Of a stretch of 64,000 nucleotides of DNA, positions 1 through 64,000 are shown one piece after another. Under the pieces are notes generated by a model. It had not been told where the DNA came from. It saw nothing but the letters and a program-made list of their open reading frames with translations, and made no database searches. Positions within the stretch are counted from its first letter, which is position 1. Each line of letters opens with the position of its first letter. This stretch comes from Convolutriloba macropyga. Taxonomy: Eukaryota. The position numbers and the translations under genes were made by a program. The stretch is taken from contig NC_134468.1 in assembly GCF_964194025.1 (NCBI RefSeq), positions 7,192,001-7,256,000 of the forward strand, written 5' to 3'.

Positions 1-312
1 TAGCAGCCGCAAACACAATTCCCACGCCGGCGATTGATGCACGCGCCACACCTGAACCAACAACCGCCATTGTTCTGGCACCCGCTAACGAGGTCACCCC
101 AATTTTGGCAACATTTGGCACTGCACAGGCGAAGCCAATTGCGTTGAGGAAACTGAGATCCCAAATAGCCGCAATTGTGTGATCTGTTTTCGCTCTGTTC
201 ATCATTGTAAGTAACTCTTCAGACAAAAAATTGTCTAGCTGAAGACGCATGTTGACGCGTTTCAAATTTCGCTTTCGTGATATGTATTCGACGATATTCG
301 TAGCAAGGGAAC
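1..312 (-). CDS. Mirror copy of ApoL-like exon 4 (runs off the window)
   Basis: Reverse complement of 29591-29902; open frame; SEEL here versus SEQL in the right copy. Confidence 0.8.
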
Positions 313-751
313 CTACAACCATGAATAAAACTATTCAAACCCATCAAAAATCAACTTAATGTCGCGATAAAGGAGTTCATACAGAAGAAAACCTAGAAAA
401 CTGTTCTCACATTGGAAAACTGAACAAATTTCCATTCCGGAAGATCATAAATGCCTCTTTTGCAGATAATTCACATATCAGTGACTTGCTTCGTAAAATC
501 ACAAAAACAATTAGCAAAAATTGGTCATAATGTGACGCAGTACAATAACATCAGTTAAAGCCCCCCCCCTTTATATAAAACGCGGCATTACACGATAAAA
601 GTAAAACAATGTGTTAACAAGGCAGTTGTGCTTGGGGTTGCTTTTTATGTAAACCCATTAAAATGTGGATACAGACGAAAACTTTTGACAAGAAATTCGA
701 ATCACAAATTTGACAGTTAAAGCTTCTCTATAATTTCAACCCAGTACATAC

Positions 752-1014
752 CAACAGCACCGGTTCCCCCCACAGCTGTTCCAGACACTATAAGAGGAAC
801 ACCCAAACTAGCTCCAAACCCGGTAATAGTAGCTCCTAAGCCCAAAGTAACAGCCACTCCCCCAATCACACATGCTGACAAACTTCCCACTTGAACCTTT
901 GAACCCTTGAGTTCAACACTATCCACCAGAGTTGCAATGTCTCTCAATATTCTGATCGTGGTCCAACGACATTCCAATGAACAAGAAAGATTCGTTTTGA
1001 AGTTTCCCCGATTT
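752..1014 (-). CDS. Mirror copy of ApoL-like exon 3
   Basis: Translation matches the right-arm exon; splice sites intact. Confidence 0.8.
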
Positions 1015-4000
1015 CTGAAAAATATTTTATCCGTAGACGACGTGCTAAATGTTTTTTTTCTCTGTATGATATATGGCTGATAGCGAGCGCGATCGAAAAA
1101 TCAAGAAAAAAAAATCAGAAACGTCCCGAAGAATCGGCTTTGCCAAAAAACAAGCCTGTGATAAAACCACTACATACTAAAACCACTCAAGAAAAATTTT
1201 TAAAAAAAGTAAAGTCAATAAATAACAAACGACTAACGTCGGGAGAATTGCTCTCGGACTACTGGTGGGAGCTCTAACCTATTGCAGTCTCCTTCAGTCA
1301 GGGGGGGGGGGGTAACAACAATCACAAAGTGAGCTTCAAATGACGTCATTAGAGTTTAATAAATAATATACCAATTTAACCCCCCATAAAAATTTAAGGA
1401 AAAAACTGAAACCAATTTTGGCGCACTTGTAAACCGACCTTCACTTTTAGTAGTGAACTGCCGCCCCTTGATATCAGCTCCTTAAATTTGTGAAGAAAAA
1501 CTTAGATCACGCAAAACGAAAGTCATGGGCGCAAAGGTCACTCGTAAAGTCAAATCCCTCAAGCAAAAGTCTTACATTAAAAAGACCAACACTTTCACAA
1601 TAATTGTTTCAAAATTCGTCCAAGAGCAATTAAAACTATGTAGCCTAAAAAACCAACAAAACTAAAAAAAACTCAATTAATTCCTCGTAAAATATAAGTG
1701 CACATAAAACGAAAATCTTTCGTTAAACACGTGAAGATCACAAAAAATGCTCACATAGCAATAGGAAAGTCATACGCTCAAATACATAATCTAAATTTTA
1801 AAATTCCATTTCTGTTTTTTTTTAATTTCTCAGCCAAAAGAAAGTTTTACAACATTGAAATTGAAATAAATTGACACCTAAAAATTCTTTTGAGCATTAG
1901 GCGTCTATTCAATCCGCAATGAATGCAGTGAAACAAAACAGTAGCAAAAAAATGCTGAAGTCGCCTAAGAAACCACTAAATTATCATTAAACCAAAAAAA
2001 GTAAAAACTTAGACTAATAACTAAAAAAAACATTAATACACTATCAAAACAACCTTTTAAATCATTAACATAGCATATTCAAACCTTTAATCAAGAAAAA
2101 ATAGTGAACAAAAAAAGCCGCATGTGAACAAGAAAATGCCTTCGCGTAAATTTTTTTCACTCATTAATTTCCCGCTCTCCGGAAAGCATAATCATGAATC
2201 ACTCATTCTGCTCCACTCCTCTCATTTTGTTCAAAACTTCAAGTCGCAACATTTGAATTTCAAGTTATTAGGTCATAATTGTTCCAATTCCAATTTTGGG
2301 GGTAGAAATTTATGCCAGGCGAACTTTTTTTGTTACAACCTATAGTATAAGGCTAATTTTTATCTTTTGCGTAAAGAATTGAAAAGCCCATAAAAACTGA
2401 TTTTTTATTTAACAGCAAATTATTAATTTATGAGTGTTTACGTGGGCACGTTTGCATGTGAACGCATGTATGTCTCTCTGCACGCGTGTGTGAGAACACA
2501 ATTGTGAGTGTTTGTGCACGTGTGCAAGGGTAGGTTCAATTTTTCAGCTTGATTCAATTTTGCAACAGATTTATTGAGTGCAGCACTTATTGTCTATTGT
2601 TTTTGTCCTTAGTTCTGTTTTTGTATTTCCCATGATTTTGAAAATAATTTTTGGTGTTTTAACTGAGGCGTTTAACTTAACTGCAGAGAATAATAATAAA
2701 TCACAATCAATTGAGGGAAGCTTTCAGAAACAATTTTTCCCTGTTTTTCCCATTTTTCAACTTGCAACTGTGTCCTTTTCTAAGCGCTGCATGTTTCAAG
2801 GAAGAGCTATGATGCAATAGATGGAAAAGTTATTCCACCAGCACAAATTAATTACTGATCAGAGCGGAGTTGAGACGAGCGAAACCGAGTTGAACAAAAC
2901 TCTGGAAACATGCGTTTGAGAACGGGCGCAAAAAACAAAAGTTCAGAAAAGCATCAAATACAAAACTTTGTGTAGTGAATCGTAGGGACCTTACAATCAA
3001 TTACAGAGCTGGAGAAGCAATTGAGATCATATTCATAAGAGGAAATTTTGCAGTCTGGGTCGAGTTTTTGAAATCGATATTTCCAACATAAAACTGACTA
3101 ACGTCGGACAATTTGCTCTCGAACGACATTGCTCTCGAACTTGCTCTCTAAATCGCGGGGCCATTTAATTTAGAGGTGGCTGTAGCCCAGATAATTTTTT
3201 ATGGGTGAAAAAAAAACGCTCAAGGAGAGGTTCGCACACTCGTCCTCCATCGTAATACAATGAAGCATTACAAATCGCCTGTCACTGCCTTGTGCATGCT
3301 TTCTAATCTCTTGTTTTTTTAAAATAAAATCAATTTAAATCACTCAAAAATCAAGAAGTTCAGCACGAAAAATTTCCTATGAAATGAAATCGTAAGAATG
3401 TTCTCGAACAATAAGGCCAGGTAAAAAAATTAAAAAAATCATGTAGTCTTCTCTTTCTGTGCTTGTAGAGCCTGGTAGAGACAGTTTATGTTTTCATATA
3501 GTAATGTCCTTAAAAATGTCCGATGTCATTTCAAAATGACATTTAAAAATGCCATCTGCAGGAAACCTAAGAGAACTTCCAGTGATCACGGATTTGAACA
3601 AACTGTCAAACGAGCAAACCCTTCGAAAAATTTAATCAGCAGAGCGAACTTGAGTTTCGAAAATGTCCACATAGTAAAAAATTTCTTAACATTTCATGTG
3701 AAAATTTTGATCTTTTCTGAACTTTCATAGAGGACGACAAAAATCATCAGGATACCATTCAGAGCAATCTGCTTTAATAATGCTGAGGACACTTCAGGTC
3801 AGCTTAGTTGTAGCTCCTACACTATTGTCTTCGTTGGCTTGATGTCGTGCGGAAGAAACTATTGACGTTGTTCAAGAGTTTTTGATGACCGAATCGAAAT
3901 TTCCAGAGTCTTACTTTGGTGACATCGAGTTCATACTGTTGTTGCATGATCTAGCATATTGATAGTGTTGTTTTACTTTCCACTGTCATCAGAAACAGGC

Positions 4001-4759
4001 ACCGTGTACTTCAGTACATATAGCAACACGAAAGATCCGTTTATGATGCAAACCACACATCTGATGCATGTTAAGTCCCTATCTACATAAGCCTTTAATT
4101 AGCTCAGCGCTTTTTCAGGTCGGCATTCTTCCTCTTCTGATCGTGGAAACGCTTTTTTGTTTTAAACTCAATTTTTTTGTTTGACATTTCTAGTCAACAT
4201 GAAATTTTTGACTTGATAACTCCAAGATCATTCGCCCAGTCATCTAATTGTCTCTTGTTCAAATGTCACTTTACTCTGGAATTTTGGTTCAATTCCAAAA
4301 TTTTGCAGCTCCACGTCTGGATCTTCAGGGAGAGAGCGTGTTCCCTTCGTTATGTTGGCGAGCACGTTGAAGCCATCCGCTTAGTCGAATGGATGTCAGT
4401 TTGAAGCTTTGGAAAGAAGATCGATCATTTAAATAATATCAACATCAGGGCGCCCAAGACTAACCCCAGCAGGACAAAGCTTGTTACTTGGTTCGCTTCT
4501 GATTCACTGATCCCAAATTTGACGCATTGTTTGTGGTTGGAGGCAAGCTTCTAAACACTATCAGTAACTTGCTACCAGTTTCGGTTCATTGTTGGTTTGA
4601 CTTGTCGTAGGCGTTGTTGTTGATGGGTGACTAGGCTGAAGATTTTTCTTTAGTCCCAGTCGTTAATCTTCACTTATTTCTACAATTATAGCAACGGGAG
4701 AATAACTGCAACGTAGAGATGTTTCGACCGAAAACTTCTCGATCGAAAATAACTCCACA

Positions 4760-5570
4760 TTATATTAAAAATACCATTTTTCAATACAACTGATTCTGAT
4801 TTAAGTTTTTTCAGACGGTTCACGATTCGACAAGTTTTAAACAAAAATTAATTTGCAGCTCTGTCCTTAGCAGTACCTACAACACAAAAGCACAATATCA
4901 ACGACTAATATAGTCACCAATTGGATCAGTCTTCACTTAGTGCGAAACAAAATTCAAACAAAGAAATTTGTTTGCTTTTTCATTCCCTCCTCAACATGAA
5001 AACTCGATGATAGGTCATCCTCGACTTGCATTCACAGATCCTTGACAACTGTACGTCATAGATACTGCCCCATTACATAAAAATTGAGATTGTGTCCTCA
5101 AAATTTGGTGATGCGCTTTTCGTCAATGGCATTTTGTTCATCGCTACGCAATGTTTAGGTGCATTAAGATCGTCTTGAAGTAGAAACACTTTTCACTACC
5201 TCTAAGATTTTGAGTTCATCCTAAAAATTGAATGGATTAGAGAAAATCAGAGAGCATTTGGAAGGTCACGCATTGAGATGCAGAACAACAAAAGACCTAG
5301 AGACCATCCTTGTGGACTCTTTGTCCTCATATACACATTTAAGAATTTTACTGTCGATGCTCAAAAATGCAACAAGCAATAGTTTTCAACTTTGCTTCTG
5401 TCCCCTATTTTGTGAATGGAGGTAACACGTGCGACTTCTAAATTGTCTGGAGTTTTTCAGAGCCTCGCGATATTTTCAGAACAATATGTAGTATATCTAT
5501 AGTATACTCTGGTATATCTTCTTTGGGGAATCTTGTTTGGGTCTAATGAGTCAATTAGACTGTTTTTTTT
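4760..5570 (-). mobile_element. Mirror copy of the CR1/L2-like LINE fragment
   Basis: Reverse complement of 24190-25000. Confidence 0.75.
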
Positions 5571-5718
5571 TGGTTTGAACAAAATTACAAAACTTAGACC
5601 AAGTTCTTTTACTTCCACAATTGATGTCGCAATGACATGCAAAAGACATTGAATAATTTCTTTAAACTTAATTCGAGTGAAATTAACCACTCGCCACAAA
5701 CATTAAGCAGCCACTAAC

Positions 5719-6080
5719 TTTTTAAAATGAGGGAACCGCAGCAGCTCCTCGTACAGCACAAGGTCGATTTTGTTCAAGTCACATTCTTCTAATGCAGGCA
5801 ACACTGAAAGCGGTCTTGAATCTGCTTTTCTATCAAACGGGCAGATCACGCCTCCATGTCTAAAGCGATCAAATTTAATGGAAATTTTAACTAGTTTTAC
5901 GAATTCAAATTTATCAACAACATACCTCTGAATTAAAACTTCTAAGCAATTCAAGCAGAAAAAATGACCACAATGAAGGCACAGTAAGTTATAGGAGGCA
6001 AAGCAAATAGGGCAGACCAATTCATCAACTTGGAGTCGCTGATTCTTAGCAGTTTTATCTCGACCATATCTGTTGCCCAT
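5719..6080 (-). CDS. Mirror copy of the RING exons (6080-5926, 5859-5719)
   Basis: Reverse complement of 23680-24041 with intact frame and splice sites; KADSRP here versus KAEPRP in the right copy. Confidence 0.85.
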
Positions 6081-6689
6081 TCTTCTGCCTTATCATGCTG
6101 ACCTTATACATGCGGTTATTAAACTGCTTTCATGAACGAAGAACTGAGCAGCCATCTATGATTCACTGAAAGGATGATTCTCTAGATCAAAGCTAAACAA
6201 TAAAAATACATGATCCCCAAGGAAAAGCTCAAATGAGTAAAAAATCGGAAATTCTGGGTATTACTTTTACCCACAGGTGGTCACACTCTCCATTGTTTAA
6301 TCAATTTTTAGAGGTTTTTCGACATGTTCAACGTCAGTGCGTATTTATTCCTGCATTTTTAACGTCAGTGCATTTACTGGGCTCAGAAAGTACTGCGAAA
6401 ACAGCTTGGTTAACGTTAATGTGCACAGTTTTTCATCAGCTTTAAGATCTCAAATGTAAATTTACACCCCTGTTACAATATATGTCCCTCCGATAGCCAT
6501 ATCCACCCAATTATGATATATGAAGCTCCTTGTGGCTGGGGTAAGGTAGATTATTAAATTAAAAAACCTCAACCCAGTGACGTGAAGCCAACTATTATGT
6601 TTAAGTAAACCAAATGAGTAGTCAGCGTCAGAAACAAAATAAAAATGTAAAGGAAACCAATTTGTCAAACTTAAATTTACTTCCAATAT

Positions 6690-7945
6690 TTAAAACAAAC
6701 GTTTTCGAACTTTACGTTCATCGTCAGGTTAAAACTGTTTTACAAATTGGTAAAAGATAAAATGAATATGTATTTACATTTGTCTGAGACGACAATTAAA
6801 ACAATTCTAGGAACTATTCTACAAAATCAATCAAAAATTTTTCCGTATATACAATATTTAGCCTTTTTACATTTCATATTTACATCTGTAATCAATTTAT
6901 TTAAAAACATTCCTATTCCGGATTTTTCGATTTTGGCCACGTTCTTGTATTTTTAGGGTTATTCCGAATTTGCCCTAATCATAAGTATCCCTCGTGTGGA
7001 GGTTTTGCAAATTTCGTTTTGTCATGCACAAAATGTTTTTTGCCCTATGTATTCTCATTTAGTCAAAATTATGATTTGAACTAACATTTTAGCGTGAGTT
7101 CCCTCCCCCTATATTCATCGCGTGTGTTTAGTGCCGGCTTCAGCTTGCTGATATATATAGCTTCGATAATCATTAGTTTTTCTACTGTCCGACAGGCATC
7201 CAGAATTTTCAATGACATTCGTAGCGCCACGACATTCAACCGGATGTTGACCCACCTGTGCATCCTTCTTTTGATTTTCTGTTATCCTTGTGGTAACATG
7301 CCGGCTTGGTTGCCCAACATAGATGGATCCGCATCCATTACATTTAATCTCATATACCACGTGGGATTTCAGGTCTCTATCGAAAGATGATTTCAGGGTG
7401 GGGAGGCACGATCTTAATTTCCGCGTTGTAAAAACTACTTGCAATTCGTATAGTTTCTTCAGTTTGCTTGCAAAGTTTTGAGTAAGGTTGCCTCTGTATT
7501 GTAGAAAAATAGTTGGCTTATCAACAGGTTTAGTCTTTCTTTTTTGATGCTCTTTTGGCGTTGTTCTTAATTGGTCTTTACCGCCACTTATTATCTTTTC
7601 TAGAGTCTGATTCACTATTTTTGAAGACCATTCCTCTGGATGTTGATATTGGGTCCAGCAAGTTTTGTTCTTTTCAAGAGCGTGATCGAAGGCCAACCAA
7701 TTAGAGGTTGCATTAAAAACCCTGTGAACCGCCCCTTGAATCACATTTTTCTTATGCTGAAGCGGTGCACAGCTGCGAAAATTCAGTATTTTTCCAGTGT
7801 CAGCTGGTTTTTGATACCAATGACAGGTGATATTATTTTTGCTGCTCACATTTACGTTAATGTCAAGAAAAGCCAAATCCCCATCCATGTTCAGTTTTTC
7901 TAAGGTAAACTGCAGGTTGTTATGTAATGAGTTTGCAAATTTTAA
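6690..7945 (-). mobile_element. Penelope-like retroelement, 3' part (RT C-terminus + GIY-YIG endonuclease, frameshifted) with 3' pseudo-LTR region
   Basis: LQFTLE..LAFLDI..WYQKP..LNF (RT thumb); VVYEIKCNGCGSIYVGQ..R..E and EAIYISKLKPALN (GIY-YIG). Boundaries approximate. Confidence 0.9.
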
Positions 7946-8423
7946 AATAAATATGACTCAGGAAATAAATATGACTTATGGATAAAAAATATATATGACT
8001 CAGGAAAAAGCATAAGCAGAACACAGAAAGATTCCGATGCACGAGTTAGAAGACAGAAAGAATGATGAACAATGACAAAAATAAAATGGTAAATTAAGAA
8101 ATTCGCCTCCCCAACACTGGGTGATTATTGGCTGGTCCGGGGGCCTCCCAGCACTACCTTTTCATAGAGCATTTTGTATGGTTAAAATCTATCAATAAAG
8201 TGATATTAAAAACATCAGCTGATAAAGTAAAATAAAAGACAGCATTAGAAAGCAAACTAACAGTCTCCCTTCTTCAAACTAATAGTCTCCCTTCTTCAAC
8301 CACAGCTCCCATCGAAGCTTCAACAATTTCGCATCGCCTAAGCGTCCTTGACCCACGAATGCAGAGGATGGAACTCCTCAGGAGAGCAAAGCTGATTTTT
8401 GTTCTTAGATATGATAGTTTGAG
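7946..8423 (-). mobile_element. 3' end of a CRE-like (RLE-type) non-LTR retrotransposon
   Basis: The minus strand of 8274-8423 reads YLRTKISFALLRSSILCIRGSRTLRR..EEGRLLV*, a C-terminal motif typical of animal CRE-clade elements. It is followed by a 3' UTR with short tandem repeats (ttcctgagtcatat). Confidence 0.7.
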
Positions 8424-11400
8424 TGTCACGCGTATATAAAAAAGATGTACTAAAAACCTTGGGTTTCAAATATAAAGATTTAATTTAAGACGTGACTTAT
8501 TACCTGATTGATGGCTGACAAATATTTGATAGCTGTCGGAAAAGAAAATAAACATTTGATTAGAAAAAGCATGGTTAATTTACCACGATGATAGAACTGA
8601 TATTGGGTGCCGACCAAAGCGAGGATTAACGTCATTCATTGAACATCAAAACCACTATCAGAGCTAACCACTCTAATAATTCATATTTTATTTAAATCAA
8701 ATTTTCTTCACATTGATCTACTTAATAATTTAACTTCCTACTTTGCACTTTAAACAAGTACCACGCTCAATTAGCCAAAGTCATAGAGTATTGCGCACGT
8801 GCAGCTACTATAGTGGCGACAGAGGTTAAAAGTAAATAGGAAACCACCACCCAATAATATTGAGCGTCGTTCAGATTTCTAAAAGAAATCTATTTTTTGT
8901 TTGCCGTCCAAAACCAACTTTTGACACGAGTCTGCCGTCTTAACATCACAACCCGAAAGAGGAATTTCGAACTGGTGTCGGGATTCGACGGGAACACTGC
9001 CATCTCGGAACTTTCAATTGAGAACTCCCTAAATTTTCGAGTAGTAGAAATCGGGTCGTATATCGTTTTTCGATAATAAACTAGGGTTCAAAATCAAGCG
9101 TATTTAAATTCGAAAAAATTTGACTTACAAATATACCAATGAACCTCGAGTTTTTTGTTTTGTTTTAAAGAAATACAGTGTCAATAAGATTTAGGGGCTG
9201 CTGTGTTAGAGAATCAAAAAAGTAGGTCGGGTTTTGAACTAATATTTTGAAATATGTTGAATAACAGCAACTTTTTCATAATACACGGATGGCGCGCCAC
9301 TCTTCAAAAACGCTTTTACTAGAGCCTCTTAAGGGTTCAATTGATTTGGATAGGTATGTTGCAGTTTTTGAGTTTTTGTCACAACTTCAGAAGTGGCAAA
9401 AAAAACATTAAGTGAAATTGATGAGCGGCCGATTATTTTGCGTTAAGGCCACAAAAGTTGACTATTGATTTCTATCGTACACTTTGGGAGGACACTAGAA
9501 AGAGCTAGAAAATAAAAAATATAGAGAACGCCTTCTTCATCTTGCATGGAATACTTATTTATTTTTGACTGTATCTTAAACCCCATTAAAAACGAACTCC
9601 TTTGCAGGAAAATTGGTAAAAGATTACGACTGTCCCCATCACAACGAAAAAATAAGAATTTGTTTTCAATTGTTGCAGAGGATCACGATTTACCTCGTCG
9701 CTTCAAAGGTTTCATCAAAGGCAAAATCATCAATGAAGAAGGTAACAAAATACAACAAATAGAAATTATAGTCCAGCCAATTAAAGAGTTTGAAGACAAG
9801 TCACTTATATTGATAACGAGATTGCTAAGTTACATGATTGATGATGTCGTGTGGGTTTGTGTTCCAAACTCTATATTAAAAAAATTAGATAAATGCTACA
9901 ATCGAATGTAAGGAAAACATTGAAAAAACTTAAAGAATACTTGAAACCCCCCCCCCCCCAAATCGAAAAGATACAGATGAATTTGAACTTGAAAAGCATG
10001 TGAACGCAAGTTCAATCAGTTTGTCTTGTGAGGAAATGTCAAAAATGAGGTCATTTTGCGCAAATTATGAAATAATATTTTGGCGAAGTTCTTATGATAC
10101 GGGATTTTGCGACTGAATTATCATAAAACAAAACTAAAAAAGGATGCTATGCCATTCAGTCGTACATAAAGCAGCTTGAGTCTCGAAAAAAAAGCCATTG
10201 AAAGAGTTGTTGAAGACTTGGAACGAGAGGACTTAGTTAAAACAACACATTCCGATTGGGCAGCGTCCTATTTCTTGTACCTACCAAAAAAATGGAACCT
10301 GTCGCTTGGTTTTAGACTACCTTGTTCTGAACAAACAAATCGAGAAAACATTCTGGCATTTACCACGAAGTAAGGAGGTTATTGATTCCTTGGAGAGAAA
10401 CATGTACTTCTTGAACATTGAACTATTGTCCAGATACTTTCAGAAGGCGCTCGAGGAAGAGAGTCAGAATTTAACAACTTTCAAAACGCCTCTGGGCCTG
10501 TATATGTGGATAAAACTTCCTATCGGACTGGCGTCTAGACTGGGAGTTTTTTAAAACCTAATGGAGTTACTTTTTGCTGGCCTCTCTTACGAAATGCTCT
10601 AGTGTATCTAGATGACGTTATCGTTTTCGCCAGAAGTTTCGACAAACATCTGAAACGATTAGAACGGGTTTTCCAACGTTTAACGTAGAATGGATTAAAG
10701 AATAATGAAACCAAACGCAATTTTTTTCAAAGCGTGTCAGCTTCTTTGGGCACATTATATTCGAGAGTGGAGTGGAGGTCGACCCCGAGAACTTAAGAGC
10801 GATAGAAAGAATGAAAGAACCATCCTCACTGAGAGACGTCAAGGCCTTTCTAGGCCTTGTGGGCTATATCGAAAAATTATTCAGGGTTTCGGAAAACAGC
10901 AGGACCTATTTACAGGTTACTGAATGAGTCAATTAAACTTAAATGGAACACAGAATGCAAAAGTGTGGCAACCGAGCTAAAGAAGGTTTTTATTTGTTAT
11001 TTAAAGAAGGGAATTCTTTGCACTCGGCCCTTTACGCAAAATTTAAAAACTATTTACTTGGCCAGCTAGTTTCAATTATAACGGACTAACGGGCTTTTGT
11101 CTGGATCTATAATTTTAAAGAATCAGTCGGTATGGTTAGAAGATGTATAGAGAAACTGGGGCAATTTAGTTCTGAAATCAAGCACAGAGCAGGCAAAAAA
11201 GTCCCACACGCTAACTGTCTGTCGCGGATAAATACAGAAGTTGATTAGCAGACAGATTTTGTTAACCCGATTACGAAAGTCGCAGAGCAAGACAAAACCG
11301 ACTATGATAGTCGAATTTGAAAATTGAAAACTGTACTCATGGGTACTAAACAAAAAAAGACCGGAGCCATGGCAGATGAAAAATGGAGCATCAAAGGAGT

Positions 11401-13708
11401 TATGGAAATACGAGGTTCAGTACACAAATCTTTGTCTCAAAGAATTGATTTTGTTTCGAAAACACCAAACAGAACCCAACTTTGGGACTGTTTACCAAAT
11501 GCTTGTATCATGGGAAATAGTGTCCAACGTGCTTCAGCTGTTGCATGACTCTCCTAGCGCAGGTCACTTTGGAATTGAGAAAACATACCGAAGGGCTTCT
11601 GAAAGATTTTTTTGGCCGTGAATGAGATGGGACGCAAGGAACTGGACAGAAAGCTGTGACGTGTGCTTAAAAAGAAAATGCACTAAACAGAAACATCGGC
11701 TTTCACTCGCAAAAAAAAACCTAGTCATTCTTTTTGGCAAGTATTTTTTGATATCATGTGTTCACTTCCCGATTATCAGGGAAACAAGTACGTTTTGCTA
11801 ATTGTTAATTAATTCAGTGACTGGTACGAAAACGTAGCATTAGTCAAACAAAAGCCAAAAACTGTGTCAAGAGCGTTTGTTGAACACTGGATAGTGAGTT
11901 TCGGCTTTCCAGTCAAACTACACAGTGATCGAAGTTCGAAGTTTTTGTGGAAATGATTTCGCAGTCTTTGCAGTGAACGAGGAATTTAGAGGACATCAAC
12001 AACATCCTAAAGCCCACAAGAGTACGCAATGATGGATAGAAAAATCTAACAATAGTAGAACGTCTCTCTAAATTTATAGGCCAATATTCGCCTGAGCCGA
12101 CCAAAATTTCTACCCTTAGCGATGATGACCTATCGATCATCAATCCATAGTGTAACAAGTTACAGCCCAGCATATGTGGTTCTGGGCTCTCCACTGTCGC
12201 TACCTATAAACTGCATGTATTACACACCACAGACCGCAATATATGCAACACCAAGTGATTATGTTTTCACAATGAGTCAGAAACTACAGTAAACGCACCA
12301 GTTAATGCTAGAGTTTTTGGATACCGAACAAGAACGCCAGAAAAATGTTTATGATTGTAGTAAGTATGGACCTAGCTATAAAGTGGGAGAAGACATGTCA
12401 GTTTTCAACACAACATTAATAATAAAGAGAAACAAGAAAATTTACTTCTCTCTATTTAGGATGATACACAAAATTTGATTTTATAAACTATTTGAATTTC
12501 AAGGTAGAAGAAAAGAAGACGAAGAAAGCTATTAAGGTCCATTATGACCGACTGAAAAAATATAAAACACGAGAACAGCCATTCACGCTTGAGCTTAAGT
12601 CGAAACGAAAAACAAAAGTTAAGGAAGAGAAGACTACTCATTTCAACACTTCAGACGATGATGACATAATCGAAATAAAATCATCCACAGTCGGTGAAAG
12701 TAATTTAGCACAAAAAATCAATTTAAAGCTGAGGATGTTAACGATTCACTAAATGAAACAAAAGACACGTCTGAGAATGAAGCTAAAGAATAAGGGCAAG
12801 AAACATCTAAAGGGCAAGAAAATAGAGACTAATTCAAAAACTACAGAATACAGTGGAAAAAAAGCAGCAGAAAAGAAATTTCCAAAACCAGAAAAAAGGC
12901 ACATGAAGCTAGTAGTGAAACAAAAAGTACTACAGAAAAGATTAACAGTGATCCCAAGGCACCAAAAATGGCAAAAGTCTAGCAGCCGATTAAAATCGGT
13001 TCCTGAGAAATTGAAGAATTACTTTACTGAGCAAGATGAAGAGCAATTTAGCAGTCAGGAAACTGATAATGTTTTTGTTTGAGGAAAATTCGGAAAGAAA
13101 GAATGTAATCAAAAAGAAAGGCAAATTTGTCCGGAGCGTCGTGTGATGGAGTATCACTATGTTTGCATCTGGCATTGCTAGCCATTTTTGCTCGTCCTTC
13201 ACCTTGTATCAAGTTATGCAGGTATCATTTTGACAATATCGTATCAGCAAAGATCTATTCGCTAGATCACAGTAGAAACTGTGATAACACACTTCGAGTA
13301 TCGAGAACAATAGAAAAAGGTAGTTTGATATATGCTGAGGTTCAAACTGAGATAAAACTAAAATCTTGCATTTATGAAGAGGCATTTACAGTGTCTGCAC
13401 TTAAAAAAACAACGTATATGACGATGTAAAATTTTTCTCATAGAAAATTCAAGATTACTAAACAGGTTTTGGAGATAGGACTTTTAATGTCAACAGGTCA
13501 GTATGTGAAAAAAAATTATGACAGGCCAGCGAAACCACTTATACTGAAGAGCATAGTTAAAGCTTCATGGCAGAAAATTGGCGCAAACGCGGTGTGTATG
13601 CGGATCCCGTAGATTGGTTTGCACCTACAACAGAAAAACTTATTGGAAATTTGGTAAATAATGCAAAAATTTAAATCTGAGCAATTTAGGAAAATCTGCT
13701 ATAGGGAA
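8424..13708 (+). mobile_element. Decayed Ty3/gypsy LTR retrotransposon: 5' LTR, PBS, gag remnant, PR-RT-RNaseH-IN, env-like ORF; no 3' LTR
   Basis: Putative LTR starts TGTCACG at 8424; PBS TGGCGACAGAGG at 8814; gag start MARHSS..FEFLSQLQKW at 9289. RT: LDY..LNK, YLDDVIVF, FLGLVGY. Integrase HHCC: LHDSPSAGHFG..CDVC. Domain order RT-RH-IN; many stops and frameshifts. Confidence 0.93.
13127..13708 (+). pseudogene. env-like third ORF of the gypsy element (disrupted; longer mirror copy at 15194-16862, minus strand)
   Basis: Lies downstream of integrase; signal-peptide-like LCLHLALLAIFA followed by a Cys-spaced ectodomain. Confidence 0.55.
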
Positions 13709-13714
13709 ATCTGC

Positions 13715-14432
13715 TTTATTCGGCTTGCGAAAGTTCATAACCCAACAGGTTATGGGCCCGGCAATTTTCTAAGTCATTAAACTAATTTATAAAACAAAAC
13801 TAGTTTGTTGTTGACAGTCACAATCCTTTTCTGCTTAGTACCTTTTCTTTTCACAACTGTTTTGCCTGCTCCAACTACGATTGATCAACAGACAGTGAAG
13901 CTGCTGACCTACACAGGAAAGGCACAGGAACTTCCAATCTGGAGCACATGATTTGTGGCAATGATGCAGACGAAGGGACTCTACAAATCACTACTGGAGA
14001 CAAAAGAGCAACCCAATGAGCCTGCTCCACTGGTCAATGGGGCAACCAATGATGAAAAGAAGAACCACAAGGTGCTGAAAGATGGATATGAGAAGGAAGT
14101 TGCAGACATCAAGGAGAAACGAAACAATATGTGATGGCATCTGGCACTGATTCTGGATGCAGCAACCCTCATGCTGATGAGAAATGACTGTATGTTAGAT
14201 GATGGCATTGGAGATGAAGCAAAGGCTTGGAAGCTTTTGCAATAGATATTTCAGAGTATGGAGACGCCGACAGTGGTGACTTTGGTGGCACAGCTTGCTC
14301 GAATGCAGGTCGAGGATGATGAGGATTTGGATAGCTTCTTCATCAGAGGACAGGAGTTGCTCAAAAGGCTACAAGAAGCAGGGGAAGCAGTCTCAGAGAC
14401 ACTCTTCAACGCCCTGGTCCTCAATGGTCTGC
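13715..14432 (+). mobile_element. Ty1/copia 5' fragment: LTR end, PBS, decayed gag
   Basis: The LTR end ..CCCAACA (13747) is followed directly by GGTTATGGGCCC (13748-13759), the copia half-tRNAiMet PBS. Gag reads AKAWKLL..LARMQVEDDEDLDSFFIRGQELLKRLQEAGEAVSETLFNALVLNGL (UBN2-like). Confidence 0.9.
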
Positions 14433-14440
14433 GAATGGTC

Positions 14441-15193
14441 CTCTGAGACTGCTTCCCCTGCTTCTTGTAGCCTTTTGAGCAACTCCTGTCCTCTGATGAA
14501 GAAGCTATCCAAATCCTCATCATCCTCGACCTGCATTCGAGCAAGCTGTGCCAACAAAGTCACCGCTGTCAGCGTCTCCATACTCTGAAATATCTATTGC
14601 AAAAGCTTCCAAGCCTTTGCTCCATCTCCAATGCCATCATCTACCATACAGTCATTTCTCATCAGCATGAGGGTTGCTGCATCCAGAGTCAGTGCCAGAT
14701 GCCATCACATATTGTTTCGTTTCTCCTTGATGTCTGCAACTTCCTTCTCATATCCATCTTTCAGCACCTTGTGGTTCTTCTTTTCATCATTGGTTGCCCC
14801 ATTGACCAGTGGAGCAGGCTCATTGGGTTGCTCTTTTGTCTCCAGTAGTGATTTGTAGAGTCCCTTCGTCTGCATCATTGCCTACAAATCATGTGCTCCA
14901 GATTGGAAATTCCTGTGCCTTTCCTGTGTAGGTCAGCAGCTTCACTGTCTGTTGATCCATCGTAGTTTGAGCAGGCAAAACAGTTGTGAAAAGAAAAGGT
15001 ACTAAGCAGAAAAGGATTGTGACTGTCAACAACAAACCAGTTTTTTTCTATAAATTAGTTTAATGACTTAGAAAATTGCCGGGCCCATAACCTGTTGGGT
15101 TATGAACTTTCGCAAGCCGAATAAAAAGCGTTTTTAACTAAGTGAAAGAATTAATTTGTCAAAATGAGAGAAAAACAAGAATGGTATTTAACA
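14441..15193 (-). mobile_element. Mirror copia fragment with a probably complete short LTR (15093-15193)
   Basis: PBS at 15081-15092; a 101-bp segment bounded by TGTT..AACA; gypsy env-like sequence resumes beyond 15193. Confidence 0.85.
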
Positions 15194-18100
15194 GTAGAAT
15201 TTAGAGATTTACCGGAGAGATCTGATTAATAGATCAAAATGGTGATTTGAATTTGTGGATGAAAAAGGACTCAAAGATCAGCCGTATATATATCCAGTCT
15301 CAGTGTGAAAAAGTCAAGATACAAAACTAATCTTAGCACCCTGATTTATAGTGGGGGTTGCAAGGGTTACCCAATATGGTTTGCTTCTACAAATCAGTCG
15401 CAAAGGGAACCATAAAGGGAAAGCATTCGCACTTTTCTAAGAATTCATTCACACTTCCGGAGATATCATAATCATTCGATACATGCTGGGAAGATTTTAC
15501 ATCAATTAATCTAACTCTAATAATAATTATCTAGAATCATCAGTTTGAACCGAGTATTGATTCACAGCACCATTTCTTGAAGATTCATTTATATCAGTAT
15601 TGGTGACTTGAATCAATTTGCCTCTGTCAGGTTAATTTGGTAAGTTAAACTTTCTAATAATACTAAGTTTAAGCCTTTAACTCGAATCAAAATTCTAACA
15701 CTTATGAACATATAAAACAGATCCTGCTCTTTAAACGTGAGTTCCTTTCTCGAAGAGCGTTGCTGATGGACGGAGAGTCTTTTTTGATATTTTAATCGTT
15801 ATTTGAATTTTCAGTCGTTGAATTTTGCATTGGAGAGTTCTAATTTCCATTTAAAATGGTTTCTTTTTTTTGAAATTTTTAGAAGTTCGAATTTCGAGGT
15901 GCCAATAACGCTTCAAAGAAACATTTCCATGGTTATTTTTGAGATTACGAGTTTTCAGTTCTGAACTTTCCTCAGAGTAAAAAACACCTGGGTTTCCGGT
16001 TGTATTTCCCTGCTGTCCACGCAAACTAATATCTTTTTTCTCTAAGACTTCTAATGCAATATCTTCAAAATTGTTTTCAGATACAGTTTTTCCGCTGATA
16101 AAAGTCATCTTGTTGTTTTCAAATATTTTTGCAGGGTACTCCTTATTAAAGTCTTTGATCGTTTGACATGTTTGCTCACCTTGATTTTCAAAAAATAGTT
16201 TGCTAAGTCGTCTTTAAAATATGTGGTTTTGATGAACACGACTTTCGAGAAACCAAGGGAATCCTTAAAATTTAATAGGCTTCCCTATAGCAGATTTCCC
16301 TAAAATGCTCCGATTTAAATTTTTGCATTATTTACCAAATTTCCAATAAGTTTTTCTGTTGTAGGTGAAAACCAATCTACGGGATCCGCATACACACCGC
16401 CTTTGCGCCGATTTTCTGCCATGAAGCTTTAACTATGCTCTTCAGCATAAATGGTTTCGCTGGCCTGTCATAATTTTTTTTCACATACTGACCTGTTGAC
16501 ATTAAAAGTCCTATCTCCAAAACCTGTTTAGTAGGCTTGAATTTTCTATGAGAAAAATTCTACATCGTCATATACGTTGTTTTTTTAAGTGCAGACACTG
16601 TATATGCCTCTTCATAAATGCAAGATTTTAGTTTTATCTCAGTTTGAACCTCAGCATATATCAAACTACCTTTTTCTATTGTTCTCGATACTCGAAGTGT
16701 GTTATCACAGTTTCTACTGTGATCTAGCGAATAGATCTTTGCTGATACGATATTGTCAAAATGATACCCGCATAACTTGATACAAGGTGAAGGACGAGCA
16801 AAAATGGCTAGCAATGCCAGATGCAAACATAGTGATACTCCATCACACGACGCTCCGGACAAATTTGCCTTTCTTTTTGATTACATTCTTTCTTTCCGAA
16901 TTTTCCTCAAACAAAAACATTATCAGTTTCCTGACTGCTAAATTGCTCTTCATCTTGCTCAGTAAAGTAATTCTTCAATTTCTCAGGAACCGATTTTAAT
17001 CGGCTGCTAGACTTTTGCCATTTTTGGTGCCTTGGGATCACTGTTAACCTTTTCTGTAGTACTTTTTGTTTCACTACTAGCTTCATGTGCCTTTTTTCTG
17101 GTTTTGGAAATTTCTTTTCTGCTGCTTTTTTTCCACTGTATTCTGTAGTTTTTGAATTAGTCTCTATTTTCTTGCCCTTTAGATGTTTCTTGCCCTTATT
17201 CTTTAGCTTCATTCTCAGACGTGTCTTTTGTTTCATTTAGTGAATCGTTAACATCCTCAGCTTTAAATTGATTTTTTGTGCTAAATTACTTTCACCGACT
17301 GTGGATCATTTTATTTCGATTATGTCATCATCGTCTGAAGTGTTGAAATGAGTAGTCTTCTCTTCCTTAACTTTTGTTTTTCGTTTCGACTTAAGCTCAA
17401 GCGTGAATGGCTGTTCTCGTGTTTTATATTTTTTCAGTCGGTCATAATGGACCTTAAGCTTTCTTCGTCTTCTTTTCGTCTACCTTGAAATTCAAATAGT
17501 TTATAAAATCAACTTTTGTGTATCGTCCTAAATAGAAGGAAGTAAATTTTCTCGTTTCTCTTTATTATTAATGTTGTGTTGAAAAGTGACACGTCTTCTC
17601 CCACTTTATAGCTAGGTCCATACTTACTACAATCATAAACGGTTTTCTGGCGTTCTTGTTCGGTATCCAAAAACTCTAGCATCAACTGGTGCGTTTACTG
17701 TGGTTTCTGACTCATTGTGAAAACATAATCACTTGGTGTTGCATATATTGCGGTCTGTGGTGTGTAATACATGCAGTTTATAGGTAGCGACAGTGGAGAG
17801 CCCAGAACCACATACGCTGGGCTGTAAATTGTTAAACTATGGATTGATGGTCGATAGGTCATCATCGCTATGGGTAGAAATTTTGGTCCGCTCAGGCGAA
17901 TATTGGCCTATAAATTTAGAGAGACGTTCTACTATTGTTAGAATTTTCTATCCATCATTGCGTACTCTTGTGGGCTTCAGGATGTTGTTGATGTCCTCTA
18001 AATTCCTCGTTCACTGCAAAGACTGCGAAATCATTTCCACAAAAACTTCGAACTTCGATCACTGTGTAGGTTGACTGGAAAGCCGAAACTCACTATCCAG

Positions 18101-21100
18101 TGTTCAACAAACGCTCTTGACACGGTTTTTGCCTTTTGTTTGACTAATGCTACGTTTTCGTACCAGTCACTGAATTAATTAACAATAAGCAAAACGTACT
18201 TGTTTCCCTGATAATCGGGAAGTGGACCCATGATATCAAAAGATACTTGCCAAAAGGAATGACTAAGTTTTTTTTGCGAGTGAAAGCCGATGTTTCTGTT
18301 TAGTGCATTTTCTTTATAAGCACACGTCACAGCTTTCTGTCCAGTTCCTTGCGTCTCATCTCATTCACGGCCAAAAAAATCTTTCAGATGCCCTTCGGCA
18401 TGTTTTCTCAATTCCAAAGTGACCTGCGCTAGGAGAGTCATGCAACAGCTGAAGCACGTTGGACACTATTTCCCATGATACAAGCATTTGGTAAACAGTC
18501 CCAAAGTTGGGTTCTGTTTGGTGTTTACGAAACAAAATCAATTCTTTGAGACAAAGATTTGTGTACTGAACCCCGTATTTCCATAACTCCTTTGATGCTC
18601 CATTTTTCATCTGCCATGGCTCCGGTCTTTTTTGTTTAGTACCCAGGAGTATAGTTTTCAATTTTCAAATTCGACTATCATAGTCGGTTTTGTCTTGCTC
18701 TGCGTCCTTCGTAATCGGGTTAACGAAATCTGTCTGCTAATCAACTTCTGTATTTATCCGCGACAGACAGTTAGCGTGTGGGACTTTTTTGCCTGCTCTG
18801 TGCTTGATTGTTGCGTAAAGGGCCGAGTGCAAATAATTCCCTTCTTTAAATAACAAATAAAAACCTTCTTTAGCTCGGTTGCCACACTTTTGCATTCTGT
18901 GTTCCATTTAAGTTTAATTGACTCATTCAGTAACCTGTAAATAGGTCCTGCTGTTTTCCGAAACCCTGAATAATTTTTCGATATAGCCCACAAGGCCTAG
19001 AAAGGCCTTGACGTCTCTCAGTGAGGATGGTTCTTTCATTCTTTCTATCGCTCTTAAGTTCTCGGGGTCGACCTCCACTCCACTCTCGAATATAATGTGC
19101 CCAAAGAAGCTGACACGCTTTGAAAAAAATTGCATTTGGTTCCATTAATCTTTAATCCATTCAACGTTAAACGTTGGAAAACCCGTTCTAACCGTTTCAG
19201 GTGTTTGTCGAAATTTCTGGCGAAAACGATAACGTCATCTAGATACACTAGAGCATTTCGTAAGAGAGGCCAGCAAAAAGTAACTCCATTAGGTTTTAAA
19301 AAACTCCCAGTCTAGATGCCAGTCCGATAGGAAGTTTTATCCACATATACAGGCCCAGAGGCGTTTTGAAAGTTGTTAAATTCTGACTCTCTTCCTCGAG
19401 CGCCTTCTGAAAGTATCTGGACAATAGTTCAATGTTCAAGAAGTACATGTTTCTCTCCAAGGAATCAATAACCTCCTTACTTCGTGGTAAAGGCCAGAAT
19501 GTTTTCTCGATTTGTTTGTTCAGAACAAGGTAGTCTAAAACCAAGCGACAGGTTCCATTTTTTTGGTAGGTACAAGAAATAGTGACGCTGCCCAATCGGA
19601 ATGTGTTGTTTTAACTAAGTCCTCTCGTTCCAAGTCTTCAACAACTCTTTCGATGGCTTTTTTTTTCAAGACTCAAGCTGCTTTATGTACGACTGAATGG
19701 CATAGCATCCTTTTTTAGTTTTATTTTATGATAATTTAGTCGCAAAATCCCGTATCATAAGAACTTCGCCAAAATATTATTTCATAATTTGCGCAAAATG
19801 ACCTCATTTTTGACATTTCCTCAAAGACAAACTGATTGAACTTCCGTTCACATTCTTTTCAAGTTCAAATTCATCTGTATCTTTTGGATTTGGGGGGGTT
19901 TATTTTCAAGTATTCTTTAAATTTTTTCAATGTTTTCCTTACATTCGATTGTAGCATTTATCTAATTTTTTTAATATAGAGTTTGGAACACAAACCCACA
20001 CGACATCATCAATCATGTAACTTAGCAATCTCGTTATCAATATATGTGACTTGTCTTTAAACTCTTTAATTGGCTGGACTATAATTTCTATTTGTTGTAT
20101 TTTGTTACCTTCTTCATTGATGATTTTGCCTTTAATGAAACCTTTGAAGCGACGAGGTAAATCGTGATCCTCTGCAACAATTGAAAACAAATTCTTATTT
20201 TTTCGTTGTGATGGGGACAGTCGTAATCTTTTACCAATTTTCCTGCAAAGGAGTTCTTTCTTACTGTGGTTTAAGATACAATCAAAATTAAATAAGTATT
20301 CCATGCAAGATGAAGAAAGCGTTGTCTATATTTTATATTTTCTAGCTCTTTCTAGTGCCCTCCCAAAGTGTACGATAGAAATCAATAGTCAACTTTTGTG
20401 GCCTTAACGCAAAATAATCGGCCGCTCATCAATTTCACTTACTGTTTTTTTTTGCCACTTCTGAAGTTGTGACAAAAACTGAAAAAGTGCAACATAACTA
20501 TCGAAATCAATTGAACCCTTAAAAGGCTCTAGTAAAAGCGTTTTTGAAGAGTGGCGCGCCATCCGTGTTTTATGAAAAAGTTGCTGTTATTCAACATATT
20601 TCAATATATTAGTTCAAAACCCTACCTACTTTTGTTGATTCTCTAACACAGCAGCCCTTAAATCTTATTGACACTGTATTTCTTTAAAACAAAACAAAAA
20701 ACTCGAGGTTCATTGGTATATTTGTAAGTCAAATTTTGTCGAATTTAAATACGCTTGATTTTGAACCCTAGTTTATTATCGAAAAAAGATATACGACCCG
20801 ATTTCCACTACTCGAAAATTTAGGGAGTTCTCAATTGAAAGTTCCGAGATGGCAGTGTTCCCGTCGAATCCCGACACCAGTTCGAAATTCATCTTTCGGG
20901 TTGTGATGTTAAGACGGCAGACTCGTGTCAAAAGTTGGTTTTGGACGGCAAACAAAAAATAGATTTCTTTTAGAAATCTGTACGACGCTCAATATTATTG
21001 GGTGGTGGTTTCCTATTTACTTTTAACCTCTGTCGCCACTATAGTAGCTGCACGTGCGCAATACTCTATGACTTTGGCTAATTGAGCGTGGTACATGTTT

Positions 21101-21428
21101 AAAATGCAAAGTAGGAAGTTAAATTATTAAGTAGATCAATGTGAAGAAAATTTGATTTAAATAAAATATGAATTATTAGAGTGGTTAGCTCTGATAGTGG
21201 TTTTGATGTTCAATGAATGAATTTAATCCTCGCTTTAGTCGGCACCCAATATCAGTTCTATCATCGTGGTAATTTAACCATGCTTTTTCTGATCAAATGT
21301 TTATTTTCTTTTCCGACACCTATCAAATATTTGTCAGCCATCAATCAGGTAATAAATCTCGTCTTAAATTAAATCTTTAAATTTGAAACCCAAGGTTTTT
21401 AGTACATCTTTTTTATATACGCGTGACA
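15194..21428 (-). mobile_element. Mirror copy of the gypsy element; keeps about 1.1 kb more of the env-like region and lacks about 136 bp of RNase H
   Basis: Mirrored ORFs (19296-19595 RT, 19054-19248 YLDD, 18365-18661 IN); PBS at 21027-21038. Confidence 0.93.
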
Positions 21429-21899
21429 CTCAAGCTATCATATCTAAGAACAAAAATCAGCTTTGCTCTTCTGAGGAGTTCCATCCTCTGCATTCGTGGG
21501 TCAAGGACGCTTAGGCGTTGCGAAATTGTTGAAGCTTCGATGGGAGCTGTGGTTGAAGAAGGGAGGCTATTAGTTTGAAGAAGGGAGACTGTTAGTTTGT
21601 TTTCTAATGCTGTCTTTCATTTTATTTTATCAGTTGATGTTTTTAATATCACTTTATTGATAGATTTTAACAATACAAAATGCTCTATGAAAACGTAGTG
21701 CTGGGAGGGCCCCGGACCAGCCAAAAATCACCCAGTGTTTGGGAGGCGAATTTCTTAATTTACCTTTTTTTTGTCATTGTTGATCATTCTTTCTGTCTTC
21801 TAACTCGTGCATCGGAATCTTTCTGTGTTCTGCTTATGCTTCTTCCTGAGTCATATATATTTTTTATCCATAAGTCATATTTATTTCCTGAGTCATATT
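21429..21899 (+). mobile_element. Mirror copy of the CRE-like 3' end
   Basis: RTKISFALLRSSILCIRGSR at about 21447-21507; stop at 21576-21578. Confidence 0.7.
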
Positions 21900-23070
21900 T
21901 ATTTTAAAATTTGCAAACTCAATACATAACAACCTGCAATTGGTATCAAAAACCAGCTGACACTGGAAAAATACTGAATTTTCGCAGCTGTGCACCGCTT
22001 CAGCATAAGAAAAATGTGATTCAAGGGGCGGTTCACAGGGTTTTTAATGCAACCTCTAATTGGTTGGCCTTCGATCACGCTCTTGAAAAGAACAAAACTT
22101 GCTGGACCCAATATCAACATCCAGAGGAATGGTCTTCAAAAATAGTGAATCAGACTCTAGAAAAGATAATAAGTGGCGGTAAAGACCAATTAAGAACAAC
22201 GCCAAAAGAGCATCAAAAAAGAAAGACTAAACCTGTTGATAAGCCAACTATTTTTCTACAATACAGAGGCAACCTTACTCAAAACTTTGCAAGCAAACTG
22301 AAGAAACTATACGAATTGCAAGTAGTTTTTACAACGCGGAAATTAAGATCGTGCCTCCCCACCCTGAAATCATCTTTCGATAGAGACCTGAAATCCCACG
22401 TGGTATATGAGATTAAATGTAATGGATGCGGATCCATCTATGTTGGGCAACCAAGCCGGCATGTTACCACAAGGATAACAGAAAATCAAAAGAAGGATGC
22501 ACAGGTGGGTCAACATCCGGTTGAATGTCGTGGCGCTACGAATGTCATTGAAAATTCTGGATGCCTGTCGGACAGTAGAAAAACTAATGATTATCGAAGC
22601 TATATATATCAGCAAGCTGAAGCCGGCACTAAACACACGCGATGAATATAGGGGGAGGGAACTCACGCTAAAATGTTAGTTCAAATCATAATTTTGACTA
22701 AATGAGAATACATAGGGCAAAAAACATTTTGTGCATGACAAAACGAAATTTGCAAAACCTCCACAAGAGGGATACTTATGATTAGGGCAAATTCGGAATA
22801 ACCCTAAAAATACAAGAACGTGGCCAAAATCGAAAAATCCGGAATAGGAATGTTTTTAAATAAATTGATAACAGATGTAAATATGAGTTGTAAAAAGGCT
22901 AAATATTGTATATACGGAAAAATTTTCGATTGATTTTGTAGAATAGTTCCTAGAATTGTTTTAATTGTCGTCTCAGACAAATTTAAATACATATTCATTT
23001 TATCTTTTACCAATTTGTAAAACAGTTTTAACCTGACGATGAACGTAAAGTTCGAAAACGTTTGTTTTAA
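21900..23070 (+). mobile_element. Mirror copy of the Penelope-like element (lacks the 89 bp equivalent to 7822-7910)
   Basis: ORFs 21911-22645 and 22497-22679 mirror 7115-7888 and 7081-7263. Confidence 0.9.
23033..23063 (+). ncRNA. Degenerate minimal hammerhead ribozyme motif in the Penelope pseudo-LTR (mirror copy at 6697-6727, minus strand)
   Basis: CTGACGA-t-GAAC(gtaaa)GTTC-GAAA-acgtt gives the core boxes, stem II and a palindromic stem III, about 350 bp after the PLE stop codon. Stem I and the cleavage triplet are imperfect. Confidence 0.6.
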
Positions 23071-23679
23071 ATATTGGAAATAAATTTAAGTTTGACAAAT
23101 TGGTTTCCTTTACATTTTTATTTTGTTTCTGACGCTGACTACTCATTTTGTTTACTTAAACATAATAGTTGGCTTCACGTCACTGGGTTGAGGTTTTTTA
23201 ATTTAATGATCTATCTTACCCCAGCCACAAGGAGCTTCATATATCATAATCGGGTGGATATGGCTATCGGAGGGCCATATATTGTAACAGGGGTGTAAAT
23301 TTACATTTGAGATCTTAAAGCTGATGAAAAACTGTGCACATTAACGTTAACCAAGCTGTTTTCGCAGTACTTTCTGAGCCCAGTAAATGCACTGACGTTA
23401 AAAATGCAGGAATAAATACGCACTGACGTTGAACATGTCGAAAAACCTCTAAAAATTGATTAAACAATGGAGAGTGTGACCTTCTGTGGGTAAAAGTAAT
23501 ACCCAGAATTTCCGATTTTTTACTCATTTGAGCTTTTCCTTGGGGATCATGTATTTTTATTGTTTAGCTTTGATCTAGAGAATCATCCTTTCAGTGAATC
23601 ATAGATGGCTGCTCAGTTCTTCGTTCATGAAAGCAGTTTAATAACCGCATGTATAAGGTCAGCATGATAAGGCAGAAGA

Positions 23680-24041
23680 ATGGGCAACAGATATGGTCGA
23701 GATAAAACTGCTAAGAATCAGCGACTCCAAGTTGATGAATTGGTCTGCCCTATTTGCTTTGCCTCCTATAACTTACTGTGCCTTCATTGTGGTCATTTTT
23801 TCTGCTTGAATTGCTTAGAAGTTTTAATTCAGAGGTATGTTGTTGATAAATTTGAATTCGTAAAACAAGTTAAAATTTCCATTAAATTTGATTGCTTTAG
23901 ACATGGAGGCGTGATCTGCCCGTTTGATAGAAAAGCAGAACCAAGACCGCTTTCAGTGTTGCCTGCATTAGAAGAATGTGACTTGAACAAAATCGACCTT
24001 GTGCTGTACGAGGAGCTGCTGCGGTTCCCTCATTTTAAAAA
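23680..24041 (+). CDS. Exons 1-2: RING-HC zinc finger (66-bp in-frame intron at 23835-23900)
   Basis: CPIC..CGHFFCLNC..CPFD motif. The intron gtatgt...tttag removes an AT-rich stretch and restores RING spacing. Donor gttagt at 24042. Confidence 0.85.
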
Positions 24042-27000
24042 GTTAGTGGCTGCTTAATGTTTGTGGCGAGTGGTTAATTTCACTCGAATTAAGTTTAAAG
24101 AAATTATTCAATGTCTTTTGCATGTCATTGCGACATCAATTGTGGAAGTAAAAGAACTTGGTCTAAGTTTTGTAATTTTGTTCAAACCAAAAAAAAACAG
24201 TCTAATTGACTCATTAGACCCAAACAAGATTCCCCAAAGAAGATATACCAGAGTATACTATAGATATACTACATATTGTTCTGAAAATATCGCGAGGCTC
24301 TGAAAAACTCCAGACAATTTAGAAGTCGCACGTGTTACCTCCATTCACAAAATAGGGGACAGAAGCAAAGTTGAAAACTATTGCTTGTTGCATTTTTGAG
24401 CATCGACAGTAAAATTCTTAAATGTGTATATGAGGACAAAGAGTCCACAAGGATGGTCTCTAGGTCTTTTGTTGTTCTGCATCTCAATGCGTGACCTTCC
24501 AAATGCTCTCTGATTTTCTCTAATCCATTCAATTTTTAGGATGAACTCAAAATCTTAGAGGTAGTGAAAAGTGTTTCTAGTTCAAGACGATCTTAATGCA
24601 CCTAAACATTGCGTAGCGATGAACAAAATGCCATTGACGAAAAGCGCATCACCAAATTTTGAGGACACAATCTCAATTTTTATGTAATGGGGCAGTATCT
24701 ATGACGTACAGTTGTCAAGGATCTGTGAATGCAAGTCGAGGATGACCTATCATCGAGTTTTCATGTTGAGGAGGGAATGAAAAAGCAAACAAATTTCTTT
24801 GTTTGAATTTTGTTTCGCACTAAGTGAAGACTGATCCAATTGGTGACTATATTAGTCGTTGATATTGTGCTTTTGTGTTGTAGGTACTGCTAAGGACAGA
24901 GCTGCAAATTAATTTTTGTTTAAAACTTGTCGAATCGTGAACCGTCTGAAAAAACTTAAATCAGAATCAGTTGTATTGAAAAATGGTATTTTTAATATAA
25001 TGTGGAGTTATTTTCGATCGAGAAGTTTTCGGTCGAAACATCTCTACGTTGCAGTTATTCTCCCGTTGCTATAATTGTAGAAATAAGTGAAGATTAACGA
25101 CTGGGACTAAAGAAAAATCTTCAGCCTAGTCACCCATCAACAACAACGCCTACGACAAGTCAAACCAACAATGAACCGAAACTGGTAGCAAGTTACTGAT
25201 AGTGTTTAGAAGCTTGCCTCCAACCACAAACAATGCGTCAAATTTGGGATCAGTGAATCAGAAGCGAACCAAGTAACAAGCTTTGTCCTGCTGGGGTTAG
25301 TCTTGGGCGCCCTGATGTTGATATTATTTAAATGATCGATCTTCTTTCCAAAGCTTCAAACTGACATCCATTCGACTAAGCGGATGGCTTCAACGTGCTC
25401 GCCAACATAACGAAGGGAACACGCTCTCTCCCTGAAGATCCAGACGTGGAGCTGCAAAATTTTGGAATTGAACCAAAATTCCAGAGTAAAGTGACATTTG
25501 AACAAGAGACAATTAGATGACTGGGCGAATGATCTTGGAGTTATCAAGTCAAAAATTTCATGTTGACTAGAAATGTCAAACAAAAAAATTGAGTTTAAAA
25601 CAAAAAAGCGTTTCCACGATCAGAAGAGGAAGAATGCCGACCTGAAAAAGCGCTGAGCTAATTAAAGGCTTATGTAGATAGGGACTTAACATGCATCAGA
25701 TGTGTGGTTTGCATCATAAACGGATCTTTCGTGTTGCTATATGTACTGAAGTACACGGTGCCTGTTTCTGATGACAGTGGAAAGTAAAACAACACTATCA
25801 ATATGCTAGATCATGCAACAACAGTATGAACTCGATGTCACCAAAGTAAGACTCTGGAAATTTCGATTCGGTCATCAAAAACTCTTGAACAACGTCAATA
25901 GTTTCTTCCGCACGACATCAAGCCAACGAAGACAATAGTGTAGGAGCTACAACTAAGCTGACCTGAAGTGTCCTCAGCATTATTAAAGCAGATTGCTCTG
26001 AATGGTATCCTGATGATTTTTGTCGTCCTCTATGAAAGTTCAGAAAAGATCAAAATTTTCACATGAAATGTTAAGAAATTTTTTACTATGTGGACATTTT
26101 CGAAACTCAAGTTCGCTCTGCTGATTAAATTTTTCGAAGGGTTTGCTCGTTTGACAGTTTGTTCAAATCCGTGATCACTGGAAGTTCTCTTAGGTTTCCT
26201 GCAGATGGCATTTTTAAATGTCATTTTGAAATGACATCGGACATTTTTAAGGACATTACTATATGAAAACATAAACTGTCTCTACCAGGCTCTACAAGCA
26301 CAGAAAGAGAAGACTACATGATTTTTTTAATTTTTTTACCTGGCCTTATTGTTCGAGAACATTCTTACGATTTCATTTCATAGGAAATTTTTCGTGCTGA
26401 ACTTCTTGATTTTTGAGTGATTTAAATTGATTTTATTTTAAAAAAACAAGAGATTAGAAAGCATGCACAAGGCAGTGACAGGCGATTTGTAATGCTTCAT
26501 TGTATTACGATGGAGGACGAGTGTGCGAACCTCTCCTTGAGCGTTTTTTTTTCACCCATAAAAAATTATCTGGGCTACAGCCACCTCTAAATTAAATGGC
26601 CCCGCGATTTAGAGAGCAAGTTCGAGAGCAATGTCGTTCGAGAGCAAATTGTCCGACGTTAGTCAGTTTTATGTTGGAAATATCGATTTCAAAAACTCGA
26701 CCCAGACTGCAAAATTTCCTCTTATGAATATGATCTCAATTGCTTCTCCAGCTCTGTAATTGATTGTAAGGTCCCTACGATTCATTATACAAAGTTTTGT
26801 ATTTGATGCTTTTCTGAACGTTTGTTTTTTGCGCCCGTTCTCAAACGCATGTTTCCAGAGTTTTGTTCAACTCGGTTTCGCTCGTCTCAACTCCGCTCTG
26901 ATCAGTAATTAATTTGTGCTGGTGGAATAACTTTTCCATCTATTGCATCATAGCTCTTCCTTGAAACATGCAGCGCTTAGAAAAGGACACAGTTGCAAGT

Positions 27001-30000
27001 TGAAAAATGGGAAAAACAGGGAAAAATTGTTTCTGAAAGCTTCCCTCAATTGATTTTGATTTAATATGTATTCGCCGCAGTTAAGTTAAACGCCTCAGTT
27101 AAAACAGACGAAAATTATTTTCAAAATCATGGGTGGCCAAAAACTGTTGGCGTGCTGAATTGGCTATGTTTTCAATCAAAGCTACAGACTTAAAGAACAT
27201 TGCGTTGAGACCTTAAAGTTAATCAGAAGCAAATCGGAAAAGAAATAGGACAAAAACAGAACTTAGGACAAAAACAGGAGACAATAAATGCTGCACTCAA
27301 TAAATCTGTTGCAAAATTGAATCAAGTTAGTGGTGTATAAGTATCTCTCCCACACACACGACCAAGCACCTACCCTTGCACACATGCACAAACACTCTCA
27401 ATTGTGTTCTCACACACGCGTGCAGAGAGACATACATGCGTTCACATGCAAACGTGCCCACGTAAACACTCATAAATTAATAATTTGCTGTGAAATAAAA
27501 AATCAGTTTTTATGGGCTTTTCAATTCTTTACGCAAAAGATAAAAATTAGCCTTATACTATAGGTTGTACAAAAAAATTCGCCTAGCATAAATTTCCTAC
27601 CCCAAAATTCGAATTGGAACAATTATGACTTAATAACTTGGAATTCAAATGTTGCGACTTGAAGTTTTGAACAAAATGAGAGGAGTGGAGCAGAATGAGT
27701 GATTCATGATTATGCTTTCCGGAGAGCGGGAATTTAATGAGTGAAAAAAAATTACGCGAAGGCATTTTCTTGTACATGCGGCTTTTTTTGTTCACTATTT
27801 TTCTTGATTAAAGGTTTGAATATGCTATGTTAATGATTTAAAAGGTTGTTTTGATAGTGTATTAATGTTTTTTTTTAGTTATTAGTCTAAGTTTTTACTT
27901 TTTTTGGTTTAATGATAATTTAGTGGTTTCTTAGGCGACTTCAGCATTTTTTTGCTACTGTTTTGTTTCACTGCATTCATTGCGGATTGAATAGACGCCT
28001 AATGCTCAAAAGAATTTTTAGGTGTCAATTTATTTCAATTTCAATGTTGTAAAACTTTCTTTTGGCTGAGAAATTAAAAAAAAACAGAAATGGAATTTTA
28101 AAATTTAGATTATGTATTTGAGCGTATGACTTTCCTATTGCTATGTGAGCATTTTTTGTGATCTTCACGTGTTTAACGAAAGATTTTCGTTTTATGTGCA
28201 CTTATATTTTACGAGGAATTAATTGAGTTTTTTTTAGTTTTGTTGGTTTTTTAGGCTACATAGTTTTAATTGCTCTTGGACGAATTTTGAAACAATTATT
28301 GTGAAAGTGTTGGTCTTTTTAATGTAAGACTTTTGCTTGAGGGATTTGACTTTACGAGTGACCTTTGCGCCCATGACTTTCGTTTTGCGTGATCTAAGTT
28401 TTTCTTCACAAATTTAAGGAGCTGATATCAAGGGGCGGCAGTTCACTACTAAAAGTGAAGGTCGATTTACAAGTGCGCCAAAATTGGTTTCAGTTTTTTC
28501 CTTAAATTTTTATGGGGGGTTAAATTGGTATATTATATATTAAACTCTAATGACGTCATTTGAAGCTCACTTTGTGATTGTTGTTACCCCCCCCCCCTGA
28601 CTGAAGGAGACTGCAATAGGTTAGAGCTCCCACCAGTAGTCCGAGAGCAATTCTCCCGACGTTAGTCGTTTGTTATTTATTGACTTTACTTTTTTTAAAA
28701 ATTTTTCTTGAGTGGTTTTAGTATGTAGTGGTTTTATCACAGGCTTGTTTTTTGGCAAAGCCGATTCTTCGGGACGTTTCTGATTTTTTTTTCTTGATTT
28801 TTCGATCGCGCTCGCTATCAGCCATATATCATACAGAGAAAAAAAACATTTAGCACGTCGTCTACGGATAAAATATTTTTCAGAAATCGGGGAAACTTCA
28901 AAACGAATCTTTCTTGTTCATTGGAATGTCGTTGGACCACGATCAGAATATTGAGAGACATTGCAACTCTGGTGGATAGTGTTGAACTCAAGGGTTCAAA
29001 GGTTCAAGTGGGAAGTTTGTCAGCATGTGTGATTGGGGGAGTGGCTGTTACTTTGGGCTTAGGAGCTACTATTACCGGGTTTGGAGCTAGTTTGGGTGTT
29101 CCTCTTATAGTGTCTGGAACAGCTGTGGGGGGAACCGGTGCTGTTGGTATGTACTGGGTTGAAATTATAGAGAAGCTTTAACTGTCAAATTTGTGATTCG
29201 AATTTCTTGTCAAAAGTTTTCGTCTGTATCCACATTTTAATGGGTTTACATACAAAGCAACCCCAAGCACAACTGCCTTGTTAACACAATGTTTTACTTT
29301 TATCGTGTAATGCCGCGTTTTATATAACGGGGGGGGGGGGGGCTTTAACTGATGTTATTGTACTGCGTCACATTATGACCAATTTTTGCTAATTGTTTTT
29401 GTGATTTTACGAAGCAAGTCACTGATATGTGAATTATCTGCAAAAGAGGCATTTATGATCTTCCGGAATGGAAATTTGTTCAGTTTTCCAATGTGAGAAC
29501 AGTTTTCTAGGTTTTCTTCTGTATGAACTCCTTTATCGCGACATTAAGTTGATTTTTGATGGGTTTGAATAGTTTTATTCATGGTTGTAGGTTCCCTTGC
29601 TACGAATATCGTCGAATACATATCACGAAAGCGAAATTTGAAACGCGTCAACATGCGTCTTCAGCTAGACAATTTTTTGTCTGAGCAGTTACTTACAATG
29701 ATGAATAGAGCGAAAACAGATCACACAATTGCGGCTATTTGGGATCTCAGTTTCCTCAACGCAATTGGCTTCGCCTGTGCAGTGCCAAATGTTGCCAAAA
29801 TTGGGGTGACCTCGTTAGCGGGTGCCAGAACAATGGCGGTTGTTGGTTCAGGTGTGGCGCGTGCATCAATCGCCGGCGTGGGAATTGTGTTTGCGGCTGC
29901 TATGATTCCGATTGACGTTGTCCAGTTGGTGCATAACACTCTAAAAGTACATTCCCAGACTCCGTCTAAGTTGGTAAAGGAGATCAGGTGCGAACAAATG

Positions 30001-33000
30001 AGCAATCTAATAAAATGGGCTAAAAAATGAAAGTTTGGTTGGATTTTCACAACGAATCCTTCGATAAAACATGCTTGTGCCATTTAAGCACTTTGAAAGC
30101 ATTGCTTAAGTCTTTAAAAAGCCTGAAATTTATTAGTGGAATCAGCATTGATTCTAAAAAAACATTTGCATTAAAAGATAGTTGCGCTAAAACATTACTG
30201 GCGGTCAGTCTGGTGAGACATCTGCCGGCTTTTGATTTTCACTTATCAAGCGAAATAGTCGATTTATCTTATAAGCCTTGAGCAAGATGAGATGAATCAG
30301 CATCATGCGAAATAACAAAAGTAGCGGCTTTACTGATTTTGATATTGTGACTTGCAAAATTTTTGCATATAAGAGGCAGTAGTATCGGACTAGTACCTCG
30401 CAAATACAGTTTCTAAGACCTAATCTCAGTAAACTTAAATTCTTTTTATTTGTTCTCGAAATAGAAGCAATTTTTGTAAAAGTGTGTGTCTTTTTATGCT
30501 GATTCGCTTGACCGTTTTTGCGCTTTTCCTCTAGAATATTTGATTTTTTGAGTGATTTTTTCACGCACTTCTTGATTTTGAGTGATTTCAATTGCTCTCA
30601 CTCCGAAATAAAGTCTGTTGTTCAAACAAAACCGATTTTTAATAAGTCGATGACAAGGCCTTGATAGCCGAGTGGTTAAGGCCTCTGGTCTACCAGGTCA
30701 AAGAGAATAAAAGTTTTCCTGATTGCCTACGCGTTTAATCTTTTTTCTTGCGCCCGTTTGATCACACTTGAAATCTCAAAACAACCATTCTATTCAGCTA
30801 TCTTGCACACTTCTTATTGTAATTTTTTGGGTCATTGTTGTGAAAAGAATATTGATCACAAATGACTTACCTCACTGAAGAATGAATTCGGAAATTTAAG
30901 TTTAGGAATCAAACTCTAATCAAAGATCAGCTCAGTGCTCCTTAATCGGCGCTCTTTGTAGTTTTGGGAAAAAATAGTTTTGGAAAAAGCAGGCTCTTGT
31001 TTTTCTTTCTTTGTTGTTAATAGCCGCCTCAGCTTCTCAGCCGGCTATTATAGCGCTCCTAATTTTTTTAACAATTCAAAGAATATTTGAATTGTATTGG
31101 ATCGCTGTCTTTTATGATCTGGACTATGAGTGAATTGGGAAAGCCATTTCTAAAAAAAAAATCAGATAAAAAAATTTAAAAAAATCAATGTCAAAATGAC
31201 GCATGTGAACAAAAAACCACTAGCGAAAAATCGAAATTTGGTTCAAACAAAAAACTAGGCCCAGACTGAACTATGAATGGATAGGGAAAATCTTTTAGAA
31301 AAAATTCCGATCTAAAAAATCGATAAAACAGAAAATCAAAGTGAAATTGTCGCATGTGAACAAAAAACCACTAACCATAAAGCGAGTTTTTGTTCAAACA
31401 CCGTTTTCTCACTCTACTGTAAAATTAGAGTGAAAATTTCACGCCAAAAGTACTCGCTTCTTCGAGTCTCAGCGGTGTCTTTGAGGACTCAATTAATTGA
31501 TGTAGTTGTATTCTTCAGTTGCTGTTGCGTTCTGTGACTTTTATACTATGTTTTTTAAAAGTTGCAGCGAGTTTTGCGATTTTTGGTTAATTTTTTCTGA
31601 TTATTTAATGTTATTAGTGAGAGGACGTTTAATAACAGGTTGCTAATGAGAAGTAGAGGAATATAGTTGACAGTTTGAGTTCATAGCAGTTGTTTTTTGA
31701 TGTTGATACTCTTTTTAAAAAATAAAGGTTGAATTTTTAATCTTGCTTGTTTTTGTTGTGCTGGTGTTATTTTTAGTCTCATTACTAACAGCTCTCATTT
31801 GCCTTTTAAAGCGGAAGTAATGATGGTCAGGTCGTAAATTAATACGATTCTTTGAATTGTATTTCAGGACTTGTCCTGTCCTGCCTTGTTTTTTCTTTCG
31901 TCGAATAAAGAAAAAATGAGAAAACGTTTTTTAAAAATGAGAAAACGTTTTTGAAAAAGAGATTTAATGCACCGCATTATGTCCAAAAGAAAAGAAGTAG
32001 TTAGCAAATTGACTAGCTGAATTAAATTTGTCACTGAATCAATTTTGGTGTATGAAGTGATTTTATTTCGTTTGGTTAGATGCGGTTGGCGGAATATCGA
32101 AACCTGAATGTTTTTGAGTAGATAATTGATCTCTTTTGTGCGCTATTGATCGTAGACTTTTTAAAACAAAATATCTGCCGCAAGCAGAGAGACCTGTTGC
32201 ATGCGAAGGTCGATGATAGACGTGTTTAATTTAAACGGCAATCTCTTATGCATTTTACAAGCTTCTTATGCGTACCCGGTAACTGATGCGTTGGAATTTA
32301 TATCTGGGACAATTTTATATTTGGAAATTTACATCGGATTTGCTCTGCTGCTTTAGCACTACACCCGCTTGTTATCTTGTTTGTCCGCAGTCTTTCGAAA
32401 GAACTGAATATCATGCTTAAGGCGCATAGTTCAGGTCTAAGCTCCTGTGAGGACTTTCATTTCAGATAGAAAATGTTGAAGCGTCCGAAGCCAGGCGAAG
32501 ATGAAGACGAACTTCTTGCCTTCCAGGAGAAGTTTCTTGCTGAGTCTAAGTCTAATCCATCTGCTACATTGGTTAAGATGGACCGACCTACATCTAAAGG
32601 GAAGTCACGTCCAGGGAAGGAGCTAAATTCCGCTGAAGCAAAGCGTCCAATCATTGTTTCTAACTTTACGATTGGAGAAGTTATTGAGCGTCAGTCTGAA
32701 ATTAGTGCAATTGTAGATGTTCAGGACACTCAGTGTGAAATGGGGTTCCCGGTTGTAGAGAAATTGACTAATTATAACAAGTCATGTGATAATGAGGTAC
32801 CTCAAAACGTCAAGAAAAAGAAGAAAGGAACAAGTATTTTCGCCCAAAAAATGGCTGCTGATAGAATGAAAACTGACAAAAGTGCTAACAATGTACCTAC
32901 ACAACAGCCGATTTGTACAAATTTAACGGGATTCGAAGGTCACTCGACGCAAACCGGGCCAGTAATGATTGAGAGACATTTTCAAAGTAATGCGGAAGAG

Positions 33001-36000
33001 AATGTGGTAGATTTCAAATCAATTCATGAAGAAAATATGACAAAATTGAAGTCTATGAGCGACGAAGAAATCTTAGCCGAGCAACGTCAACTGATTTCTC
33101 GATTGGACCCGTCGACTATTGGATTTCTGAAGAATCGATCGAAAGTTAAGCAACCTGTTATTACTAACGAAAACAGTCATAAAGTAAGCAGTTCTACTAA
33201 ACTCGCAGAAACCTCAGGACCTTTCGGGAATCCGAATGACAAGTCATTGAGCAGTGAGGGTCAACATATTTGGGACTCGGATCTTCCAGAACCAGATCCG
33301 TCGAAGACTTATTCGATTAGATTTGATTTCCAGGGTCTAATTGTAACTAACAACAATTTACCAGTGCATCTAGGGTTACATCATCATGGCGAAGAACAAG
33401 AAGTACCTGGTTATACAGTCGATGAATTATTCATGCTCAGTAAAAGCTCGAACGCTCAACAAAAGCTGATGGCTGTGAAAACTCTGGCTTTGATATGCAA
33501 AAATGCAAAGCTGGGATGTTTTGTGGGTTTAGAAATTAATGTATTCCAGCATTTAATTGAAAAGGGCCTGCCGATTTTGTTTCGACTAGTTTTAGACGAA
33601 CAGAATATAGCTTCAATCTGTGTTGCTGTTCAGGCTTTTAGTTTGATGTTACATAGTTCTCATACTGAAAATGTTCTCGAAGTTTCAACATTGTGTTCGA
33701 CAACCCGCCTTTGTTTTGTGTCAATGAAGCCTTTCAGTGTGAAGAAAATTGATAGTAAGAAACCAGAAGATGTGATGAAAATTGACCTATTGAAAGGTCT
33801 AAACCAGACTAACATTATGATTCGGTTGCGCTACATAATCGAAGTTATTAAACCGCCGCCAGAAGTTTGTTCAGACATTTTAAAAATTCTGCAATCGTTC
33901 TCCCGACATTCTATGTCGCTAGCGTATGACGTTTTCAAATGTCCTCGTCTGTTGGACTTGATTGTTAACAATTATTTGGACCTTCAAAACCCGTTTTCAG
34001 AACTAACTATTAATTGCATGAAGTTGTTATTGGTCATTATATCGAACGGTGTTAATATGGCGAAGACCATTGTCTTGTTTCCCAATTTTGAGAAGTTTGT
34101 TCTTTTCGGTTTAACTGAAGATTTAGCAGTGTCGGAGAGTAATGAAACATTGAATTATAAGTTAATTGTTATCTCTTTGGTTTATTACTTAGTTGAAGAA
34201 TTACTTCAATGTCAATTGTTCACTGACCAATTAATTTCTGTTTTGCATTCTGTTATGATGCGAACAGTGAAACTTCAAACAGTTGAAATCGAAAAATGCT
34301 CGAGTAATGAACTCAAATTTTTAGTCGCTCATTTCAGCTTTTGTGCAACTATATACGAAAAGCTGTCAAGTCTAGCCGATAACACAGTGTTGCATGTATT
34401 CTTACATGATTGTCGTGAGATGACTTTGGTCCTTAGTCTGAAGTGGTTGAATACGATTGTAGTTTCGGAACCACATTTGATAAATGGGGTACGCAGTTCT
34501 GTATTTGCAGTCATGCTGAAAATCTTGAATGCAGGTCCAAGAAATCAAATATCTAAAGACTTGAATGAAAATTTTGAACAGCTTTTTCAAATGGTTGTCA
34601 GGTATTTGAAGAGTGGAGAAATAAGCAAGTTATTTTCGCGTTTAATTGTGGAATTCCCTTACAAGTTCGTAATTTCAAACTGTTTGCTGGAATGTTATTA
34701 CGACCTTGACATCACAACAACGTCGTTTTACACTTTCGAGTGCATTTCGTCCGTTTTTCAACTTGCGTCCAAGTTTCAAGATCCTAATCAGAACCATAAA
34801 GAAGAACTTGTTAGACTTGCGGATAATTTTCTAAAATATTTTACAAAATTCGAACCTCCGTTAGTGATAGAAAAAGATTTGAGCGACAGCTTTGGTTACT
34901 CAAATTTCATAGTTGCTGTAAAATCGGTTTTCGATGTTCTGATTTATCTCAAAAACCTTATCAATCAAGGCTTGTTATCATCTAAAACATCCCAAAGTTT
35001 AACACTTGTTTGCCTGAAATTAATATCAGAATGTCCCTCCGGGTATCCAGATTTACTTCGAAGAATGTTTAGAGAGCTATTATTTGATCAATCATTTCAT
35101 AACTACGTAACCCTAACTGAAAAGTTATCAGAATTGAATATCGATAGTTCAGTTCCTGAGAGCGAAAATCGTGAAGCTGATGTCATCAATGAAGTTTTCG
35201 TATGCTTTGAATCGTCGTTCCCGGCTATTTTGAAAAAACAGAAAACTGTCAATTTTGCTGAGATTGAAAGCTTGCTAGTTGAACCTTCAAGTAATGGCCT
35301 AGAGTTACCAAAAGATTGGTTGTTTTATCCGATTTTGAGCTTAATTGATCAAACCAAGCACAAAAACGGTGATGTTGATATTGAGTACGCTAATGTGAAA
35401 ACAGTCCGAGTATGTTTGAAGTTTCTGTGTACTCTAAGCTTTGAGCATTTATCAACATTTTTGACGCCTAATCTCATATTCGACCGCTTGATGTGCGTGT
35501 TCATGTTGACAAGTGCAATTTTCATGGACAACGATATCAAGACTTCTATTCGAAAACTTTTACTGAGTCTAATTGAGTGTACTAAGTTAACTTTGAAACA
35601 CGATTCTACGACAGACGGAGCTTTCTACGAGCATTACGTGTCTCTGCTGGAACATTTTGAGGCTGAATCGTTTGGAGACCAACTTTTTGCGAATTTTGTG
35701 CTGTTGCCTATGTGTACCCGATTTGACCCGAAGTTGCGAAGAGCAGTTTGGACAGAATTCAGCAATGTTCTCAAGGTTCATATGTTCTGAATTTTGGAAT
35801 TGTGTTTTTTTTCCCGTACGTAGCTACATAATATACGAAAGGTTTTTTTTATCGATGTAACTTTTTGAAGTTCTCATTTGGATATGTGATCCTCCCTGGA
35901 TCGAATGATCATTGATACTTTTTCTTTGAGGCAGGTTGGTGCTGAAATTAGCAGTTTTGAAATTTTAGTGGTCCTCGTGGTCTTTTGGAGCTGTTTAGTG

Positions 36001-39000
36001 GTGGATTTTACTTTTTCGAATAAATTTTTTTTCAAATTTATTTATTAATTGCTATTGCTCTCGAACGGAGTTTGAAGCAGTTATTGTAAACGTGTGTGTA
36101 TTTTTTATGCGAAGTTTTTACTTGACTGTTTTGTTCTAGAACATTTTTTTTTGTCTCCAGTGACACTTTTTAACACTTGACTTTTTGATTTTTGCGTGAT
36201 CGGAGTTGCTCTCATTCCAAAATTAAGTCTGTTGCTATTATAAAGGCGATAGAAAAGCCGGGAGCATAACATCTGGCAGGTTGGTGGTTTCGAACCCCTA
36301 CCGTGTCTTTTTTCTGCACTCATTAAGTTATCTAGGGTTCACATCCCTGAAAATCTTCGAGTTGTAATTTAAGTAACTCTTTCTTTAATAGCAAGCATTT
36401 GGTTAATAGAAACAAATAAAAATTTAAATTTATTTAACCAAATTTTAGCAACGTAATAAAAAACAACGTAATTTGAATTCACATCTTTCTCTTTTTGTTC
36501 TGACCCCACTTGTGGGGGAAGGAACTATATACTCAACTGGGTTTTTTTTGTTCAGTCAATTTTGGTCGATTGATATATTCATCGTAGAGAAATGTGAGTG
36601 GTATCATTAAAAAGCTCGTCCAGCGTAAAATTTGACATTAAAACGATTTTTCTGAATTTCGTATTTTTCGAGTGGGCAAGGATTGAAGTTTTTGTGTGAA
36701 CAAGTGATATTTGGTATGATTTCGTTCACTTTTAGAGTAATTTTTCTTCAAATTATGATCTTTTCTTGAAAATTTTTCATTCAAAATTACATTTCACGCC
36801 ACAAAGGGAATCAATTTCGTATTCCTAATACACGAAAGGTGATAAAAGATTAGTTCTGATCTCCTAGGGAAGTTTACTATAAAAAAATTCGAATTTTATT
36901 TGAGAGCTGTTTTTTTTAGAAAACTTCATATTTTTCAGGTCTCCTAGAGACTGGTCACTTTTCATATCGATGTTTGGTTATTGATAAACTTGATTTAGAG
37001 TAAAATTACGCCTAATGAACAAAAAAACGTTTTCAAGGAATCGCACATGTTCTTCATGGCTTCGACTCTGAGCTTTTGTAATTTTTAATGAAATTTTGAT
37101 TTTCTTTGAGGCTTTACTGAATTTTTGCAGCTCTTTGGCATAAAATTGTTGACAAGAATTGCATTGGATTTCGTAATGGGCATTAGTGAAGCTATTCAGT
37201 GCTCTGATTGGACAGCTAATGGCTTACAACTTATTTTTGTAAACGAAGGCAGCCGCAGCACTGACAGGATCCCCTTCTTTTCTACTGCAACCAAATCTAA
37301 TGTTTAGCGTTTTTATCTTCTAACTATTGACTTTATGAATTCGATGCTACAAGATTTCAAAAACAATTTTAAAAATTTTAATATTTTCGTATTTTTGAAT
37401 CCTTTTGAAATTTCATCACATTATCCTAATTTGGATAGCTTCCGTTGGTTTAGGGAAGACGTTCAATGGATCATAGATAAAGTTTTCACAGAAAAGCTTG
37501 TAGTTTAAATGGCTTCGACACTTTCTTCTCGCACTTTTTTTTACTGATTTTTTGTCTTTTGCCTGTATTTGTTGTTGTTTTCATAGTCATAAGACTTATT
37601 GTGATATCTTATTGATTACTCATGCATGACAAACATCTTTTTCCTTTTATCGAGTCATGACTGAGCGTGTCTATTGACTTCTGTTGAAAGCTATTGAACT
37701 TATTGTCTGTTCAGACTTTAAATATAATTTCTCAAAAATTTTTTTGAACATTAACCAATTTTAAACTTATTTTCATGATTTGTGAGAATTTCTCAGTAAT
37801 GACCAGAACCCCTTCAATTCTTCCTACAGCAATCTAATTTATTTTGGTTGAAGTTTTTTTCTAACTCCTGGTTTTATGGCTTCTATGCCACAAGATTTCA
37901 AAAAAAATTTAAAATTTTGGATTTTTTGTATATTTGGTTCCTGTTGAAATCTTATCACATTATCCTAATATTGATAGCTCCCATTGGTTTTGAGAAGACG
38001 TTCAATGGAGTATAGAGAAAATTTTCAGATAAAAGGATATGGTTTAAATGGCTGCGACACTTTCTTCTCGCACTTTTCTGGTGAATTATTGGTTTCTGTA
38101 TTTGTTTTGCAGTCATAAGACTTATTGTGATATCTTATTGATTACCCATGCATGGCAAACATCTTTGTCATTCTACTTAGTCATGATTTAGCGTAATTGT
38201 TGACTTCTGTTGAGAGCTATTGAAATTAATGGCTGTTAAGACTTCGTAAACTTATCTTCGTGAACTGTACGAACGTCTAAGTAATTACCGGAACTCCTTC
38301 TTTCCTAATCTAACAAAAATAATCTTATTGGCGACTTTATCTTCTAACTATTGGTTTGACAAAATCGATGCGCTAGTTTCCATAAATTTTTTGGACATTT
38401 GGAAAATTATCGGATTTGTTTTTGGTTCATCCCATTATTGGATTTGAAATCTTATCACATTATCATATTAGTGTTAATTCCAATTGGCCTAAAAAGGAGG
38501 TCAATGGATCATAGATAAAGTTTTCAAAGGAAAGCTTATGGTTTAAATGGCGTCGACACTTTCTTCTTGCACTTTTCTACCGAAATTTTGGTTTTTGCCT
38601 GTATTTTTTGTTGTCTCCTTAGTCAATGACTTATTGTAATCTCTTAGCGTATCGATGACTTGTCTATGACAAAAATCCTTGTCGTCCCGTCGAAGTATAA
38701 CTCTTATACTCCTATCGAGCGCTTTTATTGCCTTTCGCTGAAAGCAATTGAGTTTAATGGCGTTGATACTACCGATTTTCTCAGAATTTTCGTGGTTTTA
38801 ATGTATTTGTTCATATTTATTGATTTTTTGAAGTTATATTGAAAAAAGAATCTCATGCTGTTAAAAAGTTAATGGATGATGGAAAAGTCATTACCGAAAA
38901 GTTATATTTTAATGGCTTCGACACTTTTCTCGCGCAATTTTTTTTTTTTAATTATTGGTTTTTGCCTTTTTTTATCTTTAGGTAGGCGCAAAATGCTGAC

Positions 39001-42000
39001 CGGTCTCAAAAACTTCTAATTGAGTATTCAAGGATTGATTTTACCCAAAGCAGTCATTTTTTAGCGAATAGTCTCAAAGTTTATGATATAATACTTTTTC
39101 AATGATTTAAACTTTTCTGTTTGTTTTTTTTTCGTCAACTTGTAGCTTATTCTCATCATTGTGAGGTCTCATTCAATTTCTTGCATTCGAAAAATTTAAA
39201 TGTCCAGTGATATCATGTCGTAACTGATGTTTTGTTTGTGGACCATTTGCGTTTAAATAAGTTTTAGTGGTGTACTTGTGTTTCTTTTTCTCTTCTTTTA
39301 GCACATTCGCGTATTAACAGATCCCAATGATTTTCGAATGTGGCTTAAATGCACTTATTTAATCTTTCAGTATAATTTTAGCTGCATTAGTATGAATGAA
39401 AATGGAAGGAAGAATTCATAGTATTCAGATAATAGCTAATGATTTTAATGGCCTCATTAATTTGTGTTTTCGAAAATTGTTAATTTTGTTGAGTTTTTCT
39501 GCGTCTGTAGTGCCCTTGTTTTCTAGTTTTCTGCGTTCCTATGGCCTAATCTAACCAACGACAGGTCCTATTGGTTTCATAATGAGTGTTTAGTAGATTT
39601 CTTAAGAATTATTTCGTTAAAAGCTAATGATTTTTATGACTTTAGAAATTATTTCGTTTAAAAAATGTTGATTGATTTTTCAATTTCGGCTATTATTTGC
39701 TTTTGTCAACAATGATACCTAGTCTCATTAAGGAAAATTGCCATCTGCTGCATAGTATGAACAAAGTAAATTTGTGCAGCTAAGGTTTTATACGATTGCT
39801 TTTTGGCGTTGTTACTAGGTGCATTCAAATTTAGATATTTAGTTTTTGCCGTGAAATTTTTGCTTTTGCTTCTTTTGTTGTTTGTTTGTTTTTCTCGTAG
39901 TTTTTTCATTGAAAGATCTTGTCAGCGCTGTAATGAGGTATGGCATTATGTAGTTCAATAAGTAGTTAGGTTTTTCAACGGTTTTTTAAACTAAAATATC
40001 TATTTTTATTATCTCTTCATTTGGTTGACAATTAAGTCAAAAGTGTTGATGAGCTCGGGTCGGAACATCATGTGCGAACGCTCATTAACGAGCATCCTTG
40101 CTGGATTCTCTTGGACTCGCAGTCTGCGAAAATGATGTTTTCTGCTGCTCTATAAATTGGAAAAGAAAAGCTTCCTCCATTCCATCTTTATGTCTCTGGA
40201 TTTCAAATTTAACCTTAAATTTATTTTCATCGAATATAATTGCATTATGAATTGTCGCAATATCGTGGCATATGGTGTTATTGAAAAAAAAACATAACCC
40301 ACGAACGTGGGGCTATGCTACGGTAGTAGCTAGCTTTGTAACGCTAGCTTCAGCTCAAGCGGGTGAAGTGTATAACACGGGATGTTTTTTGGGGGCTGTT
40401 TTGCGGTGTAGGGGCTAATACGTGTACTGAATTCGTTAAACGTTTCGAGACATCTCAGCAATTGATGCAAGATTTTTTGTTTCTTTAGTTTTATGCCTAT
40501 TTTTTTTCCATTAGTTGGCATAGTTTTTAATCAAAATTTTGATACTTTATCTACAAAGCTATTGCAACTATATTTCTAGCAATTATTGTTTAAGTGGAAA
40601 TAAGTTATAAAAATAACATGAAAGATATTTCCTTGGCGTGGTTATAATTTCTTTTTAAAGCTGTCAACCATTTTCACACTAGTTCTCTTGCAGAACGCAA
40701 AAATAAATTTCCTCCGCAAAAATAATTAATTAGAAGTGGTTTTGTATCACGAATTTGAGAAACGTATATACGTTCAATATGCGCTTTTGAAAAATGTTTA
40801 CTGACCTATATTTTTTGCTGAACAGGTTCTGAGGATGGATGTTGATCAACTACTATTCCCCTTCGATTGGCTGGTCTCTCCCCTCGAGACTGAAGGTGAA
40901 ATTCTCCGAAAACAAAACAGCTGTCTTCAAGGCGATATTTTGTCCAAATGTCCCATTCTTCAAGCGGTTGCTCTGCGTAATGTTACCCAACGTCATGAAT
41001 TTGTCTCAGAAGATACTGTTGAATAAATTGCTTATGTTATGGTTTCTAATCTTCATTTTGCATTTTAAAATAAAAAGTTAAATCCTTGGATTTGGTCTTT
41101 CAAACGCTGTTGTGGATAGTTCCAGTGTATTAGAAGTTGTAGAAAATGGTCTAAAGGGCGGTAGAGCTCATCGTGTTTGGAATTGTTGGTATTTTCTCGA
41201 ACAATAAGAAAAAGGAAAAGAGTCTGGGAAGTATGGCCCCTCTTGATCTGCCTCCTGCCTACCAGTGCAGTGTTCTCTCCCCTCCCCTGACGAAGTGATC
41301 TTAATCGCCTTAACTTAAGCTATCTACTACAAAAGCCAAAGCCCTCTTCCTCCCCAGTCGCTTGAAAGCAATTCTTCCGACGTTAGTTGGGTGTTCTAAA
41401 TTGCTCTCATTCAGAATTTTAAAGCAGCTAAACTCTAAGTGGCGGCAGTTTACTACCAAAATTCAAATGAAAATCCCTAAAAATGTTTTATTTTTTAAAC
41501 CTGAAATCTTACGAGTTATATAGAACGAAATTGTTTGAGAAGGCTTATATTTGCCGCTTATCTGCAAGCGAGTAACCCTCTGTTTTTTGAGCTGTTAATT
41601 TAAAAATAAAAATAGATTGCTCATTTGAACAATGTTTACTACAGAAACCTTGCAGAATCATTGGAGGTACAACTGAAGCTATTTTATATGCAACTGGGTC
41701 TATTTCACAGAATTCATTGCTACACAAAATCGTCCTTGCCTTCACTCGAACAAGACTCACTTTTCTTAAATTCCGAACATGAAAGATCATCGGAGCTGGA
41801 GCGTCAAGACAGCATGGAAAGAGATCACCTGTTAATTGGGAAAGAGTTTGATGCGGCTTCATTGCAAACACCTGCTAATCAAAACGAAAATAGTAAAGTT
41901 AATGTTGAAAATGAATCAGAACAGAGCAGTTCAGAGGTTGTCAACTCGGATGACACGTTTGTGTTTGTCCAGGGCGAGGACGTTGCCGAGTACGAATCGA

Positions 42001-42359
42001 GTGGATCTATGATTGCGGATGACTCGCAATGCGATACTTCGACTTCTTCTTGGATTTACGACTCGAATGGTGGTGTGTTGAAACCTATGTGGGTTTATGC
42101 GTGCATTGATCCAATGTTTTCTGATCAGTACCACTTGATCAGGGATCTGGGCGATGTTGACGGGGCAGTTCTGACGTATGACAAGGTCAAATCCTGGGGT
42201 CGAATTATTTTTCAGGGAATGGGCGAAGATCCGCCCGGTGATGTGATTGATGTAGTGCATAATGAATGGTATGCTTTGCACCAGCCAGAAATGGGAAGTG
42301 TTAATGTCGAGAAAGATATGTCAACAAGTGTCATTTTGAGTGACTCGTTCTCTTGCTAA
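23680..42359 (+). CDS. Predicted 5-exon gene: RING-HC finger + apolipoprotein L-like domain + acidic linker + C-terminal GxDPP domain (556 aa)
   Basis: Exons 23680-23834, 23901-24041, 28884-29146, 29591-29987 and 41645-42359 total 1671 nt (557 codons including stop). All junctions are GT..AG and phase compatible (2,2,1,2). The long joins (exon 2-3 and exon 4-5) are inferred. Confidence 0.7.
24190..25000 (+). mobile_element. Highly decayed CR1/L2-group LINE reverse transcriptase fragment in intron 2
   Basis: Pieces read LDPNK, ARVTSIHKIGDRSKVENY..SKIL, PQGWSLGLLLFCISMRDLP, QDDLNA and KDL*MQVEDDLS..HV: canonical LINE RT motifs in the correct order. Confidence 0.75.
28884..29146 (+). CDS. Exon 3: ApoL-like domain, first part
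   Basis: Acceptor ttttcag and donor gtatgt. TIRILRDIATLVD..VGSLSACVIGG..TGFGASLGVPLIVSGTAVGGTG resembles the ApoL Gly-rich hydrophobic hairpin. Confidence 0.8.
29591..29987 (+). CDS. Exon 4: ApoL-like domain, second part
   Basis: Acceptor ttgtag, with a phase-1 join to exon 3 (G-SLATNIVE). IAGVGIVFAAAMIPIDVVQLV..VHSQTPSKLVKEIR matches the ApoL C-terminal hairpin pattern. Donor gtgcga at 29988. Confidence 0.82.
30440..30697 (+). mobile_element. Truncated copy of the same repeat, ending in a tRNA-like A-box half
   Basis: ggccttgatagccgagtggttaaggc at 30657. The upstream AT-rich block resembles 49120-49290, 36055-36215 and 28265-28400. Confidence 0.55.
32473..41026 (+). CDS. RPAP1: RNA polymerase II-associated protein 1; exons 32473-35775 and 40826-41026 (1167 aa)
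   Basis: N-terminus MLKRPKPGEDEDELLAFQEKFL; RPAP1_N motif IHEENMTKLKSMSDEEILAEQRQLISRLDP; RPAP1_C motif RFDFQG..LHHHGEEQEVPGYT. The C-terminal FEAESFGDQLFANFVLLP..RRAVW is joined in phase 0 (aag/gt at 35776, aacag/gtt at 40826) to VLRM..SPLETE..CPILQAVA. Confidence 0.95.
36495..40105 (+). mobile_element. Non-autonomous Helentron/DINE-1-like element, copy A (in the RPAP1 intron)
   Basis: 5' end ttgttctgacccc with a hairpin; conserved core of about 150 bp; four internal repeat units (aatggcttcgacactttcttctcgcac near 37510, 38050, 38550, 38910); subterminal IR gggtcggaaca at 40057; terminal hairpin gctc-attaac-gagc. Confidence 0.7.
41645..42359 (+). CDS. Terminal exon, probably exon 5 of the RING-ApoL gene (ApoL C-terminal helix, acidic linker, GxDPP domain)
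   Basis: Open frame of 715 nt after acceptor tactacag, phase 2. It begins (R)NLAESLEVQLK, continuing SKLVKEIR as in the ApoL leucine-zipper-like helix (cf. human APOL1 SETAEELKKVAQELEEKL). Confidence 0.72.
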
Positions 42360-42419
42360 TCATCACTTGTTTTTGCCTTTAAGCACAATTTCTATTTCAT
42401 AATTATTTGCTGAGAAAGA

Positions 42420-43420
42420 AATATCCTTTTTATAGCTGCGAAGCTGTAAGCTGAGCGAAGCTATATTGCGGTGCTCTTGGTTTTTTTTACAATTCAAAGA
42501 ATTTGAATTGTATTGGGGCGCTGTCTTTTTTTTTAAGATCTGTTCACACATTTTCATGATTTTTGAAGTCAAATTGGAGTAGTGATTTTGGTCACGCCGA
42601 AACAGGAAATGGAGCGAAAAAGCGAGTGGTTTTGCGGTGTGAATTTTGTTCGCTCTAATTTTAAAGTTGAGTGAGAAAACGGTGTTTGAACAAAAATTCG
42701 GTTTCTCGGTAGTGGTTTTTTTGTTCACATGCGGCAATTTCACTCTGATTTTCACTGTTTTTTCAATTTTTTGGATCGGATTTTTTTCTAAATGGTTTCC
42801 CAATCCATTCACAGCTCATTCTAGGCCTAGCTTTTTGTTTGAATTAAATTTTCATTTCTCGCTAGTGGTTTTTTTGTTCACATGCGGCATTTTGACATTG
42901 ATTTTCTGTTTATTTCTTATGTTTTTGTTCTGATTTTTTTGAAATGGTTTTCTCAATTCACTCATAGTCCATTCTAGGTCTAGTTTTTCTGTTTAGTCAA
43001 TGAAAATTTTTTGAATTGTACGTCAGGACTTGTCCTGCTATGTTTTTTTTTTAAGATCTGTTCACACATTTTCATGATTTTTGAAGTCAAATTGGAGTAG
43101 TGATTTTGGTCACGCCGAAACAGGAAATGGAGCGAAAAAGCGAGTGGTTTTGCGGCGTGAAATTTTTTCGCTCTAAATTTAAAGTGGAGTGAGAAAACGG
43201 TGTTTGAACAAAAATTCGCTTTCTCGTTAGTGGTTTTTTTGTTCACATGCGGCATTTTCACATTGATTTTCTGTTTTTTTTCTTATTTTTTTATCAGAAT
43301 TTTTTAAAAATGGTTTTCTCAATTCACTCTTAGTCCACTCTAGGTCTGGTTTTTCTGTTGAGTCAATGAAAATTCTTTGAATTGTACGTCAGGACTTGTC
43401 CTGCTATGTTTTTTTGTTTC
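42420..43420. repeat. Complex tandem repeat (518-bp period with sub-repeats of about 155 bp); related, partly inverted copy at 31040-31450
   Basis: tgttcacacattttcatg at 42541 and 43059; tagtggttttttgttcacatgcggca occurs three times; its reverse complement gcatgtgaacaaaaaaccacta occurs at 31201 and 31352. Confidence 0.85.
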
Positions 43421-45508
43421 GTCGTCTGACGCCTTTTTTTCGTTTTACATTTGTTCACATAGCAAAGCTGAAAAGTCAAATTTTCTGAATGTCTTCTTCC
43501 TCTCACTAACGGCGTTTGCGCGCGTGACGTCATTTCTCACTCGCTTTAGCAAAAGTTTTTAGGTTATTTGCGTGATTAGATTTTCATCATACGTGACTTA
43601 CCTCACTCAATAAAATTACTTTTGCACTTTAAAACTTAAGTTTAATTTGAATTTGTTTAAGGTCAAAGGAACTCATATGTGCAGTAACGGTCCCTAATAA
43701 GAGGCTTCTGTGGAATGAATTTTAACAAGCGTTATTAATTTATCGCTGAATGTTTTTTACCTAGTTTTTTGAGCGGCGTCGATTTTTTTTTCAATTTAGA
43801 TCTGTATCTGTTTCTATCTCTATTATATGGCACGCAGGTCTATTCTTTCGCAGCTATTCCGGCAATCTGCCGGCTATGTTTGTATTGATAGTAGGTCTTG
43901 AAAACTAAAGAGGCGAGAATTTTTTTGTAACTACAGAAAGTAAATTTTTGTTCAAATTCTTAGATTAACCTTAATTAAGTATCAAATCTTATTGTTCGAA
44001 TCAAATAAAGAGTTCTGCGTTTTAAATCCTCATGATTTGATGTAAATTATTCTGAAATTTTTTTCTTGAGTAATTTCCGGCCAGATTACAACCAAAAGAT
44101 CTGCGTAAAAAGAGCTGGAAGTTCAATTCATATTTTAAGGGATGAAAGATTGTCCATTATTGATGGTCATTATCTACCGGGACCAAAAAGGCGTTTCTAT
44201 TTGTTAGAAATTGATGCTTTCATGCAAAAAAAGTGATCCGTTCAGTTGATTTATCCACGGTCTTAATTTCTTCTCATTATTAGTGCTTATTGTCATCATT
44301 CCAAATTTTTTTGATCTCTGTCGTCAATTTAGAAGTAGATACGTTTTGCTTGGCTTTCAATAATTTTATGGGTGCTAATAATATTCTAGCAATTTCATTA
44401 ATTTGATCAATATTCATGTGTCAATTTTTCGTTGCCAACTGTGTTGAAGTTTTGTTTTGGTTATCAAATGTCCTGTTTATATTTCACATTTTAGTTACCA
44501 ATGTTGCTTTTAGCTGAATAAAATTCATAAATCAATCTTTGATGCTTATTTGGCCAATCTACAAGGTTTTAAGTACTCTAACAAAACAGTAAACAGCTCT
44601 AACGGTACTGGAATGACTTTTTCGTTTTCTATTTACTGTTCGTAAATTCACTGTAGGAGGAGTTTAAAAAAGATATTTTTTTCATCAGAATTTGGTTCAG
44701 ATTACAATAAAATTGACTGAGGATTTCAACTTTTTGAGGAGTGGAGTTCTCAAGAATCGGCAAGGGAGTTGAATTCCATGAGGACAGCAAATTTTAAATA
44801 GTTTTCTTTAAATACCAATTTCTCATCATAATTTATGAAAACTAGATCAAATTAGAGCTTCAAGAAAATAAGTAATCTATCCCAATTAGTATTACGTAGA
44901 AAATTTTGCACTTACGTAGTTTTTTTTACCTTAACTGAAACTGTAATTTCGAGTCTTGGATGACACCAGTGTATTTTACTTGCTCTATTTTGCGTTTTAA
45001 AGTCGAGAAATATTTTAACACGGTTTCTAATTGCTCTCAAACGAAGTTTGTAGCCATTATATTAGTCCTGGAGTCCTTTTTGCGGTTTTTCGCTGGAACG
45101 TTTTTTTCGTGTGGCGCTTTTGAACTCCCCGTTCACCCTCCTCCATTCGGCAATTCGAATTTCCCGCTCGTTCCCAATCCCCAATGATAGCATCCCCAAG
45201 CTCCAGATAGCTAGTACCAGAGCCAGCCGCTCTCGTTTGAGAGCAATTCCCCGACGTTAGTGGCTTATGTTTTCAAGAAGCAATAATAATTTGATCTTCT
45301 TGTGATTTTGTGAACCATGGTACTTATAACGATAATACTTAAAGAAATGTTGATTTTTGGATGTTCTCTTCTGATAAAAAAAGTAGAAGTTTTGCGGTTG
45401 TGATCGAAGTGCTTTGTTGAACTTTTTGCGTTGAATGAATTACTTAGCAGAGCCGTTTTGTAAAAATGGTCTAAAAAATGAAAAGAACTACTTTTTATGC
45501 GTCATTAA

Positions 45509-48170
45509 TTGTTCCGACCCTCTTGAGGGGGGAGGAACTATATACTCAAGTGGGTTTTTTTTTTTGTTCCGTGAATTTTCGCCGCTCGATATATTCATCG
45601 TAGAGAGTTGAGACTGGTATCATTAGAAAGCTCGTCCAGCGTAGAATATGGAATTAAAAAGATTTTTTTAATTTTCGTTTTCTACAGGGAGTTATCGAGG
45701 TTTAAACTTCTGAGAAAAGAAGAGTGAATTCACGTTGTTTTTATTCACATTTACCGGAATTTTTGCCTAAATTTTCGTCAATTTTGCTAAAATTTGTTAT
45801 AATTTTTAAGAATAGTGTCGTTGATTTTAATTTTAAAGACGAACAAGCATTGTTGATTGTTTTGATTTAATTTTTTTGGTCAAAAAATCTGGATAAACAT
45901 TTCAAAATTTAGCCTTTTTCAACAAAAACAGCACGAAATAAGCTACTTTAGTCCACTTTGATTAAATTTGCCGACAGTACTACCCCAAACAACCCTCATA
46001 CAATCTTTGTGGACTCAGAGGGGGGGCTTTTTCTACTTCAGAGTCCGCTGAGAGTGCACTGTAGTTAAAACTTTGCCGTTTTTTGCTAACTTTACTCATT
46101 GATTATCAAAAATGCAGAATTTATTTTGAGTTTTCAACTAACAAATTATCTACATCTACAACATTTGAAAAATCAATTGTTCCTAACGGACAATAGGTAT
46201 TAGCAGGGCTAGTTTTGGACCATTCTTGGACTGTTAAAATCCAAAAAAAATCGGGTTGTAATCAGTCGGCCTTTTTTTTTTAAAAAAAAGACTTTTTTTT
46301 AATAATAAAGAACAGAACATATCAAATCAAAGCCCAGGAGTGATAGGTCCAACCAATTCGCTTGCTAAGCAGCTCCAAACTAATGCATTTAGTTTTTAAT
46401 TGAAAGTTTATGGTCGTTTCTTTTTTTTTTAAAAAAAATGACTTTCAATGAATAATGGCTTAATTAACTTTACCTCTATTTTTTTCTTAATTTGTTCAAC
46501 TTCCAGCTTAGTGTCATCAAAGAAAGACTGCTTCTTCTTTCTACTGATTTAACATTTATTTTGGGTTGCAGTTTTAAGCCTGCAACTATTGTTTTCTGGC
46601 TTTGATACTAAAAGATTTCAGATTTTTATTTGTTTTGATATTTGCCAGGTTTTCGCGTTTTCTAATTTTGTCACATTATCACATTATTGACAGTTCTCAT
46701 GTCACCTTGTTAGCATTCATAATAAGGCAGAATTGAACATATTAAAATCCTGAAAGATATACATCGTCATTTTAACGGCCTCGACGCCTCTTTCTTGAAG
46801 AAATCAATTGAATTTTTTAATTTTGTCTCTAACTGTCATTTATACTTTGTCGTTTCGGTCGTATGAAATTTCCTGTATAGTGATAGCTTTCATTGGCTTT
46901 TCATGGAAGAATAGAAGAAACAATATTCTGAAATTAGTTGATAGCTGATGGCTTTCATGACTTTGAAAACAATCGTTTTCCAAAATTTAAAAAAAACTTT
47001 TTAACTTCGCAATTTTGTTCTTTTTATATTTCTTTTTGTTACCTAATCTCGTAAGTGAATTACAGGTCAAATATGACATTATAGGTCTCAAGGGAATAAA
47101 AGGTATTGGTGTCCCAAAATCTTTTTTTTTAAAGAATTTGTTATGACCTTACTGGCTTCGACACCGGTTTTTCGGTTTTTCACAAAAAAAAAGTAAACTA
47201 ATTTGATTTTTGTCATATTTGACGTTCATTTTGTAGATGCAAGAAATATTCTGGATAATTGCAGGTCTCGAAGGTCTCCTTTTCATGAATAAACGACCCT
47301 ATTTAAATAGCTCTTTTAGTAATTAATGCCTTTCATGACATTGAATGTAATTTCGTTTCGAAAAAAAAATTAAAATTATTACATACTTTAGCACTTCGCG
47401 AATGGCCACGTACTACATTATAGTTGTTTGAAGAAGGCGCAATCAAATATATATTCTGAGTGCCAAAATTTGGCTTGACGGTTTTGACAGCGTTTTCTGG
47501 CAAGTTTCAATTGAAATTTTGTTTGTTCTTTGTTAATCTTTTTAGCCGCATTAAAAAATGAATAAGGACAGGTCCTAATGCCCTTCTATAGAAGCAGTGA
47601 TAATCGTAAATTTGTGGTAATATTAATTGATTCCTAATGGTATTTATTACTTTGAAGTTAACTGTTTCAAAAAAATAAGTTAAATTTTTTTACTTTACTG
47701 TTTTTGTTCTTTTTTGTATAATTGTTACCAAACCTTTTTATGGACTGGTCGCAAATGTTTTCTGATGATTTATAAGTTATTTTTGTTTAGTTTTAGGTTT
47801 ATCTGACGGTATGTTGACTTTGTTATTAAATTTAGTTTTTAAGAGGGACATAAATTTTTTGATGTAATTAATGTTTGTTGTTGTTGTTGTTTGATTTTGC
47901 TGTTCGTCTTGACTCGCTTTCTTAATATTGACATATTACAGCAATCTAATGCATCAGTTTTTACTCCACTGAGTTATTTGCTTTGGAGGCTATCTTATCG
48001 TTCATACAGAATTTTTTGAAAAAGACTTGGGCTTTTTTGGGATTCGCAAAAAATAATTTTTGGGTTTTTCTATATGTTCCTCATTTGGTAGACAATTATG
48101 CCAAAATTGTGGATGGGTGGGGTCGGAACTTTATGTGCCATCGCACATTACCGAGCCGCCTTGTTAGTTT
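45509..48170 (+). mobile_element. Helentron/DINE-1-like element, copy B (same ends, divergent interior)
   Basis: Starts ttgttccgaccc, shares the core gatatattcatcgtagaga..aagctcgtccagcgta, has gggtcggaac at 48120 and ends ttgttagttt. Confidence 0.65.
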
Positions 48171-48986
48171 CTGGCTTCGTTTGAAGTCTGCTTTGCTTCG
48201 TGTCAACTCTGCCCGGTGCACTAAATATATGTTGGAATCATAAATCTTAGTCGCCCAAGGGACTTAGCGCCTGAGAGCTGGGTACAAGCACGAGGGGGAC
48301 TAGGATGTATGTTCTAACGTATTTTAAAATCAGAGTGGAAAAACTATGCTCATTTTGTCAGCAATTGAGAAAAGTTTTCTGATGATTTATAAGTTATTTT
48401 TGTTTAGTTTTAGGTTTATCTGACGGTATGTTGACTTTGTTATTAAATTTAGGTTTTAAGAGGGACATAAATTTTTTGATGTAATTAATGTTTGTTGTTG
48501 TTGTTGTTTGATTTTGCTGTTCGTCTTGACTCGCTTTCTTAATATTGACATATTACAGCAATCTAATGCATCAGTTTTTACTCCACTGAGTTATTTGCTT
48601 TGGAGGCTATCTTATCGTTCATACAGAATTTTTTGAAGACTTGGGCTTTTTTGGGATTCGCAAAAAATAATTTTTGGGTTTTTCTATATGTTCCTCATTT
48701 GGTAGACAATTATGCCAAAATTGTGGATGGGTGGGGTCGGAACTTTGTGCCATCGCACATTACCGAGCCGCCTTGTTAGTTTCTGGCTTCGTTTGAAGTC
48801 TGCTTTGCTTCGTGTCAACTCTGCCCGGTGCACTAAATATATGTTGGAATCATAAATCTTAGTCGCTCAAGGGACTTAGCGCCTGAGAGCTGGGTACAAG
48901 CACGAGGGGGACTAGGATGTATGTTCTAACGTATTTTAAAATCAGAGTGGAAAAACTATGCTCATTTTGTCAGCAATTGAGAAAAG
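47757..48986. repeat. Near-identical direct tandem duplication, period 617 bp
   Basis: gttttctgatgatttataag begins at 47757 and at 48374; both units end gcaattgagaaaag. Confidence 0.95.
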
Positions 48987-49343
48987 GTCAAAGTGCGAGA
49001 GGACTACTACCTATGGCAACTAAGTAAGACGAGCGAAATTAGATTTAGGAGAGCAGTCTATTGCAGTTGCGTTTCTTAAGATTTAATTGCAAACTAAGGG
49101 CCTGACTTTTTTCTACACTTGATTAATTGCTCTTGAACGAAGTTCGTAGCAATTATTGTAAACGTGTCGGTCTTTTTTATGCAATTTTTTGCTTGACCAT
49201 TTTGCGATTTTCTTCTAGAGCATTCTTTGACTTCTCAAGTAACTTTCACGCTTTGGTTCTTCATTTTTGTGTGATCTCTATTGCTCTCACTCCGATGTAA
49301 AGCTTGTTCCTAAAATAAATTCGATTGCAGCATAGCAAGAAAT

Positions 49344-49520
49344 GGGCCTGATAGCCGAGTTGGTAGTGATTCTGGTCAGGGAGCGAGAGGGCAATGGTTC
49401 GAATCCCGGCGTGTAAAATTTTGCATCCGTAAAGAAAAATTTATCTCGGCTACAGACCCTGAACTAGAGTGCCTCAGCTGTCGTTCAAGTGCAATTCTTC
49501 CGACATTGGTCGGTTTATGT
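49344..49520 (+). mobile_element. tRNA-derived (SINE-like) segment within a dispersed repeat
   Basis: A box TAGCCGAGTTGG (49352-49363) and B box GGTTCGAATCCC (49396-49407), but no proper cloverleaf. The tail gcaattcttccgac is shared with copies near 26640, 28645, 41370 and 45240. Confidence 0.7.
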
Positions 49521-49660
49521 TTCTCCTAGTATGTATTAGAAAAAAACCTGAGTCGCCGAAAGCACCTGGGGACCTCACAAAAGGATTTGTTTAAAAATTA
49601 CATTTGAAATGATTAGGCGTTTTCTGTTGACATACGAGAAACCAGTCACAGTGAGTTTTT

Positions 49661-52442
49661 TATTGCAATAGGAGGCTCATTAATCTGCGTGCGCACATGA
49701 TGTTCCGACCAGCGTTCTACAGTTTTGATTTAACTGTCAACCAAATGAAGGGATAATCAAAATTAGATGTTTGAATATAAAAAAATTGTTACACAACCAA
49801 ACTATCAATTGAATTGCATAACGTAATGCCTCATTACAGCGAGATCTGCGAGCAAAAAAACTACGAAAAAACAACAGCAACAAAAAAAGCAAAAAACAAA
49901 TTGTTAACGGCGAAAACTCAATATCTAAATTTAAAAGCACCTAGTAACAACGTCAAATTACAATCAGACAAAACCCTTACTACACAAATACTTTTTCCGA
50001 ACTACACAGCATATGCAATTTTTCCTTTTTGAGACTAGGTAACAAGTGGACAAAAAGAAGAAATAATGAGGCGAAATTCAAAAATCAATATTTTTCAAAC
50101 CAAAAAATTTCAAAAGTCTTAAAAATCATTAGCTTTTAACGAAATAATTCTTGATAAACTTACTAAAAAGTCATTATGAAACCAACGGACCTGTCTTTGG
50201 TTGGACTAAGCCATAGGAACAGACTAAAAACCAATTCGGCCACATTTGAAAATCATTGGGTTCTGTTAAGTGCTAAAGGAAGAGAAAAGGTAACACAAAA
50301 ACACCACTCAATTTTTATCAAAACGCATATTGTTCAACAAACAAAACATCAGTTACGACATAATATCAGTAAACATGTTAATTTTCAAATTATAAGGAAT
50401 TGGATGGGACCTCTCATCGGTGACAGTTAGTTACAAGTTGACGAAAAGAACAAAAACTGAAAAATTGAAATAACATTGAAAATGTATATTATCATGAACT
50501 TTAGAACTCTTCGCTATAAACTGACTGCTTCGGGTAACATCATTCATTCAATCCTCAATTGCAAGCCTATGAGACCGGTCAGCATTCTACGGTTACCTAA
50601 AGAAAAAAAAACAGTCAAAAGCAGCAAATTCAAAAAAAAATTGTGCGAGAGATGTGTCGAAGCTGTTAAAAAATGAACTTTACAGTAAAAGTTTTCTTTT
50701 TTTGATTAAATTTTTAACAGCAGTGGGATTCTTCTTTTTAAATAATTTGACCTCAAAAAATTAACAGATATGAACTAATACCTTAAAACCACGAAATTTT
50801 TGAGAAAACCCGTAGCATCATCGCCATAAAATTCAACAGCTTTCAACGGAAGCTAATAAATAGGCTCTGTTTTGACTCTATGAGACAACAAGGTTGCTTG
50901 TCATTCTCAAGTCTTCCATAAGACATTACAATTAGTCATTAACTATGAAAACAACAACATATACAGTCAAAATCCAAAAATTCAGTGTAAAGAAGTGCGA
51001 GAAGTGTCGAAGCCATTTAGACCATAAGCTTTTCTTTAAAAACTTCAACTATGATCCATTGAACGTCTTCTCTAAACAAATGGGAACTATCAATATAGGA
51101 TAATGTGTTGAGGTTTCAAAAGGAATTTTCCAAAAAAAAAACCAATAGTTAGAAGATAAAACCGCTAACTAGATTAATTTTTGTTGAATTAGAAACGAAA
51201 GGCGTCCGGTCATTACTGAGACTGACTCAAAGTTCACGAAAATAAGTTCAACATTCGTTAATTTTCAAAAACCTCTTGAAGAATTATTTTGAATGTCTTA
51301 ACAGACATTGAATTCAATAGCTTTCAACGGAAGTCATGAAAAACGCTCAGTTTTGCATCGATGAGAGGAAAAGGATATTTTTCATGCATAGGTAATCAAT
51401 AAGTCATAGCAATAAGTCTTATGACTATGGAAACAACAAATACATGCAAAACCAAAAATTCAGTAGAAAAGTACAAGAAAGTGTCAAAGCCATTTAAACC
51501 ATAAGCTGTTCTCTGAAAACGTTATCCTTGATCCATTGAACGTCTTCTCTAAGCCAATGGGAGCTACCAATATTGGGATAATGTTAAAATAATTCAAGAG
51601 GAACCAAAAATGAAAATTTTGAAAGGAAGGGGGTCTTGTCCTTAGTGAGACTGACTTACATTTCACGAAAATATGTTTATGATCGGTTTATTTTTTTAAA
51701 CTCCTAACAGCCATTAGCTGGCCACTCAAAGCACTAGATAGGTTCTTTTAATGCTCATTACAAAACCTATTGCACTTTTAGTCATCGAGTCTATGCCATA
51801 GGACTCCAAAACTTTAGTAAAACCTTAAAAAGAAAATCAAATTTTCATTTAAAATTACGAAAACTCAGAAGCCAAAAAACACGCATTTCTGATTCCTTGA
51901 AAACGAATTTTTTGTTCATTGGGCTTCATTGGACTGTAAATAAGGTTTGCCATTAACGGAACCTCGATATGAGATGTGACTAGTCTCTAGGTGATTTAAG
52001 AAAACAAAAAAGTATGAAAAGTTTTCTTAAAAAGAGCTGTAAAATAGAATTCAATTTTTTTATAGTAAACTTCCTTATGAGACCAGAACTAAACTTTTTA
52101 TCGCCTTTCGTCTCTTAGGAACTCAAAATTGATTCATTTGGGGCGTAAAAAGTAAATTTGAATTAAAAATTTATAAAAAAGATTTTAATTTGAAAAAAAA
52201 ATTACACTCAAAGTGAACAAAATCATGCCAAATATCCCGTGTTCACACAAAACTTCAATCCTCATTGCCTTGAAAAAAAACGAAATTAAAAAAAATAGTT
52301 TTGAATTCTACCCTGGACGAGCTTTTTGATGATACCACTCACAGTTCTCTACGATGAATATATCGATCGGCCAAAATTGTCTGAACAAAAAAACCCATTT
52401 GAGTGTATAGTTCCCCCCCCCCCACAAGTGGGGTCGGAACAA
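49661..52442 (-). mobile_element. Helentron/DINE-1-like element, copy C (inverted relative to A, one fewer internal unit)
   Basis: Colinear reverse-complement similarity to 36495-40105 (ORFs 39706-39909 and 49814-50032 mirror each other). 5' end gggtcggaacaa at 52431-52442; sub-TIR tgttccgacc at 49701. Confidence 0.72.
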
Positions 52443-53447
52443 TGACTAAGTAGGGCAAACAACTTAGAAAAAGCAGATCAGGAAACTAGCATTTCCATTT
52501 GATTTCAAACTAATTGATTGAGGTGAGCTGTCTTAAGGTTTTGGTGCCGGACCCTTGATGCCTTTTTACTCTTGATTCTTTTGTCTTTCCGTACATGCAG
52601 AAAGTTTTCTGTAAACTGTTACTTATATTGAGATTTTGTTTCTAAGGTAGTCATTTGAGACAATTTTTATTTTAAAAAATGAAATTTATTCGGTAAAAAA
52701 TAATAGTCAGAAATCGATCGATGAATTATACCGAACAACCATATAACGAGCCCCAGAAGTGTTACATAATAGCTCAAATTTTGTGTGTCGAAAGCATTAG
52801 TGCTTCTTACATTGCTTTCAAGCAGATATAAAGTCGTCAATTTCCTCGAAATCGGATTTGAAACATGTGCTAAAATAAATGTCAGTCCGATATTGAAGCT
52901 ACTACACTCCACAACCGCTGAAGCAAACCACTAGATCAGACCCTCTGTCCGACGACCCGTCTGGGATCAGTAGATTATTTTCAAGATGAGTTATAAGCGA
53001 GATGATGCATAACTGCGCGAAACAACGTTGCCAGAAAAAGTTCATCTGCTCTAATGCCAGAAAAAGTTCAAAATGATTCTGCAGTGAATTTTTCAAACGT
53101 GAAACGCCTAATCTTGATTTAACAATGAGAGTACTGAGGAATATTTTTATGGTATTCGATTTTTTACACTATCCGTAATGGTGCAGCCAGTCCGTTGAAT
53201 GCTTCGTTCATAATCGAACTTTTCACGCCGTTTCATTTTTCTATTGGTGTTTCGAGTCCGTTTAATTTATGGTAAACGTACAGTAAAACTGTGGAGTTTG
53301 GAAGTGTAGCTGTGCGCTAAAGCGTATAAAATTGATTTGTATTTCAATTCGATCAAAAGTATTGCTTTTCAGCTGTTGCAATGTGAAAATTTAAACAAGT
53401 TTAGTCCCTAGAGGGGATACAAATATTTAAATCAACCACCCGCTAAA

Positions 53448-55109
53448 ATGTCACTATTTCTGGACGATACAGAACCAGCGACTCTGGTTCTTACCAGGGC
53501 CAGCAGTTCGGCTTCGACTGGTGAATGGGACCCTACATCCAGACGCGTTAAGAAACAACTCTCATTTAAGTTAACCCCTGCCCTCTTGCGGACCATTTTG
53601 ACAGTAGTTTTGGGCTCTGGAATGATGTACGGGTACAATTTCAGTCTTGTGAACAACTGTGAAACAGTTCTGAAGACACACATGAACGAAAGTTTTTTCA
53701 CCCATTACGGAAATTATTTGGATTCAAATTCGATGGATTTATTTTGGCATTTCGTCATTGCTGCATTACCAATAGGTGCAATATTTGGATGTTTTGCTTC
53801 CCATTTTTGCTCACACAAACTTGGAAGGAAGCGATTCCTGATTGTGAACAATTGCGTTGGAGTTATCGGGGCGTCTCTTCAACTGTGGGCTTCTATGAGT
53901 CGTTATGTAGAAGTGTTCGTTTTGGGAAGGGTCGTAACAGGTGCTTATTGTGGAATCATTGCAACTGTGGCGCCCGTCTACTTGAGCGAAATTGCACCTG
54001 TTCACCAACGAGGATACATAACGTCAACATTCCAGCTCGGCAATGTTGCTGGAACTACTCTGGCTCTGTTTCTTGGGTTGTCGAACCTGCTTGGTTCTAT
54101 GAGCAACTTTCATTACCTGTTTATTATCTCTCTCGTGATACCCTTTCTTCAAACACTCTTGCTCAAATTCTGTCCTGAAAGTCCACGATTTCTGTTGCTG
54201 TTCAAATCAGACGCTTTTGGCGCAATGCAATCTTTGCGACGCCTACGAAACTGCCCCGATGTTAGCGAAGATCTGGCTGAAATTGACAATGAGATCTTGC
54301 AAAACTCAGAAGACGCGATCAACCAGAATCGAGCCAGAAGTATGCTAAGGTTCTCACAAATCTTGTCAAAACCAAACTTGAGAAGAATGCTCGTTATCTG
54401 TATATGTATGCATGCGTCTCAGTCGTTGACTGGAATCACTGTCATGTTATCCTACTCTTCGACGATTCTTTCTAAAGTGTTTGGTACAAATTTGAACTCC
54501 TTATTTTGGGATTCGGTTGTCTACGCGTTCCTAATTCCTTTCACTCTGGCTGCAACTGTTCTTGTGGAAAGACTCGGACGCCGTTTTCTACACCTTTCTG
54601 GAATTCTGGGATCTATACTAGGCGCTGGACTTGTTATGTTTGCACTTCTGTACAAAGGAAATTTCGCCGTATTAGCAACCAATATAATACTTTTGGTTGG
54701 ACTTTCAATATTTCTTTGCAGTTACGCTATTGGACCCGGTCCGATGCCCTGGCTTATGGTTCCAGAATTGGTCCCAAGCAGTGCGCGTTCATCAATTGCC
54801 TCGTTTGCAGTTATAACTAATTTGGTTATATCTCTGGTTGTCACATTAACCTATCCTCTTTTGAAGAGTGAAATTGGACCTAGAGTTTTCGTGATATTCA
54901 TGACTGCAAGTTTCTGTGTCGGTTTGGTCCTCTTTTTCGCACTTCCAGAGACGAAACGAAAGACTGCTGATGAAATTTTGCTCTCGGCTGCTGAAAATGC
55001 GATCAAAATTCCGTCTTGTTGCAGATGTTGGTGCATGTCGTCGGTATCTAGACACGAACTTGATGTAGACAATGAACTGTATCCTACCGATTCGGACCCC
55101 CTCTTCTAG
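53448..55109 (+). CDS. Intronless facilitative sugar transporter, SLC2A/GLUT family (MFS), 553 aa
   Basis: About 12 hydrophobic segments; motifs GRK, YLSEIAP..RG, PESPRFLL, VERLGRR, GPGPMPW, PETKRKT. Confidence 0.95.
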   Translation: MSLFLDDTEPATLVLTRASSSASTGEWDPTSRRVKKQLSFKLTPALLRTILTVVLGSGMMYGYNFSLVNNCETVLKTHMNESFFTHYGNYLDSNSMDLFWHFVIAALPIGAIFGCFASHFCSHKLGRKRFLIVNNCVGVIGASLQLWASMSRYVEVFVLGRVVTGAYCGIIATVAPVYLSEIAPVHQRGYITSTFQLGNVAGTTLALFLGLSNLLGSMSNFHYLFIISLVIPFLQTLLLKFCPESPRFLLLFKSDAFGAMQSLRRLRNCPDVSEDLAEIDNEILQNSEDAINQNRARSMLRFSQILSKPNLRRMLVICICMHASQSLTGITVMLSYSSTILSKVFGTNLNSLFWDSVVYAFLIPFTLAATVLVERLGRRFLHLSGILGSILGAGLVMFALLYKGNFAVLATNIILLVGLSIFLCSYAIGPGPMPWLMVPELVPSSARSSIASFAVITNLVISLVVTLTYPLLKSEIGPRVFVIFMTASFCVGLVLFFALPETKRKTADEILLSAAENAIKIPSCCRCWCMSSVSRHELDVDNELYPTDSDPLF

Positions 55110-58100
55110 ATAATTAGTCAGAATAAATGGATCTTCTCCGGCTACTTGCCCAGTCTAACATGACCACCATCGTCTGGGGGGGGGGGGTAAAATCTTGATC
55201 CTGAAAATTTTTACCCCCCCCCCCCAAAAAAAAATCTTGATCCTGTGTGCAGATTATTTGCATCCCCTAACGCGCCCTTGCTATTTTGAAATCTAAAAGG
55301 GATCAATGACAGTGGAATTGGCAAAGAGGGGGGGGGGCGTTTTTGTTAGATATTTGGGGCATTTACTGAGAGGATCCGAACAATTAGTCAGAAATTTTAA
55401 ATAGATTTTAGACTGAATAGAATTTAATCACGATTTTGTATCGCTTAGAATTACTGAATCAATGTGCACTTGTATAGTTAGATATTGTCAGAATAAATAT
55501 ATTGCATGAAAGTGCTTAGTGTGTCCCTCAGACATTTGTATTAGTTTATCTCATTGTTGAAAATAGATTTTTGTGTAGAGTTATCGGAAGTCAAATCTAT
55601 AAATTTGGAAATTTAAGGCTCTATTTGACCTAGATTCAATGTACCTGTCGTGTTACCACAGTTGAATAAAATGAATCAATTAATTATTTTGCATCAAGTT
55701 TTTACATTTTAGTTCAAATCGAAGTTTGCTAACTTGATATTCATGATTCATCAATGGCTATCTTTAGAGTTCATTTTAACATGTTTCAAAAGTGAAATTC
55801 AACAACTTGGCAAATATTTTGCTGTTTACAATTTGTCTGCATTGTTTAAAAGTTGAACAAAATTGCATGGGCTACGTTTGCTATTGCCCTTGAGGCAAAT
55901 AAATGTTAACGACAATTAGCTGTTTTTAGTCATACTTGGAATTCTTGATTAAATTGTATTAAGAGTATAAATGGAGGTTATATCCAAAATCGAATTCCAT
56001 GCAAAAGTTGGAGATAATTATATTGACGTCTCTCATTTGCCACAGAGGTGGTTTGCAATTTTCACCGACACAGAGCGTGAACCGTTTCGTTAAACTCTTT
56101 TTGGTGAATATTGCAATTAGAAGGGGTAGGTATTATTAGTAGGGAGCAGGGGTAGATTATAAAAGCGCAAAATTGAATTGATGAATTAATTTTCGTTTTA
56201 GAATTAACTAAGTTCGTTTTAGAAATAGCTAAAATGAAAAATGTAATTCTTTCACTAAAAATTTGTGCAGTTGCAAAAACTGTAGGTTGAAATATTAAAG
56301 GAAGGGAAGCTAGTTTTGTATAAAGGTATAATTTTTACTTAAAAAGATAACAATGTTATTTACATACAAACGTATTAAGATTATAATTCCAGAAAATTGT
56401 TAAAAAAAAATAAGTACCACAGCAAGATGTGAGGTTAACTTCTGATGAGAAGTTACGCGATGAAAAATTCTGCGTAGAAAGCAAATTCTATGAAATCAAG
56501 GAGACTAATGTTCGCAACTAATGAAAAGAACCGAAAAGCTTACCAAGTAAAATTAGGGTACATCAAGCTCAAAAGTCAAATGAAGTCTGCATCTTGGTTG
56601 TTTAGCTATAATTTTATTTAATTCTTTTGAATACTTGAAAAATTGAAGAATTTCTATAGGACAAAAATTGTTCGGCTAGAAAATGCAAAATCTTGAACTT
56701 GAATTAAAGCAATGAAGACTAATGTGGGGTATCACGTGACCAATTTAGTCTGACTCTACAGCAAACGAAGCGGCAACAAAAGTTTTTATTTCGTTGAACT
56801 GAAGCAAAGAACAATGAGCACAAGTTGAACAATGAAATTGATCCGCAAATTGTATTTGCTGGAGGCCCCATCAGTGAAGAACAGCAATGCAACAAAAAAG
56901 TTTCGAAAATCAAAAGTAATTTAAAATACAACGGAGGCCTTATTGGTGCCCTTTAAATTTAAAACAGAGCTGGAAATTCTGCTGAGTAGGGAGAAAAAAT
57001 TGTTTATCCAATCTATGCTCTAAATTGCACGTTTAATAAAAAATTTAGTTGAGGAATCAAACTCTGTACCATGAAAAAATGCTTACAGCGCAATTGTTGG
57101 TTTTATGTTAGCTGAAACTGAACTATCTTGCAAGGAATGCTTTTTTCTTGGTGTATGTACAGCAAGTTGAAGAGATTGTTACAAACCTAAAATCAGGAGG
57201 AAAACCGAAGAGATGGTGTGTGTGCTTCGCACTCCAAAGATTCGAAATTCAGTCCACTGCCTCCGTGATGTGGGTAGAAAGAAGATGAGCTCAAAGTTTT
57301 CCGAAAAAAATTATTGACGAGTTTTCATTTTAATTAAAGCATCTCAAGCAACCTTTGCAGCCGAATTATTCTCCCAATTCACTGAAAATCGTTTTTGCGT
57401 AAAAAATTTTATTCAGCAGCATACTCGAATCAAACCTATCTGTATCATTTTGCGTTTGCGTAAAAATTGTTATTCAGCAGTTTTGCTCTAATCAACTCAA
57501 TCTGTGTTTTTGTAGTCAGAAAAAATCCTTGATTTTTGCTTCATTTCGATTCTACATAATTCAGGTATTCAGTGATAAAGAATGGCAAAGAAACCTACGT
57601 GTTTCAGCGCTTTCTTTGCTGTCTGATATTGTTCATTCAAGTACGAAATTCAAGTGAACTTTATTTTGGCTTAAACGTTTCTGTTTAGCAGAACTCGTAA
57701 TAAATCGCGCGAAATTTTTGAAATTTTTTGTGGAGCGTAAAAAATCAAATTATTTTAAAAACTGTTTTTCTAGTGTTGAGGGCTAGCATAATTAGACTTT
57801 TTTAATATTCAGTTTTAATGTTTCGTCATTTTATGATCTGTCAAAACGTCCCGTGTTTGGTCAACTTAAAAGGATCGTATTCAAAGCAAACCTCTCAACA
57901 AAAGATGTTACTTTTCGTAGAGAAGTATTTTTTCTTTATAATAAAAATGTCTTCTCAATTTTTTTGTTCTAAGTCTAAGTGTTCGTTTTCGGTAATTTCT
58001 ATACTCATTCTGCGATTTTATTGTTTCTTTTTCAATTCAGTAACTGCCTGCCAACTATGGTTAGAAAAACCTACGGTGGTAGAGGTCCGGAAATTTCCTC

Positions 58101-58260
58101 GTTTTTTCTCAAGAAACAATTCTTTTTTCAATTTTTAATCTGTTCAGTCTTGTAGGGCTTCAGTGAATCAGATTCCAAAAAGTTCCGGCTCAAGCTTCAA
58201 TGGAAATTAGAAAACATGATTTCTATGAACAATTTAAGCATTCAGGAAAGCCAAGCAAGC

Positions 58261-58762
58261 CGTGTCCGGACAAAACAGTCCCAGACAAAATAGTCCCAAG
58301 AAAACAGACAAAACAGTCCCAGACAAAATAGTCCGAACTAAATATGTAGTCAGTCAAACATATGCACATCAATTAACCAAGAATCCCCTTACGTTGTTCA
58401 TATGATTGTATTTCTTTGAACAAGTATTAAGCTGTTGCCAAATAATGTGTTTTGACACGAGTTTTTGGTTAAATCATAATTCATATCAATTAAAAACAAT
58501 GCATTCAGAAGGTTAACTCAAAGATTAGGATTTTTAATTGTTTGTAGATTCTATTTACAATTGCTTGAACATTTTATTTGGGACTATTTTGTCTGGGACT
58601 GTTTTGTCTGTTTTCTTGGGACTATTTTGTCTGGGACTGTTTTGTCTGGGAATATTTTGAAATTTGGGACTGTTTTGTCTGGGACTGTTTTGTCTGGGAC
58701 TGTTTTGTCTGGGACTGTTTTGTCTGGGACTGTTTTGTCTGGGACTGTTTTGTCTGTTCACC
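58261..58762. mobile_element. Fold-back/Mutator-like MITE with 15-bp tandem units in the TIRs
   Basis: Units gacaaaacagtccca on the left and gggactgttttgtct on the right; 9-bp direct repeat caagcaagc at 58252-58260 and 58763-58771. Confidence 0.85.
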
Positions 58763-61700
58763 CAAGCAAGCATTTTTGTACTTGAAGTCTTTTTCATTGA
58801 TTCACTCTGCAAATGTCATTTTTTTAAAATTGGTTTTCGTTGTGGCGTTCTTATGAAAAAACTGTAAAAGATCAATTTCAAAAACATGGCGATTGCCGGC
58901 ACACAACAACAAAACAAAACAAAGTACCGTTGTAACTAATTTACAGTTCTTTCCTGTTTACTTTGAAATTTTGGAATAGACCTTTGTTATGCAGGTTAAT
59001 GAAAACCGCACCGTATATTTTCCCTTTTACGAAACATAGTTTTATATTGGGCTGTCACAGATTCAGAATTGATCTACTACCGCATTTTAAGTAAACTTTG
59101 GGCTAAATTTCTCCTTTTTTGTTTGTCGGCTAAACGCCCTGTCGGCCCGGCTCTATCTTAAGCGTCTGCTTTCTACTCTCATATTCTGGGCTCACATCGT
59201 TGAACGTGAATCCACAACAGGCGTTTCTGCTCTCATGTGTCCCGTATGCTCTATGAAAGGGAGTCTTACCAATCTTTGTTGGTTAAAATTATTTCTCCGT
59301 TTCTGAAGTTGTTTCAAAACTTCTGAGCCACAAAATAAAACATTTTGGATATGAAATTTCGGTCTTCTTTCGGTTGCGACATGTAGGGAACTTTTGAAAA
59401 GTTTTTGTCTTTCTGGTGATTATTTTGGTTTATTGACCATTGAGTTACTGTACTTCAAACGACTAAAACCTATTTAAAATCATCAAACGACTAAAACCAA
59501 TATCTTTAAAAATCTTTAAATCACTTCAGCTGATTATCCAAAAAGAATAATCAAAAAAGTTCCATTGAAAGGTTGGAACAATTTACTGCATTTTTCAAGA
59601 GAATATTTGTGTCAGTTGTATCCTCTGTGAAATCAATGAGACCTTAATCGCTATTAGAAACTGATAAAACCTGTGTCTTAGTCAAAGCAGAACTATTACT
59701 TTTTTAGAACAGAATCGAAAAATTTTTTAATATATTGTAAAACATATTGTCCAAATTAATATAAAAAAATGGTTGATAATATTTTGAGATTACTTTTTTA
59801 TAAAAGTAAATCAAGACTTCCGTGATGTTTGTGAAACAAAAGTAAATTTTTAAAGGCTATTAAAATTTTATCAAAATCGAAATGATTCAGAAGACAACAT
59901 GCAGAATAAATGACACATGCTTATTTGCTTGAGGTAATTCCAATAGATTTTCTTTACCGAGTAAAAGAATAGCTGAAAATTGGAAAATTGTTTTCGTCAG
60001 TATTTTCTATGCTCTGTCTGAAATTAATTTTACCCTCATAAAACAACACTAATTTGTTGTAAACTGTCTCTTGACTACTCTTCTTGTGCTACCTGTTTTT
60101 TCTGGCTAAGTTTTTCGATTGATGTCAATTGAAAAAGTTTCCGTATTTTATCTGTTTTAAAGAAAGTTTTATCTGTAGAGCTGATGTTTTAGTGCGTTTA
60201 TCACAAAATTTTTAACTACGATACATTCGCAGACTATCTTTATTCAATCTTTTTTGATTTAATATAATAACGAAATTTTTGTTGTAGTTTTTTCGCAGTT
60301 TGTTTTACGAGAGTTCGGAAATATTAGGATTAGTTAAATTGTAGAACATGACTGGCTGAATCCAGAACAATCTGCTATGGAGAGTCTGTTCGCAGCATTT
60401 TTTTTATGTTTTCAAATCTTAAGTTTCATTTGCGAACAAAAAGTTAAATAAATTGATAATTGCCAATCCATCAGCATATGATACCCAAAAGGGGAAAACA
60501 TTTGATACATTTCTCAAAGTTCACATGTCACAACTACTTAATTTTCAACATTCAGAGTTTTTTACACGAGAAACAGTCAGAATCATTCGCTGAATCATAG
60601 TTGAAATCGCTGAATCATAGTACGTCAAAAGAATTTTGTGGTTCAGAAAAAAAAATTGACTCAAAAGATCAAAAATTTTACTTTATACTCTCCAAATATA
60701 TTGTAGCCATGTCTAAAACTTTGAGCATCTCTGATCAGTTAGTTATGCCCACACAAAAAAATAAATTTATAAACTTTATTCAACAACGGTTAAATTTTTA
60801 ACAAAAGGATTTGAAGTTCTTTTCAAAATAATGACAAAAATCGAGAAATGTAGTGTAGTAAATAAATGTTATAGGGTTCAGAACTTATTTGTTCCTCAGG
60901 AATGATGCAGAGGAAGGAAATCCTAGAATATTCCATTCTGGCGCATATCTCCATTAAGAAACTGATCGCAGCAATTCTTTCGTAAGATATCCGTTTAAAA
61001 TTGATTTTCGAAAGAGCGAAACGTTTTTAAAGATTTATTTAATTCTGAAAAAATTACAAAAAAATTTTTTTGCATGAAGCTGGAAAAGTCGGAGATACTC
61101 TAAAGGCACCCACGATTTTTGTTGGTTTTTGTAACAAAAAATAAACTCGGAGGCGATCGGACGAAAAGTTGATAAAGGAGTTAGGATGCGTTGTAGGATT
61201 TTTACAACTGTTTTCTTTCTTATGAACTGTTCTATGTCATGATCTCTTGGTCCTCCTGACTTGAGGCCTTGAGAATTGAGTTGAATGGGAATGTATTTTG
61301 ATCAAAATAAAATTTGTCAGAAAACGCGATCTAGTTTCGTTATCTTTGTTTCCTATCAGCATTTTGTTTGCAAGATAATTCCTAGCCAAATATTAATAAT
61401 AGCAAGTATCGCAATGTAACCTCATATGCAGATGTTTTTATTGCACCACTTGAGTTCATTTTAACAAAGAGAGTAGGGACTTCATTTTGCCAAAATCCGA
61501 ACTGTTTCGAACCCTTCTGAGCAACTGTAGATTTTTTGGACTCTGTCAGTCTGTAGAATTCTTCCAGATTTCTTCTTTTTACCCTCACAACGTAGCACAT
61601 GCCGTACTGTCAAGTTAATTTACTCAAGTTGGGCAGGTGGACAGTATGTTAAACTACAATGTTTTAAAGTTAAGGTTATGAGCCTGTGTGAACATTTGTG

Positions 61701-61906
61701 GCAGCAGGCGAATTCAGTTCAATTTTGCTTCAAGTTTGGTTATACCCTTAACAACTTTTGGACAAGTGTGGACAAGTGTTTCCTGTTTTTGGAGACGATT
61801 CCTGTTTTTGGACAAGTGTGGACAACGAAGATAATGTTTAAAAACGTATTTTCACATTTCGCGTTTACAGACGCTCTACAAACGTGTTTTCACATTTGTC
61901 CGCACC

Positions 61907-62227
61907 GGTGTCCGGAACACTAGCCGAGTGAATATTAGCCAAAAAAGTCAAAATTTGGCATGGTAGCAGAAATAATTGCATGAGATAATTGCGGTAAGCA
62001 AACATAAGTGGGAAGCGCAATTGTTTAACTCACTTACACATGAAAACAATGCATTGGGCCATGCCTCGAGGGCCACGGCCATGCCTCAACGGCGTATGGG
62101 ACTTGATATGAATCTATCACAACCGAACAAAATATCACGGCCGTTCTAAAATCTGATTGGTTGATAGCTCTTTTTCGGCTAATATTCCATTCGGCTAATT
62201 TTCCTTTCGGCTTTATTTCCTAGCACA
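61907..62227. mobile_element. Second fold-back/Mutator-like MITE
   Basis: TIR units gaatattagcc / ggctaatattc; 9-bp direct repeat gtccgcacc at 61898-61906 and 62228-62236; shares the terminus gtgtccgga with the 58261 element. Confidence 0.8.
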
Positions 62228-62505
62228 GTCCGCACCATCGCAGCTGTCCGTGATAGATAACAACTTGTAAATTAGAATAAAATAGAAGCAAACCTTGTTG
62301 CTGATTATTTTGAAATGTTACTCGCAATACTAATTCTGGTTTAAAAAGACAATTCCAGTGGCCAAATGCATTTTTTGCGTTACTTAAATCCACGTTTTGC
62401 ATTATCCTTTTTGTCGTGAAATAAGTGACGCAAAATAAAACTTTGTAATTTTCTGTGACTGTTGTCTACGAAATATCAAATCGCCTATAAAAGCGATTTT
62501 GACAC

Positions 62506-62908
62506 TGGGGAAAAGGGAACATGAAAAGTTCCCTTAAAAGTAATGAATTATCTTCCCACACGGGCAGAATCAACACGTGAATTGCAAAGGACACGCGAAA
62601 AAATAGCATAAACGGGAAATGACAAAAGCAACAATTCATTTGATTCTAGAAATTCGTTTGAAGTGAAATCAAACACGCAAATCAAAAAGAATTTTCATTA
62701 CTTGACATTTTTGAAGTCAAAGTTCTTTTCGATTTGCGTGTTTGATTTCACTTCAAACAAATTTCTAGAATCAAATGAATTGTTGTTTTTGTCATTTCCT
62801 GTTTATGCTATTTTTTCTCGTTTCCTTTGCAATTCACGTGTTCATTCTGCCCGTGTGGGAAGATAATTCATTACTTTTTAGGGAACTTTTCATGTTCTCT
62901 ATTCCCCA
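62506..62908. mobile_element. Almost fully palindromic MITE (arms of about 187 bp, spacer of about 30 bp)
   Basis: 62506-62692 is the reverse complement of 62723-62908 with few mismatches; no TSD identified. Confidence 0.85.
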
Positions 62909-64000
62909 TGTTTACTTCTCCTTTTCATATAGAAATCACGTTTTAATGTTTGCTCTCTAAATGTGATTTCGGTCGTTATCTAAGTCCGTGAGCAGTTTGC
63001 GTATGGCGTTGGCGATTTCTCGCGTACATTGCAGATTTTCGGTAAAATGCCATTAAATGTAATATCTTTGTCACTTTGTACTATTTGGCACTAAATTTTT
63101 TTATAGGACAGCCCGAGATAAATGAAATGTTGTACGTTCTCGGTTCCGTATATCTGCATACTTGTTTTTACATTTTCCTTTCCGCGAAAATTGACGAGAG
63201 GTACGGTGTGTACTCGGCATGACAAAGACTGAGTGTTCAGCCCCCGCCCCCTGCCTGTTATGTAGTCGGAGTCAGGATGCGCTCGAACTAAACCCTAGTT
63301 TAAGCTTGCTCGTATCCTGACCAATATTGGATGCAATTATGGTACCACGCAAAATTCTCATTCGAAAATTATGGCCATACTCACCTTAGCAATACTTACA
63401 ATATGTGATGGTAATTAGATATTAGAATAGGCCGCTAGTGCAACCACGGATAGACTTTCGTTATGCTAGTTGATAACTCGTTTATTTGCCCGATTACGAA
63501 ATACCGGATTAAGTAGCCCAATCAGAGCTTCAGAGTTAGCGTTTGTAGGCAATTTTTTTTTGGTGTTTGTCCGCTAGACGTCCGGTCGGCCAAGACGGTG
63601 GGCACAGTTAAAGCAGTTTAATTTTTCATATCCTAGGCGGACCATTAAAATCGGCTTTACTGCCTTCATACTCCCGTTTTTTAAACAATTTGAGTGCGTG
63701 AGCAGTAACTGAATAGCTCCGACCTGCTGCAAAAGTTGTTAAAAGGTCAATCAGATAAGAATTCATATCGACCATTTAATGCTGACTTTTCCAGGTGACC
63801 TAGTGCAAGGTTTAAAATGAGTTTTCCTGACAATAAATTAGCAAAAATAAACCCTATTCAAATAAATTCTAAGCCGAGATGAGAAGATGAGAAAAAGAAA
63901 CAAGTTTAGATTCAGTACAAAGTTCAGATCAACTCTTTTCATAGTATTTCAAGAGGCAATATTTGCAAAAATCAACTCCCTGTAAATTCAAGCAAAATCC

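Follow-up and report, generated by a model that had tools for sequence, protein, structure and literature searches.

An ~81-kb palindrome with almost no spacer in the acoel Convolutriloba macropyga: a probable inverted duplication on one haplotype

Fold-back inverted duplications, which form from a hairpin-capped break, in breakage-fusion-bridge cycles or by replicative template switching, are known from yeast, human constitutional rearrangements and cancer amplicons. The ampliconic palindromes of mammalian sex chromosomes have an identity of >99.9% over the whole arm and spacers on the kilobase scale; as Skaletsky et al. and Rozen et al. are said to have described in 2003, they are reportedly kept by arm-to-arm gene conversion. 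In maize Mu killer and in the hpRNA loci of Drosophila, inverted partial copies of a transposon give rise to hairpin RNA. A further class is technical: primary assemblies of heterozygous genomes contain false haplotypic duplications, which purge_dups targets (cited in PMC13650328).

Here we analyze a palindrome of C. macropyga that can be compared with each of these. The window is a stretch of 64,000 nucleotides on chromosome 1, and it was studied together with sequence that lies upstream of it on its scaffold (G000:C1) and is given negative window positions. The genome, txConMacr16.3, goes back to an ultra-low-input HiFi library that was amplified by PCR; it has a contig N50 of 0.19 Mb and about 64x diploid coverage. 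Its heterozygosity is 3.65%, the primary assembly is 36% above the k-mer size estimate and 224 haplotypic duplications were taken out by hand (PMC13650328). On these figures, false duplications are common in this assembly. Since the library was amplified and haplotypic duplication was retained at such heterozygosity, a fold-back misjoin of two haplotypes is a serious rival to a real palindrome; the arms would then be allelic, one from each haplotype, and a PCR fold-back chimera would have put them back-to-back. The explanation that we favor, and consider probable, is that the palindrome is real, probably carried by one haplotype only, with arm-to-arm homogenization near its centre.

The preliminary description had read 1-14398 and 14441-29902 as inverted copies around a 42-nt spacer, which the alignment bears out. 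Its figure of at least 30 kb is exceeded by far, as the upstream comparison carries a collinear inverted homology out to window -25044 on the left, which pairs with 56331 on the right. The whole structure measures ~81 kb and consists of a left arm of 39.4 kb (+ strand; 1-14398 is the part in the window), the spacer at 14399-14440 and a right arm of 41.9 kb (14441-56331, - strand), the inverted copy of the left. On sequence grounds an inverted match by chance is excluded, with blocks of 0.7-5.2 kb at 97-99.4% identity. The two collinear inverted arms of high identity are those of a large fold-back palindrome, and of the near-identity (>99.9%) over entire arms that marks the sex-chromosome type there are identical patches only.

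Identity along the arms is arranged in two tiers. In the inner one (right arm 14441-30100, - strand, against left -220..14398) it is 97-100%, including a stretch of >2 kb with zero differences. At left -220 and right about 30100, just beyond the ApoL-like exon, it falls sharply from >99% to about 93%, and the outer ~25 kb shows 91-96% identity, many TE indels and tract-like mosaicism. Expressed as divergence, the inner arms differ by 0-3.4% and the outer arms by 4-9%, the latter value being similar to that between the right arm and a third version of the locus (T, see below). The near-centre pair of sequences and the four arm-specific indels that had been reported lie where they were placed; the segments present on the left only are at about 7838-7910 and 11043-11175, and those on the right only are at 15126-16280 and 27134-27249. 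Separately, window -19450..-15914, inside the left arm, is an arm-specific TE. The duplication had also been called old and tolerated. It is not uniformly old, as the visible 14.4 kb is young or homogenized (0-3% divergence) and the older part lay outside the earlier view; its tolerance is conjectural.

The genes found on both arms are a RING/ApoL-like gene, RPAP1 and an SLC2-type transporter. The inner 15 kb contains the promoter, the RING exon and the ApoL-like exon, while RPAP1 and the transporter are in the outer 25 kb. The RING-finger exon ORFs are at 5703-6080 (- strand) on the left and 23680-24057 (+) on the right, and the ApoL-like exon ORFs are at window -127..322 (-) and 29581-30030 (+), respectively. 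The two copies face outward, as was proposed, and differ at 4 of 125 residues in the RING exon and at 1 of 149 in the ApoL-like exon. The ApoL assignment comes solely from a protein-atlas feature search (score 0.93), and a Pfam search of the ApoL-like exons gave no hit at E <= 0.1. RPAP1 had been expected to be duplicated if the arm went on beyond the earlier view. The arm does extend, and RPAP1 is doubled: the right copy (32473-35790, +) is an intact ORF of 1105 aa and the left copy (window -7482..-4102, L017:2518-5898, -) has one premature stop at codon 258, with dS of 0.115 and dN/dS of 0.30 between them. In the RefSeq annotation both RPAP1 copies are protein-coding. The SLC2/MFS sugar-transporter ORF is doubled as well (right, 53448-55109, +, 553 aa; left, L019:6146-7807, -).

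The centre of the palindrome lies in a copia-like LTR retrotransposon. On the left arm a fragment without LTR (13715-14437, +) covers TE positions 578-1300 of 5498, and on the right arm the same element (14441-15701, -) covers TE positions 1-1262 and keeps a complete 5' LTR of 611 nt (15092-15701), directed at the centre, which makes it the only arm with an LTR. The spacer is short and non-palindromic and one arm runs through it: it prolongs the left retrotransposon (TE positions 1263-1300) as far as 14437, while the right one starts at TE 1262. Both arms end within the same TE, no more than 37 nt apart. If a 1-nt bulge is permitted, 3 nt more can pair, 14438-14440 (GTC) with 14398-14400, and the spacer becomes 37 nt. 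The right-arm-only segment at 15126-16280 is made of the 5' part of the TE and another repeat, and its counterpart on the left is 6 nt (13709-13714). The first left-right difference is found 113 nt from the joint and the 1155-bp indel at 685 nt, differences that snap-back of a single molecule cannot create. A chimera with arms from different haplotypes would have to switch within those 113 nt, and the joint has no useful microhomology, both of which speak against a misjoin. From -60 to +84 kb we found no remaining sequence of the retrotransposon, nor any competing continuation of either arm.

The same joint was recovered twice from this specimen. In the ENA assembly ERZ25071359, contig ctg34825_58x_l is identical to the primary assembly over window -4297..45790, centre included; farther out 5 of 20,561 bases differ, and the contig ends differ between the assemblies. 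The two were made by different assemblers from the same amplified reads. For a misjoin to produce this, both haplotypes would need to have no assembled continuation beyond TE 1300 in two assemblers. One may also ask whether the extra inverted copy on the left is real and only the 42-nt centre false; the assemblers would then have skipped full-length retrotransposons and more spacer, left unassembled. The low contiguity and the location in a repeat family with >40 copies at about 93% identity, some of them young (LTRs 99.8% alike), would allow for such a skip. However, the local copy is 7-10% diverged from all others, which reads ought to tell apart, the TE lacks an internal inverted repeat from which a false overlap might arise, and two assemblers gave an identical joint; we regard a false centre as very improbable. 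Among the other runs, no contig across the centre was seen; the short-read contigs come to an end in the high-copy TE, and the joint-spanning ORF, used as a probe of these runs, matched on the ENA contig alone.

Evidence against two misjoined haplotypes comes also from the third version, T, a single-copy arrangement found in ERZ25071359 on contig ctg31672_64x_l. T encodes its own RING ORF, ApoL ORF, an intact RPAP1 of 1109 aa and an SLC2 gene. From 21932 it follows the right arm collinearly, crosses the outer end of the palindrome into the right flank and continues to at least window ~68200, at ~93% identity; the innermost region is missing from T. The primary assembly lacks T, and a search of it for a third copy of 2700-6200, 12540-13712 or RPAP1 found none. 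The flank exists in two versions, as ERZ25071359 has two contigs, and no more, with the product of a flanking actin exon, a haplotype count that depends on this exon, with most other right-flank ORFs missing from the protein collection. Two further assemblies, ERZ25071366 and ERZ25878734, were considered as context and rejected, since their match consisted of actin exons only, at 85%, and was not orthologous. With the flank diploid and RING, ApoL, RPAP1 and SLC2 each present threefold, the left arm would be a real extra copy and not the other allele, assuming a diploid animal. A false haplotypic duplication would have left only two versions in the individual, and T is the third. The left arm is also not T folded back: in three inner blocks the sites at which left and right agree and differ from T stand against the other two patterns at 140:6:3, 143:0:0 and 93:5:1, which makes left and right sisters there.

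The existence of T beside a flank in two versions makes a haplotype misjoin unlikely, judging from the sequences compared. To retain it, T has to be either a wrongly purged paralogous locus or the third haplotype of a triploid or trisomic animal; that is, more than two haplotypes or the erroneous purge of a homozygous paralog of at least 60 kb is required. C. macropyga reproduces sexually and by budding, which may render triploidy less likely. Still, a misjoin has several points in its favor in addition to the amplified library, the heterozygosity and the excess length of the assembly. The mean left-right divergence is close to the genome-wide heterozygosity, its patchiness is typical of alleles, and the inner-arm divergence is within the heterozygosity of this individual. 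The outer end of the left arm is a weak place as well. This arm is a terminal contig spur in both assemblies, and its homology stops at a LINE and microsatellite insertion with nothing assembled beyond. The outer flank consists of a truncated LINE-like fragment and an (ATGT)n array, 4.3 kb or longer, followed by a gap of 200 N, and the end of the neighbouring contig is an (ACAT)n array, 6.4 kb or longer. We tried to anchor the left arm to this contig, which failed, as the two arrays are on opposite strands and meet head to head, so that the sequence gives the left arm no outer anchor. In the literature, a search for palindromic chimeras from ultra-low-input libraries returned only general statements about PCR bias. 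In all, we consider a PCR chimera of two haplotypes to be unlikely.

Read depth was consulted in two forms. In short-read contigs from three samples both arm versions occur at about 1:1 (29.7/20.3, 15/13 and 2.0/2.6), and within the central 6 kb, where depths were compared with one another, stretches common to both arms have ~2x the arm-specific depth, with no further alleles. These depths fit a hemizygous innermost region that is missing from T. We had also considered the arm differences as segregating alleles, in that all of the alternative letters in the three samples are the letters of the other arm. This was dropped, because Logan contigs pop bubbles and thereby hide one variant, and the complex bubbles that survive show both versions in every sample. 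The second form is the coverage labels of the ENA contigs, 58x for the palindrome contig, 64x for T and 17x for the neighbouring contig, where about 30x is expected per haplotype. These labels are noisy and do not match a one-haplotype model cleanly. At 58x and 64x the depth looks like that of two copies, to be expected were the right flank and T both homozygous, which would suit the misjoin. These values would also suit a palindrome that is real but homozygous; T would then be another locus, a homozygous segmental duplication (at least 60 kb, about 93% identity) mistakenly taken out of the primary assembly, and the occurrence of only two versions among the short-read contigs of the central 6 kb points the same way. 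Yet an allele, unlike a two-copy paralog, is expected to be missing from the primary assembly, as T is, its collinearity with the right arm and flank extends over the entire contig stretch examined, and the 17x on a neighbour shows how noisy these labels are. We therefore hold a homozygous palindrome to be improbable.

For the favored reading, a real palindrome on one haplotype, a possible course of events can be proposed. One haplotype would carry the ~81-kb inverted duplication and the other, T, the single-copy arrangement. The joint may have formed by fold-back or template switch within the copia-like retrotransposon, where one strand would stop at TE 1300 and copying would restart on the complementary strand at 1262, leaving a loop of 37-42 nt. 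Later arm-to-arm gene conversion, or a more recent re-duplication of the inner part, could have made the inner tier. The outer 25 kb has drifted to 91-96%, and the left RPAP1 has gained its stop codon. The LTR of the right arm adds another hypothesis. Transcription from it through the 42-nt loop might give a 685-bp hairpin RNA (predicted folding energy -1347 kcal/mol) against the copia-like gag leader, which would make the locus a natural 'transposon-killer' on one acoel haplotype; we find this improbable.

If the palindrome is real, it is a natural animal palindrome with 40-kb arms and almost no spacer, a structure that is usually considered unstable, in a bilaterian that branched off early and can also reproduce clonally. 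The unduplicated haplotype in the same individual would be a built-in comparison, by which arm-to-arm gene conversion could be dated and the stability of the palindrome over time measured. The fate of duplicated genes could be measured too, with one RPAP1 decaying and both RING/ApoL-like copies nearly identical. As an artefact, it would warn that HiFi assemblies made after PCR amplification from very heterozygous genomes could hold gap-free fold-back duplications, which escape purge_dups and Hi-C curation and inflate gene counts.

Compared with the described systems, the locus shares with false haplotypic duplications its adjacent copies, an inner divergence within the heterozygosity and an assembly that retains many such duplications, but differs from them by T beside a diploid flank and by a gapless joint that two assemblers reproduced. 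Its centre resembles Mu killer and the hpRNA loci in being an inverted pair of 685-nt TE fragments that would fold near-perfectly if transcribed; here, however, the TE accounts for no more than the innermost 1.3 kb of an arm of 40 kb, so the likeness may be incidental. With the palindromes of sex chromosomes it has in common multi-gene arms of tens of kb and tract-like homogenization, seen as tracts in which left equals right and differs from T, whereas its homogenization is confined to the inner 15 kb, its spacer measures 42 nt, its chromosome is not known to be linked to sex and the palindrome is probably heterozygous. The inverted arms, the asymmetric spacer of tens of bases, the continuity of one arm and the little or no microhomology are those of fold-back inverted duplications. 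In contrast to these, the acoel palindrome is interstitial and apparently stable, has had time to diverge by 1-3% in its inner and 5-9% in its outer part and to gain TE insertions specific to one arm, and the outer joint of its left arm runs into an array and a gap.

Within the window, positions 1-14398 are the reverse complement of positions 14441-29902 and 42 unpaired bases (14399-14440) form the centre, as the preliminary description had it; the central sequence pair and all four arm-specific indels that it reported were found at the same positions. The arm blocks here are 0.7-5.2 kb each with identities of 97.2-99.4%, and the window contains no N. The palindrome had been called giant, at 30 kb or more, and when 60 kb upstream and 20 kb downstream of the window on the same scaffold were added to the arm comparison, the collinear inverted homology reached from window position -25044 (negative positions lie upstream) to 56331, with arms of 39.4 kb (left) and 41.9 kb (right) and a total structure of 81.4 kb. 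The arms have two tiers. From the centre to -220 on the left and about 30100 on the right the arms are 97-100% identical, with one run of more than 2 kb free of differences. Farther out there is a mismatch every 10-15 bases (about 93%) and the homology is broken up by large arm-specific insertions, such as a multi-copy TE at -19450 to -15914. In the right arm, a 2.7-kb segment (45509-48782) shows a partial tandem duplication with an offset of 612 nt; its best inverted match (93.5%) is not in the left arm but at -37448 to -34769 (sequence stretch L020), on the contig left of a 200-N scaffold gap at -30868 to -30669. It probably belongs to a repeat family, of which weaker copies lie at -10793 to -8623.

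Going outward, both arms encode a RING-finger exon, ApoL-like exons, RPAP1 and an SLC2/MFS transporter; the ApoL-like label comes from a feature search (score 0.93). The gene copies were said to differ at a few residues, and indeed 4 of 125 differ between the RING exons and 1 of 149 between the ApoL-like exons. All four RING changes (exon 23680-24057 versus 5703-6080) lie between residues 63 and 88 and spare the zinc-binding motif; the DNA there is otherwise 99.3% identical between the arms. It had also been proposed that RPAP1 would be duplicated if the arm extended farther; the homology does reach farther and RPAP1 is present in both arms. RPAP1 is a single ORF with the Pfam domains RPAP1_N, RPAP1_C and TPR_RPAP1. 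The right copy (32473-35790) is a single 1105-aa ORF to which RefSeq adds a short terminal exon, while the left copy (stretch L017, 2518-5898, minus strand) is interrupted by one premature in-frame stop (codon 258). The pair has a dS of 0.115 and a dN of 0.034 (dN/dS 0.30). The RefSeq protein XP_075251793.1 omits 22 residues flanking the stop, so that left RPAP1 is annotated as protein-coding; the annotated gene may really be a pseudogene. Overall, the original observation holds and extends farther, and its interpretation as an old, tolerated inverted duplication is borne out in part.

The structure is a fold-back inverted duplication, or palindrome, which is a known kind, and we consider it probable that it is real and lies on one haplotype. 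One rival explanation, named in the preliminary description as the refuting scenario, is an artefact in which two haplotypes were folded back on each other. The C. macropyga assembly txConMacr16.3 rests on HiFi reads of about 8 kb from a PCR-amplified ultra-low-input library and was made with hifiasm --primary, then purge_dups and YaHS; heterozygosity is 3.65%, 1176 Mb were assembled against a k-mer genome size of 867 Mb, 224 haplotypic duplications were taken out in manual curation, and the contig N50 is 0.19 Mb (PMC13650328). With such features, false duplications are likely in this assembly. The divergence of the inner arms is inside the allelic range and the left arm lies at the very start of its contig. 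Outward of the arm come a 5'-truncated LINE-like fragment and then at least 4.3 kb of (ATGT)n up to the gap; the neighbouring contig, also in an ENA assembly, has a terminal (ACAT)n array of at least 6.4 kb and different adjoining sequence, which leaves the outer side of the left arm without a sequence anchor. On the plus strand, the (ACAT)n array ends the left contig and the (ATGT)n array starts the palindrome contig (L020:9332-10000 and L019:1-3669, window -30668 to -26331; L053:1-6400 / L046:19452-20378); that the arrays face each other may be chance in the scaffolding or may mark a second inverted joint.

What speaks against such an artefact comes from another assembly of this specimen, ENA ERZ25071359, which exact-protein look-ups turned up. 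Its contig ctg34825_58x_l (165,936 nt) begins at -24638 and holds both arms with unchanged spacing; it shows no difference from the scaffold over -4297 to 45790, centre included, and farther out 5 of 20,561 bases differ and the contig ends are not the same. A third, single-copy version of the arm sequence (T) lies on ctg31672_64x_l (84,376 nt), with its own RING ORF, ApoL ORF, intact 1109-aa RPAP1 and SLC2 gene; it was not found in the primary assembly. The order of the RING/ApoL-like gene and RPAP1 is conserved in left arm, right arm and T. From 21932 outward T follows the right arm collinearly at about 93% identity, past the outer end of the palindrome (56331) without a break and on through the right flank to about 68200 or beyond. 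The right flank also carries tandem units of about 3.15 kb (about 73500-82600; about 87% identity), which the T haplotype matches at about 80%. An actin gene lies 8 kb past the outer end (64202-65641; L021:202-762, minus strand), and its exon product, identical between the two haplotype contigs, is found on exactly two contigs of ERZ25071359, those of the right flank and the T flank. This makes the flank diploid against three versions of the arm genes, which in a diploid animal contradicts both arms being plain alleles and makes the left arm an extra copy. A triploid or trisomic animal would likewise yield three versions, and we regard the two-haplotype artefact as unlikely, though to be taken seriously. 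T folded back is rejected as the source of the left arm: in the inner blocks left and right are sisters with T 6-12% away, and sites where left equals right against T compare with the other two patterns as 140:6:3, 48:3:2, 55:1:0, 143:0:0 and 93:5:1.

Another hypothesis is that the palindrome is real but homozygous, T being a wrongly purged paralog. In the ENA contig names the two allelic contigs carry 58x and 64x and their neighbour (ctg23370_17x_l) 17x, and the reported overall coverage of about 64x leads one to expect about 30x per haplotype (PMC13650328). These labels are either noisy or a hint of homozygosity. They vary more than threefold between neighbouring contigs, consistent with strong amplification bias in an ultra-low-input library, which limits any inference on ploidy; we hold the homozygous case to be quite improbable.

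In the outer blocks left arm, right arm and T are roughly equidistant, the right arm having the shortest branch, and the differences are tract-like: RPAP1 shows 51 left-specific and no T-specific differences at 34832-35431, and 27 T-specific and 7 left-specific ones at 33632-34231. Such a mosaic would fit a right arm that exchanges sequence with both allele T and its palindromic partner. Just beyond the ApoL-like exon, at about 30100, identity changes in a sharp step. A large arm-to-arm conversion may end there or, indistinguishably here, a younger fold-back may have been resolved inside an older inverted repeat.

Short bubble-popped contigs from four runs (three samples, one study) were compared with 11421-17420, where depths are uncalibrated as this stretch has no single-copy control. 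At 11630-12682 each alternative letter is that of the other arm, and a complex bubble at 12068-12202 holds both versions. Left, right and arm-shared depths are 17, 44 and about 44-48 in run X1, 29.7, 20.3 and about 44 in X2, 15, 13 and 25-30 in X3, and 2.0, 2.6 and about 4.5 in X4. No third allele was seen among these contigs; the innermost 7.5 kb of the arms have no counterpart in T, which explains why these contigs show only two versions at the centre. Upstream of its RING exon (L043:1-8100, L045:1-16000) T has a different TE nest instead, with ORFs weakly matching a Pox_A32 ATPase, Maverick/Polinton-like and present in many copies of 80-92% identity. No contig of the four runs could be followed across the centre, since depth there is dominated by a high-copy TE.

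The centre lies inside a copia-like LTR retrotransposon, of which a full reference copy has 5498 nt and LTRs of 611 nt (99.8% alike), and the local fragment recurs in the genome in more than 40 copies of about 93% identity. TE positions 1-1262, complete 5' LTR included, make up the right-arm copy and positions 578-1300 the left-arm copy, the 42-nt spacer being positions 1263-1300 of the latter; the remainder of the element is absent from -60 to +84 kb. The arms end in the same TE no more than 37 nt apart, which is what fold-back predicts, unlike random ligation or a dispersed duplicate; the joint has no useful microhomology. Single-molecule PCR snap-back would give identical arms, but here differences begin 113 nt from the joint and a 1155-bp indel lies 685 nt from it. 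That real inverted copies flank a false centre is hardly credible, as the TE has no internal inverted repeat able to give a false overlap and two assemblers cross the same joint with no competing continuation. From this one amplified library we infer that the animal's DNA contains the joint.

A further, speculative reading concerns the surviving LTR (15092-15701), which faces the centre and, if active, would give a transcript folding into a near-perfect hairpin of 685 bp, which could possibly target the 5' gag region of the copia-like family, a family having young copies. An inverted TE fragment with an LTR facing the centre, seen here at the sequence level, is an arrangement like that of Mu killer.

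Follow-up and report, generated by a model that had tools for sequence, protein, structure and literature searches.

Do the open reading frames scattered over positions 23680-42359 of a 64,000-nucleotide stretch of DNA (the window) belong to a single gene, and if so, what might its product do? A preliminary description had joined four of them through phase-matched GT-AG sites into one stop-free frame of 556 amino acids, which it took to encode a RING finger fused to an apolipoprotein L (ApoL) domain and followed by an extra C-terminal domain. Our reading of every junction and of the complete coding sequence bears out this frame: the spliced form comprises 1671 nucleotides, i.e. 556 codons and a stop, its translation has no internal stops, and all junctions are GT-AG with matching phases, as read directly in the sequence. 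The four frames correspond to five exons, the first frame containing an in-frame mini-intron that the description had duly allowed for (556 residues, not 578). We consider it probable that this five-exon gene codes for an intracellular protein of 556 residues, in which a RING finger is combined with an ApoL-type domain and an alpha/beta module, and which may function as a membrane-inserted E3 ligase. The features of the locus are given below in window coordinates.

23680..23834, plus strand: exon 1a; start codon (MGNRYG...), myristoylation-type motif and the first six RING zinc ligands
23835..23900, plus strand: mini-intron that interrupts the RING after ligand 6 and before ligand 7; 66 nt, in-frame GT..AG
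23901..24041, plus strand: exon 1b; C58-P-F-D61, Arg62 at the linchpin position and a linker with the family motif LPxxEE
28884..29146, plus strand: exon 2; first ApoL-type helix (R-x-T-I-x-x-L-R) and first glycine-rich hydrophobic hairpin, residues ~138-180
29591..29987, plus strand: exon 3; second half of the ApoL-type domain, with the second hydrophobic segment at residues ~232-304
29988..41644, plus strand: last intron; 11,657 nt, containing the two-exon RPAP1 gene
41645..41732, plus strand: start of the last exon; ApoL-type C-terminal amphipathic helix, then beta-strand 1 of the module (FHRIHC)
41733..42074, plus strand: disordered acidic and serine-rich linker; pLDDT <50, inserted in the beta-hairpin of the module
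42075..42359, plus strand: core of the C-terminal alpha/beta module (pLDDT >90), short tail and stop
5721..6080, minus strand: exon encoding the RING in copy A, the inverted duplicate of the gene

Exon structure, nested RPAP1 and the inverted duplicate

The start ATG at 23680 is preceded four codons 5' by an in-frame TAA and has an A at -3 and a G at +4. With the exon boundary marked by a slash, the RING-internal intron reads GTATGT...TTTAG; exon 1b ends in the donor AA/GTTAGT (24041/24042) and, if left unspliced, its frame terminates at 24055-24057; exon 2 lies between the acceptor TTTTCAG/A (28883/28884) and the donor G/GTATGT (29146/29147); exon 3 lies between TTGTAG/G (29590/29591) and AG/GTGCGA (29987/29988); and the last exon follows CTACAG/A (41644/41645) and closes with the stop codon at 42357-42359. 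Upstream of exon 2 the frame is open back to a stop at 28795 and has no ATG in this interval, and hence this exon requires a coding exon upstream of it. A profile built from the family of homologous proteins described below matches the spliced protein at residues 112-332 with 186.8 bits, crossing without a gap the junctions of exon 3 with exon 2 and with the last exon. Moreover, in a relative the same three exons (2, 3 and last) occur in this order and with ends at the same residues, being 62-66% identical in exon 2 and 54-66% over the ApoL exons overall. Given the gap-free profile match and these shared exons, the predicted joined structure is far beyond chance.

The connection of the RING exons to the ApoL exons stands somewhat apart. 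In the relative, searches with tblastn, with a regular expression and with the RING profile of the family recovered no RING exon in the 19 kb upstream or between its tandem copies, which indicates that RING-less forms of the gene exist. The public sequencing runs that contain the locus come from one study, and a run search found no RNA of the housekeeping gene RPAP1 in them; four runs mapped on 23995-29994 gave an even depth across introns and no spliced joints, and are therefore DNA. As the relative lacks a RING exon within this distance and the runs are DNA, splicing of the RING exons to the ApoL exons in the studied animal is a step that we infer, although we regard it as likely.

One of the four introns of the gene, the last, hosts RPAP1 on the same strand as two exons (32473-35775 and 40826-41026) with an AATAAA at 41022-41027. 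Pfam matches to RPAP1_N, RPAP1_C and TPR_RPAP1 identify it, and its second exon resumes the TPR_RPAP1 profile from position 154. As a consequence of this nesting, expression of the full gene requires transcription through the whole of RPAP1 and its AATAAA. The join over this 11.7-kb intron is backed by the relative, where the same exons lie ~1.15 kb apart and the intron is empty. The arrangement is a clear example of an entire gene lying within an intron of another gene on the same strand, where the corresponding intron of a relative is short and holds no gene.

The locus also forms one arm of a large inverted duplication (a palindrome), whose inner arms are 97-99% identical, with the high identity ending ~800 nt past exon 3. 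We considered and rejected an assembly artefact as the cause of this duplication, since the arms differ by 1-16% and their outer parts carry different lesions. Copy A, on the minus strand, has its exon 2 at ~726-1022; its exon 3, at 1-316, is cut by the start of the window, and its last exon is found outside the window (G000:C1:7177716-7178430). Over exons 1-3 the copies differ by 3 residues (99% identity). Their last exons are ~92% identical in DNA; in copy A this exon is broken, with codon 378 a premature stop and the frame shifted near residues 467-473, and its loss implies either that the module is dispensable or that copy A is dying.

RING finger, ApoL-type domain and C-terminal module

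The RING finger is of the C3HC3D type, its ligands in the spliced protein being C23, C26, C37, H39, C42, C45, C58 and D61. This conforms to the cross-brace pattern C-x2-C-x(9-39)-C-x(1-3)-H-x(2-3)-C-x2-C-x(4-48)-C-x2-C with Asp rather than Cys as the last ligand, a substitution also seen in several family members. By inspection, Ile25 and Pro59 occupy the usual E2-contact positions and Arg62 the linchpin position. The CPFD motif may resemble those of TRIM23 and Roquin. In Pfam scans the RING was recovered by zf-RING_UBOX (PF13445; 26.7 bits against a cut-off of 25.2), over its first half only as the mini-intron splits the reference ORF, and PF00097 reached 20.5 bits against its cut-off of 21. 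The family profile for RING plus linker, in turn, matched residues 13-77 of the spliced form, post-RING motif included, with 41.5 bits when the mini-intron was removed versus 24.2 bits when it was kept, and the alignment has no insert at this position in the homologues. A PDB sequence search with the family profile retrieved RING chains only, the TRIM23 RING (5vzv) among them; exon 1b alone had no matches in PDB, and a search for relatives of the 125-residue RING ORF returned only the window's own protein. The RING is of a family-specific type that includes the post-RING linker. The possible N-myristoylation raised in the preliminary description agrees with the MG start and the motif that follows it; as a family trait it does not hold up, with such a start and motif in only 4 of 17 RING-bearing members.

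For the ApoL domain the same scans gave a divided answer. Searched apart, the exon pieces had no match to Pfam ApoL (PF05461) at E<=1, a miss that we do not count against the assignment because each piece is a fragment; at least eight family members, by comparison, exceed its cut-off of 25.9 bits and cover nearly the whole model (P0039 40.8, P0022 39.0, P0012 31.4, P0034 30.2, P0040 29.9, P0011 29.3, P0007 27.5 and P0003 26.4 bits). With the spliced protein as the master, hhalign aligned residues 119-329 with 288-512 of P0050, a fish protein whose ApoL domain (268-516) scores 125.6 bits against the Pfam model, at a probability of 96.2% (E 2.7e-9, 209 columns), and the family alignment alone gave 95%. 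The closest Atlas clusters of exon 3, i.e. its language-model neighbours, are likewise ApoL (0.93). Hydropathy peaks at residues 138-180 and 232-304, and a helix at residues ~307-335 is predicted at pLDDT >90; in the AF2 model of the start of the last exon, a helix (residues 2-16) and a strand (20-28) also have pLDDT >90. The match to the family profile continues past the last junction to residue ~330, as does the alignment with the ApoL domain of the fish protein. Structural searches were less informative: Foldseek against AlphaFold Swiss-Prot returned RING matches and no APOL, and VIA-align of a whole homologue model returned generic helical bundles (Z<=8.2), the hairpin regions being of low confidence in the models. 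Nevertheless, the ApoL homology predicted in the preliminary description holds at the profile level over the full ~210-residue domain, beyond its hydrophobic stretches.

The C-terminal domain, which had been described as extra, turns out instead to be a conserved module of the whole family. Its core is predicted to adopt a beta-alpha-alpha-beta-alpha arrangement with the conserved motifs W-x-Y ... G-x-G-x-x-x-P ... E-W-Y; the family profile matches the module at residues 468-531 of the spliced protein, it is kept in 14 or more family members, and P0004 contains tandem repeats of it. In the studied protein the module is split by a linker of ~115 residues, rich in S, E and D, which is present and poorly conserved in the relative and absent from the ~400-residue homologues. 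Hence, what appears special to the studied gene and its nearest relative is this disordered linker inserted in the module. The module had no significant match in Pfam, PADLOC or NCBIfam (sub-threshold WING-49 and PDC-M21C on P0004 only), no PDB match by Foldseek at E<=0.001, a best Z of 3.4 by VIA-align, TM<=0.26 in the ESM Atlas and no usable match in an Atlas feature search, and a word-index search with the P0004 repeats recovered P0004 itself only. Its predicted shape is found again in small proteins of bacteria and, C-terminally, in two proteins with a caspase domain. We posit that this small domain, which has no name or known fold, is probably a protein-binding or regulatory unit.

The combination of the three parts in one gene recurs elsewhere in single ORFs. 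The sub-profiles of the family match the spliced protein in the order RING, ApoL and module, and the same architecture is found in at least 14 database clusters of proteins of ~400 residues, among them one from the jellyfish Sanderia malayensis (EukProt EP00794 P004845), the only member with a named source. A HMMER search of 1.84 G proteins with exon 3 gave 22 matches, mostly RING+ApoL proteins. Of the members, P0002 is an intronless contiguous ORF of 1275 nt on a 922-kb contig, P0013 lies on a 1.8-kb contig, and one carries a C-terminal ubiquitin domain. These are members of a small family without a name, and in at least two species its genes lie in tandem: close copies have consecutive gene numbers in Sanderia and form 5-kb tandem copies at the locus of the relative (L007). 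We found no description of the RING-ApoL-module architecture in the literature, and it appears to have been studied by no one; as the proteins are already in public databases, unnamed, what is new is the recognition of the family and not the sequence.

Alternative readings and proposed function

Alternatively, the locus might hold two genes, one for a RING-only protein of 125 residues that keeps the mini-intron and ends at 24057 and the other for a separate RING-less ApoL-module protein, the matching phases being either coincidental or left over from an ancestral fusion. We consider this unlikely: the tandem copies of the relative comprise exons 2, 3 and last without a RING exon within 19 kb, certain database members of 270-310 residues lack a RING, and the runs contain no spliced joints, but exon 2 has an acceptor with no ATG of its own, a strong donor of matching phase closes the RING exon, the RING and its linker are of the family type (41.5 bits versus 26.7 for the best generic model), and the domain order and spacing are those of the single-ORF homologues. 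Furthermore, the ten largest ORFs (50-128 aa) in the 4.8-kb intron and directly past exon 3 contain no Pfam domain, and a large share of the short proteins in the databases begin within the hydrophobic hairpin, and hence are probably ORF fragments of split genes. The nesting of RPAP1 raises another alternative, which we deem quite improbable, namely that the gene ends after exon 3 to yield a RING-ApoL protein of 333 residues without the closing helix and module, with the last exon an orphan whose decay is still pending. Consistent with such an end are an AATAAA at 30009-30014, 22 nt past the exon 3 donor, with a stop of the read-through frame at 30030, the same-strand poly(A) signal of the nested gene, the point at which the high identity of the arms stops, and copy A itself, with its near-identical exons 1-3 and broken last exon. 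However, with a G+C content of 36% an AATAAA will often arise by chance, both splice sites of the join (donor 29987, acceptor 41645) are intact, and the 238-codon last exon is fully open in an AT-rich genome while its duplicate has decayed, a difference that fits selection on the studied copy. Even less credible is the notion that a recent inverted duplication left two remnants, neither of them expressed, and that the open frame survives by chance; the near-identical inner arms and the visibly broken copy agree with it, but all five exons, eight splice signals and every RING ligand are intact in the studied copy, and its arm must be at least partly under selection as it contains the only intact RPAP1 of the genome.

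Returning to the single five-exon gene, its N-terminal C3HC3D RING would recruit a ubiquitin-loaded E2, and the ApoL-type domain, in which two hydrophobic hairpins rich in glycine precede a final amphipathic helix, would insert in a membrane and possibly permeabilize it. The C-terminal module, split by its long disordered acidic linker, would probably bind a protein or play a regulatory role. Because the protein lacks a signal peptide, the RING should face the cytosol, where it would ubiquitinate the protein itself or proteins at the membrane that it is inserted in. Membrane insertion, E3 activity and a role in cell-autonomous defence or cell death are what we infer for it. The gene model might be right and the ApoL-type domain still a mere anchor of an ordinary membrane-tethered RING E3 that acts in trafficking or quality control and neither forms pores nor serves immunity. 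Hydrophobic hairpins are the anchors of many RING E3s, and the fold searches gave no sign of pore formation; yet the ApoL homology extends over the whole domain, one family member ends in a ubiquitin domain, and the close-set copies in at least two species would be expected of immune or conflict genes more than of E3s with a housekeeping role. We therefore view an anchor-only role as conceivable but doubtful.

A bolder proposal, by analogy, is that the RING-ApoL-module proteins are an undescribed class of death or defence effectors of early animals, with the module as a homotypic adaptor. We put this forward as speculation that is rather unlikely to be correct in full. Damage to a membrane, either of the own cell or of a pathogen, would be the task of the ApoL domain, the RING would mark the damaged site or the protein itself with ubiquitin, and the module would recruit the effector to a sensor, in the manner of effector-associated domains in bacterial and basal-metazoan conflict systems.

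Comparison with known systems

The modelled ApoL region of P0003 superposes, as a long helical bundle, on the ClyA-type pore formers (ClyA, XaxAB, YaxB, Hbl) with Z 5-7; this gives no evidence of kinship with them, as these values lie within the tool's stated noise range for helical bundles. The RING spacing C-x2-C-x10-C-x-H-x2-C-x2-C-x12-C-x2-D agrees with RING-HC E3s, and in structure and sequence the family RING has its best matches in RNF4, TRIM5/31/2, AMFR, SH3RF1 and TRIM23, although the studied protein lacks the B-box, coiled coil and other elements of TRIM proteins. The database RING-ApoL proteins (P0002, P0003, P0005, P0013, P0034-P0040 and that of Sanderia) are the closest in architecture, with the same three parts in the same order, the same module and the same RING subtype, its last ligand often Asp and followed by LPxPxxF. 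They are 31-37% identical in the exon 3 region, mostly ~400 residues long and without the linker; the intronless P0002 also differs from the studied gene with its four introns.

The vertebrate APOL1-6 and APOLD1 (PF05461) have a ~210-residue helical domain that is homologous at the profile level (hhalign 95-96%) but of low sequence similarity (21% over aligned columns), with the same order of parts: an amphipathic helix is followed by a glycine-rich hairpin, then by a second hydrophobic segment, and another amphipathic helix closes the domain. The intracellular APOLs (APOL2/3/6), like the studied protein, have no signal peptide. Neither an N-terminal RING nor a C-terminal alpha/beta module is known in any vertebrate APOL, whereas the studied protein has both. 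The attack of APOL3 on membranes and the coating with ubiquitin by RING-type ligases belong to separate arms of mammalian cell-autonomous immunity. If our reading is correct, ApoL-based defence or cell death would extend beyond the vertebrates to at least one jellyfish lineage, ApoL and RING would be united in one natural protein, and the two activities would be physically coupled.

Gene model and splice junctions

The studied gene codes for a RING finger with a complete set of zinc ligands, followed by an ApoL-homologous domain that bears hydrophobic hairpins and by a folded C-terminal module. The window is AT-rich (G+C about 36%), and the region resembles an intron-rich animal genome. The junctions proposed in the preliminary description were exactly reproduced by reading of the sequence and by scripted splicing, and the spliced frame yields the predicted product of 556 residues, stop-free and with compatible phases.

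Features of the RING-ApoL gene and of the gene nested within it (window coordinates; RPAP1 from the Pfam TPR_RPAP1 profile, the others read from the sequence)
23680, + strand: start ATG, with an in-frame TAA four codons 5'
23835-23900, + strand: in-frame mini-intron of 66 nt
24041 to 28884, + strand: exon 1/2 junction, donor GT following 24041 and acceptor AG preceding 28884
29146 to 29591, + strand: exon 2/3 junction, donor GT following 29146 and acceptor AG preceding 29591
29987 to 41645, + strand: exon 3/last exon junction, donor GT following 29987 and acceptor AG preceding 41645
32473-35775 and 40826-41026, + strand: RPAP1, two exons
42357-42359, + strand: stop codon

The last intron, of 11.7 kb, contains a long same-strand ORF that Pfam identifies as RPAP1. 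This gene is not intronless: its second exon, of 66 codons, resumes the TPR_RPAP1 profile at position 154, exactly where the first exon ends, and an AATAAA overlaps its stop codon. RPAP1 lies entirely within this intron, on the same strand as its RING-ApoL host gene. Exons 2 and 3 and the last exon recur, in unchanged order and with the same end residues, on contigs of a related species; there, exon 3 is 54% identical to that of the studied gene, and the last intron, about 1.15 kb long and free of RPAP1, precedes the same linker and module. Because database homologues span the exon 3/last exon junction and the related species keeps this exon set, we regard the question as settled in favor of the join between ApoL region and module, which is very probably correct.

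The join of the RING exon to exon 2 is also probably correct, if less secure. In its favor, exon 2 has an acceptor and is devoid of a start codon of its own, the donor phase is compatible, the RING and linker belong by profile to the family's own subtype, and the ten largest ORFs of intron 1 and of the stretch just past exon 3 contain no Pfam domain. Moreover, the proposed architecture recurs elsewhere, with RING, ApoL domain and module united in single ORFs in 14 database clusters, one of which is a contiguous genomic ORF of 1275 nt. Against the join, a RING exon went undetected in the 19 kb upstream of the related species' copies. The sequencing runs matching the locus are of DNA, and RPAP1 was matched by no RNA run.

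Within intron 1, many genomic contigs from all four runs break or run into unrelated sequence at 26633-26669 and 28280-28568, and short skip joints are concentrated at 28401-28546; this pattern points either to dispersed repeats or to a short tandem stretch that varies. An AATAAA at 30009-30014 lies 22 nt past the exon 3 donor and upstream of the read-through stop at 30028-30030. Such a signal would allow a 333-aa short isoform devoid of the closing helix and the module.

RING, ApoL and C-terminal regions

The zinc ligands of the RING, all in exon 1, are C23, C26, C37, H39, C42, C45, C58 and D61, and Pfam zf-RING_UBOX scores 26.7 bits on this exon (cut-off 25.2). We made family profiles for the RING, ApoL and C-terminal regions from ten homologues and scored them against the spliced protein. 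The RING profile matches residues 13-77 with 41.5 bits when the mini-intron is removed, against 24.2 bits when it is retained. A myristoylation-type start is found in 4 of 17 family members.

With exon 3 as query, an exhaustive HMMER search recovered 22 proteins, most of them about 400 aa long with an N-terminal RING and a Pfam ApoL domain, the latter at or near the gathering score with nearly the entire model covered. The family ApoL profile scores 186.8 bits over residues 112-332, in an alignment that is gap-free across the exon 2/3 and exon 3/last exon junctions. In hhalign comparisons with a fish ApoL protein (ApoL domain score 125.6 bits), the family alignment alone attains a probability of 95%; with the spliced protein set as its master sequence, the value is 96.2% (E 2.7e-9, residues 119-329). 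The language-model neighbors of exon 3 are likewise ApoL clusters (0.93), and hydropathy reveals glycine-rich hydrophobic segments at residues 138-180 and 232-304. The ApoL domain of the preliminary description stands as homology detected by family profiles and hhalign; in Pfam, exons 2 and 3 queried separately matched no family. Since the fold searches returned no APOL match, only RING matches or unspecific helical bundles that scored within noise, the probable ApoL assignment of the exon 2-3 region is based on sequence profiles and not on structure.

The opening residues of the last exon extend the closing helix of the ApoL domain, and its end aligns with the last ~90 residues of the homologues that are ~400 aa long; the family C-terminal profile scores 18.3 bits at residues 468-531. 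AlphaFold2 models residues 333-421 of one such homologue (P0003) as a small alpha/beta unit with pLDDT of 95-98, and the last exon of the studied gene as a strand at 20-28, a strand at 144-154, two helices, a strand and a helix, with pLDDT >90. In the studied protein, the first hairpin of the module is split by a disordered insert of about 115 residues, many of them Ser, Glu or Asp. The C-terminal domain noted earlier is thus a family trait rather than an extra domain. Among the homologues, P0004 (530 aa) has the module about five times in tandem behind a partial ApoL domain, and the C-terminal end of P0020 (454 aa) is a ubiquitin domain (PF00240, 40.3 bits).

The module matched nothing among Pfam, PADLOC and NCBIfam models or solved structures. 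The only lead came from a Foldseek search of the AlphaFold clusters with the module core (42075-42281), which aligned this core to the C-terminal 55-60 residues of two proteins labeled 'Caspase family p20 domain-containing', A0A1X7TB77 and A0A1X7UQP3, at an rmsd of about 2 A and with probabilities of 1.0 and 0.99. Several small uncharacterized proteins of ~90 aa also align; from their accessions, we take these to be bacterial.

Inverted duplication and tandem copies

The studied gene belongs to a large inverted duplication centered near 14,950, of which it occupies one arm; each arm extends over at least 30 kb.

Duplicated loci in the host assembly and the related species
Window 1-45107, extending upstream on the host contig (G000:C1) to window -15558: inverted duplication, spacer ~13708-16281
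ERZ25074608 (ENA), related species, contig locus L006, 9019-12237: ApoL, linker and module copy
ERZ25074608, contig locus L007, 4095-7280 and 9058-12243: ApoL, linker and module copies

Arm identity is 97-99% between the center and a point about 800 nt past exon 3, and 84-93% beyond. These values suggest that the duplication is older and that its inner arms were homogenized, for instance by gene conversion. The other arm bears a minus-strand copy of the gene, in which exons 1-3 differ by three residues and the last exon is broken, with codon 378 turned into a premature stop and the frame shifted near residues 467-473. Its RPAP1 (G000:C1:7184602-7187898) is interrupted by a TAA, and that of the studied arm is the only intact copy in the 1.18-Gb assembly. 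The related species' copies are in tandem with 5-kb spacing; fragments of MFS transporters lie close to them on the opposite strand.

Proposed function and known components

Having an N-terminal RING and no signal peptide, the protein is likely to be cytosolic or membrane-associated. We posit that its RING would be free for E2 binding with the ApoL domain inserted into a membrane, where the protein might ubiquitinate itself or its neighbors; the membrane could be permeabilized too, if the ApoL domain retains the activity of its family. Copies of the family lie close together in at least two species, and these, along with the ubiquitin-tailed variant, are compatible with, though no proof of, a fast-evolving role in defense or cell death. 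The homologues in public databases are unnamed, and our search of the full-text literature found no paper describing a RING-ApoL architecture. The component families are known, their combination is undescribed, and the hypothesis is testable.

Follow-up and report, generated by a model that had tools for sequence, protein, structure and literature searches.

How can a gene produce its full-length mRNA when a second, complete gene lies on the same strand within its last intron? The question is raised by a locus of the acoel Convolutriloba macropyga (species A), in which the essential gene RPAP1 stands before the terminal exon of an ApoL-like host gene, and which was compared with other acoel species (B, C, D and E). 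The window analyzed is a 64,000-nt stretch of contig NC_134468.1 (positions 7,192,001 to 7,256,000), and all coordinates refer to it. The best explanation overall, to which we assign a probability of about 0.7, is that RPAP1 is nested, that the host splices from 29987 to 41645, and that an RNA duplex between the intron ends loops RPAP1 out.

RPAP1 and its position

The RPAP1 gene comprises the following features.

32455-32465, + strand: acceptor-like ctttcatttcag, 7 nt 5' of the RPAP1 ATG; candidate spliced-leader (SL) trans-splice site or 5'UTR acceptor
32473-35775, + strand: RPAP1 coding exon 1, 1101 codons; Pfam RPAP1_N, RPAP1_C and TPR_RPAP1 positions 2-154
35776-40825, + strand: RPAP1 intron, 5,050 nt, GT..AG, phase 0; tandem repeats at 37361-38576
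40826-41026, + strand: RPAP1 coding exon 2, 66 codons and TAA; TPR_RPAP1 positions 156-211
41022-41074, + strand: two AATAAA poly(A) signals of RPAP1, the first (41022-41027) overlapping the stop, the second at 41069-41074

The three Pfam profiles RPAP1_N, RPAP1_C and TPR_RPAP1 were matched at 62.7, 80.0 and 111.2 bits, respectively (cutoffs 25.3, 27 and 27; E-values 2.8e-17, 1.3e-22 and 6.6e-32), and the closest named relatives were annelid and vertebrate RPAP1, with ~30% identity. Exon 2 is 62% identical to its species B counterpart. The sequence-only reading of this DNA had described an RPAP1 gene with its own intron and with AATAAA signals at 41022 and 41069; the two-exon gene proved to be complete, with all of its parts on the + strand, and it is the single intact copy in the primary assembly (the assembled haplotype). 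The A2 version of the C. macropyga locus lacks ~3.6 kb of the RPAP1 intron.

The host gene

The exons, splice sites and last intron of the host are listed below.

23680-24057, + strand: RING-finger ORF, candidate upstream exon of the host; Pfam zf-RING_UBOX, 26.6 bits (cutoff 25.2)
28884-29146, + strand: ApoL-like exon 1, Gly/Ala-rich membrane segment; acceptor tttttcag| ending at 28883, donor G|GTATGT from 29147
29591-29987, + strand: ApoL-like exon 2, ending in LVKEI plus AG, phase 2; acceptor tgtag| at 29590
29988-41644, + strand: last intron, 11,657 nt, GT..AG, with the whole RPAP1 gene inside
30009-30030, + strand: AATAAA at 30009-30014 and read-through stop TGA at 30028-30030, a possible end of a short isoform
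41645-42359, + strand: terminal exon, the third base of a split Arg codon followed by 237 codons, with the TAA stop at 42357-42359

The break of the host exon at KEIR, with a phase 2 donor at 29988, was confirmed at the same coordinates: the exon ends in AAG GAG ATC AG|GT at 29987/29988. The proposed continuation NLAESLEVQL, placed about 620 bp past the RPAP1 stop, was likewise recovered, in an exon that starts at 41645, 618 nt downstream of that stop. Its acceptor reads ctacag|A at 41644/41645, the next codon being the AAC that opens NLAESLEVQL, so that a join of 29987 to 41645 would rebuild the Arg codon (AG + A). RPAP1 thus spans 32473-41026, while the host coding sequence breaks off at 29987 and is taken up again at 41645, and RPAP1 appears from this arrangement to be a true same-strand nested gene in C. 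macropyga. Since RPAP1 is nested on the same strand before the terminal exon, the host can yield a full-length mRNA only if both RPAP1 exons are skipped and the poly(A) sites of RPAP1 are passed over, a consequence that had been drawn earlier and that follows from the supported gene model.

The name of the host is less secure. Scanned exon by exon, the ApoL profile (PF05461) gave E = 1.8 and 8.4 bits for exon 1 (gathering cutoff 25.9) and no match for exon 2 from four species. The closest ESM Atlas clusters to exon 2 were ApoL (score 0.92, 197 of 256 features), at low recognition (1577), and a profile search returned acoel proteins only. The earlier ApoL identity therefore falls below the Pfam cutoff and the label is a language-model lead, while the RING domain reported at the locus does exceed its cutoff, as listed above. 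The terminal exon had no Pfam, Atlas or fold match. We take the host to be an acoel-specific gene in which an ApoL-like membrane segment precedes a C-terminal domain of no assigned fold; its description as an immune effector is speculation. Species B carries a RING-like piece as well, 0.8 kb ahead of its ApoL-like exon 1.

The locus forms one of the two arms of an inverted duplication, and broken (degenerate) copies are found in the other.

1-29902, no strand assigned: inner part of the large inverted duplication, centered near 14420; the other arm extends leftward out of the window

Neither the duplication with its degenerate second copy nor the SL trans-splicing context of acoels had been part of the sequence-only reading, which also lacked the intron-end box pair described below.

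The same exons with and without RPAP1

The order of the segments was reproduced in independent assemblies. The four sequencing runs examined, all of DNA, showed flat depth over exons and introns. The synteny comparison that had been proposed for related species gave the nested order again in species B, while species C and D have the same host exons with no RPAP1 between them. The orthologous intron measures 1157 nt in C and 939 nt in D, as compared to 16,054 nt (L027 assembly) or 17,277 nt (L035 assembly) in B, where RPAP1 is present. In the partial contig available for species E, the RPAP1 ATG lies 157 nt past the host donor. A sugar-transporter gene is found downstream in A, B and C, and the locus is therefore the same in these species.

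The splice sites themselves are held in place. Donor and acceptor fall at the same codon positions in both arms and the A2 version of C. macropyga as well as in species B, C and D, and the split codon is always Arg, as AG|A in two species (A and B) and as CG|G in the other two (C and D). ApoL-like exon 1 is kept in B, C, D and E; the conservation of exon 2 ends precisely at EIR in five lineages, and that of the terminal exon starts from its first residue in all lineages. The terminal exon has no in-frame upstream ATG, an in-frame stop being encountered 10-21 codons upstream, and in species B, C and D no early ATG is found inside it. It cannot take RPAP1 exon 1 in frame, because the donor of that exon is in phase 0. 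Between R and A2, the terminal exon carries 9 synonymous and 3 non-synonymous changes (dN/dS 0.08; Fisher p = 7e-5), and it is under purifying selection; the ApoL-like exons have dN/dS values of 0-0.10. The conserved boundaries and split Arg codon, the lack of a start of its own, the purifying selection and the un-nested relatives together bear out the assignment of ORF 41645-42359 to the host as its terminal exon.

These data bear on the idea that the host has been a split gene since RPAP1 arrived, its upstream part ending at the 30030 stop or a nearby poly(A) site and 41645-42359 forming a separate transcript with its own promoter or SL. The AATAAA at 30009 and the stop at 30028-30030 do lie just past the donor, A (GTGCGA) and B (GTCAAA) both have weak host donors, and trans-splicing is present in the lineage. 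Such a split is nonetheless very improbable: the terminal exon lacks a start codon in B, C and D and is conserved from its first residue, the published SL of Symsagittifera roscoffensis contains no ATG (PMC9911081), and phase and Arg codon have been maintained. Moreover, the stretch from RPAP1 to the terminal exon holds no conserved block besides the acceptor and the 3' box, and the complementarity of that box links the distal acceptor to the host donor. Independently of such a split, and as a point against the favored explanation, the main host product could be a short isoform ending near 30030: reading through the donor adds 14 codons, the split Arg codon first, up to the TGA. The read-through peptide shows no protein conservation, species E stopping three codons further on (RLNG*) in a different register.

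Complementary boxes at the intron ends

Absent from the sequence-only reading and newly found here is a pair of complementary boxes that has undergone compensatory evolution.

29995-30009, + strand: 5' box CAAATGAGCAATCTA, +8 to +22 from the donor; perfect reverse complement of 41613-41627
41613-41627, + strand: 3' box TAGATTGCTCATTTG, -32 to -18 from the acceptor; pairs with the 5' box

The boxes form 15 bp of perfect Watson-Crick duplex with a dG of -22.2 kcal/mol. None of 2000 shuffles reached 15 bp (the largest gave 12), 5 of 20,000 pairs of real-sequence windows did, and at up to 2 mismatches no further copy of the boxes was found in the window. The pairing in species B is also 15 bp long and differs by three compensatory double changes (C-G to U-A, A-U to C-G and C-G to U-A), while the rest of the intron is unalignable between A and B; the covariation represents these two lineages. 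The core of the 5' box, ATGAGCAA, is conserved in B and E, at +10/+11 relative to the donor and in B at the unchanged +11. In the un-nested species C and D the corresponding pairing is only 5-6 bp, no better than shuffles. In the mirror copy on the other duplication arm, one pair of the duplex has turned into G-U.

Boxes that flank inserted material in inverted orientation might also be relic terminal inverted repeats of a mobile segment that brought RPAP1 in, devoid of any RNA role, and a genomic LTR-like family matches the 5' box at 17 of 18 positions. We regard this reading as very improbable. The orthologous locus was fixed before A, B and E split, and the pairing has survived three double substitutions in an otherwise unalignable intron; in 1.18 Gb of sequence, the two arm copies are the only exact matches to the 18-mer; and positions 7 nt from a donor and 8-17 nt from an acceptor would be an unlikely pair of insertion points.

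A proposed RNA bridge over RPAP1

The favored explanation would operate as follows. In the pre-mRNA, the box 8-22 nt past the donor would pair with the box 18-32 nt before the distal acceptor, and the duplex would loop RPAP1 out and bring donor and acceptor to within ~40 nt of one another. Such a bridge might help the weak distal acceptor to hold its own against the acceptors and poly(A) sites of RPAP1, and splicing from 29987 to 41645 would then give the full-length host protein. What we infer from the boxes and their covariation is that such a duplex arises in the pre-mRNA and favors the long splice. The duplex could also inhibit or gate splicing rather than promote it, since in species B the 3' box comes as close as 9 nt to the acceptor and may overlie the branch point. 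In addition, the duplex alone cannot prevent an earlier commitment of the transcript, because it cannot form until Pol II has moved beyond both RPAP1 acceptors and the poly(A) sites of that gene. The manner in which host and RPAP1 transcripts would share or compete for one precursor is likewise an inference, and the regulatory coupling suggested earlier, in which host output is tied to RNA processing at RPAP1, is speculation.

One form of such sharing is that RPAP1 lacks its own promoter and its mRNA is processed out of the host pre-mRNA, either by SL trans-splicing at the tttcag or by cis-splicing from the host donor to give a bicistronic ApoL-short/RPAP1 mRNA. We hold this to be possible, at rather low probability. 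The host donor of species E lies just 143 nt from the RPAP1 acceptor, a distance that leaves little room for a promoter. The tttcag| motif is retained upstream of the RPAP1 ATG, at a distance of 7 nt in A, 11 nt in B and 14 nt in E, the remaining upstream sequence being unalignable, and in all three species a join of the host donor to this acceptor places a stop 1-4 nt before the ATG. The S. roscoffensis SL sequence occurs 2612 times in the C. macropyga genome, as compared to 0 for the reversed control. Three of four SL loci examined continue into one shared sequence and the fourth into a different one, and in none of the four is the SL followed by the GT expected of an SL RNA gene; we read the genomic copies as retroposed SL-mRNA junctions. 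On the other side, the spacing is 2.5 kb in A and 7.5 kb in B, mostly of repeats, so that a separate promoter is possible there, and the 143-nt spacer of species E has no canonical poly(A) signal.

Stated in full, this tentative reading makes host and RPAP1 one transcription unit with two mutually exclusive outputs. In the first, the donor would meet the distal acceptor via the bridge and RPAP1 would be discarded with the intron; in the second, RPAP1 would be produced by SL trans-splicing or as the bicistronic mRNA with its stop just before the ATG. The bridge would then choose between RPAP1 output and full-length host mRNA, which extends the best explanation and does not exclude it.

Relation to known systems

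Operon-like units are linked with SL trans-splicing in nematodes. Several elements of the present locus resemble such units: the 32-nt S. roscoffensis leader also occurs in the C. macropyga genome, the RPAP1 acceptor lies a few bases before the ATG, and the 143-nt gap to the upstream exon in species E is similar to operon spacers. In contrast to a linear operon, the upstream "cistron" resumes here beyond the downstream gene and thereby forms a nest. In S. roscoffensis 30% of genes are trans-spliced (PMC9911081); a description of acoel operons was not found in the literature.

Intron-bearing nested genes on the strand of their host are thought to be selected against, because the host transcript can be captured by splice sites and poly(A) signals inside them. 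Antisense orientation to the host is found for 71% of Drosophila nested genes, and 73% of those on the same strand are intronless (Lee & Chang 2013, PMC3814207). As in animal host/nested pairs generally (PMC3814207; for mammals PMC3192792 and PMC11694760), one gene lies here wholly in the intron of another, an arrangement with mis-splicing and premature polyadenylation as recognized risks. Unlike the typical nested gene, RPAP1 is on the same strand, bears an intron and is the sole intact copy in the assembled haplotype, and it thus falls in the disfavored class. The nest is nevertheless maintained in at least two species, and the partial contig of a third shows it as well.

In long yeast introns, "zipper" stems at the intron ends pair the flank of the 5' splice site with a segment before the branch point or 3' splice site. 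The likeness to the present boxes is that pairing reduces the effective distance between splice sites, while the yeast stems span a few hundred nt and enclose no gene. Closer to the present case are the conserved intronic boxes of Drosophila, in Nmnat intron 4 and others, which were shown experimentally to join distant splice sites and can loop out an internal terminal exon together with its poly(A) site (Raker et al. 2009, PMC2724269), and the conserved complementary regions that form long-range intronic RNA structures in human (PMC8052449). These too are short complementary boxes near a donor and a distal acceptor, with compensatory changes, and they are overrepresented where introns are long, acceptors weak and poly(A) sites internal, which is the setting seen here. 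In contrast to them, the part looped out would be a complete, independent and essential gene over 11-17 kb, and not an alternative exon; the boxes, known here from sequence alone, occur only in species with the nested gene.

Implications

Relatives with and without the nest share the host exons and only the nested ones have the box pair, which provides a natural comparison, and the question can be tested with existing RNA-seq data and a simple minigene. A C. macropyga RNA-seq run is on record as ERR13669978. With an essential RPAP1, present in a single intact copy, in a lineage that practices SL trans-splicing, the dividing lines between nested gene, operon and alternative 3' end become open to study at one locus. 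If the one-unit reading is true, the 15-bp duplex would be a switch between host and RPAP1 outputs, and an essential Pol II assembly factor would depend directly for its supply on a splicing decision of a lineage-specific gene.

Gene organization of the nested locus

The window occupies positions 7,192,001-7,256,000 of chromosome 1 in a Convolutriloba macropyga (species A) assembly of 1,175,981,408 bases in 4,694 scaffolds; the published genome comprises 1,175.98 Mb in 4,694 scaffolds, with a heterozygosity of 3.65% (PMC13650328). The sequence-only reading had placed an RPAP1 gene within the last intron (29988-41644) of an ApoL-like host gene, on the same strand, and every coordinate that it gave was correct when the sequence was re-read.

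Features of the locus (window coordinates unless prefixed by C1, chromosome 1)
1-56331 together with C1:7166956-7192000 (loci L021-L023), inverted duplication, arms in inverted orientation
23680-24057, + strand, RING ORF, passes Pfam
28884-29146, + strand, first ApoL-like exon
29591-29987, + strand, second ApoL-like exon, ending ...LVKEI plus AG, then GT
32473-35775, + strand, RPAP1 coding exon 1, with Pfam RPAP1_N, RPAP1_C and TPR_RPAP1 (positions 2-154)
35776-40825, + strand, RPAP1 intron, GT..AG
40826-41026, + strand, RPAP1 exon 2, with Pfam TPR_RPAP1 continued (positions 156-211)
41022 and 41069, + strand, AATAAA
ending at 41644, + strand, distal acceptor, ctacag
41645-42359, + strand, distal exon, reading (R)NLAESLEVQL... 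through to a stop

The label "ApoL" fell below the Pfam threshold (E = 1.8 for exon 1, zero matches for exon 2), and this identity is unconfirmed, being pointed to only by a language-model neighbour search. In another acoel, species B, a RING-like piece is located 0.8 kb upstream of the ApoL-like exons. The distal-exon product (41646-42356) consists of a conserved N-terminal helix, a long acidic and Ser-rich disordered linker and an alpha/beta domain of ~75 residues. Acidic-aromatic motifs occur both in the linker (DDTFVFV) and in the alpha/beta domain (NEWYAL), and by motif likeness we take them to resemble putative LC3-interaction motifs. AlphaFold modelled the C-terminal part confidently only as a small alpha/beta domain at residues 137-214. 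The C-terminal domain had no match in Pfam or the Atlas, nor was a matching fold found with Foldseek against the PDB (best E = 0.49) or VIA-align (best Z = 3.0); it seems to be confined to acoels.

The genome contains two copies of RPAP1, the window copy and a broken mirror copy, and the former alone is intact in the primary assembly. An origin of the nested gene as a retrogene was rejected, since no multi-exon parent is present.

Assignment of the distal exon to the host gene

The gene model was evaluated by comparative genomics. Over 27900-32470, four sequencing runs had even depth on exons, introns and spacer alike and thousands-fold depth on repeats; they were therefore recognized as DNA, and no splice joints appear in them. 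No protein spanning the host junction was present among the transcript-derived entries of the protein collections searched. Searched with HMMER among 1.8 billion proteins, the distal exon matched only a handful of unannotated ORFs, whose contigs were then retrieved.

These contigs bore out the proposed gene order by synteny. In species B (two assemblies, L027 and L035) the ApoL-like exon, RPAP1, the distal exon and a sugar transporter follow one another as in the window. In two more distant relatives, species C (contigs L025 and L026) and species D (L028), the ApoL-like exons lead to the same distal exon across introns of only 1157 and 939 nt, respectively, and these introns lack RPAP1. On a 2-kb environmental metagenome contig from species E (L040), the host donor is followed 157 nt later by the start codon of RPAP1. 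No long-ORF copy of RPAP1 was found in species C and D, and none in their loci, which does not polarise insertion versus loss. The host gene is amplified in both of these un-nested relatives (L025:7142-15614; L028:4981-15232): in species C the entire unit, ApoL-like and C-terminal parts together, is duplicated in tandem with a period of 4963 nt, and species D has four additional tandem copies of the C-terminal exon fragment.

The host donor and acceptor occupy identical codon positions in every copy compared, and the split codon encodes Arg throughout (AG/A in species A and B, CG/G in C and D). In the upstream exon the protein is conserved precisely as far as ...EIR, and conservation resumes at the first residue of the distal exon. 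Upstream of the latter, the frame is closed within 10-21 codons, without an ATG, in all of the species, and no early ATG occurs inside the exon in species B, C or D. Splicing of RPAP1 exon 1 into the distal exon was discarded, because its donor is in phase 0 rather than the required phase 2 and would produce a frameshift. With the frame closed, no ATG available and the RPAP1 donor in phase 0, the distal exon would, on sequence grounds, have to be spliced to a phase-2 coding donor, the sole conserved one being that of the host.

Two other host endings were considered. An alternative terminal exon at 30-32 kb was rejected, as this stretch is mostly high-copy repeats and is unconserved with species B. 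A read-through tail translated as a conserved peptide was also rejected: the letters kept after the donor are those of a pairing box described below, and their reading frame differs in species E. The spacer preceding RPAP1 (30348-32030) consists mostly of high-copy repeats, whose words occur in the DNA runs at depths ranging from the thousands up to a million, and only ~440 nt of unique sequence lie ahead of the RPAP1 ATG.

Complementary boxes at the intron ends

The letters directly 3' of the host donor are common to species A, B and E, though not as protein, in introns that are otherwise unalignable. In the window, the 5' box at 29995-30009 (CAAATGAGCAATCTA, +8 to +22 from the donor) is perfectly reverse-complementary to 41613-41627 (TAGATTGCTCATTTG, -32 to -18 from the distal acceptor), and the box duplex has a dG of -22 kcal/mol. 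The longest contiguous helix was used as the measure of pairing, because whole-window duplex energies, taken with 70-nt windows, were uninformative (z of -2.7 to -3.5). When the 70 nt at each end of the intron were shuffled 2000 times, the longest helix was 12 bp and 15 bp was never attained. Among 20,000 randomly paired 70-nt stretches of real sequence, sampled from a repeat-rich pool of the genome, five reached 15 bp. No second copy of the box with two or fewer mismatches was found within the window, and the exact 18-mer is confined, genome-wide, to the two arm copies.

Species B also forms 15 Watson-Crick pairs, and its core lies at +11 from the donor, as in species A. Three pairs have changed on both sides between species A and B with pairing kept (C-G to U-A, A-U to C-G and C-G to U-A), while in the degenerate mirror copy one box pair has become G-U. 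In species C and D, with short introns and no RPAP1, pairing reaches only 5-6 bp, the level of the shuffles.

A dispersed family in this genome, often present as same-strand pairs 9-10 kb apart and thus LTR-like (e.g., C1:37859166 and C1:37868873), contains AGAAATGAGCAATCTAAT, which agrees with the 5' box at 17 of 18 positions. This match is taken as chance, amplified by copy number.

We read the box pair as a putative intron-end RNA bridge, which would loop out RPAP1 and place the host donor close to the distal acceptor. The pyrimidine tract of that acceptor (gtttactacag) is poorer than the tract in the acceptor-like site ahead of RPAP1 (ctttcatttcag). Long-range intronic structures in Drosophila are enriched in the same setting, where acceptors are weak, and their function was shown there by disruption and compensatory rescue, e.g., in Nmnat (PMC2724269). 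The covariation of the proposed bridge comes from two lineages only, and the duplex can form only once Pol II has read through RPAP1. The 3' box of species B stops 9 nt short of the acceptor, possibly overlapping the branch point. For species E, a 3' box containing GTTGCTCAT is predicted just upstream of the distal acceptor.

Inverted duplication and a third version of the locus

An inverted duplication with arms of ~42 kb has its centre near 14420, and the locus makes up its right arm. Similarity between the arms is 96-100% up to ~30,100 and ~91-93% in the matching blocks farther out, which include RPAP1, the distal exon and the sugar transporter. The left arm is degenerate: its RPAP1 is interrupted by TAA at codon 258, and its distal exon by TGA at codon 59 along with an insertion of 4 nt; its sugar-transporter ORF is intact. 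The inner palindrome also contains mirrored ORFs with a GIY-YIG-like motif (VVYEIKCNGCGSIYVGQ) at 7115-7888 (- strand) and 21911-22645 (+ strand), which may belong to a Penelope-like retroelement.

In ENA assembly ERZ25071359 both arms lie on one 166-kb contig at 58x, their 36.6-kb spacing unchanged from the window assembly, and a third version, A2 (L034), lies on another contig at 64x (ctg31672_64x). The two arms could otherwise have been mis-joined haplotypes; the presence of all three versions in one assembly, with right and left arms on the same contig, argues against this and indicates that at least one duplication is real. Letters specific to one arm were covered half as deeply in the DNA runs as the inner part that the arms share. 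A2 and the window share 94.6% identity in RPAP1 and 97.7% over the distal-exon block; all ORFs of A2 are intact, and ~3.6 kb of its RPAP1 intron is missing. Because a contig matching the left arm at 100% identity comes from that ENA assembly too, A2 probably represents the other haplotype and not a different species. The simplest reading is of one haplotype bearing the inverted duplication, its right arm intact and its left arm broken, with A2 as the other haplotype.

Selection after nesting

Selection was assessed by comparing the window copy with the 95%-similar A2. Their distal exons differ by nine synonymous and three non-synonymous changes (dN/dS 0.08; Fisher p = 7e-5); dN/dS is 0-0.10 for the ApoL-like exons and 0.30 for RPAP1. 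Between species A and B the distal exon has stayed open over ~240 codons, although RPAP1 there is just 49% identical.

Comparison with known nested genes

Nested genes are common. In Drosophila, 71% of them are antisense to their hosts, as the sequence-only reading had held for nested genes in general, and 73% of the same-strand ones are intronless, a pattern interpreted as selection against mis-splicing (PMC3814207). In contrast to this majority pattern, RPAP1 here is both same-strand and intron-bearing. The nesting is kept in C. macropyga and species B, and in the partial species E contig RPAP1 also starts downstream of the host donor. Nesting and long-range RNA structures are each known; what is new is their co-occurrence, with boxes only where the nest is present.

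Spliced leaders and a possible shared precursor

Acoels trans-splice spliced leaders, and 30% of Symsagittifera roscoffensis genes are trans-spliced (PMC9911081). The 32-nt leader published for S. roscoffensis occurs 2612 times in this genome with three or fewer mismatches, many copies being exact, compared with none for the reversed control. Among four leader loci examined (L036-L039), one shared sequence follows the leader at three and a different one at the fourth, and GT follows it at none. Such a context is as expected of retroposed SL-mRNA junctions, and suggests that the copies derive from trans-spliced RNAs.

An acceptor-like tttcag has been retained ahead of the RPAP1 ATG in species A (7 nt), B (11 nt) and E (14 nt). 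In species E (L040:1744-1902) only 143 nt separate the host donor from this acceptor, and the spacer is operon-like in length, without a canonical poly(A) signal. Moreover, were the host donor joined to the RPAP1 acceptor (32466-32472; L027:9990-10000; L040:1888-1901), each of the three species would have a host-frame stop (R*, RFE* and RVA*) 1-4 nt ahead of the RPAP1 ATG. Such stops may have arisen by chance, the sequence being AT-rich, or may point to bicistronic use. Taken with leader trans-splicing in acoels, the kept acceptor and the short spacer of species E, they suggest that RPAP1 may be matured from the host precursor, in which case the two outputs would be mutually exclusive.
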